Assembly (NCBI GenBank): GCA_964057225.1
Contig: OZ059895.1
Span: forward strand, 12,090,001 to 12,154,000
DNA length: 64,000 bases
Source of the DNA: Auanema rhodensis
Lineage: Eukaryota; Animalia; Nematoda
Reading direction: 5' to 3'
A program made the translations under genes and the position numbers. Below the pieces are notes generated by a model. That model saw nothing but the letters and a program-made list of their open reading frames with translations. It had not been told where the DNA came from and did not search any database. This document shows, one piece after another, positions 1-64,000 of this stretch. The stretch's first letter is position 1, and every line of letters starts with the position of its first letter.

Positions 1-1631
1 ACTTGCTCATATTTTTTACTATTGTGGTTGTATATGTTCGCCATTGCTGTTCGTAATATTACTTGACTTTCTTCAATATTATGTGTGTCAGCAATGTGAT
101 TAAGCGATACTGGTGCATTAAGTGCCTCAGTAGGGATTCGATTATTAGTGTCAGATTCTTGTTTATATTCTGTTGTTTTTTTATTCAATAATTCTTCTGT
201 GGTGATCAGTAAAGCCTGATCTTTTTTAATTGTGGGAGTTTCTTTATCTTTTTGGATATTTTGTACATTTTTTCTTCCTTGTGAGCACAAGGCGGAATTA
301 TGATCTCCTTGGCAATTGCGACATTTTTGTTTTCTGCATTCCGAACTTTTGTGTTTATCGGAAAAGCAAATCCAACAGATGGCCTTTCCGCGAATGCGGT
401 ACCTTCTTTTCTCTGGTGTTTCAAATGTGGTGCATTGATAAAAACGATGCTCGGATGAGTCGCAAAAGACACATGGCCAAGTTTGGGTTTTCCGTTGTTC
501 TACGGAGTTTTCTTTATGTGCTACAGATGTGACATTCTCTTTGTGATTTCGAAACTTTTGTTCATGACTATTTCTTGTTTGTTCTCTTAGAATAAACGAA
601 TAGATTTTGTGGTCTACAGCTGCCAGCATTTCTTTAGTAGAATGGTAGTTGTTTGGATGAATTAAAATGTCTTCCACGATGTGGTATGGGAATTTGTTGA
701 GAATCATCGCGGTACACATTTCGCGGGATACTGTAGCTCCGGCTGCTTCAATTTGCCTGATAAGTGCCTTGGTTTCTCCAAATGTTTCTTTGCATGCTTT
801 TGCATTATTGCTTGCAAATCTCAAATTACGTAGTTGTGTTAAAAGAGAGTTGATATCCGACGAATAGTCTCCAAATTCAGAAACTAATGCTTCACGCATA
901 AGCTCATAATTTTGAGCAGAGGGTTCTATTCCTCTGATTGCTATTTGTGAATCGCCTTTGAGGCTTTCACAGAGTAGGTTTACCTTTTCTAAGGTTGTAA
1001 ACTGTTCATTATCATGAACAAGTCTATCAAAACGGCCCCAGAATGATTTGAAGTTCTCTGGTTTGCCATCAAATGTAGGTAGCGACATCGCTGGTTTTTG
1101 GATACTAGTTTGTTGGATGTGTAGGAATGACTTGATAATTTCCAGAAATTGATCATTCGATTTGTTTTCTGTTTCATTGTTTTCTGTTGAGCGATTGCTG
1201 TTGTGCTCAGATTCATTCTTATGAAGCGTTTTTCTCAGCTTTCTAAGTATGCGTTCGGCTTTCATGATGTGTTCGTCAAGCTCAATAATGGCGTTTTGAA
1301 CCTTTTTAATGTTGGGTTCAAAGTCTTCATCGGATGTGAAGGCGATGTACTGTTCGTCTAATGCTTTACGAAGCGTTTTGTCTGATGCTTCGTAAAATTT
1401 TTGGAATTTTTTCTCGTTATCTTGATGATTTTTCAACGATTCTTTGAATTGGTGTTGGACTTTTGTCCAGCGAATGATAAGGCAAGAGAGGGTTTCCTCT
1501 TCTTCCTCAGTGTGGAAGTCGCAATCTACCAGAATACCAGGAAGGTCCTGCACTTCCATCTCGTATCGTGTAAGTAATTCTCCGAGAAACTGGTTAGACT
1601 GTTTGATATGATTGACAAAAAGGAGTGACAT
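1..1631 (-). CDS. gag: BEL/Pao Gag (start of polyprotein, apparently open to the window edge)
   Basis: Hand translation from ATG 1631: MSLLFVNH...LPTFDGKPENFKSFWGRFDRLVH...LEKVNLLCESLKG (DUF1759-like), then triple knuckle CVFCDSSEHRFYQC...CWICFSDKHKSSEC...CRNCQGDHNSALC. Missing from the ORF track, consistent with no stop in the window. Confidence 0.88.
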   Translation of the reverse strand, partial: MSLLFVNHIKQSNQFLGELLTRYEMEVQDLPGILVDCDFHTEEEEETLSCLIIRWTKVQHQFKESLKNHQDNEKKFQKFYEASDKTLRKALDEQYIAFTSDEDFEPNIKKVQNAIIELDEHIMKAERILRKLRKTLHKNESEHNSNRSTENNETENKSNDQFLEIIKSFLHIQQTSIQKPAMSLPTFDGKPENFKSFWGRFDRLVHDNEQFTTLEKVNLLCESLKGDSQIAIRGIEPSAQNYELMREALVSEFGDYSSDINSLLTQLRNLRFASNNAKACKETFGETKALIRQIEAAGATVSREMCTAMILNKFPYHIVEDILIHPNNYHSTKEMLAAVDHKIYSFILREQTRNSHEQKFRNHKENVTSVAHKENSVEQRKTQTWPCVFCDSSEHRFYQCTTFETPEKRRYRIRGKAICWICFSDKHKSSECRKQKCRNCQGDHNSALCSQGRKNVQNIQKDKETPTIKKDQALLITTEELLNKKTTEYKQESDTNNRIPTEALNAPVSLNHIADTHNIEESQVILRTAMANIYNHNSKKYEQ

Positions 1632-1893
1632 TTTTGTCGTAGATGTAGGAATAATGCTTATATTCTTTTTACTTTCTCTTTTTTTTTGTTTGTTTGGTGA
1701 TCACAGTATATGTGATAGTGAATCTCTGTTTCTGTCTGCAGAGTTTGCTTATGGTTCAAGTCTTTTTGGTGTGACTTGACGTGGACTAATGGTTGCCACG
1801 ATTTCTATTAAGTATGTTTTTTGCTCAAACACGCTTGGTTTGAGCTGTATCTCACCTGCCACGCGGGACTTGAAGCGGCTAAGATCTGAACTA

Positions 1894-1905
1894 GCCGATG
1901 CACCA
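1894..1905 (-). promoter_or_regulatory. Primer binding site, tRNA-Gly
   Basis: Minus strand TGGTGCATCGGC, 3 nt inside the LTR; complementary to the tRNA-Gly 3' end ...GCCGATGCACCA. Confidence 0.75.
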
Positions 1906-1908
1906 ATT

Positions 1909-2170
1909 TGTGGCGTTATACCGCAAGTGTATAGTATGGTTGGAAATAAAACACAAAGCGAATATGTAGAAAAGGGTTTATTGATGAATTAACAAGACAA
2001 GCACGGAATAGAATCACTGACTGCGAACGTTAAAAATGTAAGACTGTCCTCCGTTGTTGGGCGGTCGTCTGAAATAAACTGTTACTTATGCCACATGTTA
2101 ACACATATGTTATGCATATGTGTTTTGATCTAGTTACAAAGGAAGGAGATAAAGAGAGATAGAGATAGAT

Positions 2171-2221
<51 letters not shown>

Positions 2222-2303
2222 GATAGAGATAGAGAGAGGTATATATATATATAGAGAGAGAGATAGAGATAACAAAAACAAAACCTACTCGCTTATCGCG
2301 ACA
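1909..2303 (-). repeat. BEL 5' LTR (contains GA/TC microsatellite ~2145-2270)
   Basis: TGTGGCG...CGCGACA imperfect terminal inverted repeat; similar to 58654-59029. Confidence 0.9.
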
Positions 2304-2363
2304 AATTGGAAAAAAAACAATAACGAGGATAAGTATGTAAATCATTGAATATCAGATATTTTC

Positions 2364-2482
2364 GCTTGCGACCATACCACGTTGAAAGTACGCCATCCCG
2401 TCCGATCTGGCAAGTCAAGCAACGTTGGGCCCGGTTAGTACTTGGATCGGAGACGGCTTGGGAATCCCGGGTGCCGTAAGCT
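2364..2482 (+). rRNA. 5S rRNA
   Basis: 119 nt GCTT(G)CGACCATACCACGTTGAAAGTACGCCATCCCGTCCGATCTGG...GTAAGCT followed by a T-run; very similar to nematode 5S. Confidence 0.95.
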
Positions 2483-2893
2483 TTTCAAATTTTTTTAACG
2501 GTCATACCACGTTGAAAGTACGCCATGCAGCTGATTTTCAATTTTATCTCTTCCGTAACAAATGTTTTCAATTTTCCAGCAGTTTTACTTAGATAGCTCA
2601 ACCCAAGGCATTAAAATATCTTCAATCTTATTTCTATATTACAGTTATAAACCAGTAGTTTATGAACCTTCATCTTAACTTTACTGTTTCTATTCATTTC
2701 CTATTGAAACAAACATTGTTTAAACACTATACAACTGTGAAACCTTTTTTAATTTATTGTATTTGGATCTCATAAGATTTGATATCATCGAGGGATTTAG
2801 ATGTTACGTAGAAAATTACATAACTAACATGAAATTTGGAAAAAAAACAATAACGAGGATAAGTATGTAAATCATTGAATATCAGATATTTTC

Positions 2894-3012
2894 GCTTACG
2901 ACCATACCACGTTGAAAGTACGCCATCCCGTCCGATCTGGCAAGTCAAGCAACGTTGGGCCCGGTTAGTACTTGGATCGGAGACGGCTTGGGAATCCCGG
3001 TTGCCGTAAGCT
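2894..3012 (+). rRNA. 5S rRNA
   Basis: Full 119-nt copy. Confidence 0.95.
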
Positions 3013-3422
3013 TTTCAAATTTTTTTAACGATCATGCCACATTGAAAGTACGCCATGCAGCTGATTTTCAATTTTATCTCTTCCGTAACAAATGTTTTTA
3101 ATTTTCCAGCAGTTTTACTTAGATAGCTCAACCCAAGGCATCAAAATATCTTCAATCTTATTTCTATATTACAGTTATAAACCAGTAGTTCATGAACCTT
3201 CATCTTATCTTTACTGTTTCTATCTATTTCCTATTGAAACAAACATTGTTTTAACACTATACAACTGTGAAACCTTTTTTAATTTATTGTATTTGGATCT
3301 CATAAGATTTGATATCATCGAGGGATTTAGATGTAACGTAGAAAATCACATAACTAACATGAAATTGGAAAAAAAACAATAACGAGGATAAGTATGTAAA
3401 TCATTGAATATCAGATATTTCC

Positions 3423-3455
3423 GCTTACGACCATACCACGTTGAAAGTACGCCAT
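3423..3455 (+). pseudogene. 5S 5' stub (33 nt); others at 5755, 7558, 25833, 26762, 55508, 55768, 57121, 57381, 58309
   Basis: 5S nt 1-33 fused directly to spacer GCAGCTG; 130-bp deletion between direct repeats. Confidence 0.9.
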
Positions 3456-3821
3456 GCAGCTGATTTTCAATTTTATCTCTTCCGTAACAAATGTTTTCGA
3501 TTTTCCAGCAGTTTTACTTAGATAGCTCAACCCAAGGCATCAAAATATCTTCAATCTTATTTCTTTATTACAGTTAAAAACCAGTAGTTTATGAACCTTC
3601 ATCTTAACTTTACTGTTTCTATCTATTTCCTATTGAAACAAACATTGTTTTAACACTATACAACTGTGAAACCTTTTTTAATTTTCTGTATTTGGATCTC
3701 ATAAGATTTGATATCATCGAGGGATTTAGATGTAACGTAGAAAATTACATAACTAACATGAAATTGGAAAAAAAACAATAACGAGGATAAATATGTAAAT
3801 CATTGAATATCAGATATTTTC

Positions 3822-3940
3822 GCTTACGACCATACCACGTTGAAAGTACGCCATCTCGTCCGATCTGGCAAGTCAAGCAACGTTGGGCCCGGTTAGTACT
3901 TAGATCGGAGACGGCTTGGGAATCCCGGGTGCCGTAAGCT
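3822..3940 (+). rRNA. 5S rRNA (box C variant)
   Basis: Full copy, TACTTAGATCGG. Confidence 0.93.
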
Positions 3941-4350
3941 TTTCGAATTTTTTTAACGGTCATACCACGTTGAAAGTACGCCATGCAGCTGGTTTTCAAT
4001 TTTATCTCTTCCGTAACAAATGTTTTCAATTTTCCAGCAGTTTTACTTAGATAGCTCAACCCAAGGCATTAAAATATCTTCAATCTTATTTCTATATTAC
4101 AGTTATAAACCAGTAGTTTATGAACCTTCATCTTAACTTTACTGTTTCTATCTATTTCCTATTGAAACAAACGTTGTTTAAACACTATACAACTGTGAAA
4201 CCTTTTTTAATTTATTGTATTTGGAGCTCATAAGATTTGATATCATTGAGGGATTTAGATGTAACGTGGAAAATTACATAACTAAAATGAAATTGGAAAA
4301 AAAACAATAACGAGGATAAGTATGTAAATCATTGAATATCAGATATTTTC

Positions 4351-4469
4351 GCTTACGACCATACCACGTTGAAAGTACGCCATCCCGTCCGATCTGGCAA
4401 GTCAAGCAACGTTGGGCCCGATTAGTACTTAGATCGGAGACGGCTTGGGAATCCCGGGTGCCGTAAGCT
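4351..4469 (+). rRNA. 5S rRNA (box C variant)
   Basis: Full copy. Confidence 0.93.
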
Positions 4470-4880
4470 TTTCGAATTTTTTTAACGATCATACCACGTT
4501 GAAAGTACGCCATGCAGCTGGTTTTCAATTTTATCTCTTCCGTAACAAATGTTTTTAATTCTCCAGCAGTTTTACTTAGATAGCTCAACCCAAGGCATCA
4601 AAATATCTTCAATCTTATTTCTATATTACAGTTATAAACCAGTAGTTTATGAACCTTCATCTTAACTTTATTGTTTCTATCTATTTCCTATTGAAACAAA
4701 CATTGTTTAAACACTATACAACTGTGAAACCTTTTTTAATTTATTGTATTTGGATTTCATAAGATTTGATATCATCGAGGGATTTAGATGTAACGTAGAA
4801 AATTACATAACTAACATGAAATTGGAAAAAAAAACAATAACGAGGATAAGTATGTAAATTATTGAATATCAGATATTTTC

Positions 4881-4999
4881 ACTTACGACCATACCACGTT
4901 GAAAGTACGCCATCCCGTCCGATCTGGCAAGTCAAGCAACGTTGGGCCCGGTTAGTACTTGGATCGGAGACGGCTTGGGAATCCCGGTTGCCGTAAGCT
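4881..4999 (+). rRNA. 5S rRNA
   Basis: Full copy, G1>A. Confidence 0.93.
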
Positions 5000-5409
5000 T
5001 TTCAAATTTTTTTAACGATCATGCCACATTGAAAGTACGCCATGCAGCTGATTTTCAATTTTATCTCTTCCGTAACAAATGTTTTTAATTTTCCAGCAGT
5101 TTTACTTAGATAGCTCAACCCAAGGCATCAAAATATCTTCAATCTTATTTCTATATTACAGTTATAAACCAGTAGTTCATGAACCTTCATCTTATCTTTA
5201 CTGTTTCTATCTATTTCCTATTGAAACAAACATTGTTTTAACACTATACAACTGTGAAACCTTTTTTAATTTATTGTATTTGGAGCTCATAAGATTTGAT
5301 ATCATTGAGGGATTTAGATGTAACGTGGAAAATTACATAACTAAAATGAAATTGGAAAAAAAACAATAACGAGGATAAGTATGTAAATCATTGAATATCA
5401 GATATTTTC

Positions 5410-5528
5410 GCTTACGACCATACCACGTTGAAAGTACGCCATCTCGTCCGATCTGGCAAGTCAAGCAACGTTGGGCCCGGTTAGTACTTAGATCGGAGAC
5501 GGCTTGGGAATCCCGGGTGCCGTAAGCT
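5410..5528 (+). rRNA. 5S rRNA (box C variant)
   Basis: Full copy. Confidence 0.93.
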
Positions 5529-6154
5529 TTTCGAATTTTTTTAACGGTCATACCACGTTGAAAGTACGCCATGCAGCTGGTTTTCAATTTTATCTCTTCC
5601 GTAACAAATGTTAATTTATTGTATTTGGATCTCATAAGATTTGATATCATCGAGGGATTTAGATGTAACGTAGAAAATCACATAACTAACATGAAATTGG
5701 AAAAAAAACAATAACGAGGATAAGTATGTAAATCATTGAATATCAGATATTTCCGCTTACGACCATACCACGTTGAAAGTACGCCATGCAGCTGATTTTC
5801 AATTTTATCTCTTCCGTAACAAATGTTTTCGATTTTCCAGCAGTTTTACTTAGATAGCTCAACCCAAGGCATCAAAATATCTTCAATCTTATTTCTTTAT
5901 TACAGTTAAAAACCAGTAGTTTATGAACCTTCATCTTAACTTTACTGTTTCTATCTATTTCCTATTGAAACAAACATTGTTTTAACACTATACAACTGTG
6001 AAACCTTTTTTAATTTTCTGTATTTGGATCTCATAAGATTTGATATCATCGAGGGATTTAGATGTAACGTAGAAAATTACATAACTAACATGAAATTGGA
6101 AAAAAAAACAATAACGAGGATAAGTATGTAAATTATTGAATATCAGATATTTTC

Positions 6155-6273
6155 ACTTACGACCATACCACGTTGAAAGTACGCCATCCCGTCCGATCTG
6201 GCAAGTCAAGCAACGTTGGGCCCGGTTAGTACTTGGATCGGAGACGGCTTGGGAATCCCGGTTGCCGTAAGCT
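6155..6273 (+). rRNA. 5S rRNA
   Basis: Full copy, G1>A. Confidence 0.93.
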
Positions 6274-6683
6274 TTTCAAATTTTTTTAACGATCATGCCA
6301 CATTGAAAGTACGCCATGCAGCTGATTTTCAATTTTATCTCTTCCGTAACAAATGTTTTTAATTTTCCAGCAGTTTTACTTAGATAGCTCAACCCAAGGC
6401 ATCAAAATATCTTCAATCTTATTTCTATATTACAGTTATAAACCAGTAGTTCATGAACCTTCATCTTATCTTTACTGTTTCTATCTATTTCCTATTGAAA
6501 CAAACATTGTTTTAACACTATACAACTGTGAAACCTTTTTTAATTTATTGTATTTGGAGCTCATAAGATTTGATATCATTGAGGGATTTAGATGTAACGT
6601 GGAAAATTACATAACTAAAATGAAATTGGAAAAAAAACAATAACGAGGATAAGTATGTAAATCATTGAATATCAGATATTTTC

Positions 6684-6802
6684 GCTTACGACCATACCAC
6701 GTTGAAAGTACGCCATCTCGTCCGATCTGGCAAGTCAAGCAACGTTGGGCCCGGTTAGTACTTAGATCGGAGACGGCTTGGGAATCCCGGGTGCCGTAAG
6801 CT
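6684..6802 (+). rRNA. 5S rRNA (box C variant)
   Basis: Full copy. Confidence 0.93.
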
Positions 6803-7212
6803 TTTCGAATTTTTTTAACGGTCATACCACGTTGAAAGTACGCCATGCAGCTGGTTTTCAATTTTATCTCTTCCGTAACAAATGTTTTCAATTTTCCAGC
6901 AGTTTTACTTAGATAGCTCAACCCAAGGCATTAAAATATCTTCAATCTTATTTCTATATTACAGTTATAAACCAGTAGTTTATGAACCTTCATCTTAACT
7001 TTACTGTTTCTATCTATTTCCTATTGAAACAAACGTTGTTTAAACACTATACAACTGTGAAACCTTTTTTAATTTTCTGTATTTGGATCTCATAAGATTT
7101 GATATCATCGAGGGATTTAGATGTAACGTAGAAAATTACATAACTAACATGAAATTGGAAAAAAAACAATAACGAGGATAAATATGTAAATCATTGAATA
7201 TCAGATATTTTC

Positions 7213-7331
7213 GCTTACGACCATACCACGTTGAAAGTACGCCATCTCGTCCGATCTGGCAAGTCAAGCAACGTTGGGCTCGGTTAGTACTTAGATCGGA
7301 GACGGCTTGGGAATCCCGGGTGCCGTAAGCT
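7213..7331 (+). rRNA. 5S rRNA (box C variant)
   Basis: Full copy. Confidence 0.93.
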
Positions 7332-7956
7332 TTTCGAATTTTTTTAACGGTCATACCACGTTGAAAGTACGCCATGCAGCTGGTTTTCAATTTTATCTCT
7401 TCCGTAACAAATGTTAATTTATTGTATTTGGATCTCATAAGATTTGATATCATCGAGGGATTTAGATGTAACGTAGAAAATCACATAACTAACATGAAAT
7501 TGGAAAAAAAACAATAACGAGGATAAGTATGTAAATCATTGAATATCAGATATTTCCGCTTACGACCATACCACGTTGAAAGTACGCCATGCAGCTGATT
7601 TTCAATTTTATCTCTTCCGTAACAAATGTTTTCGATTTTCCAGCAGTTTTACTTAGATAGCTCAACCCAAGGCATCAAAATATCTTCAATCTTATTTCTT
7701 TATTACAGTTAAAAACCAGTAGTTTATGAACCTTCATCTTAACTTCACTGTTTCTATCTATTTCCTATTGAAACAAACATTGTTTTAACACTATACAACT
7801 GTGAAACCTTTTTTAATTTTCTGTATTTGGATCTCATAAGATTTGATATCATCGAGGGATTTAGATGTAACGTAGAAAATTACATAACTAACATGAAATT
7901 GGAAAAAAAACAATAACGAGGATAAATATGTAAATCATTGAATATCAGATATTTTC

Positions 7957-8075
7957 GCTTACGACCATACCACGTTGAAAGTACGCCATCCCGTCCGATC
8001 TGGCAAGTCAAGCAACGTTGGGCCCGGTTAGTACTTAGATCGGAGACGGCTTGGGAATCCCGGGTGCCGTAAGCT
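7957..8075 (+). rRNA. 5S rRNA (box C variant)
   Basis: Full copy. Confidence 0.93.
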
Positions 8076-8485
8076 TTTCGAATTTTTTTAACGGTCATAC
8101 CACGTTGAAAGTACGCCATGCAGCTGGTTTTCAATTTTATCTCTTCCGTAACAAATGTTTTCAATTTTCCAGCAGTTTTACTTAGATAGCTCAACCCAAG
8201 GCATTAAAATATCTTCAATCTTATTTCTATATTACAGTTATAAACCAGTAGTTTATGAACCTTCATCTTAACTTTACTGTTTCTATCTATTTCCTATTGA
8301 AACAAACGTTGTTTAAACACTATACAACTGTGAAACCTTTTTTAATTTATTGTATTTGGAGCTCATAAGATTTGATATCATTGAGGGATTTAGATGTAAC
8401 GTGGAAAATTACATAACTAAAATGAAATTGGAAAAAAAACAATAACGAGTTTAAGTATGTAAATCATTGAATATCAGATATTTTC

Positions 8486-8604
8486 GCTTACGACCATACC
8501 ACGTTGAAAGTACGCCATCCCGTCCGATCTGGCAAGTCAAGCAACGTTGGGCCCGATTAGTACTTAGATCGGAGACGGCTTGGGAATCCCGGGTGCCGTA
8601 AGCT
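8486..8604 (+). rRNA. 5S rRNA (box C variant)
   Basis: Full copy. Confidence 0.93.
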
Positions 8605-9014
8605 TTTCGAATTTTTTTAACGATCATACCACGTTGAAAGTACGCCATGCAGCTGGTTTTCAATTTTATCTCTTCCGTAACAAATGTTTTTAATTCTCCA
8701 GCAGTTTTACTTAGATAGCTCAACCCAAGGCATCAAAATATCTTCAATCTTATTTCTATATTACAGTTATAAACCAGTAGTTTATGAACCTTCATCTTAA
8801 CTTTATTGTTTCTATCTATTTCCTATTGAAACAAACATTGTTTAAACACTATACAACTGTGAAACCTTTTTTAATTTATTGTATTTGGAGCTCATAAGAT
8901 TTGATATCATTGAGGGATTTAGATGTAACGTGGAAAATTACATAACTAAAATGAAATTGGAAAAAAAACAATAACGAGGATAAGTATGTAAATTATTGAA
9001 TATCAGATATTTTC

Positions 9015-9133
9015 ACTTACGACCATACCACGTTGAAAGTACGCCATCCCGTCCGATCTGGCAAGTCAAGCAACGTTGGGCCCGGTTAGTACTTAGATCG
9101 GAGACGGCTTGGGAATCCCGGGTACCGTAAGCT
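9015..9133 (+). rRNA. 5S rRNA (box C variant)
   Basis: Full copy, G1>A. Confidence 0.93.
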
Positions 9134-9542
9134 TTTCGAATTTTTTTAACGATCATACCACGTTGAAAGTACGCCATGCAGCTGGTTTTCAATTTTATCT
9201 CTTCCGTAACAAATGTTTTCAATTTTCCAGCAGTTTTACTTAGATAGCTCAACCCAAGGCATTAAAATATCTTCAATCTTATTTCTATATTACAGTTATA
9301 AACCAGTAGTTTATGAACCTTCATCTTAACTTTACTGTTTCTATCTATTTCCTATTGAAACAAACGTTGTTTAAACACTATACAACTGTGAAACCTTTTT
9401 TAATTTATTGTATTTGGAGCTCATAAGATTTGATATCATTGAGGGATTTAGATGTAACGTGGAAAATTACAAAACTAAAATGAAATCGGAAAAAAAAAAT
9501 AACGAGGATAAGTATGTAAATCATTGAATATCAGATATTTTC

Positions 9543-9661
9543 GTTTACGACCATACCACGTTGAAAGTACGCCATCCCGTCCGATCTGGCAAGTCAAGCA
9601 ACGTTGGGCCCGGTTAGTACTTGGATCGGAGACGGCTTGGGAATCCCGGGTGCCGTAAGCA
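9543..9661 (+). rRNA. 5S rRNA
   Basis: Full copy; first T-run altered. Confidence 0.93.
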
Positions 9662-10071
9662 TTTCAAATTTTTTTAACGATCATGCCACGTTGAAAGTAC
9701 GCCATGCAGCTGATTTTCAATTTTATCTCTTCCGTAACAAATGTTTTTAATTCTCCAGCAGTTTTACTTAGATAGCTCAACCCAAGGCATCAAAATATCT
9801 TCAATCTTATTTCTATATTACAGTTATAAACCAGTAGTTTATGAACCTTAATCTTAACTTTACTGTTTCTATCTATTTCCTATTGAAACAAACATTGTTT
9901 AAACACTATACAACTGTGAAACCTTTTTTAATTTATTGTATTTGGATCTCATAAGATTTGATATCATCGAGGGATTTAGATATTACGTAGAAAATTACAT
10001 AACTAACATGAAATTGGAAAAAAAACAATAACGAGGATAAGTATGTAAATCATTGAATATCAGATATTTTC

Positions 10072-10190
10072 GCTTACGACCATACCACGTTGAAAGTACG
10101 CCATCCCGTCCGATCTGGCAAGTCAAGCAACGTTGGGCCCGGTTAGTACTTGGATCGGAGACGGCTTGGGAATCCCGGGTGCCGTAAGCA
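10072..10190 (+). rRNA. 5S rRNA
   Basis: Full copy; first T-run altered. Confidence 0.94.
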
Positions 10191-10600
10191 TTTCAAATTT
10201 TTTTAACGATCATGCCACGTTGAAAGTACGCCATGCAGCTGATTTTCAATTTTATCTCTTCCGTAGCAAATGTTTTTAATTCTCCAGCAGTTTTACTTAG
10301 ATAGCTCAACCCAAGGCATCAAAATATCTTCAATCTTATTTCTATATTACAGTTATAAACCAGTAGTTTATGAACCTTAATCTTAACTTTACTGTTTCTA
10401 TCTATTTCCTATTGAAACAAACATTGTTTAAACACTATACAACTGTGAAACCTTTTTTAATTTATTGTATTTGGATCTCATAAGATTTGATATCATCGAG
10501 GGATTTAGATATTACGTAGAAAATTACATAACTAACATGAAATTGGAAAAAAAACAATAACGAGGATAAGTATGTAAATCATTGAATATCAGATATTTTC

Positions 10601-10719
10601 GCTTACGACCATACCACGTTGAAAGTACGCCATCCCGTCCGATCTGGCAAGTCAAGCAACGTTGGGCCCGGTTAGTACTTGGATCGGAGACGGCTTGGGA
10701 ATCCCGGGTGCCGTAAGCA
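10601..10719 (+). rRNA. 5S rRNA
   Basis: Full copy; first T-run altered. Confidence 0.94.
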
Positions 10720-11129
10720 TTTCAAATTTTTTTAACGATCATGCCACGTTGAAAGTACGCCATGCAGCTGATTTTCAATTTTATCTCTTCCGTAGCAAAT
10801 GTTTTTAATTCTCCAGCAGTTTTACTTAGATAGCTCAACCCAAGGCATCAAAATATCTTCAATCTTATTTCTATATTACAGTTATAAACCAGTAGTTTAT
10901 GAACCTTAATCTTAACTTTACTGTTTCTATCTATTTCCTATTGAAACAAACATTGTTTAAACACTATACAACTGTGAAACCTTTTTTAATTTATTGTATT
11001 TGGATCTCATAAGATTTGATATCATCGAGGGATTTAGATATTACGTAGAAAATTACATAACTAACATGAAATTGGAAAAAAAACAATAACGAGGATAAGT
11101 ATGTAAATCATTGAATATCAGATATTTTC

Positions 11130-11248
11130 GCTTACGACCATACCACGTTGAAAGTACGCCATCCCGTCCGATCTGGCAAGTCAAGCAACGTTGGGCCCGG
11201 TTAGTACTTGGATCGGAGACGGCTTGGGAATCCCGGGTGCCGTAAGCT
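11130..11248 (+). rRNA. 5S rRNA
   Basis: Full consensus copy. Confidence 0.96.
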
Positions 11249-11657
11249 TTTCAATTTTTTTTAACGATCATACCACGCTGAAAGTATGCCATGCAGCTGA
11301 TTTTCAATTTTATCTCTTCCGTAACAAATGTTTTCAATTTTCTAGCAGTTTTACTTAGATAGCTCAACCCAAGGCATCAAAAAATCTTCAATCTTATTTC
11401 TATATTACAGTTATAAACCAGTAGTTTATGAACCTTAATCTTAACTTTACTGTTTCTATCTATTTCTTATTGAAACAAACGTTGTTTAAACACTATACAA
11501 CTGTGAAACCTTTTTTAATTTATTGTATTTGGAGCTCATAAGATTTGATATCATCGAGGGATTTAGATGTAACGTAGAAAATTACATAACTAACATGAAA
11601 TTGGAAAAAAACAATAACGAGGATAAATATGTAAATCATTGAATATCAGATATTTTT

Positions 11658-11776
11658 GCTTACGACCATACCACGTTGAAAGTACGCCATCCCGTCCGAT
11701 CTGGCAAGTCAAGCAACGTTGGGCCCGGTTAGTACTTGGATCGGAGACGGCTTGGGAATCCCGGGTGCCGTAAGCT
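11658..11776 (+). rRNA. 5S rRNA
   Basis: Full consensus copy. Confidence 0.96.
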
Positions 11777-12186
11777 TTTCAAATTTTTTTAACGATCATG
11801 CCACGTTGAAAGTACGCCATGCAGCTGATTTTCAATTTTATCTCTTCCGTAACAAATGTTTTTAATTCTCCAGCAGTTTTACTTAGATAGCTAAACCCAA
11901 GGCATCAAAATATCTTCAATCTTATTTCTATATTACATTTATAAACCAATAGTTCATGAACCTTCATCTTAACTTTATTGTTTCTATCTATTTCCTATTG
12001 AAACAAACATTGTTTAAACACTATACAACTGTGAAACCTTTTTTAATTTATTGTATTTGGATCTCATAAGATTTGATATCATCGAGGGATTTAGATGTAA
12101 CGTAGAAAATTACATAACTAAAATGAAATTGGAAAAAAAACAATAACGATGATAAGTATGTAAATCATTGAATATCAGATATTTTC

Positions 12187-12305
12187 GCTTACGACTATAC
12201 CACGTTGAAAGTACGCCATCCCGTCCGATCTGGCAAGTCATGCAACGTTGGGCCCGGTTAGTACTTGGATCGGAGACGGCTTGGGAATCCCGGGTGCCGT
12301 AAGCT
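12187..12305 (+). rRNA. 5S rRNA
   Basis: Full copy, 2 substitutions. Confidence 0.94.
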
Positions 12306-12714
12306 TTTCAAATTTTTTTAACGATCATACCACGGTGAAAGTATGCCATGCAGCTGATTTTCAATTTTATCTCTTCCGTAACAAATGTTTTCAATTTTCC
12401 AGCAGTTTTACTTAGATAGCTCAACCCAAGGCATCAAAAAATCTTCAATCTTATTTCTATATTACAGTTATAAACCAGTAGTTTTTGAACCTTAATCTTA
12501 ACTTTACTGTTTCTATCTATTTCTTATTGAAACAAACGTTGTTTAAACACTATACAACTGTGAAACCTTTTTCAATTTATTGTATTTGGAGCTCATAAGA
12601 TTTGATATCATCGAGGGATTTAGATGTAACGTAGAAAATTACATAACTAACATGAAATTGGAAAAAAACAATAACGAGGATAAATATGTAAATCATTGAA
12701 TATCAGATATTTTT

Positions 12715-12833
12715 GCTTACGACCATACCACGTTGAAAGTACGCCATCCCGTCCGATCTGGCAAGTCAAGCAACGTTGGGCCCGGTTAGTACTTGGATCG
12801 GAGACGGCTTGGGAATCCCGGGTGCCGTAAGCT
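12715..12833 (+). rRNA. 5S rRNA
   Basis: Full consensus copy. Confidence 0.96.
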
Positions 12834-12856
12834 TTTCAAATTTTTTCAACGATCAT

Positions 12857-13222
12857 CGTTCTATTCGGAGACTCTATATATGTAACTGCAGGGTTAGAGC
12901 CAGACCGACTAGAGGAATGAGGAATGGCACCGCCTTCCCTCATGCCCCTATTCGGGAGTTCACCCCTTTGCAAGCCCATGGACGGTTTGTATCTAACTTA
13001 GTTAATCTTATATATTAGTCTTTGTCTTGTAAATGTAGTTTACTTTATCCTTGTGTTATTGTATTGTAATGATATTGTATTGTGTATAATAAACCTATAT
13101 ATTTCCTTATCTTATGTAATCCTTATGCTTTGTTTCCATACCGCTACACTTATGGAATACTATACGCGTAGTTGAGCAGACTACAATGGTCTGTTCAATA
13201 TACGTAGGAGCATAATGGAACG
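12857..13222 (+). repeat. 5' LTR of Gypsy A
   Basis: CGTTCTAT...ATGGAACG; direct repeat of 24546-24911. Confidence 0.96.
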
Positions 13223-13235
13223 TGGAGGTTCCACC
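13223..13235 (+). promoter_or_regulatory. PBS, tRNA-Gln
   Basis: TGGAGGTTCCACC directly after the LTR; complementary to tRNA-Gln ...GGTGGAACCTCCA. Confidence 0.85.
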
Positions 13236-14197
13236 TCGAACTCATTTTTGTCGCAAAAACTCGCATAAAAAGTCCATATTTTGATATCTAAATTAAAACT
13301 TCCTCCACGGTTAGCAACATAATGAGGGCGCCAACTTGTATAAGGTGCAGGTACAAGGGATCTCTCTTTTAGAGAGCTAGGACTATATAATTTTGAAATT
13401 TTACCCGCTGTCCCCACTTATAAAACCGTCTGAGTGTCCACCCTTATAATACCGTATCCTGCACCGCTTCTCTTGCATTTTTTTTGAGGACGTTTGGATC
13501 GAAATAGGGGACAATTTCACCAAACGAAATTTTGATTACATTATTATTTGGCAACGAGGAGTTAGAATGAAATTTTGAAAGCGCACAAAGTTTAATATTT
13601 TATTGTGGTCAGGACTAGAGATTTGAAAGTTAAATTCAGGCGTAAAAGAGCATGCTAACTAAATATTTTTGCGGGAGCCGTTATTCGGTTTTTATTTTTT
13701 TTGATTGTGAGAATAGACCACACTAGTCCGAAAAATCCTGGCACAAATTTTATTGCCTGTGAGGTCATTTTGGCGAAAGCACATGGGCTACGGATGTTTT
13801 CTTCTCCGTAGAATGTGTCACCTTCCTCAGCTCATTTTTGTTGCTAACATCATAAGATATTCCCACACACCTACCGTAGTATTCATATTGTAATATTCTA
13901 TAAATTAGTACAATGGTTTAAAGAAAAAATTGCGTTTTATAAACGAGCTTTGGTCTCAGTCCATTAGTAAAATGAGCAATCTTTTTAAATATTCTCGGAA
14001 TCTCATTAGCATGCCAAAATCATTCCGAAAAAGAATCGCCCACGGCTTTTAATAATCAACGTGCACATGAGCCATTTTCCCAAGGCGCACGCACTCCTTC
14101 TTTATTAATAAGCTCGACCAAAGTTTGTGTTATGAAAAAAAAAAGAGAGAGAGAACAAATGAGTGAAACTAAGTATTTATTATATATGAAACAATTG

Positions 14198-14731
14198 TTA
14201 AAAGCCCCATTTAAAATGCAACTGTCTCACAAATTCTATAGGCTGTGAGATGGGCTCATCGCTAGGCTCTAAATACTGCGAATACACTGAATCCGCAGAG
14301 GTCCTTAGCAATAAGCCCATAGGAGACTGTTCATAAAATAAATAAATTTTAAACAAAATTTTAGACATATAATCATAAAAATCATGAGACTTATGCTCAT
14401 ACCAATTCCAAGGGGATGCGACTAGATTTGGGTTTTCATACCAATGCGCGCACAAGTCGGTAAGGCACCATCGCCGGATAGCTGCAACCTCATCCGCTAT
14501 TTCCTGCATTAGGGAGAAGTTTACTAATCCCCTTCCCAGATAATGCATCTTTAAATCCTCAATAAACTAAAAATTCTTATTAACATAACATGTTTCTTTG
14601 TTTTAACCAACCATCTTAATTATGTCTGGGTGCGGCCTATGAGCTAACACTTCGTCTTGATCATACAAGACGAGGTCAGCGTACAGCTTCCTCAAGACAA
14701 AAGTCATTCCCGATAGACCTTCATAAGCCAT
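14198..14731 (-). CDS. Antisense two-exon accessory gene in the Gypsy A leader, 162 aa, unknown function
   Basis: Exon 1 14731-14612 (MAYEGLSG...DIIKM), 45-nt GT..TTTTTAG intron 14611-14567, exon 2 14566-14198 in frame, AATAAA at 14181-14176. Confidence 0.65.
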
Positions 14732-15140
14732 TCTTTGATTTATTTTTTTTCAGCTCTACAAATATAAAGATTCTTATGCATAAAAAGGGGACATAAAACG
14801 ACTGAAAATCTCTCTCATACTTTCAAGAATTCAATTAGAGTAAAGTATTAAGATTGAGGCTAGAAAGAGCGAAGACCAACAAAATTTATAATTGATGAAC
14901 ATCTGTGAAAAAGAATAAAGAAAAGAGAATACGGTAGATAGGCGGAGCCAGATCTCAGGCCAAGATTTTAAAACTCTTTCTCATCTAATAACGATTCTCG
15001 GCGAAAGACGCCACGTCTCAATCTTCAAACGTTTCTTACTTTCCCTATAACCGACCCGAATTTCTTGTCACTCATTCAACGTCAACATTCCCCATATAAC
15101 GAAACACTCGCGGTTTTTCCAAACCAAGAGTGATTCCAAA

Positions 15141-18100
15141 GTGGCACGAAGATACTCTTCGGCCGTCCCTGCTCTATACCCTTCTGAGTCCAGTGACGAC
15201 ATCGCAGTCGCCAGTCGAACCAGAAGCCGCACTCGACTCCTCAGTGTTCAGATTGAAGAGCCTGAACAAGAGGTAAAACCCAAAGTCGAGAAAACCTTCA
15301 TTCCTCGAGAAGGCACGTATTCACCTCCGGACAACACCGAGGAGGACCCTGATTTCTATATTCAGGACTACAATATTCAAACTTCAGCTTCAACTCCAAA
15401 GGTACACTCTTTTAAAAGTAATAAGAAGATTCAAAAAATTCAAAAACCAAAACAAATAACCTCTAATACTTCACCAGCCACCCCCCACCTAAACTTATCA
15501 ACTTTATCAGTTAATACTGATAACGATCTTGCATCTTCTTTTGAACTAACTCTAACGCCGCAGGCATTTTCCACTCCGATAGAAAACTCACAACTTAATA
15601 AAACCTCATCTCTCACTATTCGCAAATCACTCTTATCAGTTATCACTGATAAGCTTGATTCGAAAAAGCTTGATTCTAAAAAGATTAATAAAAGAAAAAC
15701 TAATACACCGCGTAGGCGCTCAACCTCTAATAATCCCGTAGAACCAAATCAGGAAATTACCGAAGTTTTGCCCTTATCATTAACTACTGATAAGTTCAAA
15801 AGTAAGAAATCTTTAACAGCTCGCTTAATAAAAGTTTTGAATTTGTCTCCAGGGGAGGTAACAACAGAACAAGTTGATAACTCTCTTTACGTATCCTCCA
15901 ACCCAACCCTTAATAAGTCAGATAGCGCTATACCCAGCTCAAGCGTATCAATACATTCGACGCCTCAGGCAACGAGTCGAATTATCAAACTCCCAGGGAA
16001 GCGGTTCTCCTCAGCCGCCCCTACCATTAGTTATCCAACATCTGGTAACTCGAAAAAGGGAGGTAAGAATTTAACGGCGAGAAGCTCAGGCAGTAAAGGG
16101 ATTACGTCATCTCACACATACCCTGAGGATATACCAACCATGACGGAGACACCACGTCTTCCGGGAGCTGGTAAATCTACCATTGCGCACGCATTAAGCT
16201 CACCTTATTGCCCCATATACGACGGAAGTCGTAACTTTAGAGATTTCGTGGCAAAGTTTAATACCTTTTCTAACGCCTTAGGCTTAGTGATGCCCGAAAG
16301 ACTAACTATTTTACTATTACTATTGAAAAATGATAGAGCAGAGGAAGCTTATTTAGAGCTACCTGACAAGGTCAGAACAGCTGGACCTTGGGTTACCCTA
16401 ATAGAAGAGTTAACATCCAAGCTGTGTCCCGAATACAATCAAGACCCAGCTCTTATCACACTTCAAAACAGCACTCAAGGCGATTTATCAATTGATGGTT
16501 TTGCACAAACGTTAAGAAACCTTAGCTTAAATGCTTTCTCTAATAGTGATACTCATAAAGATCACATTCTGAGGTCCACATTCTTGAGAGGCTTGAAAAA
16601 TACGATACGCCCAGGGGTAATTCGAGCAAAACCCAAAACTTTTGCTGAGGCTGTTGATAGTGCTCGCTGGGAGGAATCAATTGCAAACCAAGTAGCAGAC
16701 CCTCAGGCGCTATTGGTTAACGCAATTGAAAGAACTTTCCCCCCGCGCAGAAACAATGGTGGGAGAGGTATGGCAAGAGGTTATCAATCTTTTAATAATA
16801 AAAATTATCAAAATTATAATAATTATAACAATTATCATCCAAACTTTCAAAACAATCAAAATTATCATAAATTTTCAAAAAATCAAAAAGGCTGGAATTT
16901 CCAAAACCCATTTGCTAGGAACCGCAATTTTGGTGACCGCGGTCGAAATTATCAGAATCAAAATCAAAATGGGTATCAAAGAAGCCACAATGCATCACAA
17001 AATCAAGAAATGAGCAATAATAGACAGAGAAATAACAGTACCTTTAGGGGAAATAACAACAATAGAGGCAGAGGTAGAGGCTCAAGAGTCAATAATTTGA
17101 CTCTGATATCTCCTTTGACTTTAGCCGTAGCTTTATCAGTAATCTTATCACTGGTTACAACAGCTGAAGCATACCAGCTATGTACTAAAGCTACTGGAGG
17201 AGCCCTTCTCCGTCCCCCATCTCTCCGAAAATGCTTATTACCACCAATAAAGCATATCTTATGAACAAAAGTTCATCTTTATACAAGGAATCAAACGGCA
17301 CATGAATGGGATGCATGGAGATGCTCCAAAGAAATTCATAAAATGTGTATCAGAGACCTTTTGTTCCTTAGAGATACCAATACAACGATAGCGAGAATTG
17401 AAAAGATACCAGCTGCAGAATGCAGACTGGCAGTGAGAGATAGAAGATGGAATTGGAGTGAATTAAAGAAGATTGACAGCATAACATATGCAACTGACGA
17501 GCCTTCCTTCTCGCCAGGCCGATCTTTTAATAATGAACTATGTAAAGAGAAAGCTAGATTGGTTATCGAAAGAGGGGCTATGACACGGATGCCAGATGAA
17601 ACTATAATCTCCAATTTAATACTAAATACTGAAGGATGCTTAGCGCATCATGGAGAATGTGCATCAGATACCTCAATCATCATATGGGAGAAACAGCCTT
17701 ATGAATATCGATGCAACTATATCGACATGAGTGAATATGATGCGATAATTGGAGACGGCATTATTCTGTTACCAACCACTCAATCAGCCCTTGTAATCGA
17801 TCAAAAAGAGATACCGAAGCAAATATCTTCTTGTTTTAAACAGCCAATCTTCCACACCACGACTGGCAATTACATTCTCTTACCACAGTACCCAAATGAC
17901 ACCAATATCCCTGTTTTAATAGAGAGAGAATATAAGAAACTTCCGGCGAAAAGAGATAAAAGAGCAATTGCGGAATGCACGGTTGAATTAAACAAGGAGT
18001 GGATACAAAAACAGGAAGATTTTGAAACTTTAATATTAAATATTTGTCCTTATCTTTTCTTACGACTGGTGATGAGTAATCCTGGTATTTATCAGATAAT

Positions 18101-21100
18101 ACCGCTTATAAAGGCCAGACGAGCTGTCAACCCTTCATATTCAATTATTGATTGGGTTTCAGCACATCCCGAGAAGTTTTATTTCTTCTTAAGAAGTATC
18201 TGATAAATCCATACAACGATTCCTTCAAACATACGAAATACACGACCCTGAGGAAGCAATACTTTATTTTCTTGCGCGAAAGGAATTGGCAGCAACCACT
18301 CGCGGCGCTATACGGTATTTAACCTCACAACAATTATTAGAACAGATAGGTGACAGATTAACAGCACACGAATTTGACGAAAAACTACTAGAAAAGGATG
18401 GATCCTACCGCGAAAGAGCCGAAAGCATAGCGATGGAGCTAGCTTATACACCGGTAATATTTGAAAACAATCTGTCGGTACCATCGAGGCAAGAGGTTTT
18501 AAAATCCTTTGTGAACATGCCGCCTATCCGACCAACTTTAACAACTGACAATGCTGATGAGCGTATAGTACTTAGAAATACTCTTTACTTATACCATAAC
18601 TTGATGACATTGCGAGTAATAAGGCCAAATAAAACAGCAGCAGCCGTAGATGATGAAAAGTTCCGACAATTAACAATCAATGTGCCAGATACCAACAAAC
18701 TATATCGAGATAAAGATTCTAACTACGGTATATCGATAGGCCCCCACCCTCGCATTCAAACCCCAAGCGCGGATACACGCCAGCTACTTATAAAAACATT
18801 TTTACCACTGTTAGAGGATATTGAAACACCGCCTTATCTGACTAGAAGACTGTCATTAACGACAACAACGGACAAACCCGCTTCACTAGTTCAGGAGACA
18901 ACTATAAGCTATACGACTCGGATTCCGACGACAACCATAGTTGACACGACAACAGCCGTGATAACTACGACTCTCTCGCCAACAACATTAGCAACAGTCA
19001 CTGACACGGCGTCACGAATCTTAAGGAAACAAAGAACATCATCTCCACCCGTAGAAACCAGAGAAATTCAGGCTCAGGCAACGTATACAGCGTCAAAAGT
19101 GAACAACGAAATACAATTCAGCCTCAACGTATCTCGCAGAATAGCTCAAGATCATCTACAATATACAACAACACTCATACAAGAAGAGCTACAGAAACAT
19201 TTTATGGAATCTTATGAATCCATATGTGAGATTCAAAATAGATACCTCGAGCTATGGCGTTCTATTTTACACATAGAACCCACAATAGCAATGAGGACTA
19301 TTTTAGGAAGAGAGGATATTGCAGCCCGTTTCGTAGGCAGCGATATAGTTCATGTTCATATATGCCTACCTCTTCAACCTAAAGCTGTTTATCATAATCA
19401 TAAGATCAATGATACATGCTATTTGGAAACACCAGTAATAACAGAAGATGAGAGATTATATTTTGCTGCTCCAGGATCAAGAGACTTATTAACACATGGA
19501 AAAGAGATAGATTGCGAACATGTACCAACAGATGTGTACTATTAAAATGGAGAATGGATAAATATAAATGGATCGGTTGAAGTAAAACCAATATCACTCT
19601 TTGATAAAGCGCAATACCACCAATTAACACCTTTAAAGTTCACAGGCGCTAACTTATACACCAATTTATCATTGAGAGTTTACTCAATGTCAACAGCTAT
19701 TGCATATGGAGCAAGTTTAGCATCCATACGACAGAACCATGTTTTACATACTATTCACAACGATCCAAAGATTACGTCAGCCTTTAATCTTTTGAAAAAG
19801 GGCAGTGACTATATCTCTAAAGCAGCTGAGTTCACAACTTCCGCCTGGACTAGCGTAAAACAATTTCTAATAGGTTCAATTGAGAGAACACTCATCTTCA
19901 TAGGATCAATAGTCACGATTGCCGCAGTATTAATAATTCTTTTCGTTGTTGCTAAATTTTGGTTCTTCAGAGCCACTCCACTAACCGTAATGCATGTCCA
20001 CGAAATAGATAATGAGCCCCCAAGCTATGAAGAAACATTGGAACTTGTAAGCCGCCCAGACCAACAGATGCCAGATAACATCATGAAGCAATACTATCCT
20101 GCTTTAGTAACATTTATTCCAATCGCAATACCATTTGTTGCTTCTATTGCATCAGCGGAAACAAAGTTACCATTAATATATATATCAGTTGAAGATAAAC
20201 TGATTTTAGCTTTATGGGATTCAGGCTCATCAGTGTCATATGTTAGGCTCTCCACCCTCAAATATCTGAACATGGCCGAAAATGTCAAGAAGAGACATTT
20301 AGTAGCGATGGCAGCCAACAAGTCCACTTTCACATTTTATGGAAAGATAAATCTTGTAATTGAAATTGCCGGTTACGAGATCGAACACACCTTTTTGGTC
20401 TCAAACGATCATGACTGTCCTGCTCCCGCTTTAATTGGACTAGATTTCATGAAAGCGCTTGACAGCGAAAACATCGACGTCAGCCTTAAACCATCCAAGA
20501 AGAGGTTGGAGATTGGAAACAATGCCATCCCATTAATAGGAAACGAATCTATTAAGCATACGGAGATAACTGTGAATATCATTAATTTAAGAACAAAAAC
20601 ATTAAAGCCTGATGAAGAGGCACCTATCCCAATAAAGACAGATAAACCACTAGAATCTAACGAAGTGGTTGTCTTAGGGGATAGTGGAAGCGCATTAAAA
20701 TCATTATATCCAACTGCGTTTTGTGATACCAGTGGAGTATATGTTATGTTCCGTAACGATACCGATGAAACAATAGCTATGGAAGCTAATTCAGTCATCG
20801 GACAGGCAATAATTGGAGAAATTCCGGCTTGTGAACCCTTTAAGCATAAGCCAATTCTACCATATGTTCCGCCAGAAGCCGATTGGGAGAGTAAACTACC
20901 ATATTTTCCAAGAGACTTCATAAAAGATCTTGATCTAGAGAATGCTGATCTCACGAAAGAAGAAAAACATGAGCTTACAAAAATAATTGAAAGCCATCGT
21001 GAGGCATTTCTTAACGAGGACAGGAAAATAGGCTTATTTAAAGGTCCTATAGAGCATACCATACCATTGAGAACAGATATGGATATGCCAAAGCCGAGAA

Positions 21101-23841
21101 TAACACGTATTCCCTTAGGAAAACAGGAAGAAATTGAAAAGCAAGTCAAAGAAATGCTTGAGCAAGGCATAATAGAGCCTTCTACATCTCTATTTAATGG
21201 CCCTGTAGTACTAGTTAAGAAGAAAGATGACACGTATAGGTTTGTGACAGATTTTCGAGCTTTAAATAATGTCACACGCAAGCAAACTTATGTCATTCCA
21301 AGCATTTCTGACATAGTTGATTTGGCAGCAGGCGCCCAATTTTTCTCAAACTTCGATTTAGTGTCAGGATTTTTTCAAATATCCTTGAGAAAATCAGATC
21401 GACCACTAACAGCATTTACGACCACATCCGGCACATACCAGTACAAACGGATGCCGATGGGCCTTTGTGGAGCCCCTCATACCTTTCAAACAGCAGTAAG
21501 GTATTTGCAAAGTAAATGTTCTTGTAAACTATTTGTTTACTTGGACGATCTATTAGTTATATCTGATACAAGAGAACAACATCTCAAAGATATCGATGAT
21601 TTACTGCAAGCAGTAGAAGAATTGGGAATGAAGATAAAGCTTAAAAAATGCGCTTTTGCTCAACCAGAAGTGAAATTTCTAGGACTTATTGTAGGACGTC
21701 AAGGTATAAAACCTGACCCTCAAAAAGTCGCCGCCATACAAGATTATCCGGCACCAAAGAATGCAACAGGTGTACGAGCATTCTTGGGAATGGTTGGATT
21801 CTTTCGCAAATTCATGAAAGATTTTGCACGTATCGCAAGCCCTTTATACGATCTGACAAAGGCAGATACTGAATTCAAATGAGAAAACAAACATCAAGAA
21901 GCTTTAGACCTCCTTAAAAGAAGTTTAATACAGGCACCCGTTTTAAGCCCACCTAAATCGGACCGTTTGTTCATAGTTGAAAGCGACGGTAGTAACATCG
22001 CCATAGGTGCTGTATTATTACAACCGGAAGATCCAAAACAACCTCTGAAAAATCTACACCCTATCGCATTTGCAAGCAGAAAATTAGTTAAAGCCGAACG
22101 TAACTACGCACCAATCGAGATAGAAGCATTAGGCCTTGTATATGCATTAAATCAATTCCGTACATACATTCTTGGAACTCATACTATATGTATTACGGAC
22201 CATCGACCCCTTACCAGCTTAATGACACGCAGAGACTTATTTGGTCGTCTTGCGAAGTTCCAGCTGGTCATCCAAGAATATGATATTGAAATAAAATATC
22301 GCGCAGGCCAATTAAATAAAGTATGCGATGCTCTATCTCGATATATAGGTGAAGAAGCTAACGATGCTAAGCCGGAAACAAAGAAGAAGAAAATGGAAGA
22401 AATTCACATTAACGCCATAAATACACCAACAATAAAGGAAATTCAACTAAACACCCCTTGGATTAAACAGACGATAGCGGAGATTGAATATAGAGCACAA
22501 AAGAACATGACAGCTAATGACAGATATTGTGTCATAAACGACTTGCTCTATACAAAACCAACAGACAAAAAGCCACAACCCGCTATCGTAATACCACAAG
22601 AACACCCCATAATTGAGGAAATAATCAAAGTTTTTCATGAGGATCCTACAATTGCAGCACATCAAGGAATTATTAAAACAAAAGAAGCAATTCTAAGAAG
22701 ATTCTATTGGACAAATATGCAGAACGACATTACTATATTCATCAAGAACTGCATTAAATGTGCTCAAAGAAAAAAAGATCCACATTCTATGACGGTACAA
22801 CCAATAGGTCATTTTGAGATACCAAGCAAGCCATTTGAACGAGTCCACATGGACGTAATGGGACCATTTCCCCCTTCAAAAAGAAACTGTACCTACGTCA
22901 TTACCATGCAAGACGCATTTACAAAATGGTCAACAACAATTGCTGTACCACAAATAACAACGGAAATCACAATTGACCGATTTCTACGACATTTTGTTTA
23001 CATTTTTGGACCACCCCATCGCTTGATCACCGATAGAGGTTTGAACTTTGTATCCAAAAAGTTCGAAGAAATGTGTACTAAACTTGGAATCAAACATGAA
23101 CCAACACTACCACACCAAAAGAACTCAAATGGACAAGTGGAAAGACTTCACAGAACCCTCGAAGAAGGATTAACCCACTACTTAAAAGAGGACCTTAGTG
23201 ACTGAGATACTGTATTACCAAAAATCACTTTTGCTATAAACAATATTCAGCACGCGACTACAGGGATTGCGCCATACATTGCATTATTTGGTAAAGAATG
23301 CAGAATGTCAATGGACGCTGAATTACCAGAAACGATCACCAAAATTCAAGAAATTTCTGAAGAATTACTCCAAAGAAGACCGGATATGGACAAGAGAGAC
23401 AAAATAATAAAGAACCGCATAGCTAAAAATCAAGAAAATGCGAAAAAGAAGAAGGATAGAACGCAAAGAGCACACCATAGAGACATTCAACCGGGCGACA
23501 TGGTGATGACGACCATAAAATCACACCAAATCGGCCAAAAGCTTCGGAGAAGCTATGATGGACCATACGAAGTCATCAACGTAGAAGGATCAAAAGTTCA
23601 AATCAGAAATTCATCAGGAAAACTACAAGATATCCACAAAGATAACTTGAAAATCTTCTCTCCTGCTTCACAAAACATCTCTTACAACACTCGCGCAAGA
23701 CTTCGAGAAAGTCAAGCAGAAGAAGATAGCGACATCGAAATAATAAAAGTGATCAACAGGAACAACAAGGATAGCATAGATACAGAGCCAGAAGATGAAA
23801 ATGAAGACGAAATATGGCTTCCGAGGAATGAAGAAGAATAA
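15141..23841 (+). pseudogene. Gag-Env-PR-RT-RNaseH-IN polyprotein, disrupted
   Basis: Gag (YDGSRNF...FLRGLK), signal ~17103-17171, KRDKR, gB-like C-terminal motifs, TM ~19890-19960, LWDSGS, YLDD, RNase H ESDGS, IN HHCC and MDVMGP/TDRG/VER. In-frame stops at 17262, 19543, 21880, 23203; frameshift ~18190. Confidence 0.93.
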
Positions 23842-24545
23842 CAACAAGACATTATTCTGCTACATTATTCTAATTATTGTAACAAAATAACGATGAATTA
23901 GAAAAAAAAAATTAATGCTAAATAACATTCAAAATAAAAATAGCATTTAATAGAGATTGAAAAAGGAAAAATAAGGCAAATTCTAAACGAGGAGATGTTA
24001 TGACTAATGGTTCCAAGTTACCGTAATCCTATGCGGACTAGAGGACATTTTGACAACCATCAGAGCTCCATGTGCCTCCTCAAATAAGATGAGATAAACA
24101 CTGGTAGGCGTATAAACCACAATTTCATCTTAAGTGGTAGTCTCCATTAGTAATCAAGGATTCACTCTGGGAGACATATGGAGACACATTATTAAATCAT
24201 AATCTCGGTTCAATTTAGAAATGAGTACTTCTTGAGACCATTAGTCAAAATAATAACATATTCCCATTCATTACTAGACCCTTATTCTACAATCTCTATT
24301 AGGAAATGCTTCAATATTAAGAGAATTAATTTATGAAATTAATAATATTCTAATTCATCGTTACTTTATATTATATCAAACCCCTCTTATAAATTATTGT
24401 AATTTTGTTTTTATACTAATTAAAACTCTATCATACTATAGTTATTGTGAAGCTAAAACAATTGAACTCTAAAACTCAGTTACATATAATGCCCAAATTT
24501 TTGTTTAAAATATCGCGAGGTCGCGACAATCTTTGAAAAAGGGCA

Positions 24546-24911
24546 CGTTCCATTCGGAGACTCTATATATGTAACTGCAGGGTTAGAGCCAGACCGACTA
24601 GAGGAATGAGGAATGGCACCGCCTTCCCTCATGCCCCTATTCGGGAGTTCACCCCTTTGCAAGCCCATGGACGGTTTGTATCTAACTTAGTTAATCTTAT
24701 ATATTAGTCTTTGTCTTGTAAATGTAGTTTACTTTATCCTTGTGTTATTGTATTGTAATGATATTGTATTGTGTATAATAAACCTATATATTTCCTTATC
24801 TTATGTAATCCTTATGCTCTGTTTCCATACCGCTACACTTATGGAATACTATACGCGTAGTTGAGCAGACTACAATGGTCTGTTCAATATACGTAGGAGC
24901 ATAATGGAACG
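24546..24911 (+). repeat. 3' LTR of Gypsy A
   Basis: CGTTCCAT...ATGGAACG, preceded by purine tract GAAAAAGGGCA. Confidence 0.96.
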
Positions 24912-25302
24912 TCATGCCACGTTGAAAGTACGCCATGCAGCTGATTTTCAATTTTATCTCTTCCGTAACAAATGTTTTTAATTTTCCAGCAGTTTTACTT
25001 AGATAGCTAAACCCAAGGCATCAAAATATCTTCAATCTTATTTCTATATTACATTTATAAACCAGTAGTGCATGAACCTTCATCTTAACTTTATTGTTTC
25101 TACCTATTTCCTATTGAAACAAACATTGTTTAAACACTATACAACTGTGAAACCTTTTTTAATTTATTGTATTTGGATCTCATAAGATTTGATATCATCG
25201 AGGGATTTAGATGTTACGTAGAAAATTACATAACTAAAATGAAATTGGAAAAAAAACAATAACGATGATAAGTATGTAAATCATTGAATATCAGATATTT
25301 TC

Positions 25303-25421
25303 GCTTACGACCATACCACGTTGAAAGTACGCCATCCCGTCCGATCTGGCAAGTCAAGCAACGTTGGGCCCGGTTAGTACTTGGATCGGAGACGGCTTGG
25401 GAATCCCGGGTGCCGTAAGCT
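25303..25421 (+). rRNA. 5S rRNA
   Basis: Full copy. Confidence 0.96.
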
Positions 25422-26231
25422 TTTCAAATTTTTTTAACGATCATGCCACGTTGAAAGTACGCCATGCAGCTGATTTTCAATTTTATCTCTTCCGTAACAA
25501 ATGTTTTTAATTTTCCAGCAGTTTTACTTAGATAGCTCAACCCAAGGCATCAAAATATCTTCAATCTTATTTCTATATTACAGTTATAAACCAGTAGTTT
25601 ATGAACCTTCATCTTAACTTTACTGTTTCTATCTATTTCCTATTGAAACAAACGTTGTTTAAACACTATACAACTGTGAAACCTTTTTTAATTTATTGTA
25701 TTTGGAGCTCATAAGATTTGATATCATCGAGGGATTTAGATGTAACGTAGAAAATTACATAACTAACATAAAATTGGAAAAAAAAACAATAACGAGGATA
25801 AGTATGTAAATCATTGAATATCAGATATTTTCGCTTACGACCAAACCACGTTGAAAGTACGCCATGCAGCTGATTCTCAATTTTATCTCTTCCGTAACAA
25901 ATGTTTTCAATTTTCCAGCAGTTTTACTTAGATAGCTCAACCCAAGGCATCAAAATATCTTCAATCTTATTTCTTTATTACAGTTATAAACCAGTAGTTT
26001 ATGAACCTTCATCTTAACTTTACTGTTTCTATCTATTTCCTATTGAAACAAACGTTGTTTAAACACTATACAACTGTGAAACCTTTTTTAATTTATTGTA
26101 TTTGGATCTCATAAGATTTGATATCATCGAGGGATTTAGATGTTACGTAGAAAATTACATAACTAAAATGAAATTGGAAAAAAAACAATAACGAGGATAA
26201 GTATGTAAATCATTGAATATCAGATATTTTC

Positions 26232-26350
26232 GCTTACGACCATACCACGTTGAAAGTACGCCATCCCGTCCGATCTGGCAAGTCAAGCAACGTTGGGCCC
26301 GGTTAGTACTTGGATCGGAGACGGCTTGGGAATCCTGGGTGCCGTAAGCT
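26232..26350 (+). rRNA. 5S rRNA
   Basis: Full copy. Confidence 0.95.
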
Positions 26351-27160
26351 TTTCAAATTTTTTTAACGATCATGCCACGTTGAAAGTACGCCATGCAGCT
26401 GATTTTCAATTTTATCTCTTCCGTAACAAATGTTTTTAATTTTCCAGCAGTTTTACTTAGATAGCTCAACCCAAGGCATCAAAATATCTTCAATCTTATT
26501 TCTATATTACAGTTATAAACCAGTAGTTTATGAACCTTCATCTTAACTTTACTGTTTCTATCTATTTCCTATTGAAACAAACGTTGTTTAAACACTATAC
26601 AACTGTGAAACCTTTTTTAATTTATTGTATTTGGAGCTCATAAGATTTGATATCATCGAGGGATTTAGATGTAACGTAGAAAATTACATAACTAACATAA
26701 AATTGGAAAAAAAAACAATAACGAGGATAAGTATGTAAATCATTGAATATCAGATATTTTCGCTTACGACCAAACCACGTTGAAAGTACGCCATGCAGCT
26801 GATTCTCAATTTCATCTCTTCCGTAACAAATGTTTTCAATTTTCCAGCAGTTTTACTTAGATAGCTCAACCCAAGGCATCAAAATATCTTCAATCTTATT
26901 TCTTTATTACAGTTATAAACCAGTAGTTTATGAACCTTCATCTTAACTTTACTGTTTCTATCTATTTCCTATTGAAACAAACATTGTTTAAACACTATAC
27001 AACTGTGAAACCTTTTCTAATTTATTGTATTTGGATCTCATAAGATTTGATATCATCGAGGGATTTAGATGTTACGTAGAAAATTACATAACTAACATGA
27101 AATTGGAAAAAAAACAATAACGAGGACAAGTATGTAAATCATTGAATATCAGATATTTTC

Positions 27161-27279
27161 GCTTACGACCATACCACTTTGAAAGTACGCCATCCCGTCC
27201 GATCTGGCAAGTCAAGCAATGTTGGGCCCGGTTAGTACTTGGATTGGAGACGGCTTGGGAATCCCGGGTGCCGTAAGCT
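27161..27279 (+). rRNA. 5S rRNA
   Basis: Full copy, 3 substitutions. Confidence 0.92.
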
Positions 27280-27621
27280 TTTCAAATTTTTTTAACGATC
27301 ATGCCACGTTGAAAGTACGCCATGCAGCTGATTTTCAATTTTATCACTTCCGTAACAAATGTTTTCAATTTTCCAGCAGTTTTACTTAGATAGCTCAACC
27401 CAAGGCATTAAAATATCTTCAATCTTATTTCTATATTACAGTTATAAACCAGTAGTTTATGAACCTTCATCTTAACTTTACTGTTTCTATCTATTTCCTA
27501 TTGAAACAAACATTGTTTAAACACTATACAACTGTGAAACCTTTTTTAATTTATTGTATTTGGATCTCATAAGATTTGATATCATCGAGGGATTTAGATG
27601 TAACGTAGAAAATTACATAAC

Positions 27622-27961
27622 CGTTCCATATTGGTTCCTAGGGTTCCGGCTAGGTAACCATATGGACTTTAATAGTGTGAATGCCATTGTAAAAGTAACA
27701 GAGAGTAGAGAAAAAGAAGTTTTATTCAGAATATGGAAATACAATTATAAAAGCAAAATACAATAATCAAATAAATGAAACTACATGTTATGAGAAAGCC
27801 AACCTAGTTGCTTTCTCAGGGGTTTATATAGCAAAATATTAATTACAAATATAATTGAATTTATACAAAAAGTAGTTCAGGTCTAGTTTCTTATTGAATT
27901 CTATTAACCAAAAGTCGGTTGACGTTGTCAACCGCCTTCTTTATAAGACACGTATGGAACA
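27622..27961 (-). repeat. 3' LTR of Gypsy B
   Basis: Direct repeat of 39021-39360. Confidence 0.96.
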
Positions 27962-28184
27962 TGCCTTATATTGAAAAAGTAGCTGACCTCAGCTATAAGA
28001 AATTAGACCTTTTAAGGAAAAGAAACAAAAGAGAAAAATATATATATAAATGAATTAGAATTAGAATACTAGAATAGGAATAATAGTGTAATAGGAATAA
28101 TATTAAAAAAATGAAAACAATATAAAAAGAAAAAGAAAAGAAAAGAAAAGAGAAGAAAAACTATGAATTCACCTCGTGCAGCTG

Positions 28185-28820
28185 TTATCCTTCTTCCTCC
28201 TCGATTTGTCCCAGCTGGAAGTCGGTCGCGGGTTGCCGGTCGGCGACCGTCCATATGTGGAACAGGCTGACGTCTGTCAGCAGTTCCGTCGCCTGGCCTG
28301 CTATCATCATTTTCTTTCTTTTCTGGTCCGGAGTGGTGGCGCGCGTCGCCATTAGTATCCTTAAGGCCTGGCTGATCAGGTCTCCCGCCTTCCTAATCGA
28401 CTGGTTAGTCGATTCCATCATACTTTCTTCTGTCCAGCTCTTGTGGATCTCTTCCGCGGCCCATCTTGGGATGAGATCCGCGCTAGCTACATTTTCGGAG
28501 GCTGGATAGCCTAGATCTTCGCGTAGTTTGTTGATGGTGGCCTTGGTGCGGGCAGTGGCCTCGGACCAGTTTTGCGCCATTTTGGCCATCTCTTCTTCAT
28601 CATTGTTACATGAACATTGTAACCTTTCCAGAGTCTCTATTAATAGAGTAACTCTGGCTAAATTCTCCGAAAATGATTGGAGGATTCTTATCTTTTTAGT
28701 CCTGTTGTTTGTTGTCTCCAGTTGTTGTAGTTCTATCTGGAGCGAATGTATCTTGATCCACTTTTCCTTGATCATCGCGATAGGTGTCTCGCAGGCTGGT
28801 GGAGGGAAGACGAGTGCCAT
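28185..28820 (-). CDS. Accessory ORF downstream of pol, 211 aa, helical/coiled-coil-like
   Basis: ATG-initiated GC-richer island between AT-rich flanks; TATATAAG ~45-50 bp upstream. Confidence 0.65.
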   Translation of the reverse strand: MALVFPPPACETPIAMIKEKWIKIHSLQIELQQLETTNNRTKKIRILQSFSENLARVTLLIETLERLQCSCNNDEEEMAKMAQNWSEATARTKATINKLREDLGYPASENVASADLIPRWAAEEIHKSWTEESMMESTNQSIRKAGDLISQALRILMATRATTPDQKRKKMMIAGQATELLTDVSLFHIWTVADRQPATDFQLGQIEEEEG

Positions 28821-29042
28821 TCTTGTGGTGCTGGGAGGTTTTCTGCTTGAGGTGAATTTTGAGCTTATATAGGGTGAAAAAAAATAGGTAAGTATATATT
28901 TTGTGATACATAGATATTAAGATTGATGATTGGGGAAAACATTGTTTTTGTTGTTTGGGTAGCAGATAGAATGAATTATTGTAAATTAATAAAAAAAAAA
29001 TCAATGAATAAAGTTATTTTCCCAAAAAGTTTCTATTTTTGA

Positions 29043-32000
29043 TTAAATGGTTGTTGTTGCTCCAATCACTGTCGAAGGTCGTTTCTTTCGTACAACCGGT
29101 GTTTTTGGTGAATTGAAATGAGCATCAGGTATCTGAGAGCGTGTGAGCCTGTTTTTAGACTCTAAGGTGGGTATCACGCTGTTGTACCTTATTGGTACGT
29201 GGAATGGTTTTGGAGCGGTTATAGGATTTTTGTCTTCTATTCCAAGTGCCAACTTGAGGGCTGAGCTCCATCTTTTGGTTGTGGGTAGCTCTTTACGTCT
29301 CTCTTCATAGAGCTCTTGCCTTGTTTCTTCTCCAATTTTATCGACAAGTTGTTGAAATAAGTTGTTTTCGTCCTTGTCCGTAGCTGACTTGTCTGCCGTA
29401 TTCGGTCCGGTTTCTGCTTGATAATTGTCCTGTTGTGTTTCCCGCGTAATTTCCTGTGGCGCTATTGTTTCTTGTGGTGTTATTGAAGGTCGGCTTTGTT
29501 CGTAGAATTCGTCCTCGTTGTCGCTTTCTGAATCAGAGATTGATGTTGTAGTGGGCGTGCTATTTTTAGCGCGCGTATTTTCCGTATCCTGCTGTGAGCC
29601 GTCGCTATAAATGGCGGGTGCGGAGTCGTTTCTGTTGTGCTCGCTTTCTTCGACGTTGTTATCGTCGGGTGGAAAGTATCTTATATTATTCTTGTGAGCT
29701 ATAATCGTATTCCCTTCGCTATCTGCTAATATTACGTTATTTCCTTTTATTTCCTTGATTATATATGGTCCATCGCTTGTTGTTTGTAATTTATTTGCTG
29801 GCTTTGCTCGCTTGACGAGTGCTCTATTTTCCACGAAGATCTCTCTTTCCTGCGTCCTGTGATTTTCGTCGTATTTCTTCTTCATTCTTTCATTATTCAA
29901 CTCTATCCTTTCATGAATCTTCTCGTGTAAGTCAGGGGCGTTCTTGATTGTGGCTCCTGGAGTTTCTAAGTCCTTATCTATTGGTAACCGAGCTGTTTGT
30001 CCAAACAGACAGTCGTAGGGTGGTGTGCGAGTAGTAGCGTTTGGTAGTCGATTCATCGTAAAAACAATTTTTGGTAGAATAATATCCCAATTGTCTTGAT
30101 CGTCATTAACGTAGGAAGTTAATGCTTCTTCCAGTGTTCTGTGTAGCCGTTCCACTTGACCATTTGCGTTTTTGTAGTATGGCATAGTTGTGTGATGTTC
30201 CGATCCAAGATTATCGCACATGCTTTTGAATTCGTGTGAGACAAAGTTTGATCCATTGTCTGTGATGATTTTCTTTGGGGGTCCGAAGACATAGAATAAG
30301 TGTGTCATAATAGCTGATACTATTTCTTCTGATGTCTGACGAATTAATGGTATCGCTATAATCCATTTGGAAAATGCGTCCTGTATAGATAAAATGTATC
30401 TATTATCCTTTGCAGTTCTAGGTAATGGTCCTAGTATGTCCATATGAACTCGTTCCCATGGATGTGTCACTGTTGGGAAGTTTCTCATTGGTTCAACTGT
30501 GGCTTCATGTGGGTTATTTTTCCTCTTTGCACAGTCGAGACATCTGTTCACATATCTTGTGATATCATCCTGTATTCCTGTCCAAGTGTACCGTCGCAAA
30601 ATGGAGTCTTGAGTCTTATTGATTCCAAGATGTGCTCCGAGAATTGGGTCTTTATGAAATTTTTCTATAATTGGTATTGTGATTGCTGGATCGTTTGGTA
30701 GAATGGCTCGCGGAGTTTGTAAAGCTGTTTTGGGTTTTGCATACAGAGCGTCGTTCACAACGATATATCGATCCATTAGTTGCCTTCCTGCTGTTTTGTT
30801 CCGAATCTTTTCTTTTGTTTCCTTGATCCATTCTGTATTGCCTTGAATGGTCCGAAGGTCCGTAATAGTTGAAATAGTCGAGATTTTGTGTGTAGGAGTT
30901 TCTTTTGGTTTCTTCTTTCTTTCCTTGGCTTCGTTGACTTCGTCTTCAAAATATCGTGAAAGTGCATCACAGACGCTGTTAAGACGTCCTGGGCGATACA
31001 CTATCTCGATGTCGTATTCTTGTAATAAGATTTGAAATTTTGCTAGCCTGCCAATGAGATCTTTTCTTGTCATGAGGCTAGTAAGAGGCCTGTGATCGGT
31101 AATGATTCTTATTGGTGTGCCTAGTATGTAAGTCCGAAATTGATGTACTGCGAAAGTGAGTGCTAAGGCTTCGATTTCAATTGGCGGGTAATTCCGTTCG
31201 GCTTTGTTCAGTTTTCGGCTGGCAAATGCAATTGGGTGAAGTGGTTCCTTGTCGTCTTTAGCCTGTAATAGTACTGCGCCAACTGCAATTATACTTCCAT
31301 CGCTTTCAATGACGTAAGGTCGTTTTGCTATAGGTGCTTGTAGTACAGGAGCTTGACAGAGTATCTGTTTAAGTTGTTGAAATGCTTGTTCTTCTGCATC
31401 TCCCCATTTGAAAGCTGTATCCTTTTTCGTGAGCTCATAAAGTGGTGACGCAATGCCTGCGGCATTTCTAATAAATCTGCGAAAGTAGTTCACAACTCCC
31501 ATAAATGCTCGAACTCCTGTTATTGATTTTGGTCTTGGATAATCTTGGATTGCTTTTACTTTCTGAGGGTCTGGTTTTATTCCTTCGTGTCCAACAATGA
31601 ATCCTAGGAATTTGACTTCTTGTTGTCCAAAGGTACATTTCTTAAGCTTGATTTTTAATCCTAGCTCTGCTGATGCGTTCAGTACTTCGTCGATATCTTG
31701 TAAATGTTTCGTCGTTGATTCCGATATGAGAAGTAGATCGTCGAGATAGACGAAGAGCTTGCATCGTACGTGTTGTTGTAAATATCGTACAGCATTTTGG
31801 AATGTGTGTGGAGCTCCGCAGAGTCCCATCGGCATTCTGCAGTATTGATAAGTTCCGCTCGTAGTAGTGAATGCGGTGAGGTGTCTATCTTCTGATCTAA
31901 GAGGGATTTGAAAGAATCCAGATACTAGATCAAAGTTACTGAAGATACGCGCTCCGGCTGCTAGGTCCAAGATGTCTTGAATGTTAGATATAACGTAGAT

Positions 32001-35000
32001 TTGTTTTTGCGTTATTGCGTTGAGTGCTCGAAAATCAGTCACAAATCTGTACGTTTTATCCTTTTTCTTGACCAATATTACGGGACTGGTAGTCATAGAA
32101 AAAGATGGCTCAATTATTCCTTGTTCTAACATTTCCTCCACTTGTTTTTCTACTTCTTCTTGTTGTGATAGAGGTATTCTGTACGTGATCTTGAAAGATG
32201 GAACTTTTCCTTCGATGATCGGGATGCTATGTTCCACTGGTCCTTTGAAAAGTCCAATATTGCGATCCTCGTTTAAGAAAGCTTCCTTGTTTCTGAGCAC
32301 TATTTTCTTTAACTGTTGTCTCTCTAGCTGAGTAAAGATGGTGTTTGTTACATCGAGGTCTTTTATAAAGTCCTCTGGGAAGTATGGTAGTTGATCTTCC
32401 CATCTTGCTTCTGGTGGCACATATTGTCCTTTTTGCTCCTCCGTGTTTTTCGGGATAGCGTAAGCTGTTCCAATGCCTTGATTTGTCTGTACTACAATTG
32501 TGTCTGGAGAGATATTTGTAGCAAATATCTGAACTCCATATCCCGTTGGGGTGAAAGTAGTAGGGGCGAAACTCATTTTTCCTGTCCGCTGTGAGCTTCT
32601 AATGAAAGCTTGTTCGTAAGAGGCGGGATCGTCTACTTCCAATGTAAGCGATCTGGTTTCTCCTGGGTAGAACTGTTTAGTTTCCAGGCTTACGACGTGT
32701 GCTATCGTGTGGTTCTCAGTCCATGGCGCGTAGTCTTGTGCTAAAGGTACTATTGTGTCTCCAATTAGTAGTGAATTTTGTAGTGGTCGTAAAGATGTAT
32801 TTATTCCTATTTTGTTGAGAGCTTCTATGAAGTCTATTCCTAATAATATTGGTGCTGGGCAGTGGTTGTTGGCAGAAATCAGTACTTTGTGCTCGATTTC
32901 TGTCTTCCCGATAATAGTTGGGATTCTTGTGTAGCCCAGGAAAGAAAATCGTGATTTGTTTGCTACAATGGCTGTTGTCTTTTCCATAACCATTGTTGCT
33001 GCCGGTAGTTGTTGAAATGTACTTTCCTTCATGTATGATATAGAAGCTCCTGTGTCCCATAAAGCAGTAAAGATCTGATTGTGAATGGAGAGAGGTACGA
33101 AAGGTAGTCGTGATCCTCCGATGTAGTTAATCCTTGATTCTTTCATAGCGTACCGTGGTAGATAGGCGAAAAAGTCATTATCTGATAGTGGGGCGTCAGG
33201 ATCATATCGAGAGGTTCTTGTATATAATTTCTCTTGCTGAGAAGTGACTAGTGGTTTTAATTCGAATTGTTTGTCCTCTCCTCTTGGTTCTTCGTCTTGT
33301 TCGTTGAATGTGATTTGATTGATTGGTATCCTTGTGGTACATGCATATATTTTTAATGCCCAAATGGTAACAGTTATGAGTCCTATTGTGACGATGATTG
33401 CTCCAATAATAGCTAGTGTCCTTAGTATCCATGCTGTAATTGATTCTCCTATGTATCCAAAGAAATTTGTGATTTGTTTCTCCGCGTTGTTTGATATGTT
33501 ATCTGCTATCATTAATGTCGTTCCAACTGTTCCTCCTATAATTCCTATTGGATTCAGATTGGATAGTCCAGAATGTTTGAAGACTGGTTTCAATTTTCCT
33601 GGCATAGTTGCTTGTAAAGATGCTAGGCTAGAGCCGTAGGAAATAGCCAGTGCCATTGGAAATGTTGACTCCGTGAGGTTTGAAAATATGTTGGAATTGT
33701 TAAACTTAATGTGATCAATTTTTACAGATGTGAGTTCATCCGAAAATGAGAAGTTAGTCACATTCAATGTTGAATTATCTTTCATCCATTGATTGTTTTC
33801 TCTGTAGGGATCTGATGTAGCCATATCGCATGCTATGATGTGGGCAAATGGTGTTAAATCTCTTGATCCTGGTGTGATGAAGAGTTTTCCGTGATGTTCC
33901 GTGTCTACCGGTGTCTCCAGGTAACATTTATCGTCTCGTTGTTTGTGATCCGAGTATACACGTGTTACTTGTACAGGGGTGCATGGCATGACGTAAATAA
34001 GATGTTCTCCAACAAACTTTGCTGAAATATCCTGTCGACGAAGCATAGTGCGAATTCCTATAGTCGGATTAATCTGCAGGATTGCCCACCAGGTAAGTAG
34101 CTGCTTAGTTTGCATTCTGCATACGTTTTTCTTTGTTATTTGGAAAGATTGTAAGATTTCCTCCTCTAGTTTTGACGTAGAGTATTGGAGGTGGGACCTT
34201 GTATCTTGTTGGCGTAGTTGATCGTCGTATTTTTGAATGATATCTGCTCGTGTTCGTAGGAAATTGAGGTGTGCTTGTGATCCAGTGTGAGATTTGATTT
34301 CCTCAATCGGTTGGGTCGTTGTTGCTCGCTTTGTAGTAGTCCGAGTTGTTGGAAGTGTCCTAGTAGATTCCCTGCGGGATGTGGTGGTGAGAGGACGTGG
34401 TGGTGGAGTTACTGGAGTTGTTGTACTCTGGTAATAATAATATCTCCTTGGTGTAGTTGTAGGTTGAGGTGGAGACGTCCGATGAGTAGTAGTTGTCGGG
34501 GCAGTTGTTGTGGTAGTCGATGTAGTGGTTGTGGTGGTTGTAGTAGTGGTGGTTGTGGGGCTAGCACCAGGTGACTCAATGAGCTGAAGATATGCTTGTT
34601 GAAATAATTTGCTGTCTTCATCCGTGATAGGTCTGATTGTAGGTTGATTTTTGGGCAACCCATAATTTTGTGCGTGTCCGTTGAAGATGAGGGTATAGTT
34701 GGGAAAGACGATTGCTGACGAATTTGCCTGTTTTGTGAGATCTGCCCATTTCTTATTTTCTGTCTCTCTTTGTTCTTTTGATATCCGAGTTAGACGATTG
34801 TTTTGCTCTAGATAATCAAGAAACTCCTGTATTTGATCCATCTGGGTGTAGAACTGTGTGTCAGTGCGTGATCTAGGCAGTTTTGTCATCCTGGGTGGGT
34901 ACAGTTGGTACAGATAGTCCTCCATTGATGGAATAGTCTCTCCTGTTGCCAGAGTGGTAGGTGTGTGAGCTATTTCAATTGCTATTTGTCTTGCTCGGTC

Positions 35001-37886
35001 GAGATAATCGCCTTCGTAGTTGAGTAGACGTGTGGCAAAGTCGCTGATAGTGATTTGCTTGCTGAGTTTTGCCGTGATCTCTGATGGCAGTAGGTGTTCG
35101 ATGGCAATTTTCGTAGAAAGTCGAATCTCAGCTTCTGCAAGTGTGTGCAGGATAACCATGTTGATGTCAGTGTAGTTGTGCCATAAGAGTCGGTTCTTCA
35201 GTTTTGATGAATCTAGTTGTAGGAATTTGATGAAACCTATGTGTACGCTAGATGTCTTGAGATATTCCATAAGGTTATAAGCGTTGTCCAGTCTTTTCCT
35301 ATTTCGATATGTCTGGTACATAGGTAGTATACCTGTAGAACTGTCTGTGAGGCGAAGTGATTTGTAGATAGTGATATTGAAGAATCTCGTAGGGTATTCT
35401 TGGGGTGCCATCCTCTTTTGACGTCGGTGTGTTTTTAAGTCCTTGATGGAAATGTACGTACCACTATCAGTTGAGTAGATGCTTGTATTCATACATCTTG
35501 TAGCTGTAGGGTCTGGCGTGTTGTTTTTGAGAATGAATGCTCCTTGTATTTCCGAGATTAATACAGTATCATTGTTGATTAGTGCTTCGAATTTCCCTAA
35601 TGTCGTGTAGTCGCAATTTCGATGATCATTGGGTGGGATCCATGTGATAACTGCGTTGGTGGTGTTGCATACTCCTTGTTGCTTAGTGCATCCTTCAGTG
35701 TTGATGAATAAGTCGGAGATTATAGTGTCATCGTGTAGGCTAGTCATCATTCCTCTTTCTAAGGTGAATCTTGACTTGGTTGTGCAAGAGGATGCCCAAA
35801 ACGATTTTGATTGTGTACTAGATGGCATAGGGGCTTTGAATAGTCCTGGTGCTTCGCGATTGAGGTCGTTATCCATGTGTCGTCTTTCTTGAATGGCTGT
35901 TTGGCATTCTTGTGGAGTGGCTGGTTCTATTCGGAGTAATGTAACGTTATTTTCCCTGATGAAGAATAAGTCGTGGGCGCACGTTTTATAGATTTCCTTG
36001 GCGCATTTCCATGCTTCCCATTCCTTGTAATTCATATTTTCTGCGAATAGTTCCACTGTTTTTATCTCGACTCCGTCCTTGTGTGCATAGTCTGAGCAGG
36101 TGGTTGGGCGAGGTGGTTCGAGGAAAATACCTCCTCGTTTGCCAATGCAGAGTTGATAGGTGTTGTCTGCCTGGCAAGGTATCATAGATAGGGCGATGAC
36201 GGATAAGAATAGCGGTATGAACGGAAGTGTCTTCTTTGTTTTGATTGTTTCCTTTTCTACTTTGTTAACGTGAAAACGGACGCTGGGGCTTCTTGTGCGA
36301 TCTCTGTGCCTGTTATGTGGTCCATATGAAGTGCTGCGATTTCGTTGTTGAAATCCGCGATCAGGACAGTTTCCGCGGTTGTATCGGTCGTTTCCTCTGT
36401 GCTCCTGTCGATCATTCCTTCTGCTATCATATCGATCGTTTCCTCTGCTGTTGTATCGATCATTGTATCTATCGTACCGTTGGGGGCTACGATAATTGTT
36501 GTATCCTCGTTGATATCCATTGTTTCTGTTATCCTGTCTGAAGTTGTGACGGTTATTTTGTCGATCCTCTTGGTATCTTGGTGAGCGGTATCCTCCTCTT
36601 CTTTGATTCCATTGCTCTTGTGGGTGTTGTGGTCTTGATTGATTTCCATAGAATGTTCTTGATTGGTGTGTTTGTGATCCGTCATAGATTTTCTCCTGTT
36701 GTGATGCTCTCATGTGGTTTATGAGACCGTTATTAATCTCTAGTTGTTCCACGTCTTTAATCAAGTTGTTGACCAAGAGCGAAGGATCCTCGTCAGCTTC
36801 CACAGTTTCGGCAATAGTCACGGCTGCATCAAAGGTGATAGGGCTGCGGTTATTGACATGTGTTCTTAAAGTCTTTCGTAGTCCTCCTAAGAATGAAACT
36901 CGTAGTATTCTTTCATCGGCTGTCGAGTCCATGTTGCATGATTCGTAGGCAAGGTTTCTGCAGCGTTGAGCGAAATTTTGTACCGTTTCGTGCTCTCCTT
37001 GTTTCAAATGAGTGAGTTTTGTGAATGCTGCATCTCTCTTTTCTGGAGGTTGTAATTTCTCCGATAGTATGCGTTTGACGTGGTTCCATCCCTGGCGTAA
37101 GTCTTCTGCTGGTATAGTTCGAAGAGCTTCAGCGGCTCTATCCGTTCCGAGAAGTAGATAGAGATGGGAAAGTCTCTCGGCAATAGGGACTTGAAGGGCA
37201 TCGAAATATCCTTCTAGTCTTTGCATGTAGAGGTTGAATGGAACCGATCCATCATAAAGCGTAGGTTTGTGATGGCGAATAGAAACGTTGTGGGCTCTTG
37301 CAATAGGAGAGTTGTCTTGCTCCATCTGCTCTGCCATTTGAGGGCGACTTCTCTGCTCTGTAACATTCGAAGTCAAATTTACGTTATTGTCTGACGAAGA
37401 AGAGACAGGAGACAGAGAGTGCCCGTGCAAAGATTGATCAGTGGAAGAGGGAGAGTTTCTAGGAATAGGAGAGGTGAGGATTTCCGCATTTGCGGTTTGA
37501 ACAAGGCGTTGAGGAGAAGTGTGATTTGGAGGACAAGTGTTAGTGCCGGTATTAACAACTGTTTTTGGAGAGTGAGAAGAGCGTTTGGGCGTGGATTTAC
37601 TGGATGATGCTTTATTCTTATTCAAGCTAATTGCATGCCTAGTAGTTTTAATAGCAGTAGTATAAAGTTTCTTAGCAGTTAGCGGTGTACCCGGAATAGG
37701 GGGTAATTTCTTTGATTTCGCGTTCGTTTTCGGATATTTCGCATCTGGTCGGAATGCATCCGGTGGTCCTCTTTTTCTTTGGTTTCTATGCAGTGCTGCT
37801 TCCACTGTCTGAGTTTTCTCTGCGCTATTCGTAGCATTTTGGGCAATATTTCCCGGCGGAGGGTTTTGATTCGCTGCGTCAGCCAT
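29043..37886 (-). CDS. Gag-Env(gB/class III-like)-PR-RT-RNaseH-IN polyprotein, 2947 aa
   Basis: Gag capsid-like region (YDGSVPF...FLGGLR), internal signal LPFIPLFLSVIALSMIPCQA, furin-like RRQKR, QINPTIGIR...AKFVG...MPCTPV...KCYLETPV, TM WILRTLAIIGAIIVTIGLITVTIWAL, ALWDTGAS, YLDD, ESDGS, HHCC, MDILGP/TDNG/VER. Confidence 0.97.
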   Translation of the reverse strand: MADAANQNPPPGNIAQNATNSAEKTQTVEAALHRNQRKRGPPDAFRPDAKYPKTNAKSKKLPPIPGTPLTAKKLYTTAIKTTRHAISLNKNKASSSKSTPKRSSHSPKTVVNTGTNTCPPNHTSPQRLVQTANAEILTSPIPRNSPSSTDQSLHGHSLSPVSSSSDNNVNLTSNVTEQRSRPQMAEQMEQDNSPIARAHNVSIRHHKPTLYDGSVPFNLYMQRLEGYFDALQVPIAERLSHLYLLLGTDRAAEALRTIPAEDLRQGWNHVKRILSEKLQPPEKRDAAFTKLTHLKQGEHETVQNFAQRCRNLAYESCNMDSTADERILRVSFLGGLRKTLRTHVNNRSPITFDAAVTIAETVEADEDPSLLVNNLIKDVEQLEINNGLINHMRASQQEKIYDGSQTHQSRTFYGNQSRPQHPQEQWNQRRGGYRSPRYQEDRQNNRHNFRQDNRNNGYQRGYNNYRSPQRYDRYNDRYNSRGNDRYDSRRNDRQEHRGNDRYNRGNCPDRGFQQRNRSTSYGPHNRHRDRTRSPSVRFHVNKVEKETIKTKKTLPFIPLFLSVIALSMIPCQADNTYQLCIGKRGGIFLEPPRPTTCSDYAHKDGVEIKTVELFAENMNYKEWEAWKCAKEIYKTCAHDLFFIRENNVTLLRIEPATPQECQTAIQERRHMDNDLNREAPGLFKAPMPSSTQSKSFWASSCTTKSRFTLERGMMTSLHDDTIISDLFINTEGCTKQQGVCNTTNAVITWIPPNDHRNCDYTTLGKFEALINNDTVLISEIQGAFILKNNTPDPTATRCMNTSIYSTDSGTYISIKDLKTHRRQKRMAPQEYPTRFFNITIYKSLRLTDSSTGILPMYQTYRNRKRLDNAYNLMEYLKTSSVHIGFIKFLQLDSSKLKNRLLWHNYTDINMVILHTLAEAEIRLSTKIAIEHLLPSEITAKLSKQITISDFATRLLNYEGDYLDRARQIAIEIAHTPTTLATGETIPSMEDYLYQLYPPRMTKLPRSRTDTQFYTQMDQIQEFLDYLEQNNRLTRISKEQRETENKKWADLTKQANSSAIVFPNYTLIFNGHAQNYGLPKNQPTIRPITDEDSKLFQQAYLQLIESPGASPTTTTTTTTTTTTSTTTTTAPTTTTHRTSPPQPTTTPRRYYYYQSTTTPVTPPPRPLTTTSRRESTRTLPTTRTTTKRATTTQPIEEIKSHTGSQAHLNFLRTRADIIQKYDDQLRQQDTRSHLQYSTSKLEEEILQSFQITKKNVCRMQTKQLLTWWAILQINPTIGIRTMLRRQDISAKFVGEHLIYVMPCTPVQVTRVYSDHKQRDDKCYLETPVDTEHHGKLFITPGSRDLTPFAHIIACDMATSDPYRENNQWMKDNSTLNVTNFSFSDELTSVKIDHIKFNNSNIFSNLTESTFPMALAISYGSSLASLQATMPGKLKPVFKHSGLSNLNPIGIIGGTVGTTLMIADNISNNAEKQITNFFGYIGESITAWILRTLAIIGAIIVTIGLITVTIWALKIYACTTRIPINQITFNEQDEEPRGEDKQFELKPLVTSQQEKLYTRTSRYDPDAPLSDNDFFAYLPRYAMKESRINYIGGSRLPFVPLSIHNQIFTALWDTGASISYMKESTFQQLPAATMVMEKTTAIVANKSRFSFLGYTRIPTIIGKTEIEHKVLISANNHCPAPILLGIDFIEALNKIGINTSLRPLQNSLLIGDTIVPLAQDYAPWTENHTIAHVVSLETKQFYPGETRSLTLEVDDPASYEQAFIRSSQRTGKMSFAPTTFTPTGYGVQIFATNISPDTIVVQTNQGIGTAYAIPKNTEEQKGQYVPPEARWEDQLPYFPEDFIKDLDVTNTIFTQLERQQLKKIVLRNKEAFLNEDRNIGLFKGPVEHSIPIIEGKVPSFKITYRIPLSQQEEVEKQVEEMLEQGIIEPSFSMTTSPVILVKKKDKTYRFVTDFRALNAITQKQIYVISNIQDILDLAAGARIFSNFDLVSGFFQIPLRSEDRHLTAFTTTSGTYQYCRMPMGLCGAPHTFQNAVRYLQQHVRCKLFVYLDDLLLISESTTKHLQDIDEVLNASAELGLKIKLKKCTFGQQEVKFLGFIVGHEGIKPDPQKVKAIQDYPRPKSITGVRAFMGVVNYFRRFIRNAAGIASPLYELTKKDTAFKWGDAEEQAFQQLKQILCQAPVLQAPIAKRPYVIESDGSIIAVGAVLLQAKDDKEPLHPIAFASRKLNKAERNYPPIEIEALALTFAVHQFRTYILGTPIRIITDHRPLTSLMTRKDLIGRLAKFQILLQEYDIEIVYRPGRLNSVCDALSRYFEDEVNEAKERKKKPKETPTHKISTISTITDLRTIQGNTEWIKETKEKIRNKTAGRQLMDRYIVVNDALYAKPKTALQTPRAILPNDPAITIPIIEKFHKDPILGAHLGINKTQDSILRRYTWTGIQDDITRYVNRCLDCAKRKNNPHEATVEPMRNFPTVTHPWERVHMDILGPLPRTAKDNRYILSIQDAFSKWIIAIPLIRQTSEEIVSAIMTHLFYVFGPPKKIITDNGSNFVSHEFKSMCDNLGSEHHTTMPYYKNANGQVERLHRTLEEALTSYVNDDQDNWDIILPKIVFTMNRLPNATTRTPPYDCLFGQTARLPIDKDLETPGATIKNAPDLHEKIHERIELNNERMKKKYDENHRTQEREIFVENRALVKRAKPANKLQTTSDGPYIIKEIKGNNVILADSEGNTIIAHKNNIRYFPPDDNNVEESEHNRNDSAPAIYSDGSQQDTENTRAKNSTPTTTSISDSESDNEDEFYEQSRPSITPQETIAPQEITRETQQDNYQAETGPNTADKSATDKDENNLFQQLVDKIGEETRQELYEERRKELPTTKRWSSALKLALGIEDKNPITAPKPFHVPIRYNSVIPTLESKNRLTRSQIPDAHFNSPKTPVVRKKRPSTVIGATTTI

Positions 37887-39001
37887 CTTTGTTGGTTTCC
37901 TGGAAGGAAATTATTAACCAACGAAGACTGAGCTTATATTATACAAAACGTAAGAGACAATATGGGGTTGGTATGCGCGACTCCTGTTCCTGTCAGGGGG
38001 CCAGCCTGCAGCGGGTCTCTAGTCGGAGAATAGCCTGGTCAGGTTCATACACGAGTCCGCAACTACGTGTGACCTTTAGCAAAGGACCAAGTTTTTATCT
38101 CTCGAAGAGGCATGAGATATGAGACAGTGGTCTGTGTATTGCTCCTTTTCAGTCATGGACAAGATCAGGTACACAGGCTTCTCATACTCACTTTTCCAGA
38201 CTTCTCTTACCTAAGCAAACCCCCAAAAGACGTTCCCTTTTAACGTTACTTCTGTTCCCCTGGGTCTTGCTAGGTGGGACCACTCAACTTCAAAATATTC
38301 TTTAATTCTCATATGGGACCAAAAGGGTTAATTTCAAATGATTGCGCGTCTTATATCAAAAAGTGTACGCCTCCGCGCGATGTCCCGAGAATGTCTGGTA
38401 TTGTTTCTTACGGGGCTTTCTCATAAAAATGCGTTAGATATCAAGAATAGTGATTTTGTTTATGAATCAATGTTTTCAGAATGATTTATGAATAGATATT
38501 TTCAAAATTTAGCTTGTGATAAGATGTTTTCAAGATGACTTATGGGTAAGTGTTGCAATATGAATAAATGTCTTTAAGATATTTCATGAATTGATAGTTT
38601 TTAATATTATTCGTGGTTAAATATTTTGATATGCTTGTTCCAAAAAGAGTTTTTATGCATTATATGCCTTTAACATACAGGAAAGTAGAGGAATAAAGTA
38701 GGAATATAGATTGTAATAGATAATATGTATGAGACATTTTTTTTTTTTTCAAATAGATATATCAGAAATGATGTTAGAAGAATGATATTTAGAGATAAAT
38801 TCGAATTACTAGATTAAATTGGAGTTTTTGTTTTAGATACAAAATTGACTTGAAAGTTTGAAATATAAAATTTAATTAGAATTTTTGGATATGAAATCAA
38901 GATAAATTTTTAAAGTAAAAAGGATTTCAAAGAAAGAGAAAGTAATTTAAAGGTGAGAAAAGTAGCGGCAATGGTCCATAGAGATTCGTCCCTTATAGAC
39001 G

Positions 39002-39020
39002 AATCTCGGTGGAACCTCCA
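39002..39020 (-). promoter_or_regulatory. PBS, tRNA-Gln
   Basis: TGGAGGTTCCACCGAGATT, complementary to the tRNA-Gln 3' end AATCTCGGTGGAACCTCCA. Confidence 0.9.
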
Positions 39021-39360
39021 CGTTCCATATTGGTTCCTAGGGTTCCGGCTAGGTAACCATATGGACTTTAATAGTGTGAATGCCATTGTAAAAGTAACAG
39101 AGAGTAGAGAAAAAGAAGTTTTATTCAGAATATGGAAATACAATTATAAAAGCAAAATACAATAATCAAATAAATGAAACTACATGTTATGAGAAAGCCA
39201 ACCTAGTTGCTTTCTCAGGGGTTTATATAGCAAAATATTAATTACAAATATAATTGAATTTATACAAAAAGTAGTTCAGGTCTAGTTTCTTATTGAATTC
39301 TATTAACCAAAAGTCGGTTGACGTTGTCAACCGCCTTCTTTATAAGACACGTATGGAACA
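39021..39360 (-). repeat. 5' LTR of Gypsy B
   Basis: Element-sense TGTTCCAT...ATGGAACG. Confidence 0.96.
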
Positions 39361-39432
39361 TAACTAACATGAAATTGGAAAAAAAACAATAACGAGGATA
39401 AGTATGTAAATCATTGAATATCAGATATTTTC

Positions 39433-39547
39433 CCTTACGACCATACCACGTTGAAAGTACGCCATCCCGTCCGATCTGGCAAGTCAAGCAACGTTGAGCC
39501 CGGTTAGTACTTGGATCGGAGACGGCTTGGGAATCCCGGGTGCCGTA
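39433..39547 (+). pseudogene. 5S rRNA gene interrupted by the Maverick (remainder at 54663-54672)
   Basis: 5S nt 1-115 (G1>C), then the TIR; GCCGTA duplicated. Confidence 0.93.
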
Positions 39548-40126
39548 AGTAGAGAGCCATGCCGAATTTACTAACCACGCCCCCAAACAGTTGCTAAAAA
39601 CATACTTTTGAGGGCGTCAGCTGCTAAAAACATACTTTTGGGGGCGTCAGCTGTCAAAATCATATTTTCGGCGTCAGCTGTCAAAAATATACTTATCCTC
39701 CCGAGGCAGGCTCTCGAGCCTGCGCATGGATCAAAATGCAAGATTTTTTTTTTTAAAAGCTTTTTTAAAATTATTTTTTAATCTATTTTTAAATGAATTT
39801 TTATTATTTATATATTTGTTAGTTGTATTTGTAAATATTTTCAAAATTATTTCTTTTTAAATGTATTTTTAATTTTTATATATGTTTTAAATATTATTAT
39901 TTAATTATTTCTTTTTAAATGTATTTTATATATTTTTAAAATATTATTGAAATTATCTCCTTTTAAATGTATTTTTAATATTTATACATTTGAATAAACT
40001 TTTTAATATATATTGTTTTTGTTTTAATTTATAAAATTTTAATATATATAAAAGCTAATAAATATGTTCACCGCACCTCTTATGGGTTAATTAATGGAAC
40101 TCATATCGAAGGTTAATTCGATAAGA
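39548..40126 (+). repeat. Left TIR
   Basis: Reverse complement of 54085-54662 with scattered mismatches. Confidence 0.93.
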
Positions 40127-41495
40127 TATATTTTATATATTTATTTTTTAATTTTTTTTTGTTTACATTGTTTATAGATTGTGGTTATTATAGTTTATAA
40201 TTATTAATTTAACTTTTAAAAAATCTGTTGTTTATGTAGGCGAACCATTTTGTTCACCGTACCTCTTATGGGTAAATCAATGGAACACATATCGAAGGTT
40301 AATTCGATAAGAACGATATGAAATACAAAAGTTAATGGAACACATATCGAAAGTTAATTCGATAAGAACGATATAAAATACAAAAGTTAATGGAACACAT
40401 ATCGAAGGTTAATTCGATAAGATCGTTAAAACAGGTGCACTGACCCACACAAGAACCACATGGCAAACGTTTTGTTCATAAAAATATGATAAATAGCTGT
40501 ACACCACATGTACCAAGTTGTCTAATATTTTCAAATTACATGAAAGAATAGTTTAAAGAACCTTTTTTTTTTAATTTTATATTAGTATATTCTAATATAC
40601 TAACTCAATAAAACACATATCGAAGGTTAATTCGATAGGATTCCCAAACAATTGTTTTGTTTCCAATGGAACACATATCGAAGGTTAATTCGATAAGAAC
40701 GATATGAAATACAAAAGTTAATGGAACACATATCGAAAGTTAATTCGATAAGAACGATATAAAATACAAAAGTTAATGGAACACATATCGAAGGTTAATT
40801 CGATAAGATCGTTAAAACAGGTGCACTGACCCACACAAGAACCACATGGCAAACGTTTTGTTCATAAAAATATGATAAATAGCTGTACACCACATGTACC
40901 AAGTTGTCTAATATTTTCAAATTACATGAAAGAATAGTTTAAAGAACCTTTTTTTTTTAATTTTATATTAGTATATTCTAATATACTAACTCAATAAAAC
41001 ACATATCGAAGGTTAATTCGATAGGATTCCCAAACAATTGTGTTGTTTCCAATGGAACACATATCGAAGATTAATTCGATAAGATCGTTAAAACAGGTGC
41101 GCTGCCCCACACATGTACCACATGGCAAAAGTTTTGTTCATAAAAATATGATAAATAGCTGTACAGCACAAGTACCCATAACGCTAAAGAATACTTACTA
41201 TGCCAAGGGGTCATGGGTATATAGTTTTTAGTATCAAAAATGTTAATGGAACACATATCGAATATCAATTCGATAAGATTGGTGAAACAGATACGTTGAC
41301 CTACAATGAACCAAATGGCAAAGCACTTGTTCATTAAAGTATAACAAATAGCTGTATAGCATATGCATCAAGATTTCTAATATTCTCAAATTACGTGGAA
41401 AGAAGAGTATATAGAAAAAGTTTTAGTGTGTATATTACTAATATTCTAATACCCTAACTCAAAGAACACATATCGAAGATTAATTCGATAAGATT
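40095..41495. repeat. Subterminal repeats of GGAACACATATCGAAGGTTAATTCGATAAGA; ~386-bp tandem duplication
   Basis: Motif recurs more than 10 times; larger units start at 40281, 40667, 41053. Confidence 0.88.
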
Positions 41496-41719
41496 GTTGA
41501 AACAGTTGCGCTGACCACAACAATACATGCGTATTTATTAACAGCGGATTGGCAACTGCCACTGTTGACAGCTGCAATATGATACAATGTTGAGTGTTGG
41601 CAACATTGTTACAATAAAACAACTGACTGTTCTTGCAATGAAGTGTAATATAAATGTGTAAAATGAAATATGGATAACTACCTCTCAGAGTTTGCATAAT
41701 TTTATTCTAACAAGATACA

Positions 41720-44700
41720 ATGGCTGCTAACAGGTTGTGTTTTTTCCTATCTTTTTTTTTTTAATTAAAATATTTATTTTCAGTTATAAGCGTGTATGTG
41801 AAGAGTTGGGGTTCGATTATGAGGAAATTTATCAACTCAGGTAATTTAACAATATTTTTAAAATATACATCTTTGTTTTTTTTAGTAAGCGCATAAAACT
41901 TACCGAGAGTGGTGGTGTTGAGCTGTGTGACCCCGCAATAACCACTTCCAATAGTGGTCCCTCGTCATCAAGGGTTATTGAAGTTATCACCTTGGATGAC
42001 AGCGATAATGAGTAAGCTATCATATAATGAAAAAGCATGAAATTTTTTTTTTCAGAGAATGGAATCCCGAGATGCCATCAACTAGTGGAGAACAATTAGG
42101 AGGCGGTTCATCCTTCAACGATGTTTGTCAAATAAAGGTACGAGCTTTTAACCTTTTTTTTTCATGTTACAATTCTTTTCACTCTATATCTTTTATTTGA
42201 TTACATATCTTGAGCAATTTTGAATTCTGCCATCTATTTTTAAACAAATCATCATACATTTGGTGGCTTTTTGAAAAATAAAATAAAATCTTATCCCAAA
42301 TCCATGCCATAATATCATTTATTAAATTTTTATTCATTAAAATACACTTAAATTTAAATATTTTGATGCTCAAAAACTGACACATTTAAATATTTTGTAT
42401 TTTTCAAATCATTTCACTCCATCTCTTTTATTTAATTTCATATTTAAAACAATTTTAAATTTTTACCACCACTTTATAATTTTTATTTATTAAACTTTTT
42501 AATCATTAAATTACACTTAAATTTAAATATTTTGATGCGCAAAAACAGAAACATTTAAATATTTTGTTTTTTTTCTAAACCATTTCACTCCATCTATTTT
42601 AAACAATTTTATATTTCTACCACTATTTCATAATTTCATTTTTTAAATTTTTAATCATTAAAAAAACATTTAAATTTCAATATTGTGATGCTCAAAAACT
42701 GAAACATGTAATTGATTTATATTTTCTAAGCCATTTCACTTCATCTCTTTTATTTAATCACATATCTTGAACAAATTTAAATTTCTATCACTTTTTCATA
42801 ATTTCGTTTATTAAATTTTTAATCACTAAAAAACATTTAAATTTCAATATTGTGATGCTCAAAAACTGAAACATTTAAATATTTTGTTTTTTCTAAACCA
42901 TTTCACTTCATCTCTTTTATTTATATATATTTTAAACAATTTTATAATTCTACTATTATTTAATTTTTATTTTTTAAATTTTTAAACATTAAAAAAAAAA
43001 ATTGATGCTCAAAAACTGAAACATTTAAATATTTTGTATTTTTCTAATCGTTTTGAAACAAACTAAACATATATTTGAAAACATTTCAATTAAATAAAAA
43101 ATAACGACTATAACAAACAAAGAGACATAATAATTTTAAGCAAAAGATGAAACAATTCATATATATTCTTAAAACTATTTTTATTTAAACTTTTAAAAAT
43201 AAAAATAAAAAAAAGCATGTAAACTGTTATAAATGTTGTTTATTATAGTGGTCACACCGGCGCATAAAACGCACCGGTCGTTTTACCAACGTGGTCGTTC
43301 GATCGCTCACGTTCCCACACTGTTGGAAAATGTTGATGAACCAATGCATGTTATCATGCCGCGGTTATTCAACGAATTCCTTGATCGTTGTCTTGCTGAA
43401 AGCGGTGTGCCTGATAAGCAAAAAGCCTTATTTTTTTTATCAATTGAGCACCCTTCCTTTGAAAAGGGCTCCATATTTATGGACTTTCGTAGAAGGGAGC
43501 ATCTGGATGGCGTAGCCATTATGAATGCCATCAGCAAGGTGCAGCAATCAAAACGAGAGGCTGTGATCAGCCAGGCAATGAATATTGAGATGTATGTGTT
43601 TGATGAAAGGCCAGCGCAGCCAAGCCTGATGCCTGGTGAAGGTAGAGTCGGGTTTTATTTTGACCCCGAACTCAAAATACCTGGAACCATTGCCAACACT
43701 GACTCACATTGTCTGGCTAGATCAGCAGTTGTGGGAATGTGGAAAGCCGACGAGCTGGCCACTGAAGATGGCGATGAGAAGCGAAGGCTGCAAAACCTTC
43801 GTCGCAATTACATCTTATTGCCAAATCAGCCACACCATATCAATTTATTAAATAGGTGTGGTATTTCTGTAGATTTACCAAATTATAATTTAATTCATTT
43901 GAACATTATTGCCAGCTGTAATACAAACTATAAGTTTGTAGTATATGCTAGACCGCCTGGACAGCGTATGTACACTATCCAGAAAATATTTAATGAAGCG
44001 GCTAGCAAATTGGTAACACTAGGTTACCGAAATAATCACTATGATTGTATTACAGCTGGTAGTCGTTCGAAAATTTTTGATGGTATTATATGTCAACACT
44101 GTAAGTTATCTTACAATACAGTGTTGCATAGATGTAAAGCCAAATGTAAAAAATGCCACACCTATAATTGTAATGCGATGGGGAATGTGGTTGAGAGTAG
44201 CGTGAGGTGTGATAGTTGTAGAGTTTTGTTTAAAACTCAACAATGCTTCGATAGGCATTTGCGAAAAGCCTGCCGAAAATTCAAGGTATTTTGTGAAAAT
44301 TTAAAGTTGTACATAACAAGCTTAAATTCAGACATCTGTGGCGTGTGATCACTATCACATGGTCCGTGCTGATAGACCGCACAATTGCAATGAAAAATTC
44401 TGCAAAAAGTGCGGTCAGACAAAGCCTGAAGAGCACTCTTGTTGTTGGGTTCCACCTAACGACAAGAAGAAGGCTCAGCTAAAAAAGAAGCAAGAAAAGT
44501 TCAAGGTTTGTATTTAACATCTTTACAAGTGTAATGCTTACTTGTTTAAGATTATATTTTATGACTTTGAAACAGTTGTGTTAAAAGGCACAAATTTTCA
44601 TGAATATGCAGATGAACAATGGCCCAATATGGTTGTGTATAACAAATTTTGTGAAAGTTGTATAGATGCCAATTCCTGTGAGAAATGCACAACCAAGGAG

Positions 44701-47477
44701 GGCCATTTTGGGTACCAACAAGGTGATAGTGAATGGTCTGTAACAGATCGTTTTCTTGATTGGTTACTCAACTTTTCTGAGAATGATAATGCAATTTTGA
44801 TTGCGCACAACGGGTCGCGCTTTGACATACATTTCTTGGTGTCTAGGCTGATAAACCGTGGAATATATCCTGACCCCATTTTAAATGGGACCAAGATTAT
44901 TAGCATGGTTGTCAAGCCATTAAGAGGTCAAAACATTAACCATTTATGTTTTAAAGATAGTTATTTACTAGTGCCTTTACCCTTATCAGCGTTACCCAAG
45001 GCATTTGGTGTACCTGATATGAGTAAAGGACAATTTCCATACCTCTTTAACCACCCAATAAATTATGGCAAAGTGCTACCATCCTTGCCGCCAAAGCATT
45101 ACTATTGTACTGCTAGAATGAAAGCCGAAGACCTAGCTTCATTCAATGTTTGGTATGAGCAGCGTAATCAAAGTGTGTTTGATTTTGATGAGGAGCTTCT
45201 GGAATATTGTAGGACAGATGTCCGTATTCTAACCAACTGTATGAAAATGTACATGAAGTTGGCCACCGCCACCACTGGCTGGAATCCTGTCATACAATGT
45301 ATGACATTTGCCAGTTTCTCTTTATTCCAGGCAAGTTTTTTAAAATACAAGCATTTTCAAAACTAGTATTTTACAGTTGAAAATGAACCACATTAAAGAG
45401 AACCAAGTGGGTATTCTGCCTGAGACTGGTTATTATGCCGGCCAGAAGCAGAGTATAATTGCCATAAAATACATAAAATGGCTAGAACACGGATTAGGCC
45501 GCCCATTAATGCATAAGCTTAATGGTGGTGAATTTGTTGTGAGAGTAGATGGCCAACGCTATCTACTTGATGCTTATGACAGTGTGGCTAATCACGGCTA
45601 TGAGGTGAGTAATTTGTAATAAATGTAAAAAATGAAAAATTTTGTAGTTTAATGGCTGTATTTATCATGGTTGCCCCCAGTGCACCAACAAGACTGCTAT
45701 TGCACCAGGCAGAAATGGTGAAACAATGGAAGAGGTAACCAATACTTTTTTAAATCATTTTAAGCTGAAACATTTAGGTTTATGAAAAAACCATGAAAAG
45801 GCTTGAGGCTATTCAAAGCCAGGGCATTAGTGTAACCACTGTGTGGGAACACGAAATTACTGCTCAAATGTCATCAAATGAGCAAATGGCAAATTTTATG
45901 AAGGACACTGAGGTTGTAACTCGATTGGCACCTCGAGATGCCTTCACCGGCGGCCGAACTCAAACATATAAGCTTCTGGCCCAAGCTTCGGATAGATACT
46001 CACTAGAGTATGTGGACTTTTGTTCACTTTATCCATATGTAACGGCATTTGATGCCTATTACCCTGTGGGTAATCCTAAAGTGATTACTGAGGGCTTTGA
46101 GAGTTTTGAGGCATGCTGCCCATACAAGGGCCTTGTGAAATGTGACGTGCTTGCACCCACAAATTTGTTGTATCCTGTATTAGGAACACGCATAGGCGGT
46201 AAATTAATTTTTACAAACTGCCGCACATGTGCAAACAGAGGCAAAAATGTAACATGCCCGCACCAAGATGATGAAGACGCTCGAAAGCTGCATCTGACTG
46301 TAACGCATGTAGAGCTCGAATGTGCCATACAGCGTGGCTACAAAGTGCTTCATGTTTATGAGGTTTGGCACTGGGATGAATGGCAGCAAGGAGGCCTATT
46401 CAAGGATTTTGTACAAAAGTACATAAAAATTAAGCAAGAGGCATCGGGCTGGCCTAAGCCAAATATGACAGAGGCTGAAAAGGTATGTGTCATGAAAAGT
46501 ATGGCATTAAATAGAATTTTACAGCTAAAATATCTCCAAGAGCACGAGGAGAACACTGGTGTTGCTCTGGAGAGCAACAAAATTGAAAAGAATGCGGCCA
46601 TGCGTAGCATTGCCAAACTACAGCTGAATAGGTATGTAAACTTTTAAAAATAAAAATTTACAAATTTGTTTATAGTGTATGGGGTAAAATGGGTCAAAGA
46701 CCGGATAAAGCCCAAACCAAGATTATTGGTGTTGAGGATCCTGAAATTGGTAGGATCATAACTGATCCTGCAAGGGAACTCACGGGCTTCAAAATTGTGG
46801 ACGATGTGGCGTACTGTACAACAGTGCCAGAAGACTCACACTTGGCACCAGCGCCGTTTACAAATGTAGCCATAGCGGCTTATACAACCGCTCATGCAAG
46901 GCTACTATTGTATAAGGCAATGGAGAAAATTGGAAAGAACTTGGTGTATACAGGTAATTTTATACTTTGTATACAATTTAAACGTACATCATTTAGACAC
47001 CGATTCTCTAATTTATTTAAAATGCCTCGATCAGCCTGATCCAATTGAGGATATGAAGGGTGAATGGTTAGGTAAACTAACCTCAGAAATACCCGATGGT
47101 TGGTCAATGACCAAATTTGTTTCACCAGCTGCAAAAGTTTATAGTTATGAGCTAGTAAATGCAGCTGGTCAGGTCAAGTATATCACCAAGGCAAAGGGAG
47201 TGGTAAGTATAAAAATATATTATTGAGAAACTTTTTAAAATTACAGACGCTGGACCACACGGCAGCCACCGTGGTAAACTATCAAAGTATGGAACGATTG
47301 GTTCGAGGACTCGTGATGGATGGAGAAAAATTGGTTTTAAAAACCAAAACAACGTTATTAAAGAGGCAGCTTGGTGCCATATCCACGATGGACATGACAA
47401 AGAATACCAAGGTCGTAATGGATAAACTTTGTTATCTAGACGATTTTAGTACTTTACCCTATGGTTATTGTGAATAA
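41720..47477 (+). CDS. Protein-primed DNA polymerase B, predicted 14 exons, probable frameshift ~43320
   Basis: YDFET, AHNGSRFD, FKDSY, SKGQFPY, GGRT, YVDFCSLYP, KLQLN/SVWGKMGQ, YT/DTDS motifs; exons joined by ~42-50 nt introns; Vsr-like YEFNGCIYHGCPQC. Confidence 0.9.
42175..43050. repeat. AT-rich ~150-170 bp tandem repeat (about 5 copies) in pPolB intron 4
   Basis: Recurring TGATGCTCAAAAACTGAAACATTTAAATATTTTGT...CATTTCACT. Confidence 0.75.
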
Positions 47478-47615
47478 TTTTTAATATATTTGAATTTATA
47501 AATTTTATTATTGCGTGTATATTTGTATATGGTTGTATTTATAGATTTTTATGTATAGTTGTATTAATAAATTTTATTCTTCTCATCAAATGTTTTAAAG
47601 AGTTTATTACATACA

Positions 47616-48950
47616 TTACAAACTGGTATCAATATATGGAGCACGATTGTTGTCAATTGAAAGAATAGAGTCATATTCTGCATAAACAATAGCATATAAA
47701 CCCTCTTGCGGCGTTTGTTCACCAAATTCTAATTTCAGGGCCACATTACCTTGTCGTATAACATCAAATAACTCGGACGAGTGTACAGTCGGTGAAATAT
47801 CAAATACAAAAAATGTGAACCCAGCTTTATACATTGCTGGTGTAATACCATTGGATGAATCTGTACGACCAAGGCCCAAACCTTCCAACATGTCAATATA
47901 TGCTGTGGCATAGGAAGAACGCCATTCTAAATTATAAGGGCGGGTAGGTATTACCCGATTGTTGAGCGTCAAGTATATATTTTTCAATTCAAACGGTTTA
48001 AAGTTGAATGGCGAATGTTTAAAAGTACCATTATAGGCGTGTGCGCCGACAAGACCTACTACAACACGTTTCGGTGTATGCGACGTGAATAATATGTTAT
48101 TGGGTGAATCCAAACGACCTCCTTCTATGAAATAAGATCGCATTTTCACTGACGTCATGGGGTAGTGTATTCGTTCCTTTACAAGTTTATCTTCTATAGC
48201 CATAGCTAATCCAGCGTTTAGATCAAACTCTTGAATAAGCAAGTGCACATCGTTGATATCTATTTTCAGGTTTGGAAACTCCTCCTTCATTGCAGCATCC
48301 TTGCTTTCATTATTCCATCCAAGTGTGTCAATTAAGAAATTATTACGGTTTGGATATGCAGTTAGCTCCATTTTTGAATAGTTTACAAACAGTCGTTCCT
48401 GATTGAACAAGTCGATACTGATGGGAGCAGCCATCTCACACAATATGCCATTTTTAACAAGCCCTTGTCGCGCTCTAAATCCAGGACTGGCCGCATTATC
48501 TATATATCTATCCGCATAATAGCCTGATATGGCAAGTTTGCTCTCTTTAACATCGTTGCTATACATTAGAATATTCTCAATATATGTTTTGTAGGCATGA
48601 TTTACGGTAGAGTCATACACGCTAACATCACCAATTTTTAAATGATACGAGTGTATCAAACTGGCTGCAAATTGTTGGCATGGTGCAAAAACAAGGTTGT
48701 CTGGTACTGGATCACCGTTTGTGGTTACAATTTTGAATTTTACATTCAACCAACACCTTCTCAGATTAAGAAATGATTTGGAATTTTGGGCTATAACAAA
48801 TTCCCATGGTCCTTGAGGAAGAAAAGTATTTTTCAAAGGAACTTGTACAGTACGAGTGGATTCAACACCTAATGCCGACGCCGGTATGTCACTATAATTA
48901 ATATTAGGTAAAAGGGCTTGTGCTGATTTTGAATCTATCAATTTAGCCAT
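47616..48950 (-). CDS. Maverick major capsid protein (double jelly-roll)
   Basis: 444 aa; GPWEF, PKRVVVGLV, AYNGTFKHSPFNF, GFTFFVFD, VYAEYD typical of polinton MCP. Confidence 0.92.
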   Translation of the reverse strand: MAKLIDSKSAQALLPNINYSDIPASALGVESTRTVQVPLKNTFLPQGPWEFVIAQNSKSFLNLRRCWLNVKFKIVTTNGDPVPDNLVFAPCQQFAASLIHSYHLKIGDVSVYDSTVNHAYKTYIENILMYSNDVKESKLAISGYYADRYIDNAASPGFRARQGLVKNGILCEMAAPISIDLFNQERLFVNYSKMELTAYPNRNNFLIDTLGWNNESKDAAMKEEFPNLKIDINDVHLLIQEFDLNAGLAMAIEDKLVKERIHYPMTSVKMRSYFIEGGRLDSPNNILFTSHTPKRVVVGLVGAHAYNGTFKHSPFNFKPFELKNIYLTLNNRVIPTRPYNLEWRSSYATAYIDMLEGLGLGRTDSSNGITPAMYKAGFTFFVFDISPTVHSSELFDVIRQGNVALKLEFGEQTPQEGLYAIVYAEYDSILSIDNNRAPYIDTSL

Positions 48951-49403
48951 TTAAATACGATACGACCGCTCACGAGTTATGCACAGACGCTTATGAGGTT
49001 TTGTGGTTTTGCGTCGTCGCCGCTTGCCCAAGCCGGTAAGATCTCGTATAGCCTGCCGGCCGGCTGTTTTAAGAGTTTGCTTGATATTATCGCCCTTGAG
49101 CACCCCATCAACAATTTCATTGCTAGTTTTTAGCAACTGGCCACCAAGCGGTGAATTTACAACTGGACTATTGCTTACAGCACTGGATAATGCATTCCTT
49201 CCAGCATTGATGAGATTTTGGGCTATAGGTGATTGAATAATGCGTGGTAAAAACGATGCCAAAGTTGCCAGTATACCACCCAGGCCATGACCCCTCTGCA
49301 TTCCACGTTGAAACATCATTCCACTAAATGGCGCCCCACCCATTTGTTGATTCAAAAGTGTTGTCCATTGAATTGAGTTCAAGTCTAGAAGGAGGTGTGG
49401 CAT
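48951..49403 (-). CDS. Putative Maverick core/DNA-condensing protein
   Basis: QMGGA, QRGHGLGG and LTGLG motifs plus Arg/Lys-rich tail; abuts the MCP start. Confidence 0.75.
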   Translation of the reverse strand: MPHLLLDLNSIQWTTLLNQQMGGAPFSGMMFQRGMQRGHGLGGILATLASFLPRIIQSPIAQNLINAGRNALSSAVSNSPVVNSPLGGQLLKTSNEIVDGVLKGDNIKQTLKTAGRQAIRDLTGLGKRRRRKTTKPHKRLCITRERSYRI

Positions 49404-49453
49404 ATTGAACCGCACGTGCGCAATACAAAAGTTACACTAGATCATTTTACTAA

Positions 49454-49899
49454 ATTTATTCGTCTGAAATAGCGTCACTATTGCGATCTGTCCGCATCAC
49501 TCGAAAACTATTCCTCGGTGTATTTAGCGCCGATACTCTACCCAAAACACGTCGAAAGAACTTTGCACTTGTTGTAAATACTAACACACACGATAAACCG
49601 GGCACACATTGGCAAGTCATCTTTGTACGTAATGATCAAGTTTACTTTTTCTGTAGCTTGGGTTATAATGAATGAACAAGTACATTCGTCATTATCTGGC
49701 CAAATATAAAAATGTAAAAGTTAATACTTGCAAACCACAACGCATAATTGAATACACTTGTGGTGGTTATGCAATATTTGTAATACTAATGTTGTCAGCT
49801 GGTAATACATTTGAAAGCATTTGTTCATTTTTTAAACTATTACAAAACGATGATGTTTTTATTAAAGCGTTTATGCATAAAGTGGTGTGGTGTTCGTAG
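49454..49899 (+). pseudogene. Adenain-like cysteine protease, frameshifted ~49670; start appears to be ATT
   Basis: FLGVFSAD, VVNT...PGTHW, FFCSLG, Q...TCGGY across two frames. Confidence 0.85.
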
Positions 49900-50191
49900 A
49901 CGTTTGTGCCCTTATTGTAGTGAAACTTTTGGAACAAGATTCAATTGTCAGCGTCATATTCGGCGTCTTCATAATAGTAATGGAACGAATGGTAAAGATG
50001 GTGATGGAAATGATACCAGCGAACCCTCTGAAAAAACTGAGGAGTTTGTACAGTCAACCGAACCAAAACGATGCCGCTGCAATAGTAACCGAGAATATTC
50101 ACAACACGAGCCGCGCATCGAACAAAACGGCGCTGAACTACCTTTTAAACCTTCGAAAATCGTAATGTGGTCTTGTATAACTGTTGAATAA
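49850..50191 (+). CDS. Small C2H2 zinc-finger protein
   Basis: CPYCSETFGTRFNCQRHIRRLH; AATAAA at the stop. Confidence 0.6.
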   Translation: MMFLLKRLCIKWCGVRRRLCPYCSETFGTRFNCQRHIRRLHNSNGTNGKDGDGNDTSEPSEKTEEFVQSTEPKRCRCNSNREYSQHEPRIEQNGAELPFKPSKIVMWSCITVE

Positions 50192-50196
50192 AACAT

Positions 50197-51052
50197 TTAT
50201 TTCACATTTTTAACATGTAATGTAACAACTGTAGAACCATAATTAAATTGCATAGGGCGGCCAAATTCATCTAAAATTTCAATACGTATAGTATCGAGTG
50301 TTTGCTTAGTGATTGGTACATAACGAATAGGATTAAATGTTTTGGCAATCATTTTACCAAATTCAGTGGGAGGTGGTACAGGTAAACATGCAAGTAAATT
50401 AGCTTTCACATTACCGAGAATGGAATATTCTACAATATCACAATATATATACATTGTATTAATGTTATTTGAAAAATCAATGGGGCGCCTGGCTATTAAC
50501 GTGTCGTTGATAATTTTATTCTCAAAGCCAAGAAAATATGCGAGAGCATCACCGAGTGTTGCATTCAACAATAGCCGCTTACTTGTTACAAACTCTGCGT
50601 TGTAGTGTTTTGTTAAACCGAAACGTGGCGTCTGCCAGCATTTCCTTGACAAGTTTAGCCTTAGCTTGTCGATTATTATACCACTTTTTCACATCTTCAT
50701 CTTTATCTATCAAACCCTTTATACGTGCTTCTTCCTCAGCTCCAAGAGGTTTAGTGCTGCTAGCAATAAATTGTTCTTTTCCAGCATTGATTCCGCGTAT
50801 TATTTCATCACCATTTGCATAGTTACCTTTGGGTAAGTGCAGAATAAACTTTCTGTTGGAAAAACGTAGTGTATAAGAAAGATTTTCTTGTACATTTAAT
50901 ATCGAACACGGAAAAATTATGTCTGTCAGCCCAATGCAATATCTGTTATTGCGTAGCCTTAATGTTTCAGGTAACCTGGTAAGAAACACTGATGAAGTAT
51001 TACTTTTTTCAGAGTCAACTGATGACGGCAAAGTAATGTAAAAATCATCCAT
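50197..51052 (-). pseudogene. Minor capsid protein (penton), frameshifted ~50600
   Basis: N-terminal FYITLPSS and C-terminal MYIYCDIVE...YVPI...TIRIEILDEFGRP...VTLHVK in two overlapping frames. Confidence 0.85.
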
Positions 51053-51131
51053 CAGAGACCACCACCTGATGCGTGCACACTAGTATAAATGAAATCATTT
51101 GCATTATAGGTACATTTACGAGTGGTTGATT

Positions 51132-51779
51132 ATGGTTTTCAGCTTCAAACTACCCAGTCAGACAACTGTAATAGGGGCAACGCAATGTGGTAAAACTACC
51201 CTTATAAAACGTATATGTGAAAATACTGAAAAGTTTTTCAACGTCCCCATTGATAGAATATTCTGGTTCAGTCAATGTGGAGCATCGTCAGGTGTTCCAT
51301 TAAATGATGAGCGTTTAATAGTTATTCAAGGACCACCTGATCCGGATATAATAAAAGAGCAAAAGGGAGTAAACACCATACTAGTGCTGGATGATTTGAT
51401 GAATTTTTTCTCATCGAATAAAGCGGCTAAAGAATTACTCAACAACATTTTTACAGTGTGGGCACATCACTGGAATTTGGCAGTGTTTAATCTTGTGCAA
51501 GCTGCATTTCAGCTCGACAGGACCAGTCAAATTGATAGTACATATATAATACTGATGAAAAGTCATTCGGATATATTACAAATACGTAATTGTCTGCAAC
51601 AATTATTTGGCCCCCGCTTTAAAAATGCTCTAGAAGCATATGATGATGCAATGTCTACACCCTATAGTCATTTACTGATTGACAACCATCCTTTAACAAA
51701 TGAGAAACAGCGTATACTATCAGATATAACAGCGGAGCACCCTATTGTTTATGTAGCCAGAAATATATTCAGTGTTTAA
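51132..51779 (+). CDS. A32/FtsK-like packaging ATPase
   Basis: Walker A GATQCGKT, Walker B ILVLDD, HHWN...LVQ, PYSHLLID. Confidence 0.93.
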   Translation: MVFSFKLPSQTTVIGATQCGKTTLIKRICENTEKFFNVPIDRIFWFSQCGASSGVPLNDERLIVIQGPPDPDIIKEQKGVNTILVLDDLMNFFSSNKAAKELLNNIFTVWAHHWNLAVFNLVQAAFQLDRTSQIDSTYIILMKSHSDILQIRNCLQQLFGPRFKNALEAYDDAMSTPYSHLLIDNHPLTNEKQRILSDITAEHPIVYVARNIFSV

Positions 51780-51791
51780 TGTGCATGTTCA

Positions 51792-52100
51792 ATGAGTGGT
51801 CGTATTTTGTCAAATTACAACTTTTTATCTTCTTGTGCCAAAACCCCTTGTTCTGTTTCCTCATTTTCTTTTTCACAAATTGAAATTATTGTTGAAATTG
51901 TATTTAATATTGTGAAAAATAATAATTTTCTCTTAACTAACAAGGAATATAAAACCCTTTTGCCCATATCCTCATTATTACGTCAAATAGCTTTGATACG
52001 CACACCCGAAAAGGCTAAAACTTTATTGGCAACGATTTCACACAAACAATTGAAAACAATAGTTTCATGTGGAATTGCTTATTTTGGTTTTAAAAGATGA
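51792..52100 (+). CDS. Small Maverick ORF, 102 aa
   Basis: Tightly packed after the ATPase; EIVFNIVK motif. Confidence 0.6.
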   Translation: MSGRILSNYNFLSSCAKTPCSVSSFSFSQIEIIVEIVFNIVKNNNFLLTNKEYKTLLPISSLLRQIALIRTPEKAKTLLATISHKQLKTIVSCGIAYFGFKR

Positions 52101-52834
52101 AACTCAATCATAAATATCGTCTAATACCTGTTGATGATGAAACGCTGAATATAGACAAGTTTGATGCTGAATTGAAGCTCTTACGAGAGAATAAATCTAT
52201 ACCCGATTATAAAAAGGCTGAACTATACGAAGACTTGATTACCCGTCTCAAAAACTATAGAGAAAGCATAGATGCGCCTATATCAGTACAAGTGGAAAAT
52301 GCTGATCCACCATTATTGCCAGAATACAAGCTGCCACGAAAGTACAACGATCTGTGGGAAAGATTTCCAGAGGTGCGTACAAACAAAAATAACCAACTTG
52401 TGATTAATAATGAGCCCGTACCTAACACAAATATTACAAAAATTTTGGATTTTGTACTGGATAAAACAAAAACGGAACCCAATGGATTTTCAGTATTAGC
52501 CAAATTCTTAGCCAGTAATGGGGTCTCTAGCCCTAATAAGAAGGCAAAAAATGTAGAGCCTGCCGTCAGTAACAAGGATTCAGTTGATCCCGTGCCTACA
52601 TCCACATCGGCTGTCACAGACTTGGATGCTACTATTAATATATTACCTAGAACACCACGTCACCGTAAGGCTGTTATTCGATATTCACCCTCTCCGCGTC
52701 GTACATTCAAATCCAAAGCTATAAATAAAAAGGCAAAACCCGCTGACACTGGTGAATCATATTACACACCTCAGGCGGGAGAAACACAGAATGGCAAAGG
52801 CCGTAAACGATTCTACATTAGATTATGGAAGTAA
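52097..52834 (+). CDS. Maverick ORF, 245 aa, unknown function
   Basis: ATGA overlap with the previous ORF; KYRLIP N-terminus, QNGKG...W C-terminus. Confidence 0.7.
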   Translation: MKLNHKYRLIPVDDETLNIDKFDAELKLLRENKSIPDYKKAELYEDLITRLKNYRESIDAPISVQVENADPPLLPEYKLPRKYNDLWERFPEVRTNKNNQLVINNEPVPNTNITKILDFVLDKTKTEPNGFSVLAKFLASNGVSSPNKKAKNVEPAVSNKDSVDPVPTSTSAVTDLDATINILPRTPRHRKAVIRYSPSPRRTFKSKAINKKAKPADTGESYYTPQAGETQNGKGRKRFYIRLWK

Positions 52835-52905
52835 TGTTTTGGAGAACATTTATTATAATATTAAGCATCCAGCTTATTATACGTCTGCCAAAAATCTATT
52901 ATTGG
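52791..52905 (+). pseudogene. N-terminal remnant of Maverick integrase
   Basis: VLENIYYNIKHPAYYTSAKNL resembles the start of polinton integrases; no DDE core follows. Confidence 0.6.
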
Positions 52906-54084
52906 TGTCGAAGGTACAATATTCTCTACATCAACAAGAGCGGAACGCTTCATGTTTGTAGCTCAATTGGAGGCTTTTCCTAAACAACAACGAACTTTTA
53001 CGTCTAAGGTCCAAGTAGAGTAGAGGAAAGTCCTAGCAGCAGTCTGTTGACGTTGGATCAGATCGTCGACTTGTTGGCAGAGGTGGATCGGCGAAAAGAC
53101 TTGTTGACAGAGCTGGATCGTAGAGTCGACTTGTTGGCGGAGCTGAAATGCAAATTTCGGTCTTAAAAATTTTGCCACCTTTTATACAAACGTTGTTGTA
53201 AAGCTATACCCACTCCGCCTCTTTCACAAAACAGTTGACTGCTGTATGCGGCTTTTTTATTTGTTATATATTACAACAAATATATGCATTTATACATTAA
53301 TTAGCAGTTTGTTGCGCAAACAGCTGCCAAATGCGCTAAAATACACCGATTGGGCCAACAGTTGCCGGATTAACAACCTGTAAACTATCCGCTTATTAAT
53401 TACTTGTTACATCATTCGATTTCGTAAATACAAATATTTAACAATAATTCAACTCATTTGTGACAAGTCCCTATACAATAACAACTGTCATCAAAAATTG
53501 TGGAAGATTACAATAGGATCGTTTAATATTGTATTCATATTCTTATTATAACAGCTGTGGTACACTCTTACTTTTAGGGAACACTAATTCAAAATGTTGG
53601 ATCCTACTGAGGAAACGCAGGATTGTTGCGAAAAACAGACTTGTACACATCCGATTACAAGTACAACATTTCCAGACACTTTGTAAAAAAGAAACTCTTA
53701 CAAAATGTTAACACATGTTCTAATTTTAAATGAAAATTTATTGTTCAATAAATATATTACGAAACATTTATTCTATTCTTGAACATAGTTATGAAATACA
53801 TTAGCTATCAGAACATTTATAAACTATTAGGGCTACAACAACAATTACTTTAAAGTAACATTTTTGATGTTAAAAAGTTTGAAAATATTTGTATATACTC
53901 ATGACCCCTTGGCATAGTAAGTATTCTTTAGCGTTATGGGTACATGTGGTGTACAGCTATTTATCATATTTTTATGAACACAACTTTTGCCATGTGGTAC
54001 ATGTGTAGTGCACCTGTTTTAACGATCTTATCGAATTAACCTTCGATATGTGTTTCATTAAATTTAGTTTAAATATTTAGTACT

Positions 54085-54662
54085 TCTTATCGAATTAACC
54101 TTCGATATGAGTTCCATTGATTAACCCATAAGAGGTACGGTGAACATATTAATTAGCTTTTATATAAATTCAAATTTTATAAATTAAAACAAAAACAATA
54201 TATATTAAAAAGTTTATTCAAATGTATATATATTAAAAATACATTTAAAAGGAGATAATTTTAATAATATTTTAAAAATATATAAAATACATTTAAAAAG
54301 AAATAATTGAATAGTAATATTTAAAACATATATAAATATTAAAAATACATTTAAAAAGAAATAATTTTGAAAATATTTACAAATACAACTAACAAATATA
54401 TAAATAATAAAAATTCATTTAAAAATAGATTAAAAAATAATTTTAAAAAAGCTTTTAAAGAAAAAATCATGCATTTTGATTCATGCGCAGGCTCGAGAGC
54501 CTGCCTCGGGAGGAAAAGTATATTTTTGACAGCTGACGCCGAAAATATGATTTTGACAGCTGACGCCCCCAAAAGTATGATTTTAGCAGCTGACGCCCTC
54601 AAAGGTATGTTTTTAGCAACTGTTTGGGGGCGTGGTTAGTAAATTCGGCATGGCTCTCTACT
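54085..54662 (-). repeat. Right TIR
   Basis: Inverted copy of 39548-40126; 53900-54056 also inverts ~41057-41217. Confidence 0.93.
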
Positions 54663-54978
54663 GCCGTAAGCTTTTCAAATTTTTTTAACGATCATACCAC
54701 GTTGAAAGTACGCCATGCAGCTGATTTTCAATTTTATCTCTTCCGTAACAAATGTTTTCAATTTTCCAGCAGTTTTACTTAGATAGCTATTGAAACAAAC
54801 GTTGTTTAAACACTATACAACTGTGAAACCTTTTTTAATTTATTGTATTTGGATCTCATAAGATTTGATATCATCGAGGGATTTAGATGTAACGTAGAAA
54901 AATACATAACTAACATGAAATTGGAAAAAAAACAATAACGAGGATAAGTATGTAAATCATTGAATATCAGATATTTTC

Positions 54979-55097
54979 GCTTACGACCATACCACGTTGA
55001 AAGTACGCCATCCCGTCCGATCTGGCAAGTCAAGCAACGTTGAGCCCGGTTAGTACTTGGATCGGAGACGGCTTGGGAATCCCGGGTGCCGTAAGCT
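54979..55097 (+). rRNA. 5S rRNA
   Basis: Full copy, GTTGAGCCC variant. Confidence 0.94.
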
Positions 55098-56166
55098 TTT
55101 CAAATTTTTTTAACGATCATACCACGTTGAAAGTACGCCATGCAGCTGATTTTCAATTTTATCTCTTCCGTAACAAATGTTTTCAATTTTCCAGCAGTTT
55201 TACTTAGATAGCTCAACCCAAGGCATTAAAATATCTTCAATCTTATTTCTATATTACAGTTATAAACCAGTAGTTTATGAACCTTCATCTTAACTTTACT
55301 GTTTCTATCTATTTCCTATTGAAACAAACATTGTTTAAACACTATACAACTGTGAAACCTTTTTTAATTTATTGTATTTGGAGCTCATAAGATTTGATAT
55401 CATCGAGGGATTTAGGTGTTACGTAGAAAATTACATAACTAACATGAAATTGGAAAAAAAACAATAACGAGGATAAGTATGTAAATCATTGAATATCAGA
55501 TATTTCCGCTTACGACCATACCACGTTGAAAGTACGCCATGCAGCTGATTTTCAATTTTATCTCTTCCGTAACAAATGTTTTCAATTTTCCAGCAGTTTT
55601 ACTTAGATAGCTCAACCCAAGGCATCAAAATATCTTCAATCTTATTTCTTTATTACAGTTATTACAGGGATTTAGATGTAACGTAGAAAATTACATAACT
55701 AACATGAAATTGGAAAAAAAACAATAACGAGGATAAGTATGTAAATCATTGAATATCAGATATTTCCGCTTACGACCATACCACGTTGAAAGTACGCCAT
55801 GCAGCTGATTTTCAATTTTATCTCTTCCGTAACAAATGTTTTCAATTTTCCAGCAGTTTTACTTAGATAGCTCAACCCAAGGCATCAAAATATCTTCAAT
55901 CTTATTTCTTTATTACAGTTATAAACCAGTAGTTTATGAACCTTCATCTTAACTTTACCGTTTTTATCTATTTCCTATTGAAACAAACATTGTTTAAACA
56001 CTATACAACTGTGAAACCTTTTTTAATTTATTGTATTTGGATCTCATAAGATTTGATATCATCGAGGGATTTAGATGTAACGTAGAAAAATACATAACTA
56101 ACATGAAATTGGAAAAAAAACAATAACGAGGATAAGTATGTAAATCATTGAATATCAGATATTTTC

Positions 56167-56285
56167 GCTTACGACCATACCACGTTGAAAGTACGCCATC
56201 CCGTCCGATCTGGCAAGTCAAGCAACGTTGAGCCCGGTTAGTACTTGGATCGGAGACGGCTTGGGAATCCCGGGTGCCGTAAGCT
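56167..56285 (+). rRNA. 5S rRNA
   Basis: Full copy. Confidence 0.94.
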
Positions 56286-56591
56286 TTTCAAATTTTTTTA
56301 ACGATCATACCACGTTGAAAGTACGCCATGCAGCTGATTTTCAATTTTATCTCTTCCGTAACAAATGTTTTCAATTTTCCAGCAGTTTTACTTAGATAGC
56401 TATTGAAACAAACGTTGTTTAAACACTATACAACTGTGAAACCTTTTTTAATTTATTGTATTTGGATCTCATAAGATTTGATATCATCGAGGGATTTAGA
56501 TGTAACGTAGAAAAATACATAACTAACATGAAATTGGAAAAAAAACAATAACGAGGATAAGTATGTAAATCATTGAATATCAGATATTTTC

Positions 56592-56710
56592 GCTTACGAC
56601 CATACCACGTTGAAAGTACGCCATCCCGTCCGATCTGGCAAGTCAAGCAACGTTGAGCCCGGTTAGTACTTGGATCGGAGACGGCTTGGGAATCCCGGGT
56701 GCCGTAAGCT
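56592..56710 (+). rRNA. 5S rRNA
   Basis: Full copy. Confidence 0.94.
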
Positions 56711-57779
56711 TTTCAAATTTTTTTAACGATCATACCACGTTGAAAGTACGCCATGCAGCTGATTTTCAATTTTATCTCTTCCGTAACAAATGTTTTCAAT
56801 TTTCCAGCAGTTTTACTTAGATAGCTCAACCCAAGGCATTAAAATATCTTCAATCTTATTTCTATATTACAGTTATAAACCAGTAGTTTATGAACCTTCA
56901 TCTTAACTTTACTGTTTCTATCTATTTCCTATTGAAACAAACATTGTTTAAACACTATACAACTGTGAAACCTTTTTTAATTTATTGTATTTGGAGCTCA
57001 TAAGATTTGATATCATCGAGGGATTTAGGTGTTACGTAGAAAATTACATAACTAACATGAAATTGGAAAAAAAACAATAACGAGGATAAGTATGTAAATC
57101 ATTGAATATCAGATATTTTCGCTTACGACCATACCACGTTGAAAGTACGCCATGCAGCTGATTTTCAATTTTATCTCTTCCGTAACAAATGTTTTCAATT
57201 TTCCAGCAGTTTTACTTAGATAGCTCAACCCAAGGCATCAAAATATCTTCAATCTTATTTCTTTATTACAGTTATTACAGGGATTTAGATGTAACGTAGA
57301 AAATTACATAACTAACATGAAATTGGAAAAAAAACAATAACGAGGATAAGTATGTAAATCATTGAATATCAGATATTTCCGCTTACGACCATACCACGTT
57401 GAAAGTACGCCATGCAGCTGATTTTCAATTTTATCTCTTCCGTAACAAATGTTTTCAATTTTCCAGCAGTTTTACTTAGATAGCTCAACCCAAGGCATCA
57501 AAATATCTTCAATCTTATTTCTTTATTACAGTTATAAACCAGTAGTTTATGAACCTTCATCTTAACTTTACCGTTTTTATCTATTTCCTATTGAAACAAA
57601 CATTGTTTAAACACTATACAACTGTGAAACCTTTTTTAATTTATTGTATTTGGATCTCATAAGATTTGATATCATCGAGGGATTTAGATGTAACGTAGAA
57701 AAATACATAACTAACATGAAATTGGAAAAAAAACAATAACGAGGATAAGTATGTAAATCATTGAATATCAGATATTTTC

Positions 57780-57898
57780 GCTTACGACCATACCACGTTG
57801 AAAGTACGCCATCCCGTCTGATCTGGCAAGTCAAGCAACGTTGAGCCCGGTTAGTACTTGGATCGGAGACGGCTTGGGAATCCCGGGTGCCGTAAGCT
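57780..57898 (+). rRNA. 5S rRNA
   Basis: Full copy. Confidence 0.93.
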
Positions 57899-58653
57899 TT
57901 TCAAATTTTTTTAACGATCATACCACGTTGAAAGTACGCCATGCAGCTGATTTTCAATTTTATCTCTTCCGTAACAAATGTTTTCAATTTTCCAGCAGTT
58001 TTACTTAGATAGCTCAACCCAAGGCATCAAAAAATCTTCAATCTTATTACTATATTACAGTTATAAACCAGTAGTTTATGAACCTTAATCTTAACTTTAC
58101 TGTTTCTATCTATTTCCTATTAAAACAAACGTTGTTTAAACAATATACAACTGTGAAACCTTTTTTAATTTATTGTATTTGGAGCTCATAAGATTTGATA
58201 TCATCGAGGGATTTAGATGTTACGTAGAAAATTACATAACTAACATGAAATTGGAAAAAAAACAATAACGAGGATAAGTATGTAAATCATTGAATATCAG
58301 ATATTTCCGCTTACGACCATACCACGTTGAAAGTACGCCATGCAGCTGATTTTCAATTTTATCTCTTCCGTAACAAATGTTTTCAATTTTCCAGCAGTTT
58401 TACTCAGATAGCTCAACCCAAGGCATCAAAATATCTTCAATCTTATTTCTTTATTACAGTTAAAAACCAGTAGTTTATGAACCTTCATCTTAACTTCACT
58501 GTTTCTATCTATTTCCTATTAAAACAAACGTTGTTTAAACACTATACAACTGTGAAACCTTTTTTAATTTATTGTATTTGGAGCTCAGAAGATTCAATAT
58601 CATCGAGGGATTTAGATGTAACGTGGAAAATTACATAACTAACATGAAATTGG

Positions 58654-58903
58654 TGTGGCAATATACCACAAGTGTATAGTATGGTTGGAAGTAAAACACA
58701 AAGCGAATATGTAGAAAAGGGTTTATTGATGAATTAACAAGACAAGCACGGAATAAAATCACTGACTGCGAACGTTGAAAATGTAAGACTGATCTCTTCT
58801 CGTGGGCGGTCGTCAGCCTGAAACAAAGAGTTAGTCATGCCACATGTATAACACAACATGTGGTATGGATAAAAATTACTTAGGAAGTTAGAAGAAAGAA
58901 GAA

Positions 58904-58963
<60 letters not shown>

Positions 58964-59029
58964 AGGAGAAACAAATAAAACAATTGTTGAAGATAAAAAA
59001 TTATACAAACTCACTCGCTTATCGCGACA
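58654..59029 (-). repeat. BEL 3' LTR (with GA microsatellite)
   Basis: TGTGGCA...CGCGACA; homologous to but diverged from 1909-2303. Confidence 0.9.
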
Positions 59030-59059
59030 CTCCCGGCAATGCGAGAATGAGAAGAAGGC

Positions 59060-59572
59060 CTACAAAGGTCTTTTACGTTTTATATCTCCACAAACCACTC
59101 CATGATGCGTATCCGCCTTACATCTATAGCAGGATACCTCGCATATCGCTGGATGTTTTTGATTCAAACATCGGATGCATAACCCCAGTTCCAGAAGACG
59201 GAGAGTGCGTTCCGGTGAGGAAGGATAAATCGGACAGGCCGCAGTACGGTGCCCATCAGCTGTCGGTTTATTGCAGAATAAACATGAAGCTTTAGGAGCA
59301 GTCTGAATGGTCAAATTGTCTAGTTTCAGATTTAACGAATGTTGAATATTGTCCAGTCGTTCGGATAGATGGTTCACCGCGCTAGCTAGGTGCTCGTAGA
59401 GCCTCTTTTCAAGCACAATTAGTTGCCTCAGATTGGCAGCAGTGTTAGGTAGATGGGAATATTTTTTGAGCTCTTCCTCAAAGGAAGCATTCTCAATAAT
59501 ATTCGAGACAATATCTTCCATTTTCATGGAATATAGGAAAGACATGAGCTGCATCCTTATATGCATGTTCAC
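59060..59572 (-). CDS. Accessory ORF: helical N-terminus plus BEL-Gag-like triple Cys/His knuckle
   Basis: CLFC...H....C, CIRC....H...C, CYRC....HH...C. Confidence 0.7.
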   Translation of the reverse strand: MNMHIRMQLMSFLYSMKMEDIVSNIIENASFEEELKKYSHLPNTAANLRQLIVLEKRLYEHLASAVNHLSERLDNIQHSLNLKLDNLTIQTAPKASCLFCNKPTADGHRTAACPIYPSSPERTLRLLELGLCIRCLNQKHPAICEVSCYRCKADTHHGVVCGDIKRKRPL

Positions 59573-59868
59573 ATCTGGACTTTAAACGCTGATTAACATC
59601 TATTAGTTTATTGTACAATGGTGTGTTTAGGTTATCTTGTTACAGATACAATGAATTTTAGAGCCTGTACAAAAGGTTATGTGTTATGTAACTGAGTTGG
59701 ATAAAAGAAACTTGATACTACCATAAATTGAAAAGAAAGAAAAACAATGATATTGTTTTATTACAATGGTTATATTCGTACATAATGCTTTCTTTTTCTT
59801 TTGTTTCATTATTATTTCAATTTTTAATTTTAAATTTTATCTCCACAAGAAATTCTTCTCTTATGCTT

Positions 59869-61943
59869 TTAAAATCTTTGATCCCGAAATAAGGCTTTTG
59901 ATTTTATCCACATTGTGAATATCCTGGTAGCTATCCATTGTGTGGTTAAGACTGTATTCAAAACTACACAGTACATGATGGGTGTACATGCCACATATCC
60001 TATGGTGGCGGTTATTGCAACGCCTATCAATATGATTCCCAACTTTGATAAAATTAACTTGAAGATTGGAGCAAAGTCAATGGATTTGGATTCTGTACCC
60101 TTACTTGAGTCACTTTCGTTTATTTCATCTATGCTTGCTATGTGATGTAATATTCCTTTAATAATGATCTTAATTTTTTTATTGTCGCATGTGGTATAGC
60201 ATAATTCATCAATCTGAGAATTTTCTCTTTTCATTGTTACTTTTGTGATTGCTACTTTTGGAGAGCATTTTATCATGAATACTTCTTTTTGACATTCGAT
60301 AGAAACCCATGTTTCTTCTGCCGTAAGGCATTGGAATTCTGCGAATGCACCCTGCCCGCAGGAGTAGCAACCTGATAGTTTTGTCAGGGCAGGTGCGCAA
60401 GGCAAATTGTTGGAGAAGATCACTGAGTTTAAGAATAGGGATGAATCGACCGTAACTAAATTTTCGTCTAAATTCGTAGAGAATGATAACGTGTTATCTT
60501 TAGTTTTAAAGTTTTGGTTAGGAGATTTTATGTCTGATGTATTGGACATTTTTTCAAAAGTAGGGGTATCACACCTACATTTTATGTCATCAAATCTATT
60601 GAATGTGCAAGGGCAGAATGAGGATACTGTACAGTTATTAAAATGTTTTAATGCGGCTTCCTCTGTTCCACATTGAATTATTCCCTTTGTGTGTATATCC
60701 GTAATGTACGTGTTTTCTTTGGAGGAAAAAAATAATTTTGTGTACATTTCTGGAGGAGGTTGTGATTGTGATAACGTTGTTATATTGAAAAGTTGTTCAC
60801 GATTTTTCGTGTAAGGTTGTAGAGTGATATTGTAATTATTTTTCTGCTGGAGTAATGTTGTTTCTATATTAAATACGGTTTGGGTGGACCAACTATCACA
60901 AGTATAGACTTCGTATACTTCCTCAGTGACGGGTATATGCTCTATTTTGTAGAAAAGGCACGGATCTGTCCAAATCATAGGACATGTGTAAAATCTCGCT
61001 GACGATGTGAAGCAACCTGATTGTGAAGGGAACGTATATGGTTGTAGTTCCTCGATTTTATTATGAAGCGAGTTAGTTTCACATGTTCCGTCACACGAGC
61101 CCCGGTGACGGCATCGTAATATGCTCAATATGTTGACGGTTGTCTGTCTAGTGAAGTATCTAGTATTCTTCTGGCAGACATGTTCAGTATATAGTTTAGT
61201 TATTTTAAATTGACCAATTTCATGGTTAGAATGCGTTATGGTAATGCATAATTGTTTTGTTCCGGGAGAAAATATGATATCTTGACTGTATTCGTGATAA
61301 CAAGCTACGTTGTCGTGTCGCATCGTATGTTAACGAAGTGTTGAACATGAACATCGGAACATGAACTGCACCTTCCAATACATAAAGCCAAGATGATTGC
61401 CAGTAACGATGGTAAAGATGTTTGCGACCCTCTAGTAAAGAGAGAGAATTTTGGTGGCTTTCTCGTATGGTTTAAAATAGGGTAAATATGCTTTTGAAAG
61501 GTTTCATGATCCAAAATATTAGCGTCTTGTGTGTTCGTTTGTTTTAATTGCAACGTATCATTGTGGTCTTCTGTTATTTTTTGATCAGTTTCATGATCTT
61601 CTTGTTCGGAGATTGTTTTATGTTTTAATTTCATGATGTTGAGCATGGTTTGAGTGTTTCTGGACCATGTCTTATATCTATATTGGCTGTAACCCATGCG
61701 GCATAGACAAGAGACTATGAGGGTAACTGCCATAATGGTTATTATCACTGTCCATGTTGCCATTTCTGGGGAGCAATGAGGATTCGCTATAAGTTTTGTG
61801 GTGAACATGTTAGAGTCCTTGCAACTATTGATTTCTTCGGCATACGTCGAAGTAATTATAATCGGTAGTGAAAGGGCTTTCATTATGTCAGCTGCTATTT
61901 TTGGGTTTATTTTATTTTTTCTTTGGTGTGTGGCATAGGACAT
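59869..61943 (-). pseudogene. env: Phlebovirus-like glycoprotein (short Gn remnant plus Gc), frameshifted ~61310
   Basis: RCRHRGSC, SGC...PCLFYK, EVYEVYTCDSW, LSGCYSCGQGA, IKGIL and a C-terminal TM, typical of nematode BEL class II fusion env. Confidence 0.85.
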
Positions 61944-62011
61944 TTTTAGTGGGAAGGCTTTTATATTTTCCTTCTCAGTGACCTCATCTTGTTCTGTATA
62001 TTTTGCTGTTT

Positions 62012-64000
62012 TTACTGATGATAGTTTTGTTTTATTTTGAGGTCGATCGTTTGTTGCATCCTCATTATTCTCTGTTTCTGGAGTGTATCATGTTGAGAGT
62101 TATCTGATTCATATGCAATTTCGTAATTATGGTTGCTATCATTTATGTTATTGTTCTCATGTATTGTTTCATCTGTATGTTCTATAGGATGATCGGAGTG
62201 TATGTTGTCTAATACGGTATCAGTATGTGGTATTCTATCTGTTGAGCTATTATTTTCTTGGACTATGTGTGAGTTGTCTTCTATGATTTTGTTGTTGCTA
62301 GTGTTGCATCTTATCTCTAGTGGATAGAGCTGATTGATGGATCGAGCAATTATGTTTCCGTTGCTTGTTGCAACTTTTGCTGAACGTATGTTGCCATCTG
62401 AGCTAGTAATTGTTTCAATAATGCGACCTAGTTTCCATGTTCCTCGTGGCGACATGTCGTTTTGTATTATTACTATTTCATCCTCGTGAGGAAAGAGATT
62501 TGTGTGATTTTTTCTCTTGTTTTTATGTTTGAAAATGTCTTTTAAACTAGTTAGATACTCCTCCTGGAAACGTGTCCAGAATTTAGACGCTGAGTCTTCT
62601 GATAACTGAAGAGCTTCTAGCGCTTGCTCTGTTGATTGAATCGTTTGAATATCGCTATGGATATCAAATATATGAGTATCCGCGTTGTTTTCAGGTAATG
62701 AAAACTTTATGGCTGATGTTAAAAAGTCAATTGGCCTTATGGGTAGAGTATCTAAATTATCTGGGTGTGGATGGGTGAGTCTTTTGGTAGCGATGGCATA
62801 TCTGGTAATTCATAAGGATGTGATTGAAATCTTTTACATGTCACACAGTTTTTCAATGTTTGCTTAATGACTCCGGTTATTTTTGGTATATAGAACTTTT
62901 GTCTGAGTTGAATAAGCGTGAAATGTTTGCCTTGATGATTATTGTCTTTGTGTATTTTGTTGATCAGTTTTTTAACTATGGGGTTTGTTTTAAGAAGGAA
63001 TATAGGGTTTTTCGTCTCTTCGGGAAGAAGAGTATTTTGTAAACGACTTCTTACGCGATAAATGTCCCATGTATCTTTGAAGAATTTTAAATTTATATTT
63101 CTTTGCTGTAGCTCATCGAGGCTCATATTAGATTGGCTGTTACTGATCAAAATTTTTTCAATTATGTTGATGTCTTCAGCAGTATTCGTATCTGTTGATG
63201 TGAGATGTTTTATTTTTTGCAACTTGTTGGCGTTGTTAGGATGGACTTTAAGAAACCATTTTTTGAATAATTTTCCTACGGTTGTCATTGTTTTGATCAC
63301 ATCATCATAGTTTTCACGAATGTTCCAAATATCATCGGTTGGAAGATTGTCTATAATTATGTGGACCACATTGTGATGCTCCGATTCTGATTCTGCGTTA
63401 TTCCTGTTAGAGTTCTTAGGCGAGCCGAATGATGTCAGAGGGTTATGAGCGGAAAGTTTAGTTAACCAATGTGGACCCTTTATCCAGTCGGAATCTTGTA
63501 GTTTCTCGATGTCTGCACCTCGGGATCCAATGTCTGCAGTATTGTACGAGGTTTGTACATGATGTAATTCTACATTGCAACATACTTGTTTGATTTGGTG
63601 TAGCTGTTTATTTATAATGTTTGTTTGATTTTTAATGAACAGTGGGAGGGATTTTAGAGAAATAATCCATGATAGCGCGATGTTGCTATCGCTTACAATG
63701 TTGACTTTTGCCACTTTCGGGCATATGGTTACAATAGCTAATGCCATTCGTACTGCTAAGCGGATGGCTAATAATTCTAATCGAGGAATTGTGGTCTTAT
63801 TTTTGGGTGCTATGCGGGATTTACCGTTGAGCAGAGAACTAATCTGCTCGTTTGTTTGGAAATATGAACATGCGGCCATGGCTTGGTTGCTTGCGTCAGC
63901 AAAGACCCATAACTGTGTTTTATGTTCAGAGAATTTAAAATATCTTTTCATGGTCAATTGCTGATTGTTAATGTGATTAATATGTTGTTCCCATTGTTTG
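62012..64000 (-). pseudogene. pol: BEL Pol: RNase H, IN zinc finger, DDE core deleted, IN C-terminal region
   Basis: VFADAS, KSRIAP, TIPRLELLA, NTADIGSRG, H..H..CVTC; then a jump to RPIDFL...KFWTRF...PRGTWKLGRI. Confidence 0.88.

Follow-up and report, generated by a model that had tools for sequence, protein, structure and literature searches.

Virus-like elements of three classes within a poorly homogenised 5S rDNA array of the nematode Auanema rhodensis

The window analysed here, a stretch of 64,000 nucleotides (64 kb), consists of 17.4 kb of 5S rDNA and 46.6 kb from five element pieces. These pieces belong to three classes of virus-like elements, BEL/Pao, Ty3/gypsy and Maverick/Polinton, and account for 73% of the window (Table 1). 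The insertions are genuine and happened in place, as each is flanked by a target-site duplication (TSD) and splits one continuous unit of the array. The three array blocks, separated by large inserts, now evolve separately; the diversity within blocks 1, 2 and 3 is 3.0%, 0.19% and 1.3%, respectively. The explanation favoured here, held with about even confidence, is that the elements have no dedicated Pol III tether and that copies landing in the redundant array survive and are seen.

Table 1. Features of the 64-kb window, in window coordinates
Feature	Position	Strand	Remarks
BEL-L, 5′ part of BEL/Pao element	1..2302	-	5′ LTR 1909-2302; DUF1759 match
5S rDNA block 1	2303..12856	+	19 gene-bearing and 3 gene-less units
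Gypsy A, 12,055-bp Ty3/gypsy	12857..24911	+	LTRs 12857-13222, 24546-24911; TSD TCAT at 12853-12856, 24912-24915
Gypsy A coding region, broken	15141..23841	+	gag, fusion glycoprotein, PR, RT, RNase H, IN (Pfam on open pieces)
5S rDNA block 2	24912..27621	+	3 gene-bearing and 2 gene-less units; 929-bp higher-order repeat
Gypsy B, 11,739-bp Ty3/gypsy	27622..39360	-	identical LTRs; TSD TAAC at 27618-27621, 39361-39364
Gypsy B single ORF, 2947 codons	29043..37886	-	gag, gB-like/Monjiviricetes fusion domain, PR, RT, RNase H, IN
Array piece, Gypsy B to Maverick	39361..39547	+	187 bp: 72 bp spacer and 5S nt 1-115 (39433-39547)
Maverick/Polinton, 15,115 bp	39548..54662	.	TIRs ~39548-41223, 53892-54662; TSD GCCGTA at 39542-39547, 54663-54668
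Maverick protein-primed DNA polymerase B, broken	44542..46647	+	two open pieces, one frame, successive parts of Pfam model
Maverick major capsid protein (predicted)	47616..48950	-	444 open codons; double jelly-roll fold (predicted structure)
Maverick P-loop NTPase candidate (packaging ATPase?)	51099..51779	+	sub-threshold AAA/ATPase Pfam matches; weak
5S rDNA block 3	54663..58653	+	remainder of cut 5S unit, then 4 gene-bearing and 5 gene-less units; 1613-bp higher-order repeat
BEL-R, 3′ part of BEL/Pao element	58654..64000	-	3′ LTR 58654-59029
BEL-R coding region, 3′ part of pol through env, broken	59060..64000	-	five open pieces, four frame changes
BEL-R env piece	59869..61323	-	484 open codons; phlebovirus Gc-like class II fusion protein

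The array is of the rhabditid-nematode type of 5S rDNA and is poorly homogenised. Within the 64-kb window there are 27 5S genes (Rfam), all on the plus strand. The repeat unit of 529 bp is made up of a 119-bp gene and a 410-bp spacer, the spacer length already given in the first-pass annotation. This one unit tiles all non-element bases except 24 (BLAST tiling), and solo LTRs hidden in the array were rejected on this ground. The capture of 5S sequence inside the elements was also rejected, as no unit-like sequence occurs within any of them. The 27 genes represent 17 distinct sequences, and 10 gene-less units and internal-deletion variants are present. The genes are almost equally variable to the spacers, with a diversity of 2.1% versus 3.0%. 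Higher-order repeats of 929, 1613 and ~1800 bp are found, and two copies of one differ at a single position in 1618 bp, which indicates that segments of the array get duplicated. No spliced-leader or other RNA gene was found in the spacer; the 5S units of Caenorhabditis differ in this respect, as a spliced-leader gene has been described in theirs (PMC8961926).

Gypsy A and Gypsy B possess LTRs, a short TSD and the order PR-RT-RNase H-IN that characterise the Ty3/gypsy elements (Metaviridae). Relatives occur in Caenorhabditis, Diploscapter and Oesophagostomum. The best named relatives show no more than 48% identity and, on this sequence comparison, the two are new families. Gypsy A lies 23 bp downstream of the last 5S gene of block 1 (12715-12833), with its insertion 5-8 bp beyond the T-run. 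Both halves of its target unit best match one neighbouring unit (99.3% and 98.7%). Its LTR pair is mismatched at 2 of 366 positions, and its coding region differs from that of Gypsy B by five in-frame stops and one frame change, counts that come from tblastn only. The duplication flanking Gypsy B can be read as 3-7 bp, and 4 bp was taken after Gypsy A. The TSDs confirm the positions proposed for both elements in the first-pass annotation: TCAT is unit 139-142, +20 to +23 past the gene end, and TAAC is unit 458-461, -72 to -69 relative to the gene.

The Maverick resides inside a 5S gene. Its ends are AG..CT, and its TSD GCCGTA corresponds to 5S nt 110-115, the site at which it had been placed before. 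The 6 bp of this duplication fall within the 5-8 bp described for Mavericks (PMC10748475). An empty paralogous repeat in the array has the same sequence as the flanks of the Maverick. Between the TIR arms 39548-40138 and 54073-54662 the complementarity is 90-96%, with more matching up to 41223 and 53892, and the left TIR is expanded by a 386-bp tandem duplication. The two pieces of the protein-primed polymerase (pPolB) match DNA_pol_B_2 with E-values of 6.8e-22 and 5.2e-17 and stand ~0.4 kb of additional sequence apart; no match to the final third of the model was found. The 444-aa ORF is assigned, from its predicted structure (pLDDT 78.7, pTM 0.80), as a double jelly-roll major capsid protein. 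Foldseek related the model to Sputnik 3j26 (E 2e-16), PBCV-1 and mavirus 6g45, and homologues of the protein were found by search. A retroviral-type integrase was sought without an rve match in 20 open frames (Pfam), and the Gypsy B integrase, compared with the Maverick by tblastn, produced no usable match. Judged from these 20 frames, the integrase gene has probably been lost or has decayed. In a set of 17 of the open frames Pfam found no integrase, protease or fusogen, and three unassigned ORFs compared with PDB sequences returned noise only.

The two remaining pieces lie at the window edges and belong to the Belpaoviridae, with a Pao-type peptidase (Peptidase_A17), a DUF1759 gag, a DUF5641 integrase tail and LTRs, the RT region being beyond the window. 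The gag frame of BEL-L has at least 566 open codons (3-1700) and runs past the window edge, with a DUF1759 match of E 2.8e-16. The env of BEL-R matches Phlebovirus_G2 (E 1.4e-41) and Phlebo_G2_C (Pfam); a homologue search with this Env gave no relative within its length range. The integrase core of BEL-R was not recovered among its open pieces, and a chimeric relative (P0020) matched BEL-R too little for breaks to be counted. BEL-L ends at 2302, where the array picks up again at unit 470, and the start of BEL-R at 58654 follows unit position 475. The unit to the left of BEL-R is gene-less and the nearest visible 5S gene is 755 bp away; the gene that BEL-R would precede falls outside the window, and its distance is deduced from unit coordinates.

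All insertion sites are inside a 5S gene or at most 76 bp from one (BEL-R by unit coordinates). The first-pass annotation had counted five insertions within ~75 bp of, or inside, a 5S gene; the junctions and TSDs bear out the positions, whereas the number of independent insertions is four or five, because it is not clear that the BEL junctions stem from two separate insertions. Coding lies on the minus strand in BEL-L, Gypsy B and BEL-R, so that, as had been stated, all three upstream insertions run antisense to 5S, and on the plus strand in Gypsy A. Wherever an LTR element has a neighbouring gene in view, as three do, its 5′ LTR faces that gene (P 0.125). The sites differ between families (-60/-55, -72/-69, one in the gene, and one downstream at +20/+23). 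In the real array, the probability that all sites lie within 75 bp is 0.012 at n=5 and 0.03 at n=4. The mean-distance test gives P 0.04-0.05 and an idealised unit P 0.03-0.11, with all distance thresholds picked after the data were seen. The near-gene clustering is weak, with P ~0.01-0.1 overall and 0.03-0.1 at n=4. Three events look young: the LTRs of Gypsy B are identical and its frame of 2947 codons is open, the LTRs of Gypsy A differ at two positions only, and the Maverick has its empty paralogous counterpart.

Arrays of rDNA are difficult assembly targets, and the two ends of the window resemble the two ends of one element. Collapsed or mis-joined repeats might make elements appear within the array, but this is highly improbable, as both junctions are present for each of the three internal elements, together with matching TSDs and flanks in which one unit carries on, and the unit variants form orderly higher-order repeats. 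The favoured explanation is instead one of tolerance. BEL/Pao, gypsy and Maverick elements all use retroviral-type integrases. The poorly homogenised array took four independent insertions, with a fifth to be added if BEL landed twice. This redundant array may be among the few places in a compact genome that tolerate an insert of 12-15 kb, and because of this tolerance copies landing in it would survive and be seen. The near-gene positions would then reflect chance, or a general liking of integrases for the accessible DNA that surrounds Pol III genes in their bound state, and the second BEL would most simply be a copy produced by duplication of an array segment. The degenerate array, the marginal clustering and the lack of a common distance were counted for the tolerance reading. 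The same survivorship caveat has been raised for Starships in 5S (PMC11162782), and a review of Pol III-targeted retroelements holds only fungal and amoebal cases (PMC5911963). Counted against it were the high density (73%, three classes), the consistent orientation and the recurrence of BEL at one hexamer; three young-looking events also leave little time for slow accumulation. The earlier suggestion of simple accumulation in a decaying array suits an array that looks weakly constrained and is less easily squared with the youthful appearance of these events.

The competing reading is that TFIIIA/B/C on the 5S genes, or the arrangement of nucleosomes which these factors impose, attract the integrases, with family-specific offsets and the 5′ end facing the gene. 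This is a tentative possibility. Besides the proximity, 5′-LTR orientation and youth described above, BEL and Gypsy B landed 9-17 bp apart at -72 to -55, both antisense, and Gypsy B and the Maverick flank a single shared gene, 187 bp apart. The position of Gypsy A beyond the T-run is comparable to that of Skipper-2, 8-23 bp downstream of tRNA genes, and the geometry of upstream antisense and downstream sense insertions matches TRE5 and TRE3 (PMC5911963). Apart from BEL, however, there is one event per family, the P values of 0.03-0.1 come from post hoc tests, and the 64-kb window contains no tRNA genes on which generality could be tested. No targeting domain was recognised after the integrase core of Gypsy B, where the sole match is general Ty3 homology. 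In literature searches no Pol III association was reported for the relatives in Caenorhabditis, Diploscapter and Oesophagostomum, and no link of nematodes or Mavericks to 5S genes was found; the nematode Maverick papers searched, PMC10748475 among them, do not mention rDNA as an insertion site.

Part of this question turns on BEL, since both junctions fall at the hexamer AATTGG in a common orientation, 55-60 bp upstream of the gene by unit coordinates. BEL could be a site-specific element of the 5S spacer, with BEL-L and BEL-R as two independent insertions, although this is doubtful. Site-specific rDNA elements of the R1/R2, Mutsu, Dada and Starship types are marked by insertion at one and the same nucleotide position in independent units. 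The chance of a second random hit at this site in the unit is ~0.5%. The two LTRs are 5.7% different in the best-aligned 140 bp and more elsewhere, which sits uneasily, given the open gag of BEL-L, with one old decaying insertion; this open frame and the broken pol of BEL-R hint at different ages. On the other hand, the junctions are exactly complementary halves, as one insertion predicts, and the array demonstrably duplicates segments. The fragments have only the LTR in common, and the LTR pair, age and second junction of each lie outside the window. The junctions are reciprocal halves of one site type, and a single old insertion that was duplicated along with the array accounts for them no less well than two hits. 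Of the earlier claim of two BEL insertions at about -60 to -55, the junction positions stand and the separateness of the events is in doubt. The combined proposal, that 5S genes bound by Pol III are the target of env-bearing nematode LTR elements, and perhaps of Mavericks as well, each family having its own offset and turning its 5′ end to the gene, BEL being site-specific in the 5S spacer, is rather unlikely. The descriptive half of the Pol III-guided or open-chromatin reading first put forward is upheld, while its mechanistic half is not established by four safely independent events at differing sites with P ~0.03-0.1. One window neither demonstrates nor excludes Pol III-guided targeting.

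To date, elements that aim at Pol III genes are known in yeasts and social amoebae, and the habit has been read as part of a compact-genome lifestyle (PMC5911963). In a review of rDNA and transposons, animal elements in the 5S spacer are known only from fish; its text states that insertion inside a 5S gene is unreported, and its table puts zebrafish Mutsu into 5S (PMC10946416). At the present locus, the junctions of three virus-like classes that are unrelated to each other can be read to the nucleotide within one array of the nematode type, and one of the elements, a Maverick, sits inside the gene. The choice between targeting and safe haven becomes a simple mapping question on the source genome. 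If targeting is true, this would be the first animal known to have Pol III-targeted LTR retroelements. If it is mere tolerance, the locus would still illustrate clearly how large inserts divide an rDNA array into separately evolving blocks.

Several known systems can be set beside this locus. The yeast elements Ty3 and Tj1 share the superfamily order PR-RT-RNase H-IN with both gypsy elements, and Ty3 Gag-Pol (7q5b) matches the region after the Gypsy B integrase core (E 2e-4). Tj1 also targets the 5S gene, and both yeast elements insert 1-10 bp from the transcription start (PMC5911963), in contrast to -72/-69 and +20/+23 here. Unlike them, Gypsy A and Gypsy B have an animal host and a fusion glycoprotein. 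The Dictyostelium elements TRE5, TRE3, DGLT-A and Skipper-2 have offsets of tens of bp, as here. Insertions of TRE5 lie 40-54 bp upstream and point the opposite way, at 5S genes too, and TRE3 and Skipper-2 insert downstream, the former in the same orientation (PMC5911963). The TRE elements are non-LTR elements, and their preference is based on many independent copies as opposed to one event per family. The Starships of fungal 5S rDNA are likewise large, lie in the 5S coding region at several distinct target sites and have raised the same debate on targeting and safe havens (PMC11162782). They differ from the elements here in their tyrosine recombinases, their fungal hosts and the dozens of insertions that back their targeting.

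Among nematode elements, Atlas virus and Cer13 (Belpaoviridae with a phlebovirus-like Env) are akin to BEL-R in its Peptidase_A17, DUF5641 and Gc-like Env and to BEL-L in its DUF1759 gag (PMC9094657). Atlas virus has one open Gag-Pol-Env frame and identical LTRs (PMC9094657), whereas BEL-R has four frame changes and both BEL copies are truncated at the window edges. Nematode gypsy elements with a gB-like or mononegavirus-like glycoprotein carry the fusion domain between gag and protease in one polyprotein, as here; the kind with a captured glycoprotein is cited in PMC13524379. Caenorhabditis and Diploscapter proteins share the gypsy domain set at 45-48% identity. In the literature searched, a position in a 5S array is undescribed for these relatives, unlike Gypsy A and Gypsy B. 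The Maverick departs from its kin in its broken pPolB and in the lack of a recognised integrase, protease or fusogen in the open frames scanned, and it shares with the nematode Mavericks/Polintons the TIRs, the 6-bp TSD, pPolB and the double jelly-roll capsid.

The region 2303-58653 is an array of 5S rDNA, delimited by a tiling of the window based on a single 529-bp unit composed of a 119-bp gene and a 410-bp spacer. Since the tiling accounts for all bases of this region bar three long inserts and 24 stray bases, and finds no unit-like sequence inside the inserts, the window divides into 17.4 kb of array and 46.6 kb (73%) in five element pieces. Rfam identifies 27 5S rRNA genes in the whole window, all on the + strand. 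No tRNA gene was found in the window, nor any spliced-leader or other known RNA gene in the 5S spacer.

Integrase-type insertions of three element classes (BEL/Pao, Ty3/gypsy and Maverick/Polinton) are demonstrably present in this array, and the junctions match the positions reported in the first-pass annotation. Gypsy A lies at +20 to +23 past the gene end, 5-8 bp beyond the T-run. Both halves of its unit have the same neighbouring unit as best match, and thus the element inserted in place. Gypsy B lies at -72 to -69 relative to the gene at 39433, with 3-7 bp also a possible reading of its flanking repeat. The 5S copy cut by the Maverick is still full length by Rfam score (98 bits), and the first four bases of the element resemble the 3' end of 5S.

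Features of the window and their junctions with the array (unit positions counted from 5S gene nt 1)
Feature	Position	Strand	Junction	Coding state
BEL-L (left window edge)	end at 2302		array picks up at unit 470	open gag of at least 566 codons, reaching the window edge
Gypsy A	12857-24911	+	TCAT flanks, unit 139-142	relative to Gypsy B, five in-frame stops and one frame change
Gypsy B	27622-39360	-	TAAC flanks, unit 458-461	open throughout
Maverick	39548-54662		AG..CT ends; GCCGTA flanks, 5S nt 110-115	pPolB in two open pieces, same frame, extra sequence between; last third of model missing
BEL-R (right window edge)	start at 58654		preceded by unit 475	four frame changes linking five open pieces; integrase core not recovered
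BEL LTR (GA)n tracts	2150-2260, 58900-58990
Gypsy A LTR ends	12857-12861, 24907-24911
Gypsy B LTR ends	27622-27627, 39355-39360
Gypsy B post-integrase-core region	29046-30173	-
Maverick-cut 5S copy	39433-39551
Left Maverick TIR, stretch with tandem duplication and motif copies	40086-41520
AT-rich tandem array	42318-43047
Maverick 371-codon ORF	43233-44348	+
Maverick 245-codon ORF	52097-52834	+
1613-bp repeat, Maverick-cut	39433-39547 and 54663-56166
1613-bp repeat, without Maverick	56167-57779
Gene-less units	3423-3821, 5755-6154, 7558-7956, 25833-26231, 26762-27160, 55508-56166, 57121-57779, 58309-58653

Five insertions had been counted initially, with both BEL elements at -60 to -55. All five element pieces are present and the unit coordinates agree. 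The gene that BEL-R would precede falls outside the window, so the -60/-55 placement of BEL-R is inferred from unit coordinates; the unit on the left of BEL-R lacks a gene, and no visible gene is closer than 755 bp. Together, the two BEL junctions form complementary halves of one site type (element-AATTGG at the left edge, AATTGG-element at the right), and the pieces share orientation and an LTR family. Their LTRs differ by 5.7% over the best-aligned 140 bp and by far more around a long (GA)n microsatellite, whose length differs between copies. One old insertion, later copied along with a piece of the array, and two independent hits at one hexamer both explain the pair. The window cannot separate them, as the fragments overlap in the LTR only, and four independent events can safely be counted.

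Gypsy B encodes a single frame of 2947 codons with gag, a herpesvirus gB-like/Monjiviricetes fusion domain, protease, RT, RNase H and integrase. Gypsy A is organised in the same way (37% amino-acid identity), and proteins of Caenorhabditis species, Diploscapter pachys and Oesophagostomum carry the same domain set at up to 48% identity, in support of a rhabditid nematode as host. Comparable env-bearing gypsy elements are already known (PMC13524379). The LTRs, each in its own orientation, end in CG..CG in Gypsy A and TG..CG in Gypsy B, where TG..CA is usual, and a primer-binding-site-like 13-mer beside the 5' LTR is identical in both. Past its integrase core, Gypsy B has 376 residues without a Pfam domain, the first 120 of which align with the Ty3 Gag-Pol of 7q5b, a solved intasome structure (E 2e-4). 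BEL-R contains a Pao peptidase, an integrase zinc finger, DUF5641 and a phlebovirus Gc-like Env, and BEL-L a DUF1759 gag; among described kinds, Atlas virus/Cer13 comes closest (PMC9094657).

The Maverick has long TIRs, pPolB and a 444-codon ORF whose predicted fold matches the capsid proteins of Sputnik, PBCV-1 and mavirus. Family searches of its open frames recognised neither integrase, protease nor fusogen, and a similarity search with the Gypsy B integrase found no usable match. Two further ORFs gave no match to a protein family, PDB entry or fold; they may encode minor virion components or cargo. A 386-bp tandem duplication enlarges the left TIR, in which a ~30-nt motif occurs 12 times; the TIR is followed by an AT-rich 167-bp tandem array.

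The insertions differ in age. The Gypsy B LTRs show no differences, and the 366-bp LTRs of Gypsy A differ at two positions (~0.5%). As these are near-identical yet the frame has five stops, the Gypsy A copy was probably defective before insertion. Of two paralogous copies of a 1613-bp higher-order repeat, one is cut by the Maverick and the other is empty; aligned piece by piece, they differ at 1 of 1618 bp. Either the Maverick is a very recent arrival or its flanks have been converted. It likewise probably moved as a defective copy, given its broken polymerase and TIRs with a match of just 90-96%. BEL is the oldest of the insertions.

The array itself is heterogeneous. Ten units (~399 bp each, two with a further internal deletion) lack a gene, and arose by recombination between 5S nt 5-33 and its 29-bp copy at unit 135-163, just past the terminator. 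The Gypsy A insertion falls within this copy. Further units with internal deletions recur as 929-, 1613- and ~1800-bp higher-order repeats. There are 17 distinct 5S sequences among the 27 genes, and gene diversity is 2.1% versus 3.0% in the spacers, which indicates weak constraint and homogenisation. Diversity within the three blocks between the inserts is 3.0%, 0.19% and 1.3%, a pattern that would be expected where large inserts hinder unequal exchange.

Survival of insertions in a tolerated, redundant target, combined with array dynamics, is regarded as the most likely explanation, with about even confidence. It is favoured over Pol III-linked targeting because no single offset is common to the sites, the array is apparently under weak constraint, duplication of its segments is demonstrated and the statistics are marginal. 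Bases inside a gene or within 75 bp of one make up 41.5% of the real array. The probability that all sites fall there is 0.012 for five events and 0.03 for four, and for mean distance 0.04 and 0.05; an ideal array of full units gives 0.03-0.11 and 0.06-0.11, all thresholds having been set post hoc on data already seen.

Pol III-linked targeting is nonetheless a serious rival, possible rather than probable, to which the youth of three insertion events, the very high element density and the consistent element orientation lend support. The 5' LTR faces the gene in each LTR element with a visible neighbouring gene (BEL-L, Gypsy B and Gypsy A; n=3, P 0.125). The proposed rule that upstream insertions are antisense to 5S has two independent upstream events behind it. 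The geometry also resembles that of TRE5/TRE3 and Skipper-2 (PMC5911963).

The Pol III-targeted retroelements on record are fungal or amoebal (PMC5911963). A review of rDNA transposons lists animal 5S-spacer insertions from fish only; its text states that none is on record within the 5S gene, although its table has Mutsu inserting into 5S (PMC10946416). Neither nematode Maverick paper mentions rDNA. Fungal Starships also insert in the 5S coding region, and for them, too, it is debated whether 5S is targeted or serves as a safe haven (PMC11162782).
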